Shown here in pieces: positions 1-64,000 of a stretch of DNA of 64,000 nucleotides. How positions within the stretch are numbered: position 1 is the first letter of the stretch; each line of letters begins with the position of its first letter. The notes beneath the pieces are model-generated. The model saw only the letters and a program-made list of their open reading frames with translations, did not search any database and had not been told where the DNA came from. Both the position numbers and the translations under genes were made by a program. This stretch comes from Octopus vulgaris (lineage: Eukaryota): NCBI GenBank assembly GCA_951406725.2, contig OX597815.1:149482001-149546000 (forward strand), in the 5' to 3' direction.

Positions 1-626
1 AAGATAGTAGTTGTGCAGGTTTACTGAAATGTGTAGAAGTATGTGGAGTCACTACATATAAAAATCTGCATGTTTTGTTTTATGCAAGTACATTAGCATT
101 TATAGATGTCAACACTTACGCATACTTTTATGCTAAATTTTTGGAAGGCTTTACATAACTTGGCATTTACATTAATGGCTTGTAAATAGTTTTCCAATTA
201 GCTTTAGTTTCTGGTTTTAAGAACGCGGATTTCTCAAGATTGCTGCTCAGGCAGTTTACTATATTTCCTGGTGCCCCAGTAATAACGAGTGCACATCTGA
301 ACTAGTGATCAAGGAGCAGCAAATGTAAAACATACGTATATGTTTATGAATGTATGTGTACATAACTGTAGCTCTGTTAAACAGGCTTGTTGGCGTTTAC
401 TTAAGGATCAATGATGTGAATATAATTCGGTAAATAACATTTCCACATATTGCATTCCGAATGCTCGTCAGTGAACTAAAGACCAGGGAATATGTTTGCA
501 ACTTTATGAACGAGAACTTGATTAGATATTGAAGGGTTCACAAAATGAAACTTTCAACACCATCTCCATTGCACTAACTCTCATAGTTCACTGGCTGAGT
601 AACTGTCTCAATGTTTTTAGTTAGTG

Positions 627-741
627 CTAATGACTTGTTGAATTAAATATAGGTCCACCTTCATATAAATTCTCTTCTTGTCTCGGTGATATGTACGTAT
701 TCATCATTCGACCGCTCGTTTGGAATGTTAGACAACACATA
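627..741 (-). CDS. Candidate terminal coding exon (S)MCCLTFQTSGRMMNTYISPRQEENLYEGGPIFNSTSH*, resembling a receptor cytoplasmic tail
   Basis: Acceptor gtcgtattcag at 742-752 (minus strand). Phase matches the 1369-1418 exon. Non-repetitive sequence with an ENLYE Tyr motif, ending in TAG at 627-629. Confidence 0.45.
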
Positions 742-1097
742 CTGAATACGACCCAATGTATGTAAACACACACACACACACAAACACACATACGAACATG
801 TATACCTAGACACTCACGCATATCTTTATACATGCCTGCACACACATATGTATATACATATACACATACATACATGCATACACACAGAGACACAAACTCA
901 CACATTTGCACATGTGTGTATGTGTACAGTCAGACGTATAAAACTCCCCAAAATTAGTTTTATCGATTACTCTCCTAGCTACAACCTTTAGAATTAATAT
1001 TCTTAGTGTATCTTGACGGCCATATCATATGTAATAGATTATACCCCCCCCCACACACACACAAACACACAAAGTTATATATATATATATGTAAGTA

Positions 1098-1150
<53 letters not shown>

Positions 1151-1368
1151 GTACATATATATTATATATATCTATATACATCAATATAGTGCATATGTAT
1201 ATATATATATATATATATGCGTGCCCATACATGTATATATATGCATGTACATATATATTCATGTATATGTTTGCGTGTGCCTGTGTATGCATGCATACAT
1301 ATTATAGACGCACCTCACGGCGGAGCACACAGCCACTCAACTCATGTTGACTGAACAAACATAATTAC

Positions 1369-1418
1369 CTGTCATTTGACTTTTGTGTTATTGATGCCAG
1401 TGAATCTGCAATGGGGAT
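1369..1418 (-). CDS. Candidate 50-nt internal exon IPIADSLASITQKSND(S)
   Basis: Strong acceptor tttttttctgcag and donor AG|gtaatt on the minus strand. Splices in frame to exon 627-741. Confidence 0.5.
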
Positions 1419-1751
1419 CTGCAGAAAAAAAACTGTGAGGCATTTGCATGCTACAGGAGAACCAGAGTCGAAAAAGAACGTACAACATATAAATGAAACC
1501 CAAAGCATATCAAGAACAAAAATAAAAGAGAGAGAGAGAGAGAGAGAGAGGGAAGATAGTTGAGGTGTATGTGCAAAGCTTGTAAAATACGTTCGGAGCA
1601 ATTTAGAATCCATTTTGAATTTGAATGGTACCGAGTCAACGACAAATCAAAATTGAAAGACGGTTAGAATGGTAAGAAAATGTAAATATAGAAAGTAAAA
1701 TAAATATAAGGCATAATTCAAGAGGAAATGGGAAAATAATAATAACAACAA

Positions 1752-1777
1752 CGATGAGGAGGATGATGACGATGATT

Positions 1778-1841
<64 letters not shown>
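1752..1841. repeat. (GAT)n microsatellite
   Basis: Direct reading. Confidence 0.95.
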
Positions 1842-2072
1842 GAAGAGAAAGAAAATGAAAAAAATAGAAGAAAAGGAAAGAAGAAATTTATTCACGAAGA
1901 AATGAAAAATATTCAGAGTATGAAGAATGACAGCGAGAGAAAATGTTTTTCAGTGAATAATACTCACTTACCAAACATGGAGAATACATATATTTGCATA
2001 TAAGAATATTGATGCGGTCGATATTTAAATATAGTATTTTGATGTACAGACGTATATATATATATATATATG

Positions 2073-2106
<34 letters not shown>

Positions 2107-2490
2107 TTTGTGCATGTGTGATATACATGTGTATGTGTGCGAATGTGTATCGGCAGAGCTTCTTTCCAAGAAGAATACCTGCTTGTATGGTTCCAAATTT
2201 CCTCTTATTTCTGTTCTAACCCACTGATGTTAACTTTGTCTTTTATTCTTCCTGGGTTTCATAAAAATCAAAGTAGCAGTTCTACGGATTCAGCTGAGCG
2301 GAAATGAAATATGGTCGCACCATACTCTCTGCTATATGTTATTGAGTATATTCTAAGTTCAAATACTGACATGCCATACATATGTAATATAATTATTCTC
2401 ACACCCTGTTAGCACCACTGCATGTCACCCCGCCTGCCTTAACTATATCCATTCCGTGATTGGGCACTGGTTTCTTTTCTTCTATTAGAG

Positions 2491-2677
2491 CAGTGCTCCG
2501 CAACCATTTTTCACACGTGGTACACTTATACTTTTTTTAAAATTCGGCGATACACCTGAACTAAAAATATTACCAAAAGTAATAGGGAAAGAAATTATAT
2601 TCAGGTTACACTGCTGCACACCTAGCATCGTTTCGTAGCACACCAATGTGCCGCAGCATACCTGTTGCGGCGCATTG
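2491..2677. mobile_element. hAT (Charlie-like) MITE
   Basis: Imperfect ~14-bp TIRs cagtgctccgcaac / gttgcggcgcattg. 8-bp flanks tattagag / tatatgag (6/8 match) fit a decayed TSD. Confidence 0.6.
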
Positions 2678-3473
2678 TATATGAGTGCCTTCTGCAGTCA
2701 GTTTCAGCAGCCTCAGATTCCTTACAATACGGTGATTGCTGTAAGGAACGTCACTCGAGTGATGGCCATACAAACACCCTTACACGCAAATACCCTTACA
2801 CGCAAACACCCTTTCATGCAAACACACACACGCACAAATACATAAATACGCATATAGAGACAACCATAAATACACATATACTCACAGATGATGATGAAGA
2901 TGCTGAGGATGATGATGAGGAGGAGAGTGGGCAGGGGAATGTCACTGCCTAACTATTCTCTTTAATATGGGGATAATGCTTGTAGTTCTAACATTCATTT
3001 ACACAGATGTGGCAAATATGGGAACCTCTTGCAGCAGGTGTTCAGAAAGCTTAGCTGCCACGCAGACACATGCCTTCAGTCCATCATGATTGCGTATTTT
3101 GCCATTTTCGTCTATGATCTGCCATTATGTGTAACATGTAATATAGACGTTGATTGAGACGTTAAAAACCCAGCGTTGCCTAAATTTAGTCAAAAATCTC
3201 GCACAGCACTAATCACAGTCTCCAAATAGCTTATGAATCTAACCAAGCAAAGAACAACTTGTCTACATCATTACATGCAAAAATAGTTGCAAGTGTTTGG
3301 TCAGAGTTTACCTTCGGGGAAAATGTTTACACAAAGACATGTGCACACGCACATAAACATATAATTACCTAGCTACCAATACGCACATATACACACACAC
3401 TCTCTCTCGCTCTCACAGAGAGAGAGAGTGTGTGTGTATATGTGCGTATTGGTAGCTAGGTAATATATGTATG

Positions 3474-3538
<65 letters not shown>

Positions 3539-3559
3539 TGATATACGTATATATATATA

Positions 3560-3631
<72 letters not shown>

Positions 3632-3737
3632 CATACATGTGTGTGTGTTTGCGGTTAAACATTTCATTAAAATATGCATCACCAGGAACTATTTTGTTAT
3701 ATCCTGTTCAATACAGCATTATTACCCCATTGGATAG

Positions 3738-4000
3738 CAGTCTTAGGGTGTGTCTCCAGTGCAAGTAACGTCATGCCTCCAAATATCTTTGAACAGAGAC
3801 TGAGGCTCGGTTCATAAGATGATGTGAAGATCTTGAACATTGTGGTCAGACTCAGGTTGGAGAGGTTTGCTGCTAGAACTTCATATTTTTGCAGTGGGAT
3901 TCGGCTGCTTGTTATACTTCCGGAAAGCGTCCGATGTAGTTGTCGAAGGATTTCTATGATTCAGCAGCCCCATTTCTGATCACCTAATCCCTCAGAATCT
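3738..4000 (+). mobile_element. Decayed Tc1/mariner-superfamily (maT/DD37D-like) transposase fragment
   Basis: Translates VLGCVSSASNVMPPNIFEQRLRL...LERFAART, then frameshifted remnants of the QQDSAPCHTS and WPPNSPD motifs. Contains stops and frameshifts. Confidence 0.6.
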
Positions 4001-4562
4001 GCGAAACACCCCCCCCCCACACACACACACACATACATATACATACAAACATACAGACACAAAATCTGTTACGCTTTTCTTTCATGGGAATGCAGTCATG
4101 CTGAGGTACCACCGCGAATTTGTAACACTTGGTTTCTTCATATCATCACATTTGCATGCGTTTCTCTGCTGGTTGTTGGTTTATTTGATGTATGAGAATG
4201 TTTTACACATCTACTCCCTTCTATAATTTTTCCCAGGGCGTTGACTGACAAGAGACGTGTTCAATTCTTTGTTCAATTCTTTGTTTGAAAGCTTCTATCT
4301 TGACAATGTGTACGTTTCTTGTGTAGGTTTCTTAAAAACTTTCAGCAAAGCGCTGAAGACCTGTAGACCTTAGAACCTTAAATTATTGAAATATCTGGTC
4401 CTCACTTAGAGGACGTAAACTGTGGTTTTGGTACTATGCAGTGGCTTCCTTTGTAGTAATTGTATTACTTTTCGTACCAAAATCAGGTACTAGCTCCTCC
4501 AAGATTTACCGCATGTACACAAATGCACAGGTTTGTGTGTCACATAGCTAGCTAGAGGCGCT

Positions 4563-5002
4563 GGCCTGTTGGATCTAATCAACTAAAGCATTCGTCCTAT
4601 TTTTTCTGGACTGCCATGTTAGCTTCGCGATAACTATTAATAACCAGTACTGCTGCCGTAGTCGCCTTTAGAGAAATTTATAAATAATAATATTTCTATT
4701 TTTGAAAACTAGTGGTTGTATTCCACTGAATATATATTAATAAACTTTCGAACAGACAGGCAACAGCAACCCCTGCTGGGTTCGGTTACTCCACATGATA
4801 AGGAGTAAATACCCCGAAACTAGTCTGTGGATGTTGAACCAGCATGGGGAAGCTGGGGACCGCCCCTGTTTGAAGGTTGTAATGGAAACAGGTTTGTTCG
4901 TAACATAGCCTGCTTGAGGTGATGGCCTGTTGAAGCTACTCAACGACAGCAGTCGTCCTATTTTCCTGTAGTGCCTTGTTAGCTTGCGATAAATATTAAT
5001 AT
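4563..5002 (+). mobile_element. pLTR/retrozyme-like unit: ~80-bp direct repeats ~361 bp apart flanking a degenerate hammerhead
   Basis: ggcctgttgga..gataactattaata (4564-4642) is repeated at 4925-5001. Between them: tccaca-TGATAA-ggagt/acccc-GAAA-CTAG-TC-tgtgga with an extended stem I. Confidence 0.55.
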
Positions 5003-5938
5003 ATATATAACAAAGTTACTTAATTCCATACGAGTAGAAATATAGGAAGAATAGATGTTCGGAATGCACTGAGAATAGTTAAAATATATATATTAATAAA
5101 ATGTATAATAATATATTAAAAATTATTTTCACTATTGTCAGTGTATTTTGTACTTCTATTTTGATACACCCCCATATATATATATACATATATATGAGAG
5201 AGAGAGAGCGAGAGAGAGAGAGAGATTTGTTGGCACGAAATATGATATAAGTATTTAGCAGTCTTATTTAAATTTTTGATTTTGGTTTGTATTTACATAT
5301 TTTTACAATAGTTTGATTTTTGCTCATGTATATTTGCAATTTATTTTCCATATTTATCTTGTGATGACTAAACTTATATAACGAGCAAACAAATTAATTT
5401 CTAAACTTCTTTACATAATCGAATAAGCTAAACATAAATAACACAACAAGCCAACATAATATAATTAAGCTTCGTTAACCAGATAAGATTAAATACGTTA
5501 TATTTGTTTTAAATTTATTTACTATTGCTGATAGTCGTAGTAATTAAGAAGTTTTATTCGTAATATATTATCGGATTACTTTCTTCATAACGCAGCGATT
5601 ATGCTTATTTACTTTTTGTTCTTTTTCATCTCTTATATAACTTTCTTAAAAATCAAATATTTCACTTAAAATATATCATGCATTAATTGCTTTTGCTTGT
5701 TTGTGAAACTATCACGAGATTCAGTGGTCAAACGAATGTTATTGTGTAAATCAATGCTCTTTCTAAATCATACGAAATTATAAACACTAACAAAGACAGC
5801 TATCGCTGTAAATCAAATATTTCTTTTGTTAACATGTAAGATTTTAAATTAAATTAGTCCAATATACCTGTGTTTAGAATCGGGTTAATTTGTTTCGTTT
5901 TAGTTACTTATTTAAATCTGCATTCGATTGAATGGTTG

Positions 5939-6432
5939 TACGAGGTGGTATCAAAAAAAAATTTCCGGACTAGTTATGTTTAATAAAAAGTAACTTTTTA
6001 CCGCAGTTTTAACATCAACTCATTCGAAATAGCCGGTTTGTGCAGCAATACACCGATTCGAGCGTTCTTGCCAGTTTTGAAATCCGGCCTGGAAGATATT
6101 TTCTGTACACGAGTCGAGTATCTTCTACGGTTCCATCTGGATCACAAGAACGATTTTAAAACGACGACCTACGAGCTGAATTTTCATTTTGGGGAAGAGA
6201 TGGATGTCGGCAGCTGTTTAACCTGGTGAACACGGCGGGTGCGAAGAGGATACCATGCTGTTTTTGTGGAAAAGCTCACGAATGAGGATAACGCAATGAC
6301 AGAGTACATTGTCATCGGGAAGAATTCAATTCTTCTCGCTCTCCACAGATCCGGTAGCATCCACGGAATGGTCCTCACCCAAACATTTAAAACGTTATTG
6401 ATTATTGTCCAACGATCCTCGTGCACAAGCTG
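5939..6432 (-). mobile_element. Internally deleted mariner (DD34D) element
   Basis: TIR-like tacgaggtggtatcaaaa..tttccggact at 5939. Minus strand gives HPPCSPG*TAADIHLFPKMKIQLVGRRF...FQNWQERSNRCIAAQTGYFE (YSPDL region) and LVHEDR. Confidence 0.8.
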
Positions 6433-6906
6433 ATCCCCATGCATGTTCCTCATGCACCACTAAGCTTGGTAGTGATGGTGACGGCGGGGCGGGGGCGGTG
6501 GTGGTTGTGGTGGTGAAGCAGATAATGATGTTGATGGCAATCTTTATTCTACTTGAACTCCGTCAACCACTGCAGATATGTTCCCTTCCGATTTAATTTC
6601 CCGATGTCACGTTCTGAGCTGGATTTGAACTCAGAAAGGATTCGATTTTGAATAGTTCCTAGATTCGGAAATACTCTGCCCTAGATTAGTATATTGTTTT
6701 TTTCAGAAAGGTGATAGTCCAACTCGTCACAAAGACTAATGGCATAATGAGTCTAAAAAGATTGCAAATCATTTTTCACCAAAGTTTCAGGGTTAATCTG
6801 TCGTTAATTTTGTAAGTACCCACTCTGAATATAAATATTTTGTAAAGATCCACTCTGAATATAATTTTACCAATAATGTGGATATGAAATTTAAACATTC
6901 GAAATA

Positions 6907-7310
6907 GGCACAGGAGTGGCTATGTGGTAAGTAGCTTGCTTACCAACCAGGCGGTTCCAGGTTCAGTCCCACTGCGTGGCACATTCTTGGGCAAATGTCG
7001 ACTTCTACTATAGCCTCGGGCCAACCAAAACCTTGTGAGTGGATTTGGTAGAGCTAAACCGAACGAAGCTCACCGTATATATATATACATATATCATTTA
7101 TATGTCTATGTTTGTCCACTTCCCACCATCGTTTGACAACCGATGCTGGTGTTTTTACGCCCCCATAAAGTAGCGGTTTGGCAAAAGTGGTGATGGTGGT
7201 AAAATAAGTACTAGGCTTACAAAGAATAAGTCCTGGGGTCGATTTGGTTCAACTACAGACGGTGCTCCAGCATGGACGCAGTGAAATGAATGTAACAAAT
7301 AAAAGAGAAA
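6907..7310 (+). mobile_element. tRNA-derived SINE family A (octopus OK/OR-type), near full length
   Basis: A box TGGCTATGTGG, B box GGTTCAGTCCC, internal (TA)n tract. Body is repeated many times in the window. Confidence 0.9.
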
Positions 7311-8373
7311 ATGAGTAACATTTATGAGTAACATTTATGTGGCGAACTGGCGGAGCTATTAGGGCATCAGATAGAATATTTTTGCCCAGAGGGATAAAGT
7401 TTTCATTTCATAAATAAGACACCGGATATGTACTGGGATTGAGTGTTCTAGATCTTTCTTTCTCTTGCTCAGAATCGGCCACTTTGAGCGAGGAGACAGA
7501 TCCTCTGCATCACTCAGAATTTTCCTTTCTCGTGAAAAGAAGACCATTTGAACTAAAGGTAGGTTAGTAAATTCTTCTGACAGAAATAAACTCGTATGAT
7601 ATTGGAACCATCAAATATACGCTCCAATATGCAATAACTCGGGGAATGGAAACATAAAGAAAAAACAAATATTATCTAAAATACCCTTTATTCCTAAATT
7701 GTGCTTGTAAATCCAACCAATAACTTTAATAGGAAAAAAAAACTGTGAATAAGATTAAAAGATTCACAGAGTGTTTTATCCAAGCTATTCTGCAGACTCA
7801 TGCATATTAACTGATGCTCCGAATGTTTCGCCTTGAGAAATCTACAGCAGGTTATATAACTATTTCAAATTCAATCAAATATATTGATATGGAAACAATT
7901 GCTACCAGAGTCTGCAATGCGACAGTTCGGTTGTTGAAATATATGTTTCTTATAATAATTCTGCAATTATACATTCGGATTAAAATTCAAAATTATAATT
8001 AGCCGTATTCAAAGAGAAATATACAAATGGAAGTGCATACAAAAGTCAGATGACAATTAATTATATTTCATTGCTTCACCGCTTCTTCCTATCAGCTGAC
8101 ACAATATATACAAACTGGGGAACATGCCAGTAATTCTCGTGAAATTGTTTAAAACAAAATAATAATAAACATTGTTTCTAATTTTCGTACAAGGTCCTCA
8201 AATTTAGTAGAAGGGAATCAGTGGGCTCGGCCTGTCCGCCGACTTAAAAACAAGCAATAGTTACATTCGTTTCAGGTTTTGACGCAAGGCCAGCAATTTC
8301 GACGAGGGTGTAAGCCGATTAGATCAACCCCTGTGTTCAACTGATAGTCATTAATCTATACCGATATAAAGGT

Positions 8374-8878
8374 CTTCCAAATAAACAAGCGCTGTGCTAG
8401 ACACACAAAAAGGGATAAATTCATGAAAGGAATGAAAATTAAAATAGATTGTACTTCTATATGAATAATATATAGTCTAATGACTAATTTGTCTTTTGTG
8501 CTGGGTCACTGGTAATAATAATTTATTTTTTATTACCCTATTTACTATGTTTAAATATTGCTCGATAAATTTGCTCGTAAATTTTTTACCGGAATCCTCT
8601 CTGTCACCGGGTATGATTTGCGTCTGCGCACTGGTTTGAAAAGTTTAGGTATACAAATCGTTAGATTTGCATGTTCTTCTAACGGTCTGTACATCTAGGA
8701 TTACGAAGGCTCCCTACCGATGATTCTTGCCTTGGCAGATAAATTCTGTTTGTTTGCTAAAAATAGATGAAACCGTCGGTCTAGGATATAGCTGAAATGG
8801 TAAACGTTTTTAATTTTCATTCATTTCATGAATTTATCCCTTTTTGTGTGTCTAGCACAGCGCTTCTTTATTTGGAAG
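8374..8878. mobile_element. Foldback element with ~71-bp inverted arms (8374-8444 / 8808-8878) and an internal hammerhead; PLE-like inverted pLTR
   Basis: Arms are near-perfect reverse complements (cttccaaataaacaagcgctgtgctagacacacaaaaagggataaattcatgaaa). Followed by (TA)n. Confidence 0.85.
8713..8785 (+). ncRNA. Type I hammerhead ribozyme motif, CCGAUGA core variant
   Basis: ccta-CCGATGA-[long stem II ttggcagataaa/tttgtttgctaa]-GAAA-ccgtcgg-TC^tagg. Confidence 0.7.
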
Positions 8879-8916
8879 CCATTTATTGTATTTCTATATG
8901 AATAATATATTTATAT

Positions 8917-8973
<57 letters not shown>

Positions 8974-8991
8974 TATGTATATATATATACT

Positions 8992-9033
<42 letters not shown>

Positions 9034-9149
9034 TGTGTGTGTGTGTGTGTGTTAGCATCACCTTTTCCCCTATGAAGCATGCAATCTTAGAAACACCAGT
9101 TGTTGCCTACTAAAAAAGATGGGATTTCATAACCCCGACCCTAGGAAGC

Positions 9150-10540
9150 GACGGTAGCCATTAGTATAGTCATACATTTCGCAGACCAAATTAGTTTGGA
9201 AGTATTATCGATGTGATGAAAAATGGGAAATTAGCAAAAAAAAAAACAGAAAGAAACAGTGGGAATATAGACTTCTAATGAGGAACGAAAGACCCTCTTA
9301 AATAAAAGTTTGACGGCTAATTAGTATGAACAGTACAAAAAAGATTCATGGCGATCTTTGACATACTTAAATAGATACGATCTACATCAATGTCCTTCAA
9401 GGAAAATGTTTTGAAAAAATTGATTAGCTACTTATCTGTCTATAAAATAGACACATTCTATAACATCTTTTATAAGAAGATCTAAACAGAAGGAAAATAC
9501 GTATATACAAAAGAAGTATAGATAGCGGTACAAGCAAAAAAAAAATGAATTCTCTCTAGCAATAAGACACTAATGAGAAAAAAGTAGAAGCAGATATGTA
9601 CACTTATAAAATAACTAAACAACAATATAAGAAAATGACCGAAGTGAAACAAATCTCTAAATCAAGTGACCCGCGCTAAATTTGTGGTAAGAAATAAAGA
9701 AGAGAATTATAATACCTAATACAAAGCTAAACGTCAGAAGCCGCTTGTTAGGTATCAATACCCTAGGTGTTTCAAATAATATGTTTCCGTTACAATCAGA
9801 ACTAGAAGGAAATTCAATTTTCAAGTCTAGACAAAGACTAGACGCAGGAACAAGGCTAACAATGGCTGCATGTAGAATACACCATTCAACGGTCGACGCA
9901 GAGATATTATTTGTAAGATAATTACGAGAAGATAACGGACTTTCTGCAACTATAAGCTAATTATAAAATATCTTCTATAATACCGCAGAGATATCTAGCC
10001 AACAAAGTATGATTGAAACTAATACAAACACATACAAAAATGAACCAAAACATTATTGTTTTTATTCTTCAAGGAACCCCAAACGTAAAACACAGCTGTG
10101 AAGACTATGCTTTAAAAAGTAATTATTGAAGCAATGAAACAAAGTGTAAAAGGAAATTTAAAAATTAAATGTTGACAGAAAAATCTGCAACATATTCTAT
10201 ATATATAAATACTTAAAAATATAGATACACATAATTCTGAATCAACAGCGTCTGTGGAGTTGCGTGCTGAAGATGTTTGATTGAGATACAAACCTACAAA
10301 ACTTAATGATTGCTATGAGGAACTGCAAAAGATTCGTACTTAACCAACCGAAATATAAACACACATTATGCGAATGTCGCGAAGATAAATGTAATCATTA
10401 TTTCTAGGTGCCTAGTCTAAAGTATAACATATTGTGAGCTTTCAGAGACAGGAATTCGTATCAGTATAAGGAAAATAACTACATAGAAGTGAGATTAGAA
10501 ACATGAAAAATAAATGAGCATAATTTAATAGAGTGATAAC
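9150..10540 (+). mobile_element. Possible highly decayed LINE (APE endonuclease-like) remnant
   Basis: Strongly A-rich, coding-like strand bias with only faint resemblance to APE motifs. Many stops. Confidence 0.25.
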
Positions 10541-10671
10541 GTGAACGTAATCTGAAATATGTCAGCTCACTCTGGCATAGTCATTAACATAAGTCTCTCA
10601 GGTATCAACGTGGACCGCTTATCAGGAAACCAAAAAGGTCAGCATTGGCAAAGCATTACTAACGGTAACGA

Positions 10672-10745
<74 letters not shown>

Positions 10746-10766
10746 ATGTATATGTATATATAAACA

Positions 10767-10925
10767 AAGGGCTTCTTTCAGTTTCCGTCAACCAAATCGA
10801 CTCACAAGTCTTTGGTCGGCCTGAGGCTATAGCAGAAGACACGTGCATAATGTTCTACGCTGTGGGACTGAAAACGGAACCATATGGTTGGTAAGCAATC
10901 TTGTTTCCACACAACCACTCCTGCA

Positions 10926-10927
<2 letters not shown>
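10767..10927 (-). mobile_element. SINE family A, head portion
   Basis: Reverse complement of the 6907-7075 head. Confidence 0.85.
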
Positions 10928-10974
<47 letters not shown>

Positions 10975-11664
10975 GTTAATTCGAGAAAGTTAAGTCCTCG
11001 TTAGGGCTTAGGCTTATATAATCCAAGGTATTCCACTGGTTCATTCTGTATCATATAATGGTAAAGTCATTTGTAAATGTTTTGGATTATTGGGATTATT
11101 AAAATACATGAAAAAAGGAGGAAAATGGAGAATAAATTGATGGAAATACTGATATTTTGGGAGGTTGTAGAAAGATGACGTTTTTCTTTTAAAAAGATTA
11201 AAATAAATTGGAGGTTGTAAGCTCAAAAAAGTTAACACAAAAATCGTAAGAAGAACCTAGGTATATGTTTCTGTCAAGCCAACCAGCAGATAGGAGTTTC
11301 CATGCATGTTGCTTGATGTCAAGAAAATTGCCACATACGTACCATTTTATGGTTGGAATTCTTCAGGGTTCGGAAAGAGCTAACTCCACATAGGTAATCA
11401 TTATAACATCTTTCTACAACATGCAAACAAATCAGTAATTCCATCCATTTCTTCTCCATTTTCTTCGCTTTATATATATATAAATATATATATATATATA
11501 AAGGAAATCTGTGTAGAGAAAGATTAACAACATGGTGACATTGAAAATAAAAACATGCTATAAATATACGAGCTTTGGAAACAAACAGATTAAAATACAT
11601 GGAACGGCTTACGCATCCTAAACCTGAGGTATATTTGCATAATTTTGGAGGTAGTCATGTGTTG

Positions 11665-12033
11665 GTTTTCAAATTTCCGCACATTTCGTGGCAGGGAATA
11701 AGGAAACAACTGGCATTTATTTTATTAACCCCGAATGAATGAAAGGAAAGAAATTGGCGTTGGCAGAATTTGAACGTAAAGACGGGATGTCACTAAGCAT
11801 TTTGCTCGGCGCTGTAACGATTCTGCTAGCTCGCTGAGTCACAAGGTAAGCAACCTAGAAGGAGAGTTAAGTTGATTACATCTGACCCGGTACTCAACTC
11901 TCACTTATTTTGTCGAGCTCGGAAAGATGAGACGCAAATACGACCTCGTTAGAATTTAAACTCATTAAGTAAAGATGGACGAAATACCGCTAAGCATTTT
12001 TAGGCAGGTAACCATCCTTCCAGCTCGCTGTCT
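11665..12033 (-). mobile_element. Two tandem decayed copies of tRNA-derived SINE family B
   Basis: Reverse complements of the 17443-17652 family (ctgccagctcgc head end, gacgaaataccgctaagcatttt). Confidence 0.75.
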
Positions 12034-12399
12034 TTAGTGATGTCATTATTAGCAAAGAGTATATACTCCGTAGATTATATTTGAATTTAATAGAAACTCT
12101 ATTACTAAGCAAAGCACCGTGGCTAGCGCATTGAACACCCATAATAATATGTAATACATGCAATATATATATAAGATTGTTTATATTATAAGACTGCTGA
12201 AATAAAGAAACAGATACAGAATGGAGGATCTTTGAAAATTTTATGATACTGCCGCGGACATTGTTTCTGGTTGTCTGGTGTTATCAAATACTGAATTATA
12301 TCTTCTACAGTCATTAGAAAGCAACTGCTTATCTACACCAGAAAATAAGCAAAATTATATAATCAAAACAACTGAAAACTGGATGTAAATCAGACAAAC

Positions 12400-12600
12400 A
12401 TGCCACTGACCATAATTACGTCACCATCGCATGGGATATACACATCTATTCTAACAGATAATAACCAAACACATGTAACATCATTATGAAAGAGACAAAT
12501 GAGAAGGTGTAATCTTATCGACATCGCAATACGTTCTCGACATAGAACATCTATGAAAACCATAGAGAAGAGTGAAATAATACTAGCGTTCACAGAAGCT
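12400..12600 (+). mobile_element. Decayed Dong/R4-like LINE restriction-like endonuclease fragment
   Basis: VTIAWDIHIYSNR...CNLIDIAIRSRHRTSMKTIEK resembles the WD..I.TDR..RPD..C.LIDIA.P.D....K..EK motif. Confidence 0.55.
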
Positions 12601-13551
12601 CTGAGATTAAAGGAGAAAAGAAAGAAAAGTTCAAAACACGTAGGCCGGATGTCATTAATAATTATGAAGTCCAGAAGATTGCACTGCCTGGAACAACTTA
12701 CTACAGAGAGTAAGACAATCAAGTTATGTCTACTTTACAACACTTCGGTTATATTGATTGGAATCGGCCGTAAACACAGAACGTACAAAAATCACTTTAT
12801 TCCATCGAGGAAACGCAATTTGACGTCGGTGGTATTTAAATTCAGAACGTTACCAGCCGGGACAAAAAGTCGCGAAGAGTTCTTTCCTACTCCTTAATGA
12901 TTCTCTCAATCCATAACAAAAATAAATATATTTTCTAACAAACACAAGAAATCTGAAATCTGAATGATTAGCTCGACCCCAGTAGCTTGCTAGTCAAAAA
13001 AAGTCAAAAGCTCAGTTTACTTTAGGGGTATTTGAACTCAGAATGCAAAGTGCATTCTGAATAAAAGATACAATTTATTTTTCCAACACCACCGATTCCA
13101 CCAACCCCACAGAATACAGAGACATTGATATTGTCAGAGAATAAGGACGTTTGTATCTTCTATGACCTAAATAATCTAATGTGTTCTCCCCAAGAAGAGC
13201 AAAATACATGCTCATGAGCAAGACTACATTTGAGAATATTTCTGAAATGCAAAATGGAAAAAGTTATCAGTCAGGTACTTCTAAATGCAAGCGCTACAAT
13301 ATTAGTATTAAATATTGCCACATTGAAGAAATTAAGTGTTCAGTAATCAGTGCTGAAATATATTACCAGGGAGGAGCATACTTGATGGTTCTACATTGTC
13401 TGTGATGCTAGCTATCGTTACGTGTTTATTTAGTACTTATTTAATTATTAATTTCATCTTTCTTCTCGATGTCATTTCGTCAGTTTTGCTAACTTAACTT
13501 ACCAATGATCCGTAACTCCTCAACGTCTTAGAGTCTAGTAGTCAGTAACAA

Positions 13552-13613
<62 letters not shown>

Positions 13614-13614
13614 G

Positions 13615-14157
13615 GAGTGAGGGAACAGTGCATGCCATCAAAGTGAAACTGGTGTAAAATATACGAAGCCCAGTATACCCATCATGACTACCAGTCTGAT
13701 AAGGGTACACTAGGCACATGCTTCGCAACCATTTGTGCGCGACATGGTGATCTCATATCAAGAGAAACAGCGCATGACCTTGCAGGTGGGGCCCTGTTAG
13801 AATTATCTTTTGGTCGAGTAACCCATTCCGCTCAAAAGGTCCCTGAATAAGGATTGTTTAAGGATGTAGAACGAAACACTCATGTTTCCAAAAGTGAATC
13901 ATTAAAATCCCAAAGAATCCCACTCAATGCATGGCTATGTTGCTCCCCCACTACTTCGGTTTGTGATCATCAGCCACTAAGAGACATGGTCAACTGGTTA
14001 AGATCAAACAACTGACAAGCAAATCTGTGATATTGAGCAGAATATTTGATCTAGCCCATCTTTTATACAAAGATAAAACAATGTACATGAGAGAACTTCC
14101 AATTAGTTAAGATCAGAAGCCACGAGAGCCACCGCCTGATACTGCATCAGGGCATTT
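13615..14157 (-). mobile_element. Element C (~560-bp (AAT)n-tailed non-autonomous retroposon)
   Basis: Reverse complement of 43011-43569, with a (TTA)n tract at 13553-13613 as its tail. Confidence 0.9.
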
Positions 14158-14636
14158 TTTAGACATATATCATCTCGAAAGAGTCCAGAAGCTGGCTATC
14201 CGCATGGTTCTTGGTCTCAAGCATTTGTCTTATGAAGAAAGGATGAAGACGCTCGACCTTTATTCTCTAGAAAAACGACGACGCCGTGGTGATCTCATTC
14301 TTGCTCACAACATTATAAGCGGAGAGTGTAACCTCTCGAAAGAGCTGTTCTTCACTCCTGCTCCAGAGCGTCGGCTGCGGAATCACTCCGAAAATCTCTA
14401 TCTGCGACGATTTCATCTCAATCAAAGGAGAGGGGCTTTCTCCGTCCGGGTTGCGGATCCTTGGAATAAGCTGCCGGACGAGATAGTGAAGATGCCAACG
14501 ACCGCTCGGTTCAAAGTCTCTCTTGACCAGAAATAGCCTGAACTCTTTGCATGATCACTCTGTACATAACTCCATGTCCCCCTACATAGTCTTGCTTTTT
14601 GCTTTTTGAACCAAAAAATTAACTTAACTTAACTTA
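14158..14636 (+). mobile_element. CR1-clade LINE 3' end (ORF2 C-terminus plus 3' UTR)
   Basis: LERVQKLAIRMVLGLKHLSYEERMKTLDLYSLEKRRRRGDLI...FSVRVADPWNKLP; (AACTT)n tail. Confidence 0.9.
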
Positions 14637-14730
14637 TTATTATTATTATTATTATTATTATGGCTGTTTTTGTCATTATTATTACCCTGTTGGTACTTCA
14701 ATTCATTGATCTCGTAAAGGTGAAGGACAA

Positions 14731-15085
14731 CTGCGTGGCACGTTGGGCAAGTGTATTCTATTATAGCCTCGCGTCGACTAAAGCCTTGAGAGGGGATTAG
14801 GCAGACGGAAACAGAAAGAAGCCCGTCGTATATATGTATATGTATATATATATATGTGTGTGCGTATGTGTGTGTGTGTGTGTGCCTGTGTTTGTTCCCT
14901 CAACGTTGCTTAGCAACCGATGCTGGTGTGTTTACGTCCCCGTTACCTAGCGGTTCGGCAAAAGGAACCGATAGAATAAGTACTAGGCTTACAAAGAATA
15001 AGTCCTGGGGCCGATTTGTTCGATTAAAGGCGGTGCCACAGCATGGCTACAGTCAAATTACTGAAACAAGTAAAAGAGTAAAAGA
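14731..15085 (+). mobile_element. SINE family A, 5'-truncated
   Basis: Matches the 6907-7310 body and tail. Confidence 0.9.
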
Positions 15086-16290
15086 GCACTATATGATAAC
15101 ATTTTTGTGTAGTTCGACAATCACTATCTCACTTCCCGTAACTTTCAGCCTTATATAGCAGTGTATGAGTTGCGTCGAGTACGCTAATTCAAGAGAAACG
15201 TGATGCTTTATACCATCAGCGTGGTAGTTGGTTAGGGTTTCAGTAGTATTTGTTTCAATCCGATTTTGTCCTTCATTTCACATTCACTAAAGATATTCCT
15301 ACAACTGCAGTAGAGGTTTAAAATAAGACATCACATCACTAAAATTATTGTCTATAAGCTGTTAATGAAGAATGGGTACCTACCCTTAAAATTTCATTAT
15401 ACGATTCCAACATTAGTCTCACACTAAACATCACACGCAATTTTGTAATTAATTTCTGCAGACTCTGACTTTTGACGCAGAATATATTGACTAAAATCTA
15501 ATGCTATATGAAATAGAACGTTGGCTTTTAGTCTTTATTCTAGAAATATTTTAGACTTTTTGCATTTATTTTTAAATATAAATAAAGAAGAAGAAACCGA
15601 AATTCTGTTATGAGGGGAAAAGTTCCATTGTGCCAAATATTAAATTGTGTCCTTGCTTATGGCAATATCCATTCCATGAAAATAGGTGGTTTCAGTCAAA
15701 TGTGAAAAAGTAATTTTCTTCCCCTTTTTCCTTTAATATAAATTGTGTTTCATTCAGCAAAAAAATGTTGTACAAGAACATATAAACATGGGTGAGTTTG
15801 TGCGTGCGGTGTGTGTGTGTGTGAGAGAGAGAGAGAGACAGAGAGAAAGAGAGAGACAGAGAGAGAGAGAGAGAGTGTGTGTGTGTGTGTGTGTGTGTGT
15901 GATTCATTCGAAGAGCAGTGTCAATCTCCTCTCTGGACGAGTAAAAATTATTCTAATCATTCTGATTTCTGATTTACAGCTTTGAAAGAAGTTTTGAATT
16001 ATTTAGCAATAGTGTGATGCATCTCGTGAGGAAGAACCGAAAATATTTTATTTGTTTGTCGGTTTCTATGATTATTATTATTATTATTACTATTATTATT
16101 ATTGAGTGGATGTATATAGACGCAAGAGTGGGTGTGTGGTAAGTAGCTTGCTTACCAACACATGATTCCGGGTTCAGTCTCACTGCCTGGCACCTTGGTC
16201 AAGTGTCTTCTACTATAGCGTCGGTCCGACCAAAGCCTTGTGAGTGGATTTGGTAGACGGAAACTAAAAGAAACCCGTCGTATATATATA

Positions 16291-16349
<59 letters not shown>

Positions 16350-16360
16350 ACATATATATA

Positions 16361-17142
16361 TATCAAACTAAAATTATTGAGCAAACAAATGCAAGGTCAT
16401 CCGCATATCATTTCATAATTCGAACATTTAATCATAGAATATACATATAAACATCCCGCAAGATAGAACATAATTCGTAAGCATATAATAATAATAAGAT
16501 GCGAGAAAAAAAATTTCTTCATCAAAGTTTAGAGTTAATAGGAAAGCAAACAACATTGTGCGGGCTTGGTAGGTGATGCTGTCTATCTTTATATTTATAT
16601 ATTTTTTTCCCCTGACGAAGGAGGTATTATCTGGATGTACCCTAGTGCTTTAAATATAATACACCCCTGAAATGGCCATAGGGATAAGTAAATATGGTTC
16701 CCTTCTTAACTATACGGCTTCTTTTACCTGAATAATTATTTAATAAGATTTCTAAACGATGAACTTTTATTTTATTTACATGATATATATTATATATTTT
16801 TTATATGCTCCTATATGTGTATATATATATATATATATATACATGTTTTATATATTTTTATATACCTATATATTTTTATATATTACTTATATTATATTTT
16901 TACTTTCTACGTCTTTTTAAAAAATGTATTTTTTCTGAATCGCTAAAATATTAACTCTAAACTTTGATGAAGAAAATTTTTTTGTCGCACCTAATTATTA
17001 TTATATGCTTGTCTGCTTATACAGATGAATTATGTTCCATCTTGCGGGATGTTTATATGTATATTCTATGATTAAATGTTCGAATTATGAAATGATATGC
17101 GGATGACCTTGCATTTGTTTGTTCAATAAGTTTAGTTTGATA
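16361..17142. mobile_element. Foldback element with ~180-bp inverted arms (16361-16540 / 16949-17142) and a central hammerhead
   Basis: Arms are reverse complements with one ~14-bp indel. Inserted in (TA)n. Confidence 0.9.
16608..16684 (+). ncRNA. Type I hammerhead ribozyme motif, canonical core, palindromic stem III (dimer type)
   Basis: tccc-CTGACGA-aggaggtattat..ataatacacccct-GAAA-TGGCCA-TA^ggga; predicted cleavage after 16680. Confidence 0.85.
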
Positions 17143-17442
17143 TTTTTGTCTCTTTCAATAGAGCACTTCTATAGCAGTCCTATTAATCATTTTGTTCCTG
17201 ACAAGAAACAATCACTGTATTATTGATATTGATATATATATATGTTTGTTTGTCCCCGCAACATCGCTTCTCAACCGATGCTGGTGTGTTTACGACCGCG
17301 TAAATTAGCGGTTCGGCAAAAGTGGCTGATAGAATAAGTCCTAGAGTCGATTTGCTCGACGAAAGGCTGTGCTCCAGCATGGCCGCAGTGAAATGATTGA
17401 AACAAGTAAAATATTAAAATAGTATTATTATTATTATTATTT

Positions 17443-17652
17443 AGGCGGCGAGCTGGTAGGATTGTTAACACGCCGGGCAAAATGCTTAGAGGAATTTCGT
17501 CTGTCCTAACGTTCTGAGTTCTAATTTCGCCGAGGTCGACTTTACTTCATTTCAAGTCGATAAAATAAGCACCAGTGAAACAATGATGTCGATGTAAACG
17601 ACACATACATTTTCCCCCAAACAGTTGCCCTTCTGGAAAAATTGAAACCATT
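17443..17652 (+). mobile_element. tRNA-derived SINE family B, near full length
   Basis: aggcggcgagctgg head, B-box-like gagttctaattt, (TTA)n flanks, multiple copies in the window. Confidence 0.85.
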
Positions 17653-18189
17653 ATTATTATTATTATTATTAATATTATTATTATTATTATTTTCATTATT
17701 ATTATAGCGTTTATCCTATAGCTGCCGCATTATGCATCATATGGAACACATATGTGAATCAGCTACTAAGAAATAGGTATTAATTCTCGTGGTGCGTTTG
17801 GTTGGCACCCGTATTTTCTAGAGCTTTTACCATAAGGTCAACCACATATAAGTGTTAGAGCTACGAATTAACCAATTGTATGCGCTGTTGGATTTAAGCG
17901 ATTTCACTCAGTGACTATATAGTTATAAGTGCTTTTTCATGTTCTTCTTAAAATAACATTTCAAGTTCCTTACTGCGGCCACGCTCATCATTGTAAATTA
18001 GAAACATCATGCACACATTTTAAGGGCATGGAAATTTGCTCCCTTTTCGATTTATAAAATGCCAACACTGCAATGCATCATTTTATGTGTTGTTTTATCA
18101 TTTTAGTTTGTTGAATATGTTAGGAAACGTAACGATGTAAATAAAAAATACAAACGCATACTTGATAAACGGTAGTTGAGACTAAATTT

Positions 18190-18436
18190 GGTAGGAATTT
18201 CGTCGATAAATACATAGCGTTGACAATCACGGAGTGGGTTATGGATAAACGTAACGTATTTTAGACGACGGTGAATATATGTGTGAGTGTATGTATTTGT
18301 TTATTATGTGATCGACGAAGCTATTGGATGTTGTTATACATCGTTGGTCTCAATGCATTTTGCATCGTTTTGCCTATTGAATGACGCCACAACACGAGCA
18401 GGTCAACGCTATGTATTTATCGACGAAATTCCTACC
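18190..18436. mobile_element. MITE with perfect 35-bp TIRs
   Basis: ggtaggaatttcgtcgataaatacatagcgttgac (18190-18224) is the exact reverse complement of 18402-18436. Confidence 0.85.
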
Positions 18437-18535
18437 CTTGATTGGAGGGCTAGTCCGTCGCCGGGTTACCCATTTACAGTTGAGTGGCCCGGAGTAAAGT
18501 GGAATGGAGTGTTTTGTTCATAAACATAGCGCGCG

Positions 18536-18578
<43 letters not shown>

Positions 18579-18969
18579 AATTAAGGGTTTAGCAAAGAGT
18601 TGCTTAACCACATACCAAAAAATTTTTAAATAGCAGCCAAAAAGCCATTATTTCTTTTCGCTACAAAATATGACTCCACAGACAACCCTCTCTGTAAATC
18701 ACACAGGTAAAAAAACAGAAGGAAAATGAAATCAAACAGTCTTCGTTAATTATGGACGCGTTTCTGGATTAGAGTTATAAAACTTATTTCCTTATAAACA
18801 TAATATTCCTATAGTTATAAATTAAAAAATGCTAGAAAACTTACCCTTTGCATTTCTGACCAAGCGACATCAAAACACTACACAAGGTAGTTAGCATATC
18901 CGAATTTACATAGACGAATGAAATTCATATTTGCCACCAATTCCTACACCATGTGGGTCACAAGACAGT

Positions 18970-19013
<44 letters not shown>

Positions 19014-19144
19014 ATTTTTAAATAAATATGGTGAAAAATTGAATATTAATTTTAATGTTATTAATTGAATAGAACTATATGCATGTTCAATCTTATGTGG
19101 ACGTCTTGTGTATAGTTCTGCAAATTATATTTTGCTATGACGGC

Positions 19145-19211
19145 CATACTGATGAATTGCAGACATTTAAGTATGTATTACTTAAGTGGTAACAATGAAA
19201 CCGGGTATGTG
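19145..19211 (+). ncRNA. Type I hammerhead ribozyme motif, canonical core, in a short element (~19010-19370) bounded by (TA)n
   Basis: cata-CTGATGA-attg..catttaagta/tacttaagtg..caat-GAAA-ccggg-TA^tgtg. Confidence 0.75.
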
Positions 19212-19367
19212 ATTAATCTTTATATTTTGTTTCTTTTCATTTGTCTTGCTCGCTTACGTTCTGGCGTTTGTTGAATTTTCTTGAGAACAATCTTTTCTTA
19301 GTGGTCAGACCATATGGGATCCACATCTAGCATACTGGATGTCCACTTAGTGTTCATCCCTCATAAT

Positions 19368-19440
<73 letters not shown>

Positions 19441-19882
19441 ATAACATTTATCCGTTACGTTTTTGAGAAAAACCCTTCATTCCACTATATAAAAATATAT
19501 AAACTCAGGTGTCGAAACCATAATGATATCCGTGGGACAGCTGATGATGAAGATATGTTAGATTGTTGGTATGGCTGTTGTTGTATATGTGGAATAGTAT
19601 ATAATGCATTATTTTGATATATATACAGTGAGAAAGAGAGGGGAGAGAGAGATAGAAAGCGAGAGAGAGAGAGAGACATAGAGAGAGAAACAGAGAAAAG
19701 AAAGAAAGAAAGAAAATACGAAATAAAAGTTCGGAAAGTATGCAAAAAGATTATAAGTGCAGTTAGGGGCAGGTTGGAATGCGTTCCTTTAAAGTAGTTA
19801 ATAATGGACGAGCAGGGTGTGTGCAAGTATAAAGAGTATCTATGAAAAACGGTATTTATAGTGTATGTGTGTAGGGATTTGG

Positions 19883-19929
<47 letters not shown>

Positions 19930-22667
19930 CGTATGTATGTATTCACGCCTGTAAGAATGTGCACACACACACACATGTATGTATGTATATATATGTATGT
20001 ATGCATATATATTATATATAAGAATTAGAACGGCGATATGAATATGAGTCGCACATATTTGACATAAAATTTGCGCTGCATGACATTATAATCACTCTGA
20101 GTTGTCTTTACTTGTTCTTGTGGAAAACGCTAGGGCGCACCATGTTTTCCTTTCTCACTGAGTTAGCGTTGTTTCCCTTTCTTTTAGTGTATCACCAATT
20201 GCATTCATGACTTTATAAACCACAAGTCATACTCTATAATTAACGACTTTTATGTTCTCTGAATAAGCGTCAGCAGCGCATGAAATCCACTCCAAGTCAG
20301 ACACTGACATGCACATCTCTCTCCGCAATCGATTATTGTCCAAGAGTTGTACGATAGACACATTTCAGGATAAATTACGCAGTTGCGCAGAGTTATTAAT
20401 TTACTCTTCTCACTAAAATTTTACCCACGCACATCAACTTCCAGAGCGTCTATAGAGCTATGATCCTCACATTGGATATAGTGAATTGTCTTAGTCAAAT
20501 AGTCCCACCTATGTAGTTAATCTAACGGGATATCTATTTGTAACAAAACCATCCCAGTACATATCGTTCTGTTTCTGATCTATATATAACACAAGACACT
20601 TCTATAAATAGCCCAGACCTTAGGACGTAGTGATCTCTTGGGTATTTATTAGATATCATATTAAAAGTAGATATGAATAATGATTGTTAACAAACGATAA
20701 TTAATCTCTACAAAACAAAATTACATTCATTGTTAATAGGGTAAACTGTTGTGGTTACAATATTCTTTCATAGTTTGTTAATGGGCAATTAATTATTGTC
20801 TATATTGATTAACTTTAATATAATGGTTGTAAAGTTATTAGATATTTCCTATAAAGTTATAACTTACATAGTTTAATTTAATGACACTTAAGCCAACACC
20901 ACCATCAGTCAATCAATCAGTGTGTGTGTGTTTATATGTGTGCATATCTACATGTATACGTCTACGTATGTTTATGCATATCTGTGTAAGTGAAGGTGTA
21001 TGTGTGTGTACATTTATATTTACTATGTAATTAGACAATAGATGAATTAAACGAACCTCGGAAACAAATGAAGAGCAGGAGTATTTATTGTTACAGCTAG
21101 CAATTCACATTACGTTATCCCATGCTCGCATTTCCGTTCATAACCCACCATACGAATTTCTTTTTTCTTGTAACGTTTGAAAACTATTTAATACGTAAGT
21201 TTCAGAGTACCATTTCAGGATTGGTATTGATGTAATTAACTACTCATTGCGTCCTGAAATTGCGTTCATTGCCCTAAAAATTGAATCAAATAAATATGTG
21301 CGTCACTATGTACGTGTTTTTGTGTTTGGTTGTCGTAGATGCTAGGTTTTGCATAAATACTGTTCGTTCATAAACCGCATTATAGACAAAATGATATCGC
21401 TAATGAAGTCTCTACTCCACTACTTGCTAATGCATTTAAATTCAAACGTTTTATGTATCATGTTTTCTGGAAAGGATTTATCTTGATATCTATGATATAT
21501 TCATTCATCACCCGTTTGCTTTATATAAGTCACATATATAATTTCACCAGACAAATATCTTCCTCTCACAAGCAACAAATTCTACTCTTTAATGCGAATA
21601 TATAAGAACTGTCAATTCGTATTACAGATAAAATTTTAAACTTTAAACTTGCTAACATTCTACTACATGCTGATTTTCTATGAGAGCAGCCAAAATAACG
21701 AAGTTTAGTAATCCAATTCGTGATTTAACTTGATTCAAAATAACTGTTAATACAACTTCGTCTTACAACTTATTCATCTGTAATAGGAATGTCACGTTTT
21801 TACTGTATAATCAGTGCCTAGAAAACGATGCTATGGGCTGGTTTTACTACTCAGGTGATAGATATTCTTACTAGATATTTTAATTAGAATGATTGAAGTG
21901 ACGCTAAAAGGAATAATAAAATTCAAGATGTCTAGTAAAATCAGTTGGATAAGTTTTTTATGAAATACGCCTTTAAAATACATTTCAGTACACCATTACA
22001 TCATGACATTTGAATATGATTGAAACGGCACAAATTTACCCTCGGTGGTCAAAAACCTTGCCGAATTCCATTTTTAGTTCCCCTTGCAGATTATAATAGA
22101 ATATGTTTATTACTTTATTGACCCAGGTTACCAGTGACTGTATTTTATATAGGTTAGAAGGAAAGTTGTAACTCAGCCCTAAGTTATATACACTACAGTT
22201 ACATGAAGAGCTTCCACTTTTTCTCTGAAAATTAGGTAATATTTCTATGATGAAATTTATTTAAGTTCATAACCTTACGATTTTGCTCCCCAATTTCGTC
22301 ATCTTGGGCATCTACCTATTGTTGTGAATGATGTGGTCCAATATTTTATTGTCGTGCATTATTGTACTATTTCTTCTGACGTTTATCTGTGTTGACATTT
22401 GATATAAATTCTACAACTAGATATCCTTTAATGACCAAAGCATAAGAAAGCTGGATATTGCTTGTAGCCATATTGATATCTATTTTCAGAGATTTATCGA
22501 CAATGTTTACAAACCACGAGAATTCAACATGCTTTGCAGCACTTGCGTTGCGAATAATGTTTTCATTTGTGGTCTGGTATCGAATGAGGTACGGGTAAGA
22601 TACATTAATCGATAATATAAGCATCTGAACACCCAAAAGTAATTGTCTTCGTTTGATAGAAATTTCC

Positions 22668-23066
22668 TCTCTTTTACTCTTTTACTTGTTTCAGTCATTT
22701 GACTATAGCCATGCTGGAGCACTGACTTTAGTCGAGGAAATCGACCCCAGGGTTTATTCTTTAAGCGTAGTACTTATTCTATCGGTCTCTTTTGTCGAAT
22801 CGCCGAATTACGCGGACGTAAACACACCAGCATCGATTGTCAAGCGATGTTGGTGGAGCAACAAACAGACACACAAACACATACTTATACATATGCATAT
22901 ATACGACGGGCTTCTTTCAGTTTCCGTCTGCCAAATCCCCTCGCAAGGCCTTGGTCGGCCGGAGGCTATAGTAGAAGACACTTGCCCAAGGTGCCATGAA
23001 GTGGGACTGAACCCGGAACCATGTTGCTGGGAAGCAAGCTTCTTACCACGTAGCCACTCCTGCGCC
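22668..23066 (-). mobile_element. SINE family A, full length
   Basis: Reverse complement of 6907-7310 including the GGCGCAGGAGTGGCT head. Confidence 0.92.
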
Positions 23067-23202
23067 TGCAAATAATAAATTTGCTTTCGCTATCTCTTTC
23101 AGTATCAAAACATTTATCCTAGGGATATCAACACTAGCAATGTGCGTGGAAGACACAATAGGAACAACGGCAACAATCATTACCAAGAACAGCGCTTCTT
23201 AC

Positions 23203-23572
23203 TGTTGTTGTCGTTGTTGTTGTTGTTGTTGTCGTTGTTGTTGTTGCTGTCGCTGTTGTTGTTGTCGTTGTTGTTGTTGTTGCTGTTGTTGCTGTTGTTG
23301 CCGTTGTTGCTATTGCTGTCACTGCTGTTGTCGTTGTTGTTGTTGTCGTTGGTGTTGTTTCATTGTTGTTTTGTTGTTGTTGTTGTCTGTCGTTGTTGTT
23401 GCAGTTGTTACTGTCAATGTCCTTGTTGTTGTCGTTGTTGTTGCTGTTGTTGTGGTTGTTGTCGTTGTTGTTGTTGTTGTTCTTGTTGACGTTATCGTTG
23501 TTGTTGTTCTTGTTTTTGTCGTCGTTGTTGTTGCTGTTGTTGTCGTCATCGTCGTTGTTGTTGTTGTTGTTA
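23203..23572. repeat. Degenerate (GTT/GTC/GCT)n trinucleotide tract
   Basis: Direct reading; explains the poly-C/V/L/T ORFs. Confidence 0.95.
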
Positions 23573-23849
23573 TATATTGTTATATTGAAACATATATTTG
23601 TATGTGGAATATCCTTCTTTTTTGGATATTTTGGGGTTATTTTGTTGGTTGAGTCGTTTCCTTTTTCTTATAGGTATATTTTTTCGTCTTTTAATTTGCA
23701 TTACTTTTCCTATTTTAAAAGAATTGTAAAAGAAACCAAGCATCGTTTCAATTTTTCTTTTCCATGTTCTTTAATTGACTTTTTAATTTTAGGAGACTAT
23801 ATATGTATGTGTGTGTGTGCGTGTGTGTGTGTGTTTGTGTGTGTGTGTA

Positions 23850-24150
23850 GGCATATGGCCTAGTGATTAGAAAAGCAGACTCGCGGGTTCGAATCTTAGA
23901 TCGAGCGATGTCTTTGTTTATGAGCGAAACACCTAAGCTCCCTGCGGCTCCGGCAGAAGGTAATGGCGAACTTCTGCTGATATTTTCGCCACAACTTTCT
24001 CTCCTCTTTTCTCCTGCATCTTGCAGCTCACCTGCGAGGGACCGGCATCCCGTCCAAGTGGGGAACCTATACGCCAAGGAAACCGGGAAACCGGCCCTAT
24101 GAGCCCTATGAGTCAAGGCATGGTTTGAGAAGGAAGAAACAACAACAAAC
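23850..24150 (+). mobile_element. tRNA-derived SINE family E
   Basis: A box TGGCCTAGTG, B box GGTTCGAATC, conserved-box-like cctgcgagggaccggcatcccgtcca..ggaaaccgg, (ACA)n tail. Confidence 0.8.
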
Positions 24151-24217
<67 letters not shown>

Positions 24218-24449
24218 TCAACAAGAATGAATATTCGTCTCTTCTAATAGAAACAAAAGGATTTATAAGACTGCAAAAAACGTGCTCAAATATAAATGAG
24301 GCGAAGGGTGGGTGGAAAGTAAAAAGGCATTAGAAATTGCTTATAAAATTCTTAGTATCACTGAAATTGTAGCGAAAACATTTTTTAAGAAGACAACAGT
24401 AATGGGAATTGATTAATTTGTTATTGTCTAATCTCTTATTTCTTGTTTT

Positions 24450-24805
24450 GTAGCCGGTCGCTTGACTGTTCAGGACGGAACTAAGACAGTGTGGAATGAA
24501 GTGTGGAATACTATTGTTTTAGTTCAGAGATTGTGGTGTACTGAAATAGGTAATCTTGCAACACTACGTCCGAAGAAAATAAAAAGTTCTCATGCAAATC
24601 TGATGAATACGGTCTCTGGTGAACAATGCAAGAAGAAGTGACAACAGTGCAGGAAATGTTTAATCAACAGGTCAAGCATTTTCAAGCAACTCGTAAAAGT
24701 GGACGAACAAGAAACACATTACGTACGATGTTGCATAAAGAATTGAATATTCGTCCGTGGAAATCTCATTACGTGCAGGAACTAAAACCTGAAGACTGTG
24801 ACCAC
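24450..24805 (+). mobile_element. Decayed Tc1/mariner-superfamily transposase N-terminal fragment (family differs from the adjacent Tc1)
   Basis: LHKELNIRPWKSHYVQELKPEDCD resembles the L.L.PYK...VQEL.P.D linker. Confidence 0.55.
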
Positions 24806-25528
24806 AATCAGAAAACCACTACTTTCAAAAACAAACATTGCAAAGCGTTTAGAGTGGAGTAAAAACCTGTAGAATTGGTCCCTAGAGCAGAGGGAAAATG
24901 TTATTTTCTCAGATGAGTCATCCTTTACCTTATTTCCGACAACCGATTATACATGTGGAGACAGCCAAAAGATGCATTTGACCCAGACTACCTTCTTCCA
25001 ATGACTACCTTCTTCTTGAAAATGGAGGAGGATCTGTGATGATTTGGGTGGCTATATCTTGGAAATCCGCCGACCCAATGGTTTCCCTTTATAGCAGAAT
25101 TAATACTCAAGACTATTTAAGTATTTTATCTTATCTGTTTCCAGAGGGAAACGGAATCTTTCAGGATGATAATGCACCAATTCACACAGCTAAAGTTGTT
25201 ACAGAATGGCACGAGTAACATTCTAGTAAAGATGAACATCGTTTCTGGCCACTACAGTCCCAAGACCTCAATATTATTGAACATTTATGGAGCATTCTAG
25301 AAAAACATGTAAGGATTCGGTATCCTCCACCATCATCATTACAAGAACCGGAAACTGTTTCAGCTGAAGAATAGACAAAGATTCCTTTGGAAGCAATTCA
25401 AACTCTGTACGAGATTATATCTCGAAGAATTCAAGCTGTAATTACAACGAAAAGCGGTCCTACCCAATATTAAAATAAAATTGTTTGAAATTTTAAGGTG
25501 TTTCCAGTATTTTGTCCAACCCTTGTAT
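24806..25528 (+). mobile_element. Tc1-like (DD34E) transposase pseudogene with right TIR
   Basis: RKPLLSK..KRLEW..VIFSDES..GGSVMIW..IFQDDNAPIH..WPLQSQDLNIIEHLW..RRIQAVI..GPTQY*; ends gtccaacccttgTA. Confidence 0.92.
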
Positions 25529-25531
25529 GTG

Positions 25532-25535
<4 letters not shown>

Positions 25536-25593
<58 letters not shown>

Positions 25594-25680
25594 ATGTGTG
25601 TATGTGTGTGTGTATGTATGTATATATATATATGAATATATACATATATATATGTATATATGTATATATATATGTATATA

Positions 25681-25776
<96 letters not shown>
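25536..25776. repeat. (TA)n/(TG)n compound microsatellite
   Basis: Direct reading. Confidence 0.95.
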
Positions 25777-25778
<2 letters not shown>

Positions 25779-25850
25779 CATATTAAATACAATGAGACAA
25801 GAAAACCAAGGTTGTGTGGAGTTTTAAGGACCTCTATAAGGAGAATTTTA

Positions 25851-25898
25851 ATCCTACAGCTGTTACTGGGATATTAGGGATATCCCTTCATCAGAGAC
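25851..25898 (-). ncRNA. Hammerhead motif with GAAA->GUAA mutation
   Basis: gtct-CTGATGA-a-gggatat/atatccc-a-GTAA-CAGCTG-TA^ggat. Confidence 0.65.
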
Positions 25899-26240
25899 GA
25901 CGTGAGGAGGTCAATTAGAAATAATGGAATTTAATATAAGGAGCTATTTTGGAAAAGGATGGAGAAAAAATAAAAAATATATGTAGGATGTTATACTTGC
26001 AGTTCCACAGTCCAAGGAAATGGTATGTAGAGTTTGGGTAAATGCTTTATGTAAATTTCGAAATGAGTTCGTATTTTGCCATTACAAATGGAATATGTAG
26101 AGTCATAGATTCCATGCGTTCTTCATTCAAAGGAGACTTGTGAAGTGAATCACATTTTGAGAATTCTTTTTTCCAACCTTTTCCAAAATAACTCCTTGTA
26201 TTAAACTCTACTATTTTCCCGTATTTAAACTCTTCACCTC

Positions 26241-26288
26241 GTCTCTGATGAAGGGGTATCGTGAATATCCCAGAAACAGGTATAAGAC
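26241..26288 (+). ncRNA. Minimal type I hammerhead motif
   Basis: gtct-CTGATGA-a-ggggtat/atatccc-a-GAAA-caggta-TA^agac. Confidence 0.75.
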
Positions 26289-26607
26289 TAACTTTCTCCT
26301 TATAAACATACTGAAATTTCTACCCAGCCATAGCTTTGTTGTCTCATTTTATTTAGCATATATAGGCGCATATATGACCTGCATTAGACTCTTCACTCGT
26401 ACCATTATCGTACCGAGAGTTTAACTGCATAGCCTTACCATCTACCTTGGGTTTTCTGCATATCAATACCCCTCCCTCTCTCTCTGTCTCTCTCTCTCAC
26501 ACACACACATATATATAGTTTTCCTCTATATTCCCTATCTCCCCCTTTTCCATAATATTTCCTCAATTCAAACTCTCATTTTTACCTCTATTTAACCATC
26601 TCATATC

Positions 26608-26655
26608 GTCTCTGATGAAGGAATATCCATAATATTCCAGAAACAGGTTTAAGAA
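26608..26655 (+). ncRNA. Minimal type I hammerhead motif
   Basis: gtct-CTGATGA-a-ggaatat/atattcc-a-GAAA-caggtt-TA^agaa. Confidence 0.7.
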
Positions 26656-26744
26656 TATATCTATATCTCTTTCCTTATAAATGTCCAGAAAACTCTTCTC
26701 AGCCTTGGCCTTCTTATCTTATTTTGTCTAATGCACACATACAC

Positions 26745-26838
<94 letters not shown>

Positions 26839-26864
26839 GTGTGAGTGTGCGTGGGTATGTTTTT

Positions 26865-26975
26865 CTTCAGGTTTATTTCAAGATTTCTTGCCAATAAAGA
26901 AAGAGCCTTGGATCTAACCTAGATCCAAGGCTACTTCATTGTAATTTCAACAACATCAACTGGATATTTTTGTAT
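26865..26975 (-). mobile_element. 3' UTR fragment of the LINE family seen at 61735-62880
   Basis: Reverse complement of 62770-62875. Confidence 0.8.
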
Positions 26976-27865
26976 ATATGTATATATGTATGTACAGAGA
27001 TTGATTCCGTGCTTCAAATTCTATACCGAAACATTCGGCCATGACGTGCCTACAGAATTGCACTTTCTTTATTGTACTCTGCATTGTCTTCGAACTCAGA
27101 AATCCTGATCTTTCAGCGAACTTTTTTAACCAGACGGCTATGCGTATACTCTATAATTAAGTCTTTAAAAAATTTTTAAACGTGGATATGATAATGCATA
27201 AATCATTTCAGTTCTCATATTACATTATAATGATCTGTTAAAGAAAATGTTCAAACCTAATTACAATTCTGTTTATTTCTTAAATATGTTTCTCTTATAT
27301 GAGTGCTATGTTTTGTTTTATTTACATTTCTTCTATGCTTTTAAATTTCAGTAATAACCTTATTTGATATCAATCAAAACCAATATATTAACAAAAGGTT
27401 ATAATTATAATGAATATAGAAATGAATGATTAATTTCTTACACAAAATTATACATACATAAATAATTGCAATAAATTTGCTTTTTAATAATATATTAGCT
27501 AGTTATGAAATTATAATGATAATAATTTATCATTTCGAAAGAATTGACTGAAAAATTGTAAATAAAAAAGAATACAAATTTGTAAAGCAATGATTTAAGA
27601 ATTCTAGACAAAATGCTATCAAAGAGGTATCCATTGTATTATATGAGTTTGGTTAAATGAAATGACATGATCAACTGAAAGTCATTAGCTACAGCAAATT
27701 CTAGAATTAATCTTTATGATTTTATAGCTTTATTTCTCTGCTTTTACTAAAAGTATAGTTAACAATGTGTGTTTTTCCCCCCATATTGTTTTATCCACAT
27801 ACATAGACACAAACATATATATATTTACAAACATACAAATACGCACAGACACAAACACACACACA

Positions 27866-27924
<59 letters not shown>

Positions 27925-28344
27925 AAATGCATAAGCATGCATACACACACACACGCATTTATCAAATTGTATACAGTATAATTGATGTAGGATTGTTAAA
28001 TGGATTTTGAGTTTCTTTAGAAAATTGAGAGACTGTAAACTGGAAATGAACGAGCAGAAACAAAAGAATAACTGCACCAATAACTTACAGTACTGTCATA
28101 TTTTACTGTTTCAGTTATAAAACACCTTTCAAAAAGAAAGTAGGAAAACGATCTTACATCATATACACATAAAGATGTTGGGATATGACTAAACTAAGGC
28201 ATGTAGTGTTGCATGACACTGTTTGATTTGCAGTTCTCTTATTTTATCATTAAGGAATATGCATCTTAATCTTTAAATTGTGTGTGTTAGGCTTCACGAT
28301 AGGTATAACATCCTGGTTATAGCATTTCTCCAGATTCTTTTACC

Positions 28345-28570
28345 TTTTTTTTTATATGTTTCAGTCATTTTGACTGCGGCCATGCAGGAGCACCGCCTTT
28401 AGTCGAACAACTCGACACCAAGACATATTCTTTGTGAGCCTAGTACTTATTCTAACAGCTTTTGCCGAAACGCTAAGTTATGTGGACGTAAATAGCGCAA
28501 CACCGATTGACAAGTGATGGTGGGGACACTCCCACCCAATGTACATATACATATATATACATATATATGC

Positions 28571-28652
<82 letters not shown>

Positions 28653-29549
28653 CATATCACATGCCCGGTAATTTCAGAGAAAGCAGGACTTATCCCTTGG
28701 GTGCGTTCACATAATTGTTTCGCTAATCCAATAACAACAAAGCAAAATATGTAGCCCTTAACGGTTTTTGTGCATTTACAAAGAATACCGAACTGTGTTA
28801 CACAAGATCTTGTTTTTAGGAATTCCCAATAAGTTATGAATACCCAAATTCTAAAGGTAGTTATGTAAGGACATGGAATTAGTGTACCCAACAGTAAGAA
28901 TTCAAATAACCTATCCGCGAAAAGGGCTTTAGTGCGTTCCCAGAGTATATAGAACATAGGAGAAAATACTAATAAGCCATGTATACTAAAATCTTGAAGC
29001 ATGTTATGTAATAACAGACTAAGCAAATATGAGATAATAGCAATTCAAAGTAAATAACTTTGAAAATAACTTTTGTGTGTTCCCAGAGAATATTAGCCGA
29101 AATAAATGGATCTACGGATAAATTGCGAAACTAACTCCAAGAAATAAATATACAGAATTTCATTTTTAGCAAATGATTGAAGAAAATGAATTATTTTCCT
29201 TGGCTATATATAAGGATACCTTCCAAGGGCTCTATTATCGACTTTTTTCAACAATCCGAGTATAGCATGAGGTTTCCAGACATGAGTTGTATTCACGTGT
29301 CACGTTTCATCAAAATCGATAAAACGATGTAGGATTTAGGTAACAACCCCACAAGCAAACTCAGAGACAGAATTTCCCATATACATATATAAATACACTC
29401 AAACACCCATACATACATATATATATATACATATATATATCTATATGCGATGGCCTTCTTTCAGTTTTTGTCTTGTCTACCAAATCCACTTTCAGGGCTA
29501 TGCAGTTTGGGAAGCAAGTTTCTTGCCACAAAGCCCCACATGCGCCTAT
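28345..29549 (-). mobile_element. SINE family A split by a ~740-bp unidentified insertion (tail 28345-28540, head 29445-29549)
   Basis: Collinear halves around (TA)n tracts. Confidence 0.75.
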
Positions 29550-30027
29550 AGATGTTTGTTTTTTGCAGAAACGTCCTCTATACGGAAGTATTCTTTAATG
29601 TACTTGAACAAATTGCGAACCGATTCTACGGCCTCAGATCCCCCTCATTTTACTCGTTATGTCATTATCCACGAAGGAACACAAATACATAATTATATTG
29701 TTTCTCTTAAACTTATCTAGACTGTATATATGACACAAACTATTAAAATGTTTACTGCTTTCTTAGGGTTGTATATAAATCATACAAAAAGCAATTATTC
29801 TTTTCGAAACTTACTTTTGTGACATTGGGAAAAATATTCTGGCGATTCCCTATTTTCAAGAACATTTATTTTAGAGTTGCTGCTGACTTTATGAGAGATA
29901 TTTCTTCTCGGAATTGCCAGACATTTCAACATCTTGTAACAAGTTACTCCAACTTTCACCAGCTTTCTAGATTTTTCAAATCATATTAATATAGATACAA
30001 TAATCTTACGTTCGTTATTCAGTTTTA

Positions 30028-30102
<75 letters not shown>

Positions 30103-30108
<6 letters not shown>

Positions 30109-30832
30109 TGTTTGGAGATGATGTACAGGTATTTTATATTAGAAGAAATGAGGTACTCAGAAATTCGGATGGTTTTATATTTACAGATATTTTTTTGTAT
30201 ATTACATGTTTTTATACATCATATATCATATATCATATATGAGCGCTTTCGCCCATTCTAGTGGGGTTTTCCAAATTGAACTAAATTCTTGTGGAAAAAT
30301 TTGACCATTTTATAGTGTTATTGAGTGTGTAGTGGTGGGGGGATATAAGATAGTACAAGAAGGTGATGAATTGGGAGAAAGTGAGAGAGAGAGAGCATGT
30401 GTGTGCGTGTGCGTATGTATGCGTGTGTGTGTTTTTGTATCTGAAAGAAGCGTTAAAGAAAAAGAAGGAGAGGAAGAAAAGGGAGAGAAAGAAAAAAAAT
30501 GTTTTACAAGGTTCTTTTGTAGATGGTCAGGATGTTTACTCCAATGAGGCTCTAAGATCTTGGGGAAAACATTTGAACATTTATTGAGTGTGTAGTGGTG
30601 GGGAGGGATATAAGATAGTACAAGAGGGTGATGAATGGGGAGAAAGTGAGAGAGATCATGTGTGTGTACGTGTGTGTATATATGTGTGTGTGTGTGTATC
30701 TGAAGGAAGTGTTATAGAAAAAGAAGGAAAGGAAGAAAAGGGAGAGAAAGAAGACCATAAACTGTTTGTAAGACTTTCCCTTTATAAATGTTCTGAAATC
30801 TTTCACAGCCTTGGATTTTTTATCTCATTCTG

Positions 30833-30835
<3 letters not shown>
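30103..30835. mobile_element. (TA)n-bounded element with a ~270-bp tandem duplication and hammerhead remnants
   Basis: 30288-30500 ~ 30559-30752. Minus strand GAAA-GCGC-TC with stem II ccca/tggg at 30240-30275. 3' end resembles the 26277-26345 pLTR tail. Confidence 0.6.
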
Positions 30836-30877
<42 letters not shown>

Positions 30878-31573
30878 GTGTGTGCGTGTGTGTGCGTGGG
30901 GGTTGGGGTTAGAACAGTAAACTGTGTAAGATACGAAATATGCTGCAAGAATCTCTTGAACATTACTCGTGAATGGAAAAAACTTACACTTGCTCAAAAA
31001 CAATTGCTTCGTCCCATTGATTTTCGCTTCCTGTACATTCAAAAATACTGTAGTGAAAACCCACTCCAATGTGCTCCGTGATGATCTTGATAGTTTATAT
31101 CAATAACGCCCAATCAAGCAGAGCACAGAATAAATGTGACCGAGAATAATATTTGGGGAATGATACATATGAAGTTTGTCTCATAGATTGATTGTTTTTT
31201 TTTTGTTGTATCTTATGCGAATGAATAAATGCAAATTCTTTCATGTTTTCATGGGGAATAGATACATTTGAAAACCATCATCATTTAGCTCAAAAAAGTA
31301 CAATTTGTAGAGAAATAATAGGTCAAACTCCAAACAATATCTTACCAAAAGTCAATTATAACATAATAATAATTGGTGTGCTTCATGATATTACTGCTCG
31401 ATGAAAACCATTTACGGAAGAAAAATTATTAGGTAAGAAATAAATTAATAAATCTCTATGGTAACAGAAAAATTGCAATATTGTCTCTATGAGCAGGTTT
31501 TTGCAACTCTATAAAACTAATAACATTACAATTTGTTGAGAACCTTATTTGGAGATTTGTTATTATCATTTTA

Positions 31574-31759
31574 TCAATTATCTCTCTGAAGAAGTGCGTT
31601 GAGAAACCATTGTCCATTGAGAGGATTGTATATACCAACAGACAGGTCAGGAGGTGTAGAATCGTTTTCCACAGGAGAATATTCAACACTTTCGTAGTTT
31701 CTGAGCATATTCGCATCAGGAAAACTGCAGCGTTCATCTTTAGAATTAATTCTTAGCCT
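31574..31759 (-). CDS. Candidate terminal exon RLRINSKDERCSFPDANMLRNYESVEYSPVENDSTPPDLSVGIYNPLNGQWFLNALLQRDN*
   Basis: Acceptor ttgtgtatcaacag; 61 open codons in unique sequence; three YxxV/L motifs typical of receptor tails. Confidence 0.4.
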   Translation of the reverse strand, partial: RLRINSKDERCSFPDANMLRNYESVEYSPVENDSTPPDLSVGIYNPLNGQWFLNALLQRDN

Positions 31760-32564
31760 CTGTTGATACACAAATTAAATAATCCCCTACGGTTTCTATC
31801 CGTGCAAAGTTTTGTATCAGTTTGACACGATATTCAAACTCTGCAGTAACACATGTAAAGTAATTTGCCATTCTTGATAATGATATTCCTCACCAGACTT
31901 TCACATATATACGCCCGCACATACATACACGAACTAAAATAACTGGCCCCCGACTTGTGCAGCTATGCAGTGCCTTTGAAAACACTGCGTTCTCTAGACG
32001 CCCCTTGCAAATCTATCCGCATCATTTTCTATACACAGGACGCATAAAAGGAATGTGTTCTCCGAAACACTTTTCGAACTGTTATGCAGCTAATAAACAT
32101 ATTCAGTACATATAAATCTTTCGCATATTAGTGTTGATCTCCTTCGCACCATTCTGGACTCATATATACATATACTTATATGTATGTATATACATCTATA
32201 TAAATAGATGGATGCTTGCATTCAAATATCTCTGTATGAATATCTGTGTGCGTGAATAGGTGTATGCGTATATGCATACAAATAGGTTTAGAAGGAGACA
32301 TATTACATTATTATAAGTCACCTGTTCATTCAATGTATTTAGGGAGTTAGTAAGTGGCTGACATTTTAAAGATCTTCAACCATTGTTGAACTGTTCTGCT
32401 GTTACCGTATGTACACTTACTATGTTCTTGTGAATTCTTATTTAATTCTTTCACTTTTTATGCCGTAGAAAGAATGATAGTTGTTTCTCATTTTAGAGTT
32501 GATTTTGTCTTATATTACCCTTTTAGTTCCACCTGATAAGCTTTTCATACAAAACTGCTCCTAC

Positions 32565-32622
<58 letters not shown>

Positions 32623-32861
32623 CATACATAATTTAGGCGAATAAATTTGTAATGTTGTTTTGTATCGGTTCACGTTTATATTGTTTTATATCAAATTACA
32701 TGTTTCTATCAAATTTCCAGTTAAATTTATCAAATTTTCTGAAATATATTTGTCACTATACAAAATGAATGTGTATAAATATAAAAGTATGTCAAAGTAC
32801 GGCTTTTTTATTGTTCGTGTGTTGCGCTCACAATAAATAAGGTTGTGAAATACTGAAACGG

Positions 32862-33032
32862 GCTGGAGCACCGCCTTTAGTCGAGCAAATCGACTCCATG
32901 ACTTATTCTTTGTAAGCCTAGTACTTATTCCATCGGTCTCTTTTGCCGAACCGATAATTTACGGGGACGTAAACACACCAGCATCGGTTGTCAAGCGATG
33001 TTGGGGGGACAAACACATACACACAAACATAT

Positions 33033-33100
<68 letters not shown>

Positions 33101-33260
33101 GACGGGCTACTTTTAGTTTCCATCTACCAAATGCTTTCACAAGGCTTTGGTCGGCTCCAGGCTATAGTAGAACATTTGCCCAAGGTTCCACGCAGTGGGA
33201 ATGAACCCGAAACCATGTGGTTGGTAAGAAACCTACTTATCATACATATACTCCTGCGCC
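32862..33260 (-). mobile_element. SINE family A
   Basis: Reverse complement of the family consensus, with expanded internal (TA)n. Confidence 0.9.
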
Positions 33261-34897
33261 TACTGGTTACATATTTTTATACACGACCAGTGATTTTTGT
33301 GAGAAGAGTTGCATTAGAACTGAGAACGTAAAGTGCAGTAAGAAATGCCACTATGTATTTTTGTCCGACTCGCTAACGATTCTAACACCACGCCGCCGCT
33401 TTAAGTCCCTTGTTTTAGCCATTCTATTAGAAACACAACGCCTGAAATTCAAGTCGAGGGATTAGCCGATTACAGCGACGCCAGTAATCAGCTGTCTAAC
33501 ACGCATCCCTTCCCCTACGTCCAGGTAATCGCATATCAAGGGTTAGAATGACGACTTCTCTTATAGATGGTGGTCGGGAATTGATAGTGATATCGCGCGC
33601 AAGCAAGCTTACCACGTTGGTGAGTGAAAGACAAAATTATATACGTTTCTAAAGGCGAGAAATGAAAAAAAATATATATTTTGAACGTTGATAAGAAAAG
33701 ATTAAAGGATTTATAAAGATATACTGTAACCCGACTTAAAATAACTGTATTTAAAGAATTAGTCAAAGCAGTGACGACAAAACCAACGAAATACAAAGAA
33801 AAATATTAGAATATTTTAACTACTCTTATGTTTGTGAAAAGAGATGGCGAGAGAAAGAGAGCTAACAAGCTTTTAACATTCGTGAGAGAGAACTTTTTCG
33901 AATGCTGTAACTTGTTTCAAAATAACTAATTTTAAAACAAAAATGATAGGAGAACGCAAACAAGCCTCCAACAATGATGAAGAAAAAAAATTTGAAATAA
34001 AAATAATTCCATGTTTCTAATGTTGATGAGAAAAAATATCATTATCATAATGATTTTCATCATCATTATTATTTTGATATTATTAGGTACGTTTCCATGT
34101 ACTCCAAATATATACGAAAGCAACTTCCTGTTACATAAGCATACGTGGAAATAAATGTTTGTGCACAAGCCCTCTGACATTTCTGTTTGGAATATTGAAA
34201 TACAAAAAAAATAATAAAATAAAAATAAAACCTACAATAACATGCACAACTACTCGAGATTAATCCTTTGAAATACAGATTTAATTAAAAAAGCAAAATA
34301 TAAAAAAAGTATTCGTGTGTATAAAAATGCATGACGTACAATAAATAAAACTGAATGGAAACGCGCATATATTTCAATCGCACGTTAAATTCAATTCATT
34401 TTAAAAAAGCGGAAATGGCTATTTGTCATTTCTGCAATCCATCTTCCATTGTTCTATGCTTGGCTGTTAATTGAATAGATGTGTTGCCAGTGAATATATC
34501 GTTTATAACCAGTTTCTTTGTATTAATTTCATATATATTTAAGGATATTAAAGAAAAATAACCATAAAACCGGATTTCTCATTCAGCTAAGATATTTAAA
34601 AAAAAATTTAATGTGTCAGTTTATTTACGTGTTTGTTGTGCGCTTGTAAAAAAAATGTTTCTGTGTGTATATGTGATTATATATACACACAGCAACAAAA
34701 ATATGACAGAAGAGGATCCCCATAAACTGGTTACCATATAATCAAAACTGAAAACATAATAAAATAAAATACACAGATAAATAAACAAATGGAAGTAAAT
34801 AATTATATACATTTTTATAAAACTTTTAATTTAAAAAAATGTTTATTATTATTCATAGTATTGTTGTAATACATACATACAAGGATACAAGCATATG

Positions 34898-35330
<433 letters not shown>

Positions 35331-35345
35331 AATAATAATAATAAT

Positions 35346-35595
35346 AAAGGGTAAAGACCCCCTTCGGTCATGAATGACCATGGGATTGCACCTAGAAATT
35401 TACCCTCCTAGACACAAGTCCGGGCAAGGTTGTTTATGGAAGGCCAGCAGTCGCCCATGCATACCAGCCTCCCCTCCACGCCACCAGTGTTATCCAAGGG
35501 AAAGACAAAGGTCGATACAGCTTGGCACCAGTGACGTCGCAACTCATTTCTACAGCTGAGTGAACTGGAGTAACGTGAAATAAAGTGCCTTGCTC
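35346..35595 (-). mobile_element. CORE-like SINE family D, head missing
   Basis: Minus strand gagcaaggcactttatttcacgttactccagttcactcagctgtagaaatgag is CORE-like; tail gggggtctttacccttt. Confidence 0.7.
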
Positions 35596-35596
35596 G

Positions 35597-36154
35597 AAAT
35601 GCCCTGATGCAGTACCAGGCAGTGGCTCTCATGGCTTCTGATCTTAACTGATTGGAAGTGTTATCATGTACATTGTTTTGTCTTGGTATAAAAGATGGGC
35701 TACAGCAAATATTCTGCTCAATACCACAGATTTGCTTGTCAGTTGTTTGACCGTAACCAGTTGAGCATGTCCCTTGGTGGCTGACGATATGTGCATCTCT
35801 GATCACGAGCAGAAGTAGTGGGGGAGCATCATAGCCATGTGTTGAGAGGGATTCTTTGGGGTTTGAATAATTCACCTCTGGAAACATGGGTGGTTCTTTC
35901 AACATCCTAAAACAACCCTTATTCAGGGACCTTTTGAGCGGGATGGGCTACTCAACCTGAAGAAAATTCTAACTGGGCCCCACCTGCAAGGTCATGTGCT
36001 GTTTATCTTGATATGAGATCACCATGTCGCGCACATATAGTTGTGATGCATGTGCCTTGTGTACCCTTATCAGACGGGTAGTCATGATGGGTATATTGGG
36101 CTTCGTATATTTTACCCCAGTGTCACTTTGATGGCATGCACTACTCTCTCACTC
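35597..36154 (+). mobile_element. Element C, full length
   Basis: aaatgccctgatgcagtacc...ctctctcactc(AAT)n. Confidence 0.92.
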
Positions 36155-36557
36155 AATAATAATAATAAGTGGGTGTAAACACATAAACAAAATAAGAATA
36201 AACAAAAACAAAAACAAATTACACGAACGTATATAAACAGAAGATACTAATATTACAGGCATTACTCCCACACACACACCAACTAAACATAGACGCACAT
36301 AGAGATATACGCATGCGCAAATGAAGACACATACAATAGAAATACAAAATGGCTGACGGTTAGTAAGGAGAGACACACAAATAAGAAAGAAGAAAGACCA
36401 CTGATGCGTTCACAGGAGTGTGAGGAAAGAACTCTGGCCGAAATAAGATTAAGATTATTGTAATAAATAAATAAAACTGAAGCAAAGTAACACCAAATAT
36501 ATAGTGCGTGTGTTTTTATTGGCTAAACTGGCAAAATGACCATTCTGAAATACAACA

Positions 36558-36608
<51 letters not shown>

Positions 36609-36618
36609 AAAAATGCAG

Positions 36619-36658
<40 letters not shown>

Positions 36659-36734
36659 TGCATTTTTAAATTTATTCATGCCTATATAACAACAGCACAG
36701 GGAATAGCGCTTCTAAGGAGGATGTTAATACTTC

Positions 36735-37218
36735 TCTCAAATTTTGGCCCAAGGCCAATAATTTCTGAGGAAGAGAAAGTCGATTACATCGACCCTAGTG
36801 TTTAACTGGCACTTATTTTATCGGTCCTGAAAGGATAAATGGCATAGTCAGCCTTGTTGGATTTGAAACTCAGAACGTAAAGACGGACGAAATACTGCTA
36901 AGCATTTCACTCTGCCTACAATCTATTCTGCCAGCTAGTTGCCTAAACGAATATGTTAATAGTGATGGTATGACAATGTTCGAGTTTAATGCTATTTAAT
37001 AATATTTATATTTCTTTGTTGCCCACAGGGTGCTAAACATAGAGGGGACAAACAAGAACGGAAAAAGGAATTAAGCCGATTACATCGACCCCAGTGTGTA
37101 ACTGGTACTTATTTAATTGAACCCGAAGGGATGAAAGGCAATGTCGACCTTGGCAGAATATGAACTCACAACGTAACGACAGATGAAATACCGCTTAGCA
37201 TTTTGCCCGGCGTGCTAT
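36735..37218 (-). mobile_element. Two SINE family B copies
   Basis: gattacatcgaccccagt..aactggtactta..gtcgacct..gaactc..gaaatac..agcattt occurs twice. Confidence 0.8.
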
Positions 37219-38199
37219 ACTTTATATATACTTTATATATGCAATAAAAAAAAAAAGACCTACAACCATTAAGGTTTAAAGAAGTTCCTGATTTCACTCG
37301 TGAAAAATGTGTTTATTTTAATGCAAAGTTGAGTGCCAAACTTCGTTCAGCCTACCTGCAATAAATCGCTTATTGTGTTCTGCACAAATGATATATCGAA
37401 GACTACATTATATGATGTGGATATATACTTTTAGAAAATAAGATGCCATTTGGGGTAATTTTAGCTCTTATCTCTATTATATTGATCAAACCCTTTGTGA
37501 CCACTTTTCAGAATGAATTGCACAATAGTGGCGTTTTTATTGTGCATTTTCTTTGAAGTAAGCAGCAATTCTCCCAGGAATAGAGACGAAAGTAACAAAG
37601 TTGCTAACATGGAAATTTAAAAGGTTCAAGATGTTAAATAAAAGATCCTTAAAAGTCCGTCTCATTTAAAGTGGTTTATTTTATATTTACACAACATTTC
37701 TAAGGTCTCATTATGCACACAGATATGAATTCATATTTTTTAGGGGAAAGCATCCCATATCGAATAGGCGAGAGATCGGAATTTATATTGATGAAATGGT
37801 TAGCCTATTCATCATGGGAACAGAAAATGCAAGCATTTACCCGCAGTTAGCGTTCGACCTTTTCCCAACAGTGTTTTAAAGCCTGTATATGTGTTTTAAA
37901 GCCTCTTTATTACTTGTTATATTCTAGATGTAAAAGCGATAAGATGACTAAATCATTAGCACGCCGGACAAAATGTTTGGCGGCATTTCATCCGTCTTTA
38001 AGTTCTGAGTTCAAATTCCGTCATGGTCGACTTTGCCAGAATGCATGATATGACTCCTCGTTCGTGAATTCTGGATTGCTTGAAAGTATTCGGAATTTCA
38101 CAGAATATCATGAATCTAATGAACCTTAGAATGAATGCATGTACCACTGAACTTGTATCGGTGAGGTAAAGTTTAGGCTTGTCAACATCAGGCACGAAA

Positions 38200-39785
38200 A
38201 CTTCCAGTGAGGAATTTGTTATCATTGTTAAATTGTATTGTGTGTCATGCCGCAGATTTTGATATGGATAAACACTAAATTTGGATGTGAATTTAGGATT
38301 GATGTTATCAAGAGATAAGATTAATCATCTTCGTTTTATGGATGGTCTGAAACTGTATGAGGAAGCTGAATTAACTGATTCAAACAGTGCATTGCTTTAG
38401 CGCGGACATTAAAATAAAGCTTGGACTGGAAAAGTGTTGTGTTGATTATAAAAACAAAAAAAGAATGAAAAGTAAAACCATCAAGTGGATCGTGTGAATT
38501 TACCTATGGGTGTGGTAATGAAAATAACAACCAAGGAAAGTTAGAGGTATCAGAAAATATTGGAGGTAGGCGAATTTAATGAAAGCCGAATGGAAAAGGT
38601 TTTTCTCTCAGGAGTAATACACAGGCTGAAATTCATTCTGAAAAATAAACTGAATGGACAACTGTTCTCTCGAGAGACATGAAGCAGGATTACCACAAAT
38701 GGTGAACAGAGGAACTAGTATCTTTGGATGAGAAAACAAAGAAACTACTAAGAATACACGGTGCGTTGCATAAAGTGATATTGAGCGGCTATTCTTTACA
38801 AGAAGGAAAAGGAGCTGGGATTGATAAGTTGTGAGAATATAATTCAGACAGAGGAAACAATCATTGCCTTTTATATAAAGAATGAGAGGAAGCATTACTT
38901 GTACAAGTAAGGAAGACAGGCCTATGACATACAGAATGTAGTCAACAGATGTATTGCAAATTAAGACAGAAACAAAGAAAAAAGACAACTGAAAAGTTAA
39001 ACAAATGCATGATCAGTTCTTGAAAGAATTACCAAAGAATATAGACCTAGAAACCTGATGGCTGTGATAACAAAAACCGACCTAAAATTTGGTGTGGACA
39101 ACACAGGAAAAAGCATTGAGAAAACATAAATTGGGCCAATCAACAGAATTTGATAAATCCAGAATATATGGTGAAACTGGAGAGACAGTATGGAATATTT
39201 TAAGCGAATTGGTTCGGAGAGAATGCGAAACAGGGCATAATAATGTTGCGAGAATGTAGCAAGTTTGGATAGAAATTAGTGGTAAAATGCTATGAGCATG
39301 AACCAAGAATGTGGTAGAAAATGAGTTAAGACCGAGAGGGACGTTATGATCCAAAGTGGGCATAGAACTGAAAATCAGAATCCTGATATTATACCGATAG
39401 ATGAGATAAAAGAAAATCGTGATTGATCATCGTTTGATATCGCTAATCCAGAAGACAGCAGAATTGTCGAAAAAGGAGAAAAACTGATTCGATATGAAAC
39501 CCTAGTGAGAGAATTCAAAACAAATACCTGTGTTCAATGAAAATAATTTAAATTTTCCAATAATTCTAGGTACCCTAGGTCGAGTGAGAAAAAGATTTAA
39601 AATTGGAAATAGGGACGAAAAAGAAAATAGAGTATTTCCACAACCAGCATTACTTGGCATTGCAAGAAATCTCCACGAACTTCTCCAAGACTTGAAAAGA
39701 AATTTATCACCTTGGTTCGTGGGGAGCAAACGATTGACTCGTTAATCGCATGTCCCAAAAAAACTGAGTACGTTACATAACAATA
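38200..39785 (+). mobile_element. Decayed Dong/R4-clade LINE 3' half (RT, zinc knuckle, REL endonuclease)
   Basis: NHLRFMDGLKLY; IQTVHCFSADIKIKLGLEKC; LDEKTKKLLRIHGALH; GETVWNILSE; NPDII..DIANPEDSRIVEKGEK; PIILGTLG; ALLGIARNL. Many stops and frameshifts. Confidence 0.9.
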
Positions 39786-40181
39786 ATCATTTCTATTATA
39801 GGCACAAGGCCTGAAATTTGAGGTAGGGGCATAGTCGATTACATCAACCCCAGTACGGAACTGGTATTTATTTTATAGACCCCAGAAAGGAATGAAAGGT
39901 AAAGTCGACCTCTGCTGAATGGGAATTCAGAACGTAAAATTAAATGAAATACATATTTATATATATTTTATTCTTTTATTTGTTTCAGTCATTTGACTGC
40001 AGCCATGATGGAGCGGGGCCTTTAGTCGAACAAATCGACCCCAGGACTTATTCTTTGTAAGCATGGTGCTTATCCTATCGGGCTCTATTCTGAACCGCTA
40101 AGTTATGGGGACGTAAACACACAAGCATCTGTTGTCAAGCGATAATGTGGGGACAGAGATAGGCATTTATATATATATATA

Positions 40182-40819
40182 CTAGCAGTATCGCCTGGCG
40201 TTGCTCGGGTTTGTAAGGGAAATAACTATATAAGCATTTTTAGAGAGTTATAGCCAAAAAATAGCAAAAAATGCATTAAAAATGGAAAAATTATGATGGT
40301 AAATTTTTTTTTAAATCGTTGACTCATCGTAGACATTTTTAGAGAGTTACTTTCTTTATATAATAGCGAAAAAATGCATTAAAATGGAAAAAAAAACGAT
40401 GGTAATTTATTTTTTAAATCGTAGACTCATGTAGACGCTTTCTTAGCCATTTCTGTGTTGGTGTCTTCAAGCCATGAAATCGTTGTTCTAAAAGAACACT
40501 GGTCTCCTTGACAACGCATTACGACGTTGATTTCCTTACACTCCCTTCCCCACAGGTGCAGGTGTGAGCGTGGACGCCAACTCCGCCGCCATCGACACAC
40601 GAAAAATTATGCATTAAAATGGAATAAAAAATGATGTTAAATTATTTTTTAAATCGTAGACTCATCGTAGACGCGCGCTAATATTCAGACGGGCTCGATA
40701 TGAATCACGACTATAAGCTACCCGAATTTGGTTAAACTGTACCGCAAAATGTGGGAGTAGTTAGGAATCTAAATCGAAGGGGACAGACACTCACACAACT
40801 ACAGTTTTATATATATAGA
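40182..40819 (-). mobile_element. Complete non-autonomous Helitron
   Basis: Minus strand: 5' A|TCTATATATATAAAA ... hairpin cccgagcaacgccagg ~8 nt before CTAG|T. Three internal copies of aaaatgcattaaaaatgg..aaatcgtagactcatcgtagac. Confidence 0.85.
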
Positions 40820-40829
40820 TATACATAGC

Positions 40830-41195
40830 GCAGTAGTGGTGAGATATGACAGCAAAGAAAAGCATACATTCACTCTCTGCATGCAATTAGACTCGGAAAG
40901 TTCGTGAGGGACCCATTGACTCAATTTGCTGACTTTTCCGATAGCACACAGGTGTCAATGAATGGTTGAATGACCAAATCCAAGCTTCTCTGCTAGTTCC
41001 TCAACAGTTACGATGATATTTTGTTCCACCAGGGTTTTCAGGATGTCCTTGTCGAGTTCTACAGATCTTTCAGGATGAGGCTCGTCTTCTAGGCTGTAGT
41101 TTATGGCTCGGGATTTCTGGAACCACCATTGACACTGCCTTACGCTTATTGTCCAATCCCCATATACTGCATTAATATTTCTTGTACTTTGCACA
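40830..41195 (-). mobile_element. mariner transposase N-terminal fragment
   Basis: RNINAVYGDWTISVRQCQWWFQK..SLEDEP..TVEELAEKLG..STIH*HL..GKVSKLSQWVPHEL. Confidence 0.9.
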
Positions 41196-41254
41196 CATTT
41201 ATATTCTGTTTTTCTTTTATATGTTTCAGCCTTGAGGTTGTGGCCATGCTGGAT

Positions 41255-41301
<47 letters not shown>

Positions 41302-41759
41302 CTATCTGTCTGTCTGTCTGTATGTATATATGTATATGTATGTGTGTGAACAATAATATTTTCAACAGATGTGTTGCAAATGTATCTGATTGTTCTCAAG
41401 CTTCAATACTGTGTGTGTGTGTATGTGTGTGTGTATGTATGTGTGTGTGTATGTGTGTGTGTGTATGTATGTATGTATGTATGTATGTATGTATGTATGT
41501 ATGAGTGTATGTTTACTTTATTACTAATTACTCTCTTCCAAGAACATTTTCACTCACTCTTAGCTCTTAGCTTCCCATACATTTTACTCATGTATCTATC
41601 AGCGTCATAGACAGAATACTTTCACTTTAGTCTTCCTCAAATCACTCTGTCGCTATTTACTTTCATTTTATTCGTTGCCCACTGTGTGTGTGCGTTTGCG
41701 TGTGGTGTAAACCAGACTAAGAAAAGCATTTGACACACACACCAGAATGTCAGTTTTCT

Positions 41760-41922
41760 GTAAATTTTGCTTAATTGGAGTTTAAATTTTAAAAACTGGA
41801 CCTGGCATGGCGCGATGCATTGTACTCTTAAAAATGCTAGGTAAATTGTAATTGAAGAAATCCTATATTGTAGATTTGTATAACTCCCAAAGGGAGGCAG
41901 ATAAAATCTGCCTTTTATAATA

Positions 41923-41927
<5 letters not shown>
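41760..41927 (-). mobile_element. Probable Helitron 5' end fragment
   Basis: Minus strand A|TCTTATTATAAAAGGCAGATTTTATCTGCC next to (TA)n; no 3' CTAG end found. Confidence 0.45.
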
Positions 41928-41982
<55 letters not shown>

Positions 41983-42252
41983 GACGGGCTTGTTTGAGTT
42001 TATGTATATATATATATATATATATACCACGGGCTTCTTTCAATTTCTCTCTACCATATCCAGTCACAATATTTTGGTTAGTCCGAGGTTATAGTAGAAG
42101 ACACTTGTCCAAGGTGCTCTGCAGTAGAATCTAAACCGGAACCACGTGATTGGTAAGCAAGCTTCTTACCACACAGCTGCTCCTACGCCTGTATATGGGT
42201 AGATAGAAGCACACACACACGTATATATATTTGTAGGTATGTATGTATATAT

Positions 42253-42309
<57 letters not shown>

Positions 42310-42783
42310 TCTGTACATAGATAAGTACACACAAGCACACACACATAGACACACAAACACACACACACGCGCGCACACACACACAGGCACACATGCTGAG
42401 TCACACGCACACGTTCACACATATATATTAAATGAGATAAAACTAACATCTTTAATTTGAAAATGCAAAAAGTACTAAAAGGCTTTTCTTCGAATGAAAT
42501 GGTATATAGAACTGTGTAGAACAATTCTGATAGGTATACAGCTGAGAGATAAACAACTTTGTAATCCTGGTATGAGAAAATATTTCTCGGTTTAAGCTGG
42601 TGATTAACTATATGTGGTATCATGTGGATATGTTGATTAAAGATTCATAAAGATAGCAAAATTAATATTGATAAGCTTAACACTACACCATTCTTGATGT
42701 TACGCGTGTATAACATAACAGTAATATATTTGATCTTGTCTTCATCATCCTCATCAGCAGTAGCATCGTTGTTATCGGTGCCC

Positions 42784-42922
42784 TTCTTCTTCTTCTTCTT
42801 CTTCTTCTTCTTCTTCTTCTTCTTCTTCTTCTTCTTCTTCTTCTTCTTCTTCTACTTCTACTTCTTCTTCTTCACCTTCTTAATTATCTTTTTTCTTCAT
42901 CTTCTTCTTCTTCTTCGTCTTT

Positions 42923-42954
<32 letters not shown>

Positions 42955-42976
42955 TTACTACTACTACTACTACTAC

Positions 42977-43010
<34 letters not shown>
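42784..43010. repeat. Compound (TTC)n-(TAC)n-(AAT)n microsatellite
   Basis: Direct reading. Confidence 0.95.
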
Positions 43011-43014
<4 letters not shown>

Positions 43015-43569
43015 GCCCTGATGCAGTACCAGGCAGTGGCTCTCATGGCTTCTGATCTTAACTGATTGGAAGTGTTATCATGTACATTGTTTTGTCTTGG
43101 TATAAAAGATGGGCTACAGCAAATATTCTGCTCAATACCACAGATTTGCTTGGTCAGTTGTTTGACTTTAACCAGTTGAGCATGTCCCTTAGTGGCTGAC
43201 GATATGTGCATCTCTGATCACGAGCAGAAGTAGTGGGGGAGCATCATAGCCATGTGTTGAGAGGGATTCTTTGGGGTTTGAATAATTCACCTCTGGAAAC
43301 ATGGGTGGTTTTTTCAACATCCTTAAACAACCCTTATTCAGGGACCTTTTGTGCGGGATGGGCTACTCAACCTGAAGAAAATTCTAACTGGGCCCCACCT
43401 GCAAGGTCATGTGCTGTTTATCTTGATATGAGATCACCATGTCGCGCACATGTGGTTGTGATGCATGTGCCTGGTATACCTTTATCAGACGGGTAGTCAT
43501 GATGGGTATATTGGGCTTCGTATATTTTACCCCAGTGTCACTTTGATGGCATGCACTGCTCTCTCACTC
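43011..43569 (+). mobile_element. Element C, full length, within (AAT)n on both sides
   Basis: Reference copy used for comparison. Confidence 0.92.
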
Positions 43570-43748
43570 AATAATAATAATAATAATAATGTTTTACAGG
43601 ATTGAGGTAACTCCTCCAATAGGTATACAGAAGCGAAAAACAATTAGGAGAATGCCATTGTTATTAAATGCATCTGTATACCTACAGGAAGGGTTACTTC
43701 AATATAATAATGATAATAATAATAATAATTATTATTATTATTATTATG

Positions 43749-43801
<53 letters not shown>

Positions 43802-43807
43802 TACTAT

Positions 43808-43945
<138 letters not shown>

Positions 43946-44009
43946 CTATCTCTTCTTCGCTGTCATCATTAGAATCTTCATCGTCGGTGTTGCGATGGTT
44001 ATTATATTT

Positions 44010-44390
44010 ATTTGGGAAGACGACTGTCAATAGTGTAAGATAATCGGAGAAATAAATTCTACGATTCTTCAGCATTGACTCTGACGGAAAAAGTCAGAAA
44101 GCAACATTGATGGAACTTACGCAGGTATGTTGCGTGTTTTTCGCCACAAAACATGGAAACACCCAACGAAAGAAGAGCTCTATAAAAATATCCCTGAGCA
44201 ATCGTGAATCGGTCAAGACCAGTGGACAAGATATGCCAGTTACCACTATTAAAGCAAAGATAAATTAGTGAGAGAGCTCCTTTTGTGTGTCTTGATCTAC
44301 GGAAAGATCTCATTGAATGACCCAGAATGACGTACATTGCTCAACGCTCACGTGATGTAGAGTTACAAATAAAAGAACTCTAAAATATCA
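44010..44390 (+). mobile_element. Decayed RTE/RTEX-like LINE C-terminal fragment
   Basis: YDSSALTLTEK..NIDGTYAGMLRVF..WKHPTKEELYKNIP. Confidence 0.65.
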
Positions 44391-44829
44391 TGGAACAGTA
44401 GCAACAGCAATAAGGGTAACGATGAATGTAATAACAATAGCAGAACAGAAGCCATTAGAAACAACAACAGCAACGTCTTGTTCGTGCTACGAATAGAAAA
44501 CGCCATTTGATTTATCATGACGCCTAGCGTTCAAGTAGAAGGTGCCCTTCGGAATATTGAGCATATATAAGGAAAGGTAGTTGAGTGACGTCGAGAATTA
44601 AAGTCCTTGTAATGAAACATTTACTGCTCTCCAGCCACAACTGTGCCGGCACTCTCTCCCCATTGAATGTTTGAAGAAAGGAGACAAAATAACTATACCA
44701 TGGACCCCACCAAAACTAGACCTTTGATGGATAATGGCATGAATTGTGTTGGAAGAAAGCGACAATTTACTTTATCTAAAGAAAACAGAGCAGAGGAGTT
44801 TTCACTTTAAGTTAACGCTGTACTACAGT

Positions 44830-45825
44830 TTTTCATTAATCACTTGATATAATTTGAAATGTTATCAGACACCTGTATCAGTTCAAGTCTTTATAAAATC
44901 CAGAAATGGAGACCATGCCATACACTTTCTTATAATCGATCTATACCCAAGTTAGTAGGTTATTCTTGCAGTTGTTCAGGACCATTCTGTCTGTCAGTAG
45001 TTGCTGTTTTGACCCTCGGCTTTTCCTTTTGCATTCCTTCCTGTTCCACTGGCAGTTTGTCATTACTTTCCCGCAAACACATAATTAGATATTATTCCTG
45101 TCAACAACTTCTACATGAGAGGTGGACAGGTGATAGGCTGGTAATTATCCACTGCATTGCATTTGTTGCTATCATTTTAGCAAAGAATTGTTTTACCTGT
45201 AGTTAGCCAGTTTGGGATTTGAACCTCGTTGTTGATCATTTTATCCATTTGCGTGACTATTCTTCTGTGTAGTGCTGGGAAATCTTTCAGCCAATATCCT
45301 CATACCACATCCGGACCAGAGCAATTCCAGTTTGGGATCTTGTTTTCTGTTCAGCTACAATTTCAGTCGTTGTTCTTATATTACTCAGTTTTACTTCATA
45401 TTTTTCCGACCATAACTCATTCAACAATCTTGCATCTTTGTTATGCTTTCTTCCATTATCCCAGATGTCACTCCTAAACCTCTTACTTTCTCAGTGCTGT
45501 TAACCTTTCCATTCAGCTGTTGATAAACCTTTTTCTGATATTGTTGGAGCAATGTGTTGATTTTATATTCTTCAATTCTTCGACTATGTCTCTTGATCTT
45601 TGTCGCTTTAGCCTGAAATCTGTGTTTCAGCTCTTCAAGAACTATATTTAGCCCCATTTTCCTTATCCTATATCTACGACCTGGTTCCTGACATTTCTCC
45701 TCACCTCTTGGCTTCACCTTTTTCTTTCTTGACAAAATGTTGATGTTTTCGTAGTTCTTTCATTGATTGCTTTATTCTTCTTTTCCACCATAGTTCTTTT
45801 CCTTCATTCACATGAATCATTGGAG
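44830..45825 (-). mobile_element. Decayed Dong/R4-clade LINE, N-terminal/RT region
   Basis: YRIRKMGLNIVLEELKHRFQAKATKIKRH..YQQLNG; PNWNCSGPDVV*GYWLK; NYQPITCPPLM*KLLTG. Confidence 0.85.
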
Positions 45826-45826
<1 letters not shown>

Positions 45827-45877
<51 letters not shown>

Positions 45878-45883
45878 TATTAC

Positions 45884-45950
<67 letters not shown>

Positions 45951-45985
45951 GTTACTATTACTACTGCTACTACTACTACTACTAC

Positions 45986-46038
<53 letters not shown>
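45827..46038. repeat. (TTA)n/(CTA)n microsatellite (tail or target of the adjacent LINE)
   Basis: Direct reading. Confidence 0.95.
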
Positions 46039-46039
<1 letters not shown>

Positions 46040-46040
<1 letters not shown>

Positions 46041-46320
46041 CTAATGATATTTTTATCACGTGCTTTCAATTCACAAGCGAGCGTAGGTACGTGTGCATTG
46101 GGTATGTGCTGTAGTTTGTATTGATGCTCTTATTTCCACTGTAGTTAAATTGTTTTACGTATGATGTGTGCCGTGCCTAGTAGTGCAATTTTCCGTATGC
46201 TATAGCATACAGAAAATACCTGTAAGTGCTGGTGTTTTTGTTGAATGTTTGTTTGAATGTTTGTTTTTGCAATCATAGCTAATGCGTCTACTTTGATAAG
46301 AATTTGTTTCATCTTTTAGG
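46040..46320 (-). mobile_element. Dong/R4-like LINE 3' terminus
   Basis: IRKIALLGTAHIIRKTI*, then a short UTR and an (AAT)n tail. Confidence 0.75.
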
Positions 46321-47614
46321 TTCTAGCTGTAGGGCTTAGTAGCGGCAGACCATTATAACATGTTAGCTTTACCTGATAATTTATGTCTTTTGTGATGTAC
46401 AAAGTGCAATTTATTTCTCAAGTTGTTTCGTTCTATTGGCTTTCTTTTAGGATAATACATTGTTTGGCTCAAAATTAACTTCATAGTAACGCGTATTCGC
46501 GTATTCATCGAAAAGTTTTTATTCATACATTTGTCACATTGAACTTGACACCATTTCTTTGTAGCTATTAAAGGTAAATAAATCTTAGTTTTGTTTTATT
46601 GATCTGGTGGCACTCATATCTTCGATTTACTTTTTTGGACATATTCTTTACTATGAACTTTTTTCCATAATTCTCTTATTTTAATCAAGCTCTTTCATAC
46701 CCGCGTCTGTTTTGCTTTCACCCTCTATCACTCTGTCTGTCTGTCTCTCTCTGTCTGTCACTCTGTCTCTCTCTCTCGCTCTTGTTTTCCCTTTCATCCA
46801 CTCTCTTGCTTCTACTTTTTCATTCTAAATCGATATTTCGTAATTAATCTGTATGATCTTTTATTGTACATTTTACAGCTGTATTAATTAGTTTGTCAAT
46901 TTTTTTTTCAAATACGTTTCAACAAATCTCGATCATCTTTCTCAGGAAAAGATCGCTAGTGATGGTGATGGCATTGCTGGTGATGAAGATGATGGTATTG
47001 GTGGTGGAAGCTGCCATAACTGGTGCAGATTGTTCCTTCAACGATCCAAACACGAACATTTATACGTAGTTTCTTGTCATGCAAGTAATATCGAAGTAAT
47101 TCCCGTTAAATTACACTTCACCATCTAATAAATATAAATTCACATAAAAGCCGTATTTGTAGATGAAGAATATACGAAAGACGAGGCGATCTTGACTGTA
47201 ATCCTTATGTAATAGGTAAGCCGTTTCAAGGTGGATCTGGGGCTAAGTTGAAATAATACCATTGCTGACAGAAAATGTAAAGTGCATTAGTTTTATTCAG
47301 TTGTCAGAATGCTTCGGACACATTTATGCAAGGAGATTGTTATTTAGAAACTATTTTGAGCATGGAAGTAAAGGGTAAAATTGAAAATGTGATAACGGTA
47401 AAATGTGCTTTGTGTGGAGAGTAGGTTATCACGATACAGGAATGTATAATACCAGCAATGTAAGTGGACAATCGAAAATAGCTTGTTGTTCAATTGGTTT
47501 AAATATAAGAATTAAGGAGTCATTAACTGAATACGTCTCTTAGTATAAATATGGAACAAATTGCTTGTACGTGTCTATAAAGAGAGAGGAGGAGGAGGAG
47601 TGAGATATATATAC

Positions 47615-47652
<38 letters not shown>

Positions 47653-48559
47653 ATGTGTGTGTGTGTGTGTGTGTAAAGAGAGAGAGAGAGAAAGTGAATG
47701 TATACATACATATGCATAGATATCTACATGTATTTAGACAGATAAGATATGCATACACTTATAGAGAAAGAGATACATACGTATACATACGTTATGTACA
47801 TTAATATGTATATAAACATACATACACATACATACATATTATACACACACATCGAATAATTACTAAATCCACTAGCAGACATTAAAAATCAAATGACAAA
47901 AAAAGAACCTGAAAACAAAATCAGAATTTTTCTTTGTTTTGATTTTCTTTTTTTACTCGGATGATAACGAAATACCAAGACATAATCAGTCTTACAATTT
48001 TACTTCACTTACAACTGAAAGCTTTCAGTTACAATTGAAGCCAATTATTCTATTATATTGAAAACTCGAGTTACTATGAATCGCATCAAATTGTTTATTC
48101 AAGCAAATTCTACAAGCTGTCAACAACAGGCCGCTTTTTTTTTCTGTTTCTCTTCAATGTACCATAAAATAATTCGTGACATCTTTCGAAAGACATGAAT
48201 GTAGATTTGTATCTTGCCATATAATTTTATTTGACACATCAGTAGTTTAGTGGTAGAGAAGCAAATAATAAAATGTCCTTCTTGAAGTGTCCTTGCTACG
48301 CGAGTTTGTATCGCTTTTCCGGCTTGCTATGTAAGTAATATATTCAAAGCGTTAAAGAAATAATGAGAGCACAAGGAGCAAGTGAAATTCTATATTTAAT
48401 ACCAGCTAGTCAGTGAATTTTGGTTGTGAATAGTGATCTTTAAATAGAACGTATATGTGAAGTACACACCAGGTGCAACGAATTTGGGGAGTACCAGAGG
48501 AAAAAAGCAGAAGATAACACTTAATATGTAATTATGTTACAAATGTATATATATATATA

Positions 48560-48755
48560 TATAAATACAGCTTGTTCGCTAAATACACAAGTTTTTTTTA
48601 TTCTCTCTCAGTATATTTTCTCTCATTCTTTTCTGTTGAATAGCGTAGGATCGAAACGTAAAAGGTTTCTCACTGTTCCGCGTGTCAATCTAATATTCCT
48701 GATTGTTCTTCATACACCAGTCTTCATCTTTTGTTTTCCTGCAAATTTCAGCTAT
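48560..48755 (+). mobile_element. Short (TA)n-bounded element with a hammerhead-like variant (CUGUUGA)
   Basis: tttt-CTGTTGA-a-tagc gtag gatc-GAAA-CG-TA-aaag at 48629-48664; homologous to 56215-56370(-). Confidence 0.6.
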
Positions 48756-48770
48756 ATATATATGTGTGTG

Positions 48771-48806
<36 letters not shown>

Positions 48807-48839
48807 GAGAGAGGGGGAGGGGAGGGAGAGGTTATGAAA

Positions 48840-49000
48840 AATAATGGTGTCAATAAGACCCGAAGGTGTCAGGTAAGTATTGCTTAATCATTTTTGCACA
48901 CCGTCTCCGTTGCAGGGATATATAAAATATCCTGGAAACAGCTGTAAAACATATCTATAAATTTTCTAAAATCTTTCACGGCCTTGGAATTTGTTTAAAT
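48840..49000 (+). mobile_element. Solo pLTR fragment with a degenerate hammerhead
   Basis: gtct-CCGTTGC-agggatat/atatcct-g-GAAA-CAGCTG-TA-aaac at 48903-48950. Confidence 0.6.
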
Positions 49001-49294
49001 ATGAAATATATATATATATATATTAACACATTCTTATATGTACTTATATATTTATAAATAGATATATTAGAAATTGCAAATGACTAGGATTGAAGAATGT
49101 TTAATTCTAGTTTTAAATGGTTTCTGAATTTTATTTTGTCTAGTATTTTCTCAAGTCTTATTAATATTTTCTTAAATTCTTTATATTGACTACAACTTTT
49201 TGTGAAATATGATAGTCATCATGTTTATCTAATTTTAACATTTGTGTCATTGTGAAGTACGTTACAACTTCCTTTTCACTATTATTGTTTCTTC

Positions 49295-49553
49295 TTGTGA
49301 AAGGCAGGAGAGTCCAGTTTGCTGGACATTGTTGTAGAACTGAAATAGAAGTAATTTCTACTCTTCTCCTCTGGAAGCCATCTACTCGCAATACCAGAGG
49401 GCGCACACTCTCCTACCCTGATGTAATCTCCAGGGATACAGGCATCCAGCAACAGGACCTCCGTAATGCCATGATGGACCGTGAAGTCTGGCGTAGCATG
49501 GTAAATTCCATTGTCTCGACCACGGTCGAACAATGATGATGATGATGATGATG
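49295..49553 (+). mobile_element. RTE/RTEX-like LINE 3' end with (TGA)n tail
   Basis: RRVQFAGHCCR..LLLWKP..RGRTLSYPDVISRDTG..LRNAMMDREVWR. Confidence 0.85.
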
Positions 49554-50759
49554 TTTCTTCTCACTACCGTAACATCCGGTCTATAATTCCCTTCTCTTTT
49601 ACGAATGTATTTTCCCGAAGTTTTAGATAGCTCAGCTTTCTGGTAAAATAAAATTTGCTGGGTTCTTTTTGTAAAAATTTCACACGCATTTTTAAAATCT
49701 GTTCAATTCCCATCGTGATTCAATTTCCTTTTACATTTTCGTCAGCTCGATAAAGAAAATGTTATTATTAAGGCAATTATTCAAATCCCGCCGAGGCCGA
49801 TTCTGCCTTTCATCCTTTCGAGGTCGTTAAAGTAAGTATCAGTGAAACACTGGGGTCCCCTTCCCCAAATTTCAGGCCTTGTGCCTATAGTAGAATGGAT
49901 TAGTAAGGCAACTATTTGTGCATAAGGCAATTATTAGTGTATAATGTTCCTTCGTTCGAACAATGTGCGGAATTATTGTTCTTAAAAATTGTGACTTTAA
50001 TTTTGAGCATGAAACATTTCACCTACATCTAAAAACTAAGCCTGGCTTTTGTTTCTCGTAGTAAAGAAATCTAAACGAATTTTGTGGCTTCTGTCATTTA
50101 GAGAAGCCTTGCGATTTTGCATATGAGTATTTTGCTATAAGAAAAATCATGAACATATTTGGAAGTTTTTTGAATTCATAACTATTCACAAGCTATGTAG
50201 TTGTGTTTACTAGCCTTTTCATTAACATCGGGGCCTATAGAATGAGCGTCAAGAAGTTTGAGAGTAAGAAAGATATGATATTGAAAAGAAAAAATGTAAC
50301 GTTTCTTCAATTTTCTAAGCTTTCTTAAAAGAAACACTTTTCTATCTACTTTTAAGATTCGTTGGAATTTCTATGATATATTTGTGTTATAGAGCGGAGA
50401 CCTCTTCAGGCCAAGCGAATTTATCGTAATAACAGCCATCCAGCAAAGGTTTCGTTTGTTTTCACTGTGCTGTCAAGTCTTACTAAGGAGAAATCTGTAA
50501 GCAATGACCTTGTATTCTGAACGGAATATTGACAATTAATTGTCTTAAATAGAGACATTGTAGTGTGAGGATACTAAGCAGCAAATCTTAACTTTGTTGT
50601 CTATTACGAATATCAGTTCAGACATATGCAGCCCTTACTCGTTTATCACAAAGTGAGAATTAATTTATATCTTCATGTCCGACCACTCCACAATCTTGGC
50701 TACAATCTCTCTCTCTATCTATCTATATATCTATCTATCTACCTCTATTTATCTACCTC

Positions 50760-50842
<83 letters not shown>

Positions 50843-51673
50843 CTAAGTAATTTACAGAAAACCACTCTAGTTGCCTTGTATGTTTTATTGGAAACCATAG
50901 TATAGTTCAGGAAAGTTTAACACGTCTTGATATAAATCTAATGTGTCATGGAACATTGACTGAAAGTGTTTGTAGTGTGCTGGATCGGAGTGGGTAATTG
51001 ATGTCAAATGTAAAAGCTTCCAGTTTGGAATTTGATCGATAAAATAAATACAACTATTACTTTAGATTATCAATAAAATTACTGATTATACGTATACTAC
51101 GCCTAAGAAATATATTTCGCATAAGTGCTATGTCAGTTCATTCTGTTCCAGATGCATTATTGATAAGATCTGACAGCTCACGCTTAGTTTGTATTCATTA
51201 TTCAGAATATAAGTTTACATATATGTTAGACGTGCCTGGGCTAGAGATATTGAAGAATTCGGTGGTTTTCTATTATGTAAAATAAGAATAAAATACGAGA
51301 CTATATTATTCCAGAGAATCTGTTTTATCGTTAGAATATATGCATTTATATATCTTTGTCGATGAGAGTATGCGTGTATGTATGTATGTGTGTATGTAAG
51401 TAAGTATCTATGAATGTATGTATGTATGTATGTATGTATGTATGTATGTATGTATGTATGTATGTATGTATGTATGTATGTATGTATGTATGTGTGCATG
51501 TGTGTATGTATATGTATGCAGGTGTCCCAAACGTTTCGCCCGATTCTTATTATGAAAACTATTGTAGGTTTTAAATTAATTTTATTATATAGAAAAAAAA
51601 GATCAATAATAACTGTGAAAGAAACACTGTACGATGAAATATAAACCGGGTAAAGCTTTCTGGACAACTTCTA

Positions 51674-51822
<149 letters not shown>

Positions 51823-52020
51823 GAGATAATGGTGTCATTGAAACCCAAAGGTGTCAGGTAATGCTGAATAAGTGCTAGAGACAGATCATAGTTACTTTCT
51901 AGATTCGGTCTTTTTGCGAATAAAGGGTTCAATGCCAGAGTGTGTATATAAGAATTTTTCTGCGTAATAAGATAAAAAAAACTATGGGTGTGTACATATT
52001 AGAGCATTTATAGATAAAAG

Positions 52021-52072
52021 GTCTTACAGGTGTTTCTAGGATATTTATTAATTATATCCCTTCATCGGAGAC
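52021..52072 (-). ncRNA. Hammerhead motif in the inverted pLTR (CCGAUGA)
   Basis: gtct-CCGATGA-a-gggatat..atatcct-a-GAAA-cacctg-TA^agac. Confidence 0.75.
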
Positions 52073-53187
52073 GGTATGAGAGGATGATTAAGTCATAGTT
52101 AGTTTAGATGCGATACAAAATAGAGAGTGAGGTGGAGGAAAGAAAATAGATGCAAGGTATTTATGGATATTGAAGTTGTAAATCCATTTTCTTAGGCATA
52201 CCAGTATATAAGCAATATTCCAATATCCTATGAGTAAAGTCCAAAATTCTAAACTTATCAACATCCCAATACTCCCCTTACCACAAACCTAAACAAATCC
52301 TTAAATAACTTAAAATCCACTCCAATCACCACAAATCCACTTTCAATAGCATAATCAAGAGCATCTCAACCTGCACATCCGACCTCTCTTCCACTGAAGA
52401 AATCTTCAGTAATCACGCACCATATAATAATCACGCATTCGCTGCTAGAGGCTTCTCCCAACAAGTAGAATGCATCCATAACAACAGACTCAAATAACGC
52501 ATATCTCAAATCACATCTCAAACACGCGATAACCATCACAATCGCAACCAACCACACACATTTGTCGATGAAACCATGGAAGGCATTGCACCCAGGCAAT
52601 TCAGACCTCACCCACATTCATTTAACACTAGGTCAAAAACGAAAACAAATAAAACAACTAACAATAACAGGCCTCGCTTACCACACGTCTTACCTAGTAA
52701 TATAGATACCACTCATTTATCTAGCAACTTAGATAGCTCTATTCCCAGGCCCCCTAAAAAAAGTGGCGGTCGCTCTATTTTATGGTACACACCACCATTC
52801 TCACTTAACGATAAGAACGTAGCTAAGTCCTTCTTTAGAATACTAGACTCTAACTTCCCTCGACAACATAAATATCATTCTATCTTTAATCGATCCACCC
52901 TGAAACTATCTTATTCTAACTCACCTTCGAATCTATTATAGCAGCCTCGAATAAGCAAAAGATATCTCTTTGCTATCAAAACTAACATAGCTACAACTCT
53001 AGTAATACAAATAATCAACACACACACAGATCCAGTACAGATACCCTTACACTAAAACAGAACCACAAACAAACCCATTCAACTAACACTGCTCGGAACA
53101 ACACCTACAACTTTAACGCCCCTACAACTAGCAGAATTAATAGTAACAATAGTAGTACTGGTGGTGATAATAATGATAACGTTAGTA

Positions 53188-53228
<41 letters not shown>

Positions 53229-53254
53229 GATGATGGTGGTGGTGGTGGTGGTGG

Positions 53255-53291
<37 letters not shown>

Positions 53292-53830
53292 AAATGCCCT
53301 CATGCAGTACCAGGCAGTGGCTCACGTGGCTTCTGATCTTAACTGATTGGAAGTGTTATCATGTGCATTGTTTTGTCTTGGTAGAAAAGATGGACTACAG
53401 CAAATATTCTGCTCTGCTCAATACTACAGATTTACTTGTCAGTTGTTTGACCGTAACCAGTTGACCATGTACCTTAGTGACTGACGATATGTGCATCTCT
53501 AATCACGAGCAGAAGTAGTGGGGGAGCATCATAGCCGTGTGTTGAAAGGAATTCTTAGAGGTTTGGATAACTCACCTTTGGAAACATAGGTGGTTCTTTC
53601 AACATCGTTAAACAATCCATATTCAGGGATCGTTTGAGAAAATTCTAAATGGGCCCTACCTTCAAGGTCATGCGCTGTTTATCGTGATATGAGATCACTA
53701 TGTCGCGCACATATGGTTATTATGCATGTGCCTGGTGTACTCTTATCAGACGAGTAGTCGTGATGGGTATACTGGGCTTCCTATATTTTACCCCAGTATC
53801 ACTTTGATGGCATGCACTGCTCTCTCAATC
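53292..53830 (+). mobile_element. Element C, older copy inserted inside the PLE ORF
   Basis: Same 5' and 3' ends, more substitutions and a small deletion. Confidence 0.9.
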
Positions 53831-53851
53831 AATGATAATAATAATAATAAT

Positions 53852-54397
53852 ATAGAAATTTTCACCCCCTTCTATAACCTCTCCTCTGACGATACTTCCT
53901 TCTCTATTACCGAACTCGCTCCCCAAAATTCACCTAATTGTAACTGCCATCCTGAAACCACCTGCCCGTTACAAAACCATGGCAGAAGATATGATGTAAT
54001 TTACAAATGCACGGTCCTTAATCTATTACACATCTCTACAGCCATATACATAGGATCAACAAAAAATTTTAAGCAACGCTATGCCACTCATCTCCATTCT
54101 TTTAGATACGATAAACATAGTAAATCTACAACACTCGCCAACCACATACATCATCTCAAAAATGCAAATATACCCTCTACTCTATCATGGTCCATAATGG
54201 ACTCAGGACCTCCCTACCGAGGTCAACACTCAACCTGCAAGTTTTGCCTGAAGGAGGCACTCCACATATTAAAGCACAACTTTCCAACACTGCTAAATAA
54301 ATATAACGAGGCACTAAGCACATGCAACCATCGCTTTTATCACACGTTGGATTCTACCACAAATCCAAATGCCAGAATGTACAGTACATTTTCATAA
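53852..54397 (+). pseudogene. GIY-YIG endonuclease domain of the PLE (stop-free segment)
   Basis: NCNCHPETTCPLQ..DVIYKCTV..IYIGSTKNFKQRYATHLHSFR..STTLANHI..CKFCLKEALHI..LLNKYNEALSTCNH. Confidence 0.85.
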
Positions 54398-55488
54398 TAC
54401 TCCTTAGGTAATCCCAATAACCTTATAAATCTACACTCTAACACCTAATTCCTATCTAGTCCGACACATGTACCATCTGATTGTTTCGTATGTATGTGCA
54501 TACACCCATTATGCATGGATATGTATGAATGAGTGTATGCGTGTATATATGTATGTGGGTATGTGTAAATATACGTATGCAAGGTAGGTATATTCACCTA
54601 CGTATACAGAGGCGATGATACATGCAGATGAACGTAAAAATGACCCTGATGAGTACATATGCATGCGAGTAAAGATTGTATGTGTAACTTGTCTGATATA
54701 TACATGTATATACATCTTCACATATATTTTCTTATATTACTAAGCACTGAACTGTTAAACATATAAATCCCTTAATTCTTCATACTACTAACCCCATCTC
54801 TCTGCCCCTACACTTAGACTCTACTACTACACATTTTTCAGTCCTTTAACTCTTACCCCCTCCCCATATTCCTTCTATCCTCTTACACTATAATACCTTT
54901 CTCTCTATTTTACCCATCATCCCGCACTCCTACTTTCAAATTATCTCCACTGACCACTGACTGATCTATATCTTCATTTTTCTTTTTTCTTTATTCCTTT
55001 TATCCCTCTCTTCAGGATTTTTTTAATTATTTTGTTATCATTTTATTAATTTTATTCTTACTTTCTTCTCCTTCTTCTCTCTCTTTCTTTCTCTTCTCTT
55101 TTTTCTATTCTCATTTTTTCTCCTTCTTCATTTTTCTCTTCCTGTTTTCGATTTGACCTTATCAGTACACTCCCTATTTTTAGGTTACTTTAAATAAAAA
55201 ACTTTTTGACTATGCAACACTATATAAATTCTCTACTTGGAATGACCAAGTTTAAAAATCTGCTGGATCTCACTCATAATGTAATCTTACATTCCGTATA
55301 AACTCTATATTTGGAAGGACACATTTTAAACTCTGTTGGACTTTTGGACTTTACTCATAGGATATTAAAACATTGCATATATACCAGTATGCCTAAAAAT
55401 GGATTTACAACTTCAATATCCATACATATCTTGCATCTATTTTCTTTCCTCCACCTCACTAACTATGACTTAACCATTCTCTCACACC

Positions 55489-55540
55489 GTCTCCGATGAA
55501 GGGATATAATTAATAAATATCCTAGAAACAGCTTTAAGAC
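55489..55540 (+). ncRNA. Hammerhead motif in the 3' pLTR (CCGAUGA)
   Basis: gtct-CCGATGA-a-gggatat..atatcct-a-GAAA-cagctt-TA^agac. Confidence 0.75.
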
Positions 55541-55624
55541 CTGTCTATCGATAAATGTTCTAATATCGACACACTCTTGGTTTTTTAACTTATTACGCAA
55601 AAAATTCTGACATACATATACATA

Positions 55625-56203
55625 CACAGACATGGAGGAAGTAAATAGACACCTTTAATTTTCAAACTCTTTTATTTTATATTAATTGGTTGAAGGAGTG
55701 GTTTTCTTTTAGCTGCTCGTCCATAATACCTACGCTTATGCAGATATGAAACGCACGTTCTTGGACTAACATCTAGCTGTTTTGCAATGTCAGACGCCTT
55801 GGAACGGGATTTTGTTTTCCACAATTCTCTTCAAACTGTGAAGCTTCTGTTCCGAGGGCCCAAGTCGATCAGGACGAGCATCTGTTGATTCTTTTCGTTG
55901 GTGTTTTAATTGCGCTATCATTCTATTAACAGTAGCAAGAGGAATTTGACGATTTTCGGCAATTTTTCACTGGCTAAGACCAGCCTTAGATTACACGACA
56001 GTACGTCCTCTTTGAAAATCTGATACTCTGCTGAATTGTTTGTGCGTGGCATGATTACTCTTCGCAAATGTTTAATATAATAGCACCCTGGAATGAAAAA
56101 GAATAATTATATTGTAAATTCAACACCGCTGAAAACATATTAAGTTGCTTAGGTAAGAAATTTTGAAAATTAAAGATGTCTATTTACTTCCTGCACGTCT
56201 GTG
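55625..56203 (-). mobile_element. Internally deleted Tc1-like element with ~42-bp TIRs and TA TSD
   Basis: TA|cacagacatggaggaagtaaatagacacctttaattttcaaa ... tttgaaaattaaagatgtctatttacttcctgcacgtctgtg|TA. Minus strand MPRT..SDFQRGR..GLSQ*KIA..ATVNR. Confidence 0.88.
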
Positions 56204-56214
56204 TATATATATAG

Positions 56215-56370
56215 GGTGGGGGGAAATTCACAAAAAAATTACGAAGACAGGTGGTATAGACAACAACCAGTATAACGCTCAGTAAATGAAAAAGTCTTTA
56301 ACGTTTCGAGCCTACGCTCTTCCACAGAAAGAAACAAGGAGAAAAAATATATATGTGAGTAGCTAGCGGT
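56215..56370 (-). mobile_element. Short (TA)n-bounded element with a hammerhead-like variant (CUGUGGA)
   Basis: Minus strand cttt-CTGTGGA-a-gagc gtag gctc-GAAA-cgt-TA-aag at 56296-56331. Confidence 0.6.
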
Positions 56371-57185
56371 ATATATATGCGTATTGTGCCTGTGTGTGTA
56401 TGTGCTAGCATGCTTGCGTGCGCGTCTGTGTTACTTCAGAGTGCAATTGATGTGAGAAACATCTGTCCACCAAAAACGTAAACAGTGAACAGGGAATAAA
56501 ATGCAGAAGTAAAACTTATTTCGAAATCGTTTATTCTGCATATTTCACGATATTGCATATTTCTCAAAGTATCTAAAGATATTTATTAGTTATTCTTTTT
56601 AATTACAAATATTTTCTTTTTACAAGTACTCATGGACTTCTCTCAAGTACTTCAAGAAGTTGGATTTGATGTCTTTTGTTAGCAAAGTTTTTAGATATAT
56701 TTTCCATTTCAAAAGACACCATTTTTAATATTGCTATGAATTTCATTTTTTTATTCAATTCATTACATAAATAAAAATTCAGTTCTGATATTGGCGGAAA
56801 TGTAAGATGACATTTCATCATTCCTAAAAAAAATTCCAACATATAAATAATGCACTTTCATTTTTCGTTTACGTCCTGAGTTCATATTTTGTTGAGATTA
56901 ACTTTACATGTCATGCTTTCATTAGGGGGTGAGAGTGTGCAGCATAATGGTGCTTGCTTCAACTATAGTTGCTTTGCATCATATCTCTCCGAGAAAAATG
57001 GATTCAGCCTGTAACTTCTCAGAAGAAGAGCGTTTTTTTCGGAAGAAAAAAAAAACAGAAAAGAAATAGAAATAAAATGCAAATGAGAAAGAAAGATATT
57101 TTAAAATCGGTTGGTATATGTTCCAGGGTTGATGAAATAAAATATCAGTCAAGAAGGGAGTTGATATTGATTTTTCTGCGCTCAC

Positions 57186-57237
57186 CAAACATTTTCTGGT
57201 GTGGTGTCTATGTTCATTACTTGAACGTGCGGTTCTT
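57186..57237 (-). CDS. Candidate cadherin-like exon (E)EPHVQVMNIDTTPENV
   Basis: Good donor TG|gtgagc, weak GAG acceptor. Phase-compatible with 57391-57453. Resembles the cadherin V.A.D.D...N strand. Confidence 0.3.
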
Positions 57238-57255
57238 CTCAAAATAAGATACATT

Positions 57256-57312
<57 letters not shown>

Positions 57313-57390
57313 TATATGTGCATGTATGTATATGTATACGCATGTAAGTAAAATATTTTCCGTATAAAATTTTGTATAAATATATACGAC

Positions 57391-57453
57391 CTGTCTTCGT
57401 ATTTCTTTGGTTAACATTCGCAAGTATGTATTCGATATTTCTTGCTTTATTGG
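57391..57453 (-). CDS. Candidate cadherin-like exon (T)NKARNIEYILANVNQRNTKT
   Basis: Acceptor tttttcttcttggcaaccctag; phase 1 matches 59273-59360; weak donor AG|gtcgta. Confidence 0.3.
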
Positions 57454-57978
57454 CTAGGGTTGCCAAGAAGAAAAACATTTCTTTTTACACACAGCTCAAT
57501 GCAAGAATGTAGATATGTTTCTCTATATTTTTATCGTACGATTGTATCTAAAAGGTGTCATCACCTCTTTCGTCATAAAGTATTTTGTGTGAATTATATT
57601 TGCAGTGGTTATTGATTAGTTGGCTACAGCAACACATATATATCAACATAACAAGATGACAGCCACAATACAGAAGGATATAAACAACAGTCATTTTCTC
57701 ATAACAATTCATACATTATCAAAGGTATTCGAAACCAGAATCTCTTTTCTTTGTTACTATATATCAAACTGTATATTAAAGTGTAATATATCTGACCGTA
57801 AATTTAATAAAATGTTCATATTGGCTGGTTTTTAGCAGATAAATCATATAAAATATATAGAAGGCACATATCTTAGTGTTTAAACAACTAGGTTCCCGTT
57901 TGCCGGGACGAATAATTGGCTTATCAGTTTGAAAAGTCAATTATACCTAAGGGCATGGTAACTCACTTACAATATTCG

Positions 57979-58385
57979 AACTATTTGAACGAGACACTCG
58001 AGAACGAAGAAGAAAAGGGTTCCGAGTCAACATTGCTCAAGCATGGGTCATTCGATCCACAAAAGGTGCCGGATCTGTTGCCGTAGCAGTTCGAAAATTA
58101 AGATAATGCTTCTACGAGAGCGGCCGGTCTCGTATCGAAAAAGATCTCGTTAATATTCCTGAGCTCAGGCTAAGAATATGCCTTGCGGCGGCAGGGTGAT
58201 CAGTATTTCTAGCATGTCTGTCGTCGTAACCCGTAGCCGAGTAAAACAACCCTAACTCAAGCGAGTCTGGGTACATTCTTGGGGAGCCTCGCAAAGGATG
58301 CTTTCTGAGCGGCATCCGCTGTATTTTCGATGGTCCTGGGAAATCCAGCTCTGTGACGATTCGTAAATTTCGAGTCAACCAGTCG
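57979..58385 (+). pseudogene. Diverged, internally deleted 28S rRNA-derived fragment (domain III, hidden-break region)
   Basis: Collinear matches to conserved LSU blocks: tatttgaacgaga..cgaagaagaaaagggttcc..aaca..catgggtcattcgatcc; atcgaaaaagatctcgttaatattcc; gcggcatccgctg..tcgatggtcctgggaaatcc. Confidence 0.75.
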
Positions 58386-59272
58386 TGATTACGGGTTCGT
58401 GTTTCAATAGATTTGATCAGCAAGGCAATTGTCCGACCTAATAAAAAAAGTCAGAAAACACAATAGAAAAGTTATGACCAAAATATTCTGCATAATTTAG
58501 ACAAATGTAAACAGACAGATAGAAATCAGGTAGTTGGTTGGACTTCATGATGTTTGTTCTAACAAGAAGAAAAGCTTACTTAAAATACAATTTTTATGAT
58601 TCCTCTTATAAATAAGCTTTTCTTGTACTAATTGGAAGCTTGAAGGCCTCACAATGACCAGCATTTCCATAAGATGGAATAAAATGGTTACATTTCTCAT
58701 TTGTACAGAACCGATATTTCTTTGTCCCTTCTCCAAATGGACTGCAGTCTTGAAAAATCTCTGTGATGCATCAGTCATGATGTGCTTTTTCGTCGTGTTT
58801 CAGCTATACTGGAATAAAGTGCTTGGTTTCATTTAGTAAATATTGGTCTTGTGTATATTAACCCTGGTGTTTTACTTGCGATACCCTGTATTATCCAATG
58901 TTGATACTACTACTTATCACAGTAGTGTCTGTATTACAATTTTGCCATGATATGTTTGAAGATAGTTTTTCTCATTTTTCACCGGCAAACATCATTGACA
59001 AAGCCATTTCCGTAGAGACCCTCTATATGTTTTTGTAACAAAATATACGTAAGACTGTAGTAGACAATAAATCATTCAGCTGTTATAAAGTCTGTGTAGG
59101 GATAAGGATGATATTTCTAGCAAGCATTGTTTGTATTCATGTATCTATATTGTTAACCGAAGTATGATTTTTGTATTTCTCCGATCTTTCGATCTGGCAA
59201 TAACATGAATGATCTTAAACGGAACGGTCTATTTAAGAGAAAAATAAAATAAATATTTTTTTACAAACTTAC

Positions 59273-59360
59273 TGGGGAAATCTGGAGAATGCCCTGTGTC
59301 CCTGATATTCACGGGTACTTTGAGTACGATGACATATGAGGATGCTATTTCAGTGGCACA
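59273..59360 (-). CDS. Candidate cadherin-like exon CATEIASSYVIVLKVPVNIRDTGHSPDFP
   Basis: Strong acceptor ctccctcttttgccttgtcag and donor A|gtaagt. V.V.I.D....P.F resembles the cadherin repeat end (DxNDxxPxF). Confidence 0.45.
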
Positions 59361-59454
59361 CTGACAAGGCAAAAGAGGGAGTCAGTCATAGAAAGTATGG
59401 GTACATCTGATTTCTACCAGACATCAAGAAAAGTTTATTCTAACCTTTCAGAAT

Positions 59455-59670
59455 TAGTTTCAAATTTTGGAAGAAGGTTAGAAATTTTGGGAGCAGTGTT
59501 AAGTCGATTAAACAGACCCCAATGATCAACTGGTACTTATTCCATCTACCTTTAAATGATGTAAGGCAACTTCGACCTCGGTGGAATTTGAGCTCTGTAG
59601 ATAAAAGTGGACGAAATACCACTAAATATGTTTGCCCGGCGTGCTAACTAATTTGCCAGGTCACTGCCTT
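59455..59670 (-). mobile_element. SINE family B
   Basis: Reverse complement of 17443-17652. Confidence 0.75.
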
Positions 59671-59785
59671 ACTGTCGACCTTAATATTAATTAGCATTAT
59701 GACGGCGAGCTGATTAGATAGATACATACATAGACAAACGGATAGGCAGACAAATAAATAGAGAGATGAATGAATAAATAAAACA

Positions 59786-59972
<187 letters not shown>

Positions 59973-61518
59973 ATCTGGACTCACGTAATATATCACAACA
60001 ATATAATATGAAAATATTTGCTATTATGAACAATGTAACATCATGAAATACAGCGACAACGTAAAACACATGCTATATGTGACATGCGTTGAAGATGACC
60101 TTTTATGAAAAATATTTCGGCAAAATATCCGAATCCATCAAATTACCTCTTTTTTAAATCTGACATGCGACACCTAATTATATTTGTATCTATCTGTAAT
60201 AGTACACTCAAAAATAAGCACGCCCACATACCCACTTATCCTAATCACGAACACGAACGCGCATACACATACGTCATCATCACAACCATCATCATCTTCG
60301 TGTATCATAATATGACAAAGTTGCACTGACCACACACGTCGGCAGTGCTTGAGTGAAACTGGTTCTCTAAAATGAGTGAGTGAATCCTTATATTCTTCTC
60401 ATATAATAATCGGAAAGAAATTATATTTTAACGCAAGAGTGTCATGAGCAGATTCACCAACAAATCATTCTACTCACATCGTTCAATTTGACACATAAAA
60501 ACACTGTCAGATATAGATAACAATTCATACTGTCATATCTATTTCTCAAATGCAAACAGACATTTATAATGTTTTCAAATCAACTTTTCAGTTGGAACAT
60601 CTTACATGAAATATGTTTATACTTTGCAATAAAATATTACAGTGTTTTTACTTCAAGAACAATTTTCATTTAAAAGAAAGCCTAATAGGAAAGTCAAAAT
60701 AATTACTTCTTGTAAATATGACACAATCGAATTCAACTATATTTTCCTATGACATTCTTGTGTCACAATATTTATAATGATTTTTAACATTTACATTAAG
60801 CAAGACATATTATATACATGAGAGAGGTGTAATTGATTGAATTGACGTCAATATCTGACTGCAAAGCTAGGAGGAAGGAAATAAATGTCAGTTCAAGACA
60901 TTTTCTGACAAATCTGAAGAATTTAAGCCTGAAGTTGCTGAATTCTTTCAACTGAAAGTATATTTTATAATGCAAGAGTGTAATAGTTTCCTTCGACAAC
61001 AACACAATAATCAGATTTGCTTTATCAATCAGGGTGATTAAACGCAGAGTAAATTTAAATGTTTTCCAAAAGTTAGTAGGAAAAAGGACACATTTATATA
61101 AGGAAAATCATGAATTCTGTTATTCTTTGGTTACACCTCTAAAACCGAATATTTTATTGAAATATATACCTCTTTATAACAACGCACATGGATAAATTTG
61201 CCCAAATCTGTTCGAGTGGATTACATCGAAAGGAAGCTGGAGGTAATACAAACTTCGTGTAGGAGAAGGAAAACTAAGAAAAAGTAGATTTAACATTGCC
61301 AAAAGCGGAGGATGCAGATGATACTCTACTGTGTCTGCTATTACTACTGCTGTTCTTGCGACTGCCACTGCTGCTGCTGTCACTACTGCTACTGTTAATA
61401 ATAATAATTTTTTCTACTATAGATACAAAACTTGAAATTTGGGGAAGGGAGAAAGTCGATTACATCGACCCCAGTGCTCCACTGGTACTTTTATAATAAT
61501 AATAATGATAATAACAAT

Positions 61519-61549
<31 letters not shown>

Positions 61550-61587
61550 TCACCACCACCAACAACAACAACAATAACAACAACAAC

Positions 61588-61672
<85 letters not shown>

Positions 61673-61734
61673 GAAACTAACACGTGAATACATTAATAAT
61701 AATAACATAGACAGAAACATACATACATACAACC

Positions 61735-62880
61735 TGCCACTTTGAAGACGATGTGTTTGCAATCCAGAAAATATCAACCTGATGCACAAAAGTGACAGAG
61801 ATGCAGGAAAGCAGTAAAATGTGACAACTGATGCAGAAGATATCACCCACATCATAAGCAGTTGTCCGAAAATGTCATCGCGATGCTATCTACCGATGAG
61901 ACATGATGTTAGAGCTAGGATACTGTATAAAGAGATCCGTCGAAAGTATAGCACCGAAGACAAAGAAATAAAAACCCATGGTTTTTGGTGCGTCTCCAAA
62001 GTCCATCCCCTCCTCACCGTGGTGGGGACGCTGGCAACGGGTAGTGTCAGAGCTATGCCGTCAGGAACTTCGGTTTCTGGTAGGGCCACCCAAGGCGGAT
62101 TGGTCTGACACCGAGTGGGTATTAGGGCCACAACCCGGCAGACGGGGCTCTGGTGAAAATCCTCGGAGTGTCTGTTTCGGGACCGGCGGCTCCTCGGTCG
62201 TTCTGTCCCTGCGTCTTCGGACAATCTGCGGCAAACAGGATGGCTCTGCATGCGGGATTGTTGGGGACCGCTTGTGAAATCCACATATTCCCACGAAACT
62301 TCTTCCATGGTAGAAGAAGCCGACTCAACCCGCCCAGGGTGAATGTCGCCACAACTACAAGTATGGTTTTTGGTGGAAGCTATAGACATACAATGAAATG
62401 GAGTATTGGTGAAATGTCCCAGTGAAAACCTCAATAAAATGTAAACAAAATATGCCTGGTAAAAGTATTGGGACCTGGGATATGGAACACTTCCTCAATA
62501 CCAATCTTGAGAAATCAGGCTTTTCAAAGCCAGAAAGTAGAAAGCTGTTTCCAAGACTACACATTCAATCCATCACTGGAACTGTAAAAATCTGTAAAAC
62601 ATCCCAGAAGTTTACCATTTATATATGTATGTGCATGTCTAGATATGCAGGTCTATGCATGTAAATAAATGCATTAAACAACACATACAAATCTGTACGT
62701 ATACATCCATACATCCATCCATTCATACATACATACATTCATACATACATGCATACATACATACATACAAAAATATCCTGTTGTCTGTGTTGAAATACAA
62801 ATGAATGAGCCTTGGATCTAGGTTAGTGACTGGCTCTTTCTCTATTGGCAAGAAATCTTGAAATAAAACTGAATAATGAT
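61735..62880 (+). mobile_element. Dong/R4-like LINE 3' part (zinc knuckle, deleted REL domain, 3' UTR, (ACAT)n tail), interrupted at 61991
   Basis: EDITHIISSCPKMSSRCYLPMRHDV..; EYW*NVPVKTSIKCK; LHIQSITGTVKICKT. Confidence 0.8.
61991..62362 (+). mobile_element. Complete 372-bp RTE-derived bipartite non-autonomous retroposon with 13-bp TSD
   Basis: TSD atggtttttggtg at 61978-61990 and 62363-62375. 5' part gagctatgccg..tagggccacccaaggcgg resembles RTE (BovB/Rex3) 5' UTRs. Tail acaactacaagt. Confidence 0.85.
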
Positions 62881-62965
62881 GTACATACATGCGTACATAC
62901 GTTCATACATACATACATGTATGCATACACACATACATACATACATACATACATACATACATACA

Positions 62966-62999
<34 letters not shown>

Positions 63000-64000
63000 C
63001 ATACATACATACATACATACGACATTGTCATGATAAGAAATCCTTCCCGATTCCAGTGTATGCTTTTTAACGCTGGTGATACCAGAATCATTCTAGATCT
63101 ATTTTTGTCTCCGAGTTTAGGATATGAAGACAATATTCGGTGATTAATTGGCTTGTATATTTATAAAATATTTTGTAATGTCATATATTCCAGAATATAT
63201 TATAAAATATCCCGGAATAATAGCCAAATGTCTGTGCCTGTATTGTAGTTTTATTATCTCGCTTGCTCCTTCATTAATTTGTATGGATCGTTCTTGCACA
63301 CGTCCTATTGCGTTTTGCTATATATTTGCCTACCTTGAATTTCTGCGAAATTAATTTCATCTGTTTAGGAATTGGATTTCTCTGTGATCCTATTCGGTAC
63401 CTTTTCCCAGATGCATCACCCTATATATACCCCACTGTTTGAGAGATGGGCTCCCTTTCATAGCTGATGAGTTCCTCACGAGAGCATGTTCCGTCTTCGA
63501 GGAAGGTGTGTAACATCTTCCATAAACTTTTTCAAAACTTTTTAGATTTTATATTTCGAGTTCCTTTTCATTCCTTTAGAAAATTCACCACTTCATCTTA
63601 ATCCCCATAGCTGTGGGAAGTTATGTTGATGCTGCTGTAGGGATTGTGGTTTCTTTCCCGCTCATTACAGGACAAGTATCACGTAACAAAATAAGATTTG
63701 GAATAGTGATTATAGAATGAAAGTAAGAAGCATCCATCCACCCACCCATCCATCTGTCCGTCCATTCTTATCACCAAACATGTTTTAGAGGGTTTAGGGA
63801 TAGAGTCTTTATGCATCTCCTCCATAGGCTCCTCTCGGAAGCAACCGGTATTACAGAGTCTGGCTGGCTCCCCAAGCGTGACCAACTAAACTACAGATAT
63901 TATTCAATTATATGACACTTCGACTACATCTAGATCTCCTGTCTGTTACCTTGAAATTCAAGAATATGCCTTACAATCCTTTTCTGTGTTTCCTCTTCCC

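Follow-up and report, generated by a model that had tools for sequence, protein, structure and literature searches.

It is very probable that the hammerhead-like motifs in this stretch of the Octopus vulgaris genome (64 kb, hereafter the window) are the hammerhead-bearing 3' ends of at least four families of coding Penelope-like elements (PLEs), together with three families that are non-coding and retrozyme-like; insertion was likely at (TA)n, through PLE RT-EN and from uncleaved RNA, with decay of most copies since. Coding PLE families account for ten of the 13 motifs, as ends (pLTRs) that are 5'-truncated or inverted; judged by motifs and by eye against a published alignment, these families would comprise two of the Hydra clade, one of the Neptune clade and one with another GIY-YIG nuclease. 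Among these, an intact and young Neptune element with a U6 hammerhead core and 16,332 exact copies (family B) seems to be new.

The original prediction had listed at least 12 type-I hammerhead motifs or remnants, and a hammerhead-like motif is indeed present at all 13 of the places reported, but only two of them (16612 and 19149) keep a canonical core and all stems; three pass a structure descriptor of our own with a variant core (C4 at 8717 and 52068, U6 at 56327), and the remaining eight are broken. Profiles built from genomic copies match the same 13 places and none besides, with no match in 664 kb of reversed sequence; since the window copies are among those used to build them, such matches prove family membership, not independence. 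The descriptor gives six matches in the window (five of the 13 motifs and one at 29979(-), which looks chance-like) against a mean of 0.04 and a maximum of 1 per window in 100 dinucleotide shuffles, in agreement with the expectation that the motifs would outnumber those of shuffled sequence. The constellation is not, as had been thought, dense: 31 matches in 600 kb from 29 other contigs (0-2 in shuffles) predict 3.3 per window (P(>=6) = 0.12), and the window, at an ordinary density, is an ordinary sample of the motif landscape of the genome. By the descriptor, the genome-wide load is estimated at roughly 10^5 hammerheads, or about 50 per Mb. An Rfam scan contained no hammerhead among the 150 of 169 matches listed, only low-complexity, miRNA-like ones, and in single-strand folding the hammerhead fold was absent for most copies, as expected for dimer-type motifs.

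Six or more unrelated families had been foreseen, and seven are found in the window (A/A2 six times, B twice, and C, D, E, F and G), all of them dispersed high-copy repeats; repeats within the window were defined by filtered self-BLAST, owing to abundant microsatellites. The loopless palindromic stem III ascribed to most motifs is seen in the consensuses of A (CAGCTG), E (TGGCCA), C (CTAG), G (GCGC) and B (CG), whereas D and F have a 1-nt loop. The association with (TA)n is clear, with (TA)4+ within 400 nt downstream of 12 of the 13 motifs and of 33% of random positions. The family-level core is canonical in D, E and F, U3-A8 covariant in C and G, U6 in B and C4 in many copies of A, while stems I and II are retained with different sequences across unrelated families; apart from U6 and C4, which are variants, and the weak stem I of G, these cores and stems fit minimal type-I hammerheads of the PLE type, as had been proposed. 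Coordinates are collected in Table 1.

Table 1. Hammerhead-bearing and associated features of the window (clade names denote probable assignments)
Feature	Position	Strand	Details
Family C, circularly permuted non-coding unit of 361 nt (1.3 monomers)	4527..5003	+	hammerhead 4790-4830
Family D, ~440-nt non-coding permuted unit (8449-8911)	8366..8911	+	hammerhead 8713-8785
Family E, 5'-truncated 3' end of second Hydra-clade PLE family	16360..17143	+
Family F, truncated copy of ~535-nt non-coding permuted unit	19011..19370	+	between two (TA)n runs
Family A2 (Hydra-A related)	25777..26725	.	inverted arm 25777-25968 (core 25894, minus)
Family A2, plus arms	26167-26360, 26520-26725	+	cores 26245 and 26612
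Family G, 3' end of PLE family with C-terminal GIY-YIG	30105..30760	-	motif 30235-30280
Family A-type 3' piece	30760..30835	+	starts near hammerhead cleavage site, ends in (TA)n
Family B, solo pLTR of Neptune-clade PLE	48570..48752	+	between (TA)n runs; hammerhead 48628-48665, U6 core, stem II mutated
Family A, pLTR remnant	48875..49000	+	hammerhead core broken (48907)
Inverted Hydra-A pLTR at 5' end of truncated element	51943..52245	-	hammerhead 52068, C4 core
Hydra-clade PLE, dead, 5'-truncated	52246..55605	+	no RT catalytic core
RT C-terminal remnant with stops, in Hydra fragment	52246-53250	+	sequence/translation
Unrelated interspersed repeat (~590 bp) within Hydra fragment	53260..53851	.	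self-BLAST
GIY-YIG EN of Hydra fragment	53918-54349	+	CxCx5C, CxxC, CxH; translation
3' UTR and pLTR of Hydra fragment		+	hammerhead 55493, C4 core, broken stem III
Family B, solo pLTR of Neptune-clade PLE	56213..56372	-	hammerhead 56293-56332, CUGUGGA core, otherwise intact

Translations of families A and E, set against the published Hydra definition, have a C-terminal GIY-YIG domain, a CxCX5C linker, and CxxC and CxH motifs, with no CCHH; the 3' hammerhead and the (TA)n target are both present. Of 30 EN loci, 17 have the family A hammerhead 0.18-1.43 kb downstream of the Hydra EN and on its strand, the window's own copy being one of them. This last copy had been taken for the autonomous partner of the other elements, but an intact RT+EN ORF was not found in 52246-55605, a truncated stretch with no RT core, with stops, and interrupted by the ~590-bp repeat (other copies of which lie at 13593, 35597 and 43007), and the copy cannot move autonomously. 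Its EN matches Pfam GIY-YIG below the cut-off (E=0.005). Two of the 13 motifs (52068 and 55493) are the fragment's own ends, and each of the three A2 hammerheads has a defect in GAAA or in stem III. The family E copy combines an inverted 3' piece (16360-16540) with an intact canonical hammerhead (16608-16684); its coding partner is a single locus, L090, the one of 30 in which a Hydra RT C-terminus and EN are collinear upstream. Of 30 family E copies, 11 are preceded by a gag-like ORF, which was considered as a coding retrozyme and rejected: it is the ORF1-only unit of an L1/Tx1-type LINE with a short flanking direct repeat, just 4 of 30 ORF1 loci are followed by the E hammerhead, and the tandem arrays have no hammerhead per unit. 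Rfam gave no hammerhead in the array unit, and an ORF1 homologue search among longer proteins returned no match, which is weak evidence.

Family B is the most abundant of the window's families. Its core, CUGUNGA, has U6 in place of A6; only 1.1% of the 16,332 exact copies have A6. Among the first 100 copies U6 occurs in 96, position 7 varies (U44, A25, C20, G11), position 17 is A or U, and other core positions are 96-100% fixed. Of 30 EN loci, 23 have the motif downstream of a Neptune-type EN. CUGUUGA is the core in each of the five Neptune loci with a long ORF (1024-1211 codons from stop to stop; identity 96.9-99.2%; RT PF00078), and three of them (L400, L402 and L404) contain pLTR-ORF-pLTR tandems ~4.47 kb apart. 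The single ORF encodes RT (RVT_1, E=1.4e-7) plus a GIY-YIG at the C-terminus (E=0.0065), with a DKG motif (PADKGG), a CX4CxxC linker and CCHH, which match the Neptune criteria (DKG, CX2-5CxxC, CCHH); the assignment was made by motifs and by-eye comparison with Neptune1_Ap, and the family B element is an intact, young, 4.47-kb PLE, putatively of the Neptune clade. The 38-nt motif is 92-97% identical among five subfamily consensuses, compared with 61-88% for the 5' flank and 67-93% for the 3' flank, and its differences fall for the most part on positions 7 and 17, which are tolerant ones. The idea that family B is a stand-alone SINE was rejected. No RNA run on record contained the family B copy stretch that was searched. 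A literature search yielded no relevant paper on the U6 core; most subscription journals lay outside its coverage, and an earlier mention is possible. Family G, by comparison, has an EN upstream in 5 of 30 loci with RT not seen, its core is UUGAAAA with stem I weak even in the consensus, and its motif is doubtful as a ribozyme.

The original description of all these sequences as mini-retroelements is apt for C, D and F, which are non-coding, but not for the ten truncated ends of coding PLEs. The monomers (361, 440 and 535 nt in C, D and F) each hold one type-I hammerhead, and tandems are partial; the permuted copies exceed monomer length (in 25 of 30 for C and 7 of 30 for F) and have two preferred 3' ends. 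With three PLE proteins as queries, no PLE-protein match was found within 1.5 kb upstream in 30 loci of each family. These features point to retrozyme-like non-coding elements. The family C core is UUGANAA (U3-A8), with U3 lost in the window copy; the family D copy of the window has an inverted 3' piece (8366-8444) on its 5' side and a private C4 (U4 in 29 of 30), and that of family F has an intact canonical hammerhead (19145-19210). The stem covariation looked for across copies was evident in family C, where among 34 sequences 91% of cells are paired and compensatory changes occur in 7 of 13 pairs, the stem III palindrome included, but not in stem II of family B, which has no compensatory subfamily and 22 scattered double mutants. 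The covariation score for C is 0.250, versus 0.155 in shuffled (0/500) and at most 0.11 in slid alignments; with two measures based on counting pairs the signal was weaker (21/500 and 15/500), and covariation among related copies can exceed shuffles without structure. Parts of a retrozyme unit (L310) are represented in contigs from four runs that were guessed to be RNA, and contigs cannot show ends, strand or circles.

Several observations bear on how these sequences were inserted. Coding partners were identified for A, E, B and G; 3' ends are fixed at (TA)n and 5' ends staggered, with 5' inversions in 3-17 of 30 loci per family, and the cleavage site is read through in every mapped copy. At the cleavage site there is no excess of 5' ends (those of 1 of 30 loci for C, 2 of 30 for D and 0 of 30 for F fall within 5 nt; expected 0.6-0.9), so that nothing indicates cleaved RNA ever served as template. 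In vitro, PLE insertion is described as unaffected by catalytic mutants, with unprocessed RNA as the template (PMC11167929), and truncated PLEs are described as leaving solo and opposite-strand minimal hammerheads (PMC4209133). A GIY-YIG nick in (TA)n would prime reverse transcription, which would start internally, at a point 70-280 nt downstream from the ribozyme (more distant in family E), copy across the uncut site, and usually stop early or switch template. Families C, D and F would be mobilised in trans by the PLE machinery, with tandem or circular RNA as the source. The hammerhead motif is constrained in transposing lineages; canonical-core families are predicted to cleave slowly, as dimers or with the help of the PLE protein, thereby trimming tandem or read-through transcripts, and the U6 and C4 families are predicted to be attenuated.

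Chance matches in AT-rich, microsatellite-rich DNA have next to no probability as a source of the motifs. Although the match at 29979(-) is chance-like and family G is nearly without stem I, shuffles yield 0.04 matches per window, the seven families are all dispersed repeats, and reversed-pattern controls for family B give 0 against 16,332; this reading is refuted, family G possibly excepted. It is also highly improbable that all motifs are separate non-autonomous mini-elements moved by a Hydra-type PLE with an autonomous copy in the window. The Hydra motifs at 53918-54349, the non-coding character of C, D and F, and the preponderance among B copies of ~180-nt pieces with a preferred 5' start would all suit such an arrangement, but the Hydra copy lacks the RT core and bears stops and an insertion, A and E are themselves Hydra 3' ends, and the coding families to which the ends B and G belong are not Hydra; for these four families the arrangement is contradicted. 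Of the proposed Hydra-type mobilisation there remains the involvement of Hydra-clade PLEs in A and E, whereas family B, the most abundant, is assigned to the Neptune clade.

A different proposal, unlikely but deserving of serious weight, is that in the U6 and C4 families at least the nuclease may have been lost and the motif retained as a structure for binding protein or selecting the template; U6 and C4 would then be 'off' changes, favoured by selection, by which the core closes into a rod. U6 is nearly universal in B and invariant in its long-ORF loci; for the U6 sequence the rod is the best fold (-10.7 versus -8.3 kcal/mol for the hammerhead), with U4-G5-U6-U7 pairing with the GAAACG side, while for a natural A6 copy the hammerhead is best. 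Activity is lowered by A6 changes and U4C (PMC3088659), and cleavage is reported to be dispensable for PLE insertion in vitro (PMC11167929). Nevertheless, a free position 7, A or U at position 17 and near-fixation elsewhere form the tolerance pattern of a catalytic core, low activity persists in natural A6C and U4C ribozymes, and the sister family B2 also forms the rod with U4, which means that the rod is not specific to core variants. Two other abundant families have a C4 core, A (in many copies) and B2. A more speculative idea, and a rather unlikely one, is that among some 10^5 hammerheads the fixed U6 or C4 of the most successful active PLE lineages may shut the ribozyme in the rod until it is opened by a dimer partner or by the protein of the element itself, a selected natural switch between trimming and insertion template.

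Whichever applies to the variant cores, insertion of PLE ends from uncleaved RNA remains the preferred account, and it touches on the role of the hammerhead in PLEs, which is conserved, yet with cleavage that is weak and dispensable for insertion in one in vitro system. The octopus genome offers an intact young Neptune family with more than 16,000 U6 copies alongside canonical, C4 and U3-A8 families, such that cleavage rate can be compared with transposition success within one genome, and the U6 family would test whether such RNAs need self-cleavage. The load estimated at ~50 per Mb would equal the 126,247 motifs of the axolotl, whose genome is ten times larger, and the short repeats left unclassified in annotations of octopus genomes may in part be ends of PLEs.

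The view that such a system was uncatalogued in cephalopods has to be abandoned: a hammerhead-bearing, (TA)n-targeting Hydra-clade PLE, Hydra-1_Obim, is catalogued in Octopus bimaculoides (Craig et al. 2021, PMC8557442, Files S1, S2), and 235 Rfam hammerheads have been reported from the giant squid (PMC6962438). Cephalopods are not mentioned in the supplements searched on PLE minimal hammerheads, nor in the consulted portions of two retrozyme accounts (PMC7229834; bioRxiv 10.64898/2026.07.22.740005). With the published PLE minimal type-I hammerheads the octopus motifs share the CUGANGAH-G...C-GAAA-palindrome-UH consensus, an extra base after A9, a short stem I, a mostly solo occurrence with opposite-strand pairs 100-700 bp apart, and U3-A8 variant families; fixed U6 (B) and C4 (A, B2) in large families do not appear in the sections of the published account consulted, and the load here is an estimated 10^5 versus thousands. 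Families A and E resemble the described Hydra-clade PLEs (PMC8557442) in the C-terminal GIY-YIG without CCHH, the CxCX5C linker, CxxC and CxH around E/N, the 3' hammerhead and the (TA)n targets, but differ in the C4 core of many A copies and the dead state of the window copy, and are families distinct from Hydra-1_Obim, whose hammerheads and EN differ clearly by eye. Family B resembles Neptune1_Ap (Fig. S7, PMC8557442) in its single RT+GIY-YIG ORF, PADKGG, CX4CxxC, CCHH and pLTR-ORF-pLTR tandems, and, compared by motifs and by eye, departs from Neptune-clade PLEs in the U6 core and a long pyrimidine-rich 3' region. As in the metazoan non-LTR retrozymes described (PMC7229834; 10.64898/2026.07.22.740005), C, D, F and the L310 array consist of few-hundred-base non-coding units with one type-I hammerhead per monomer, partial tandems and a pLTR-related design; unlike them, C, D and F, known here from DNA alone, are mostly dispersed 1-1.6-mers, not long arrays, with PLE-like inversions and two 3' ends, and F (535 nt) exceeds the 150-450 bp range given. 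Lastly, the Anolis carolinensis element Poseidon (PAc; Frangieh et al. 2024, PMC11167929) was tested in vitro and its ribozyme, which is protein-assisted, has a C3-G8 core, whereas the octopus families are known from sequence; as described, it shares with them AT-rich targets and, as proposed for them, an uncleaved RNA template and two internal RT start sites that give rise to a 'tail'.

A hammerhead-like motif is present at all 13 places in the window where the original prediction put one. A descriptor made for this analysis (core, stems I and II and a short stem III) matched the window six times, while 100 shuffled sequences averaged 0.04 matches; five of the six belong to the 13 places (Table), the sixth looks like a chance match, and the remaining eight of the 13 motifs are damaged. 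Runs of (TA)4 or longer lie within 400 nt downstream of 12 of the 13, compared with 33% of random positions. The constellation had been called dense, a description that does not survive comparison with the 2.80-Gb genome (227 contigs, about 30 of them chromosome-sized). Sixty 10-kb stretches at regular positions on 29 contigs gave 31 matches, in 15 stretches, against 0-2 in ten shuffles, with 7 of the 31 forming one tandem array and 2 being one palindromic site on both strands. Because this rate predicts 3.3 matches per 64 kb, with P(>=6) = 0.12, the window is ordinary and the richness is a property of the genome, for which a rough, descriptor-dependent estimate is ~1.4 x 10^5 hammerheads. Cores among the 31 were canonical (20), U3-A8 (6), C4 (3) and U6 (2).

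Features of the window, in window coordinates
Position	Feature	Strand	Remark
8717	C4 core		descriptor match
16612	canonical hammerhead core		descriptor match
19149	canonical hammerhead core		descriptor match
52068	C4 core		descriptor match
56327	U6 core		descriptor match
13593-14157, 35200-35347, 35597-36168, 43007-43590, 53260-53851	~590-bp repeat
6904-7350, 10668-10936, 14730-15109, 16110-16363, 22669-23068, 28334-28623, 32862-33262, 39941-40182, 41924-42196	two-part short repeat
40958-41395	Mariner-type transposase fragment	minus	HTH_48, E=7.5e-7
14111-14536, 45421-45759, 61818-62108	short LINE-like protein remnants		by eye; without clear Pfam match

The 600-kb sample also holds at least ten more unrelated hammerhead families (L312, L315, L323, L328, L335, L350, L356, L364), among them a further one with a U3-A8 core, and several pairs of motifs lie on opposite strands. 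A young retrozyme-like array at L310:2100-4765 carries seven identical canonical hammerheads with a 353-359-nt period and (TA)n on its flanks; two units are inverted, and the inversion junction lies ~9 nt upstream of a cleavage site.

Each of the seven repeat families carrying window motifs (A to G) was searched genome-wide with its motif type, and the best 30 loci of the 40-70 matches listed were examined. Every family proves to be dispersed, its copies ending at (TA)n on the 3' side and beginning at staggered points on the 5' side, and an inverted copy lies on the 5' side in 7 (A), 3 (B), 12 (C), 17 (D), 4 (E), 17 (F) and 3 (G) of 30. The proposal of ribozyme-retroposons mobilised by Hydra-type Penelope-like elements (PLEs) is supported in part: A and E are Hydra families, C, D and F are non-coding, B is a Neptune-type hammerhead-bearing end (pLTR), and G follows a GIY-YIG endonuclease (EN) with a CX4CxxC linker.

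Family A accounts for six window motifs, counting the related A2, and represents the pLTR of a Hydra-clade PLE. The defining features of this clade, a CxCX5C linker with CxxC and CxH motifs, are present in the EN at 53918-54349, and an A hammerhead follows EN on the same strand in 17 of 30 EN loci. The supposed autonomous partner in the window begins beyond the reverse transcriptase (RT) core, contains stops and a 590-bp insertion, and bears its pLTR a second time, inverted, at the 5' end; the copy is therefore dead, and its ends account for two of the motifs. Exact genome matches to a 19-letter A pattern number 2,763, C4 and U4 both being common among the first 100. The sampled subfamily has C4 in 27/30 copies, and in 7 CpG decay has produced CCAAUGA. 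A single locus, L090, in which the RT end and EN are collinear with the hammerhead end, shows family E to be the 3' terminus of a second Hydra family. The GIY-YIG domain precedes family G in 5/30 loci; stem I is weak, and G is doubtful as a functional ribozyme.

Family B corresponds to the pLTR of a Neptune-type PLE. Following up an EN remnant that lies upstream of a B copy led to many near-identical young copies, and the motif follows EN in 23 of 30 EN loci. The ORF matches RT and GIY-YIG and has 1,194 homologues; five long-ORF loci are 96.9-99.2% identical, all with CUGUUGA, and three of them have pLTR-ORF-pLTR tandems ~4.47 kb apart. A 27-letter B pattern has 16,332 exact genome matches, 180 with A6 (reversed controls, 0); freeing its seven core positions gives 16,446. 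Among the first 100 of the latter, counted by hand on a single contig and conditional on a match to the rest of the pattern, the core reads C3 99, U4 97, G5 97, U6 96, G8 97 and A9 100, with N7 as U 44, A 25, C 20 and G 11. Across five subfamily consensuses (72 copies, excluding 20 loci chosen for A6) identity is 92-97% over the 38-nt motif, where differences are confined to positions 7 and 17 and the outermost base of stem I, and 61-93% over the flanks. Folding predictions place a rod 2.4 kcal/mol ahead of the hammerhead for the U6 sequence. Natural ribozymes with A6C or U4C have low but real activity (PMC3088659); no earlier report of a U6 hammerhead family was found in the literature searched. 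B2 (L407-L418), a short sister family absent from the window, is ~200 nt long and lies between (TA)n runs; several copies begin at a common 5' start. It has 10,826 exact matches to a 30-letter pattern, mostly C4, no Neptune match in 12 loci, and a predicted rod fold with C4 and U4 alike.

No PLE protein lies within 1.5 kb upstream of families C, D and F in 30 loci each. Their monomers are circularly permuted, 361 (C), 440 (D) and 535 nt (F) long, D and F by one locus each; many copies are longer than one monomer (25/30 in C, 7/30 in F). The C core is U3-A8 (29/30 and 30/30) with N7 free, and all three stems show compensatory changes, for which the slid control and palindrome swaps weigh more than the shuffle control, which related copies may outdo. 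Each family has two preferred 3' ends. The cleavage site is read through in all mapped copies, and 5' ends are not enriched there (C 1/30, D 2/30, F 0/30); the loci had been selected for covering the query, and this restricts the possible positions of 5' ends.

Other repeats were observed as well. Near-identical units of 1.73-1.77 kb stand head to tail in arrays of about 9-12 (L276-L289; for example G000:C2:138772982-138793012, C17:67745032-67759585 and C14:37736499-37753514) and each code for an ORF1-like protein with a CCHC knuckle and nothing else; the frame is open in many, and there are 13,111 first-look candidates. In L276 and L279 the arrays lead into a LINE whose ORF2 encodes an APE endonuclease (PF03372); they resemble half-L1 elements stacked on the 5' side of an L1/Tx1 element. 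In 11/30 loci of Hydra family E, on several contigs (L241-L245, L063, L067-L072, L080-L087), the 3' UTR contains the same ORF1-only unit, flanked by a ~14-nt direct repeat; this is either a common target site or a composite spread later by the PLE. The ~590-bp interspersed family (copies 79-98% identical) adjoins trinucleotide runs, and the very abundant two-part short repeat, with a central microsatellite, is probably a SINE.

Beside the observed anatomy, coding partners, ends and motif constraint of these elements, a route may be proposed from the Poseidon PLE of Anolis carolinensis (PAc) and PLE biology. GIY-YIG would nick (TA)n, and RT would start internally, downstream of the hammerhead, copying uncleaved RNA; early stops or template switches would yield solo, inverted and partial-tandem pLTRs, and C, D and F would be copied in trans. 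Slow cleavage, dimer- or protein-assisted, is predicted, from PMC4209133 and PMC11167929, to trim precursors and to be weaker in the U6 and C4 families.

Elements of this kind are already known, cephalopods included: O. bimaculoides has an entry for Hydra-1_Obim, which carries a hammerhead and prefers (TA)n (PMC8557442), and giant squid has 235 Rfam hammerheads (PMC6962438). A paper on O. vulgaris repeats treats PLEs as an active order and, in the text searched, lacks the words hammerhead and ribozyme (PMC13282606). The literature searched appears to contain no description of the families, of their scale or of a U6 core fixed in an intact element. The minimal hammerheads of PLEs, along with their solo and opposite-strand relics and a U3-A8 variant, have been known since 2014 (PMC4209133), and retrozymes as pLTR derivatives have been argued for in vertebrates and described in mussel (PMC7229834; bioRxiv 10.64898/2026.07.22.740005). 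Compared by eye, the family B ORF is closely like Neptune1_Ap, and the two 3' ends of C, D and F resemble the "tail" by which two RT start sites show in PAc (PMC11167929).

Follow-up and report, generated by a model that had tools for sequence, protein, structure and literature searches.

The window, by which we mean the whole 64-kb stretch of DNA analysed, raises the question of what the structured 5' part of a short retroposon at 61990-62362 is and what it does. The sequence-only reading had described a compact pseudoknotted motif, possibly an uncharacterised ribozyme or a translation or RT-binding element. The answer that we modestly favour is that the locus is a high-copy RTE-type retroposon with a predicted HDV-like 5' ribozyme, whose P4 domain would aid the translation or protection of the RNA of full-length elements.

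A high-copy mini-element and its RTE relatives

The mini-element (61990-62362, plus strand) is 372 bases long and occurs as a single copy within the 64-kb window. It is bordered by a perfect 13-bp TSD, whose left copy at 61978-61990 and right copy at 62363-62375, both on the plus strand, are identical. All the letters on which the sequence-only reading was built, this TSD included, are in place. Family variation was followed in contigs of four public runs from three organisms, aligned to 61880-62480, and the details of these alignments come from 32 of more than 10,000 pieces and from 40 of the 86 rows of substitutions. Per DNA run, 2360-4400 contigs could be aligned. Their depth rises at about 61990 and drops at 62363, where each DNA run has 60-73 loose ends. 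The family is thus high-copy in at least three organisms. Six listed contigs cross the 5' junction into outside flank; they start at 61984, 61989 (three contigs), 61990 and 61992. Since five of these six include G61990, the final base of the left TSD is likely derived from the element and is probably its first base too.

The host site (61880-61960 and 62384-62460) is itself an older high-copy repeat, other copies of which are insert-free; contig joints from 61976-78 to 62390-62424 are this flanking repeat without the insert. In run X11, which is RNA only by guess, depth on the element exceeds that on the flanking repeat, and this was not counted as evidence. The window also holds a long (AAC)/(AAT) microsatellite at 61500-61675 and a (TACA) microsatellite at 62700-62770. 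The microRNA matches of the Rfam scan fall on the latter and are artefacts.

The mini-element has no ORF, no protein match and no tRNA or 5S head, and the absence of a tRNA head noted earlier agrees with a 64-kb window in which no tRNA gene was found. An Rfam scan of the window at E<=10 returned no credible family over the element (best 13 bits, E 6.7), so that no known class covers it at this threshold, as had been proposed. The lack of an ORF and of a tRNA or 5S head, the TSD, the short-repeat tail and a 5' end from an RTE 5' UTR (matched by covariance model R1, described below, and by named RTE consensi) are the features of bipartite non-autonomous RTEs, and the earlier assignment to an RTE-derived non-autonomous element holds. 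The 3' part (62154-62362, plus strand) carries hairpins (folding z -2.25 for 62280-62363) and a short-repeat tail, for which contig loose ends suggest (CAAGT)/(AAGT) repeats. Two hairpins at 62299-62355 stand ahead of the tail and are a likely RT recognition site. We infer that the 3' part comes from an RTE 3' UTR. It gave no significant match to 108 relative loci and no match in the portion of the Kojima supplement (PMC5786205) that was searched, and a short-motif search of the PMC9115989 supplements outside files 5-8 found no partner LINE.

Relatives of the structured region were collected by a motif-pattern search of metagenomes, in which 15 of 64 parts were scanned and at least 108 loci were found. 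Full flanks were available for 93 of them, which form 30 groups at 85%. The pattern had 0 matches in viral contigs. Three matches in prokaryote genomes were treated as chance, as R1 matched none of them; locus L070 was not matched by R1 either. APE/RT matches follow downstream on the same strand in 17 of the 47 loci that offer 500 nt or more, against 2 of 70 with such matches upstream. Pfam recognised endonuclease or RT domains in five of six submitted ORFs of relatives, and the L039 ORF has full-length relatives that each form one frame of about 1060-1100 aa. The clade name RTE is used because the same region is found near the 5' ends, at positions of about 20-155, of named RTE, BovB and AviRTE consensi (supplement of PMC5786205). 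These consensi bear out the suggestion that the structured motif is common to BovB-type 5' UTRs. An Rfam scan of 12 relatives at E<=5 matched no ribozyme or cis-element family, and the Rfam HDV, CPEB3, twister, pistol, hatchet and hammerhead models matched neither the window nor these 12 relatives.

L006 (434 nt) and L058 (460 nt) are other mini-elements that start at P1; their TSDs are 13 bp long, and their tails are (GAT)n or (GAA)n repeats. L023, L060 and L064 begin with the ribozyme and its domain and reach the C-terminal end of an RT frame about 360 nt later, and are internally deleted copies. An apparent extra hairpin in L3, besides the P4 domain, is seen in L007:3956-4128(-), L029:3956-4116(-) and L082:256-413(-), which score 144.5, 56.9 and 46.3 bits with R1, respectively.

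The HDV-like frame in relatives and in the window

Of 96 loci with sufficient flank, an anchor parser could place P1, P2, P3, L3, P1.1, P4 and J4/2 in 69; the 27 failures are truncations, deletions, L3 inserts and one chance match. In a family-swap test, strands were exchanged among the 19 parsed of the 30 group representatives in 5000 permutations. P1 gave 120 against 104.3, P2 103 against 78.7 and P4 87 against 62.9, real values that no permutation reached, while those of P3 (54 against 46.2) and P1.1 (15 against 9.4) were reached by one and six permutations, respectively. Among the 19 representatives, G-C forms the single P1.1 pair 11 times and A-U four times. In an alignment of 17 relatives, 87.6% of cells are paired, compared with 35-52% in slid controls, and two-sided changes occur at 27 of 45 pairs, against a shuffle mean of 16.5. 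Thirteen representatives stand outside this alignment (L007, L017, L020, L029, L047, L054, L068, L070, L072, L081, L089, L101 and L104), which biases these figures in favour of structure. All five helices of the nested double pseudoknot, P1, P2, P3, P1.1 and P4, covary beyond the permutation and slide controls, and the covariation asked for in relatives of the motif is thereby present.

HDV ribozymes cleave at the first base of P1 (PMC4908430). In the L004 group, 11 of the 12 distinct flanks place the insertion 5' end at this base, and the remaining one is a one-base parser shift. In the L005 group 6 of 6 flanks do so, and the L003 group is noisier. The catalytic C of J4/2 is found in 62 of 69 parsed loci and is followed by N-A-A, two positions of which are partly fixed because the parser demanded a purine and an A or C there. 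P1 starts with C1-G37 in most groups, where HDV has G1-Y37, and a descriptor after PMC6326823 with a P3 mismatch allowed finds 21 of 96 relatives. Invariance of core bases in the collected loci is not evidence, since the search pattern had fixed most of them. On the pairing and the junctions, the relatives very probably self-cleave through an HDV-like ribozyme.

Model R1 was built from relatives with the window excluded. It matches the window at 61988-62142 over its full length (60.6 bits, E 6e-14; next site 11.8), and this segment is homologous to RTE 5' ends. A relaxed descriptor also finds a single site on both strands of the 64 kb and none in 3000 shuffles, a result to be read with the fact that the descriptor (after PMC6326823) was loosened post hoc, after inspection of the window sequence, to permit a P3 mismatch. 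No match to HDV had been seen earlier, but an HDV-like architecture with a 90-nt P4 extension fits once 61990-62153 (plus strand) is taken whole, and the motif, not a free-standing one, sits in its P4 arm.

All parts of this predicted fold are on the plus strand. P1 pairs 61990-96 with 62025-31, starting with G1-C37 and with U at -1, and a possible eighth pair is C61997-G62024. P3 and L3 occupy 62010-62024, where L3 (62014-20) carries U20, C24 and G25, and P3 contains a U-U mismatch (62011/62023). An upstream hairpin had been drawn at 62012-27; its pair probability is 0.01, and the stretch is the P3/L3/P1' part of the ribozyme. The 3' strand of P1.1 and J1.1/4 follow at 62032-62038, with the pairs U62032-A62016 and G62033-C62015 and the sequence G-C-A-A-C in J1.1/4. 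P4 (62038-42 with 62133-37) has a pair probability of 0.72-0.98 and is homologous to the covarying P4 of the relatives, although its letters differ. A family-specific extra hairpin, GTGG/CCAC at 62115-62131, is absent from the relatives. One G at 62117-19 is missing from about 60% of the aligned depth, and its loss affects only the loop of this hairpin, which becomes shorter. Within the region 62112-62140, part of the motif recurs as a second TAGGGCCAC at 62123-31, which builds the hairpin, and the GGG of the hairpin loop could pair with CCC 62134-36 in competition with P4. J4/2 and the 3' strand of P2 (62138-62153) hold the candidate general acid C62139, in C-A-G-A.

The 3' side of the core departs from that of the relatives. 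Their C-N-A-A is missing in the window family, in which GGG comes after C62143, and in the R1 alignment the 3' end of the window is placed elsewhere, with mismatches. C62139-A-G-A fits C-R-R-A with a 4-bp P2, whereas the homologous C62143 does not. P2 may form between 62006-09 and 62144-47 or between 62000-04 and 62145-49; folding with pseudoknots ignored gives the latter a probability above 0.9 and the P3-stacked P2 0.0. As predicted from these pairings, the catalytic core is rearranged in J4/2 and P2.

Other features are those of HDV, namely U20, C24 and G25 in L3, a 7-bp P1 with G1-Y37, P1.1 (with A22-U38 where the descriptor has C-G) and P4. The fully paired 3-bp P3 of HDV is replaced by one containing U62011-U62023, and the strict descriptor finds nothing in the window because of this pair; P3 mismatches occur in R2 ribozymes. 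The genomic HDV quadruple A43:C41:G73:C44 (PMC1874588) corresponds to A62037, C62035, G62137 and C62038, and all four bases are present. The shifted register thus combines G61990-C62031, U at -1, P1.1, G-C-A-A-C, G62137-G62138 and C62139-A-G-A. G62138 corresponds to HDV G74. The register is kept in both family alleles, and no site is found when the descriptor asks for A, G or U instead of the catalytic C. When the 5' half was fixed and 62112-62200 shuffled, the descriptor was completed in 278 of 5000 trials, which leaves the C62139 register with only moderate significance; a 5-bp P4 with G74 and C-N-R-A arose in 97 of 5000. Since the core of the family is rearranged, the chance that it cleaves, with C62139 as the putative acid, is about even.

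The opposite reading, that the window-family ribozyme is a dead relic whose precise 5' end is set by an internal promoter or by read-through ends and whose domain may act partly as DNA, has a chance only somewhat below even. It would explain the loss of C-N-A-A, the U-U pair in P3 and the ambiguous P2, and L1Tc Pr77, which is promoter and ribozyme at once, offers an analogy. It is opposed by the joint presence of P1.1, J1.1/4, G74 and C-A-G-A in the layout of genomic HDV in both alleles and by the 5' starts of other copies at or adjoining G61990, while compensatory changes in the domain indicate structure in RNA and argue against a role as DNA.

Two other cores were rejected. A catalytic C at 62111 would require a weak P4 and does not work in copies without the G at 62117, and a minimal ribozyme ending at 62046, examined by eye, offers no C-N-R-A together with a usable P2. 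An exact match of 15 nt (E 0.35) joins window 62137-62151 to L029 and L082, 47 nt past the motif, at a place that in L029 is downstream of the ribozyme. If it is homologous, the J4/2 candidate of the window was recruited from downstream sequence. The folding energy z is -2.34 for 62040-62115 and -0.24 for 61989-62125; by itself this is weak evidence, and the case against chance comes from the relatives.

The inner domain of the P4 arm and its proposed role

The 8-bp helix that had been named P1, GTGTCAGA at 62044-51 with TCTGACAC at 62104-11, is present and becomes P4a (62044-62111, plus strand), which closes the inner domain and is imperfect and partly covarying in relatives. The conserved inner domain itself (62051-62103, plus strand), delimited by the pairing and covariation of relatives and by the named consensi, consists of a loop strand AGCUAUG, a central helix (62058-62/62094-98), a variable hairpin (62063-78), the strand GGUAGGGCCACCCAA with a small GG(G)/(C)CC stem, and a loop strand AUUGG. 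A crossing helix 62053-55/62081-83 (CTA/TAG) is possible. Sequence comparison places this domain as an insert in the P4 arm of the predicted HDV-like ribozyme, common to many insect and vertebrate RTEs.

Pairing was counted in 72 distinct relatives from 104 loci, three short-core loci and L070 having been dropped. The five pairs of the central helix form in 72, 72, 66, 69 and 71 of the 72, and little covariation is visible in the core of these loci because the search pattern fixed many of its bases. Repbase consensi in the PMC5786205 supplement were therefore compared by eye, and two-sided changes were found at all five pairs: the helix reads CCATT/AATGG in BovB_Plat, TCGCC/GGCGA in RTE-4_PM and RTE-1_Gav, CCACC/GGTGG in afrotherian RTE1, TTGGC/GCCAG in AviRTE_GRu and CCGGC/GCCGG in insects. 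The crossing TGCC/GGCG proposed earlier was one register off: its strands are complementary, but 62058-62095 is paired in 0 of 72 and 0 of 17 relatives.

The hairpin at 62061-80 was described correctly, with eight pairs, two of them G-U, and a C(UUCG)G loop. It varies freely and covaries among relatives and is absent in L052 and BovB. Two majority changes in the family contigs, 62063 A>G and 62076 T>C, leave it paired. An extension of it, 62058-61/62077-80, forms in 65-68 of the 72 relatives; it was rejected as not general because neither the window nor mammalian RTE1 can form it. The GGG/CCC pairing exists as a small stem with one two-sided change (R4-1B_AC), set against several one-sided breaks. 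For CTA/TAG, the letters are complementary, whereas the crossing pseudoknot that they were said to form fared less well: the third pair is A-C in 16 of 72 relatives, and among the consensi a two-sided change to G-C in RTE-56_LMi and R4-1B_AC is opposed by breaks in RTE-7_PM and RTE-3_Crp. As the changes go both ways, a pseudoknot across the central helix is no more than plausible. In an alternative register, GCU/RGY at 62052-54/62079-81, the pairs form in 72, 68 and 71 of 72 relatives with one-sided changes only, and break in three Repbase consensi. The conserved AUG was discarded as a start codon since it is changed in L005, L023, RTE-56_LMi and RTE-7_PM.

The loop bases of the domain are kept from insects to mammals. 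They are also kept in Dong-2_Lch and R4-1B_AC, two carriers of the domain that are named as R4/Dong elements and may be chimeras. The 3' half of the domain is present in RTE-3_MD, and the RTE-tailed SINE-1_Pmo has no such domain by eye.

In the preferred reading, a read-through transcript would be cut at the first base of P1, leaving uncapped RNA. This RNA would then serve an RTE protein as the template for target-primed reverse transcription, which would start at the 3' tail and give rise to the TSD. Target-primed reverse transcription with a TSD is established for non-LTR elements. The inner domain would likely help the cut, uncapped RNA of full-length elements to be translated or protected, and the mini-element would carry it passively because it lies within the 5' ribozyme. 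The domain is common to elements with different proteins and absent from RTE-tailed SINE-1_Pmo, which points to the host side, and retrotransposon HDV-like ribozymes have been reported to support cap-independent translation (review). A host-facing role in translation or stability, judged from the distribution of the domain, is accordingly given a little less than an even chance. An action as a translation or protein-binding element, as first suggested, is plausible.

A bolder version holds that the domain is a portable, undescribed pseudoknotted module for translation or host factors, spread across RTE, BovB, AviRTE and R4/Dong, and that the window family rebuilt an active site of genomic-HDV type in a new register; we regard this as tentative. 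The main rival, because non-coding derivatives keep the domain, is that the element's own endonuclease-reverse transcriptase binds to it and that it promotes RNP assembly or formation of the 5' junction. By analogy, the R2 protein binds a pseudoknot in the extension of its HDV ribozyme (review), and the domain is kept in the non-coding window element, L006, L058, RTE1-N1_LA and the tRNA-headed SINE2-1_EC. Mini-elements are expected to keep it passively, SINE-1_Pmo has RTE parts but no domain, and the domain is shared with the two R4/Dong elements of different protein type (names only, possible chimeras), so that protein binding is rather unlikely. It is improbable that the domain serves solely as a peripheral aid to the folding, or the tuning, of the HDV core: drz-Agam-2-1 is accelerated almost 1000-fold by peripheral domains in J1/2 (PMC4908430), but P4 can be absent and has no tertiary contacts (PMC6326823), and the base-level conservation of the loops exceeds what folding needs. 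An independent second ribozyme belonging to a new class, close to the separate one first suspected, would suit a compact domain whose unpaired bases are conserved across distant animals and two element clades and match nothing in Rfam, but is very improbable, as the 5' junctions fall at P1 of the HDV frame, none of the listed loose ends lies inside the motif (the pattern being blind to copies cut inside), and internal cutting would strip the element of its 5' end.

Comparison with known ribozymes and elements

HDV-like ribozymes in RTE and R4 elements have been published (Ruminski et al. 2011, through PMC6765202, PMC3774820 and PMC5786205). The present fold shares with those of RTE the nested double pseudoknot at the exact 5' end, the cleavage site at the first base of P1, a P1.1 of one or two pairs and the occurrence in autonomous and non-autonomous elements. 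It differs in a P4 with a 55-90 nt multibranch domain that has conserved loops and a covarying central helix. In contrast to published HDV-like ribozymes, these are missed by Rfam models, the relatives have C1-G37, and the window has a rearranged J4/2 and P2; the fold accounts for the failure of Rfam. A literature search, mostly among papers outside subscription, found no published description of the P4 domain, and the 2011 RTE paper may show the arm.

Compared with genomic HDV, the window register has the same G1-Y37, U at -1 and two-pair P1.1, and the same G40-C41-A42-A43-C44 with G73-G74-C75, while A22-U38 replaces C22-G38, P3 contains U-U and P2 is short or bulged. Like drz-Agam-2-1 (Webb et al. 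2016, PMC4908430) and the R2 5' pseudoknot, the window fold joins an HDV-like core to a large structured peripheral domain. The domain of drz-Agam-2-1 lies in J1/2 and tunes catalysis, whereas that of the window lies in P4 and is conserved in sequence across distant animals. Twister T-variants of Perere-3, of the RTE clade (PMC8501958), likewise set the RTE 5' end beside the TSD by a ribozyme; that ribozyme is of a different class, and twister was matched neither in the window nor in the relatives.

Bipartite non-autonomous RTEs and RTE-derived SINE bodies are also known (Kojima 2018, PMC5786205: RTE1-N1_LA, RTESINE and SINE2-1_EC). The mini-element resembles them in being short and ORF-less, with no tRNA head, an RTE 5' end, a short-repeat tail and a TSD, and differs in that its 3' part matched none of the sequences compared. 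The supplement of that study aligns the same region among RTE, BovB, AviRTE and Dong sequences, and the accessible text notes the conserved 5' UTR sequence and proposes no structure for it (PMC5786205). RTE UTRs serve as templates for gene insertion and have been bettered by screening (PMC13708176, RTE-1_MD). The fold supplies a testable structural model for the 5' ends of a large RTE group including BovB and AviRTE, and makes a testable question of how uncapped, self-cleaved retrotransposon RNA is translated and protected. Set beside these systems, the locus represents a known ribozyme class with an apparently undescribed, covarying accessory domain.
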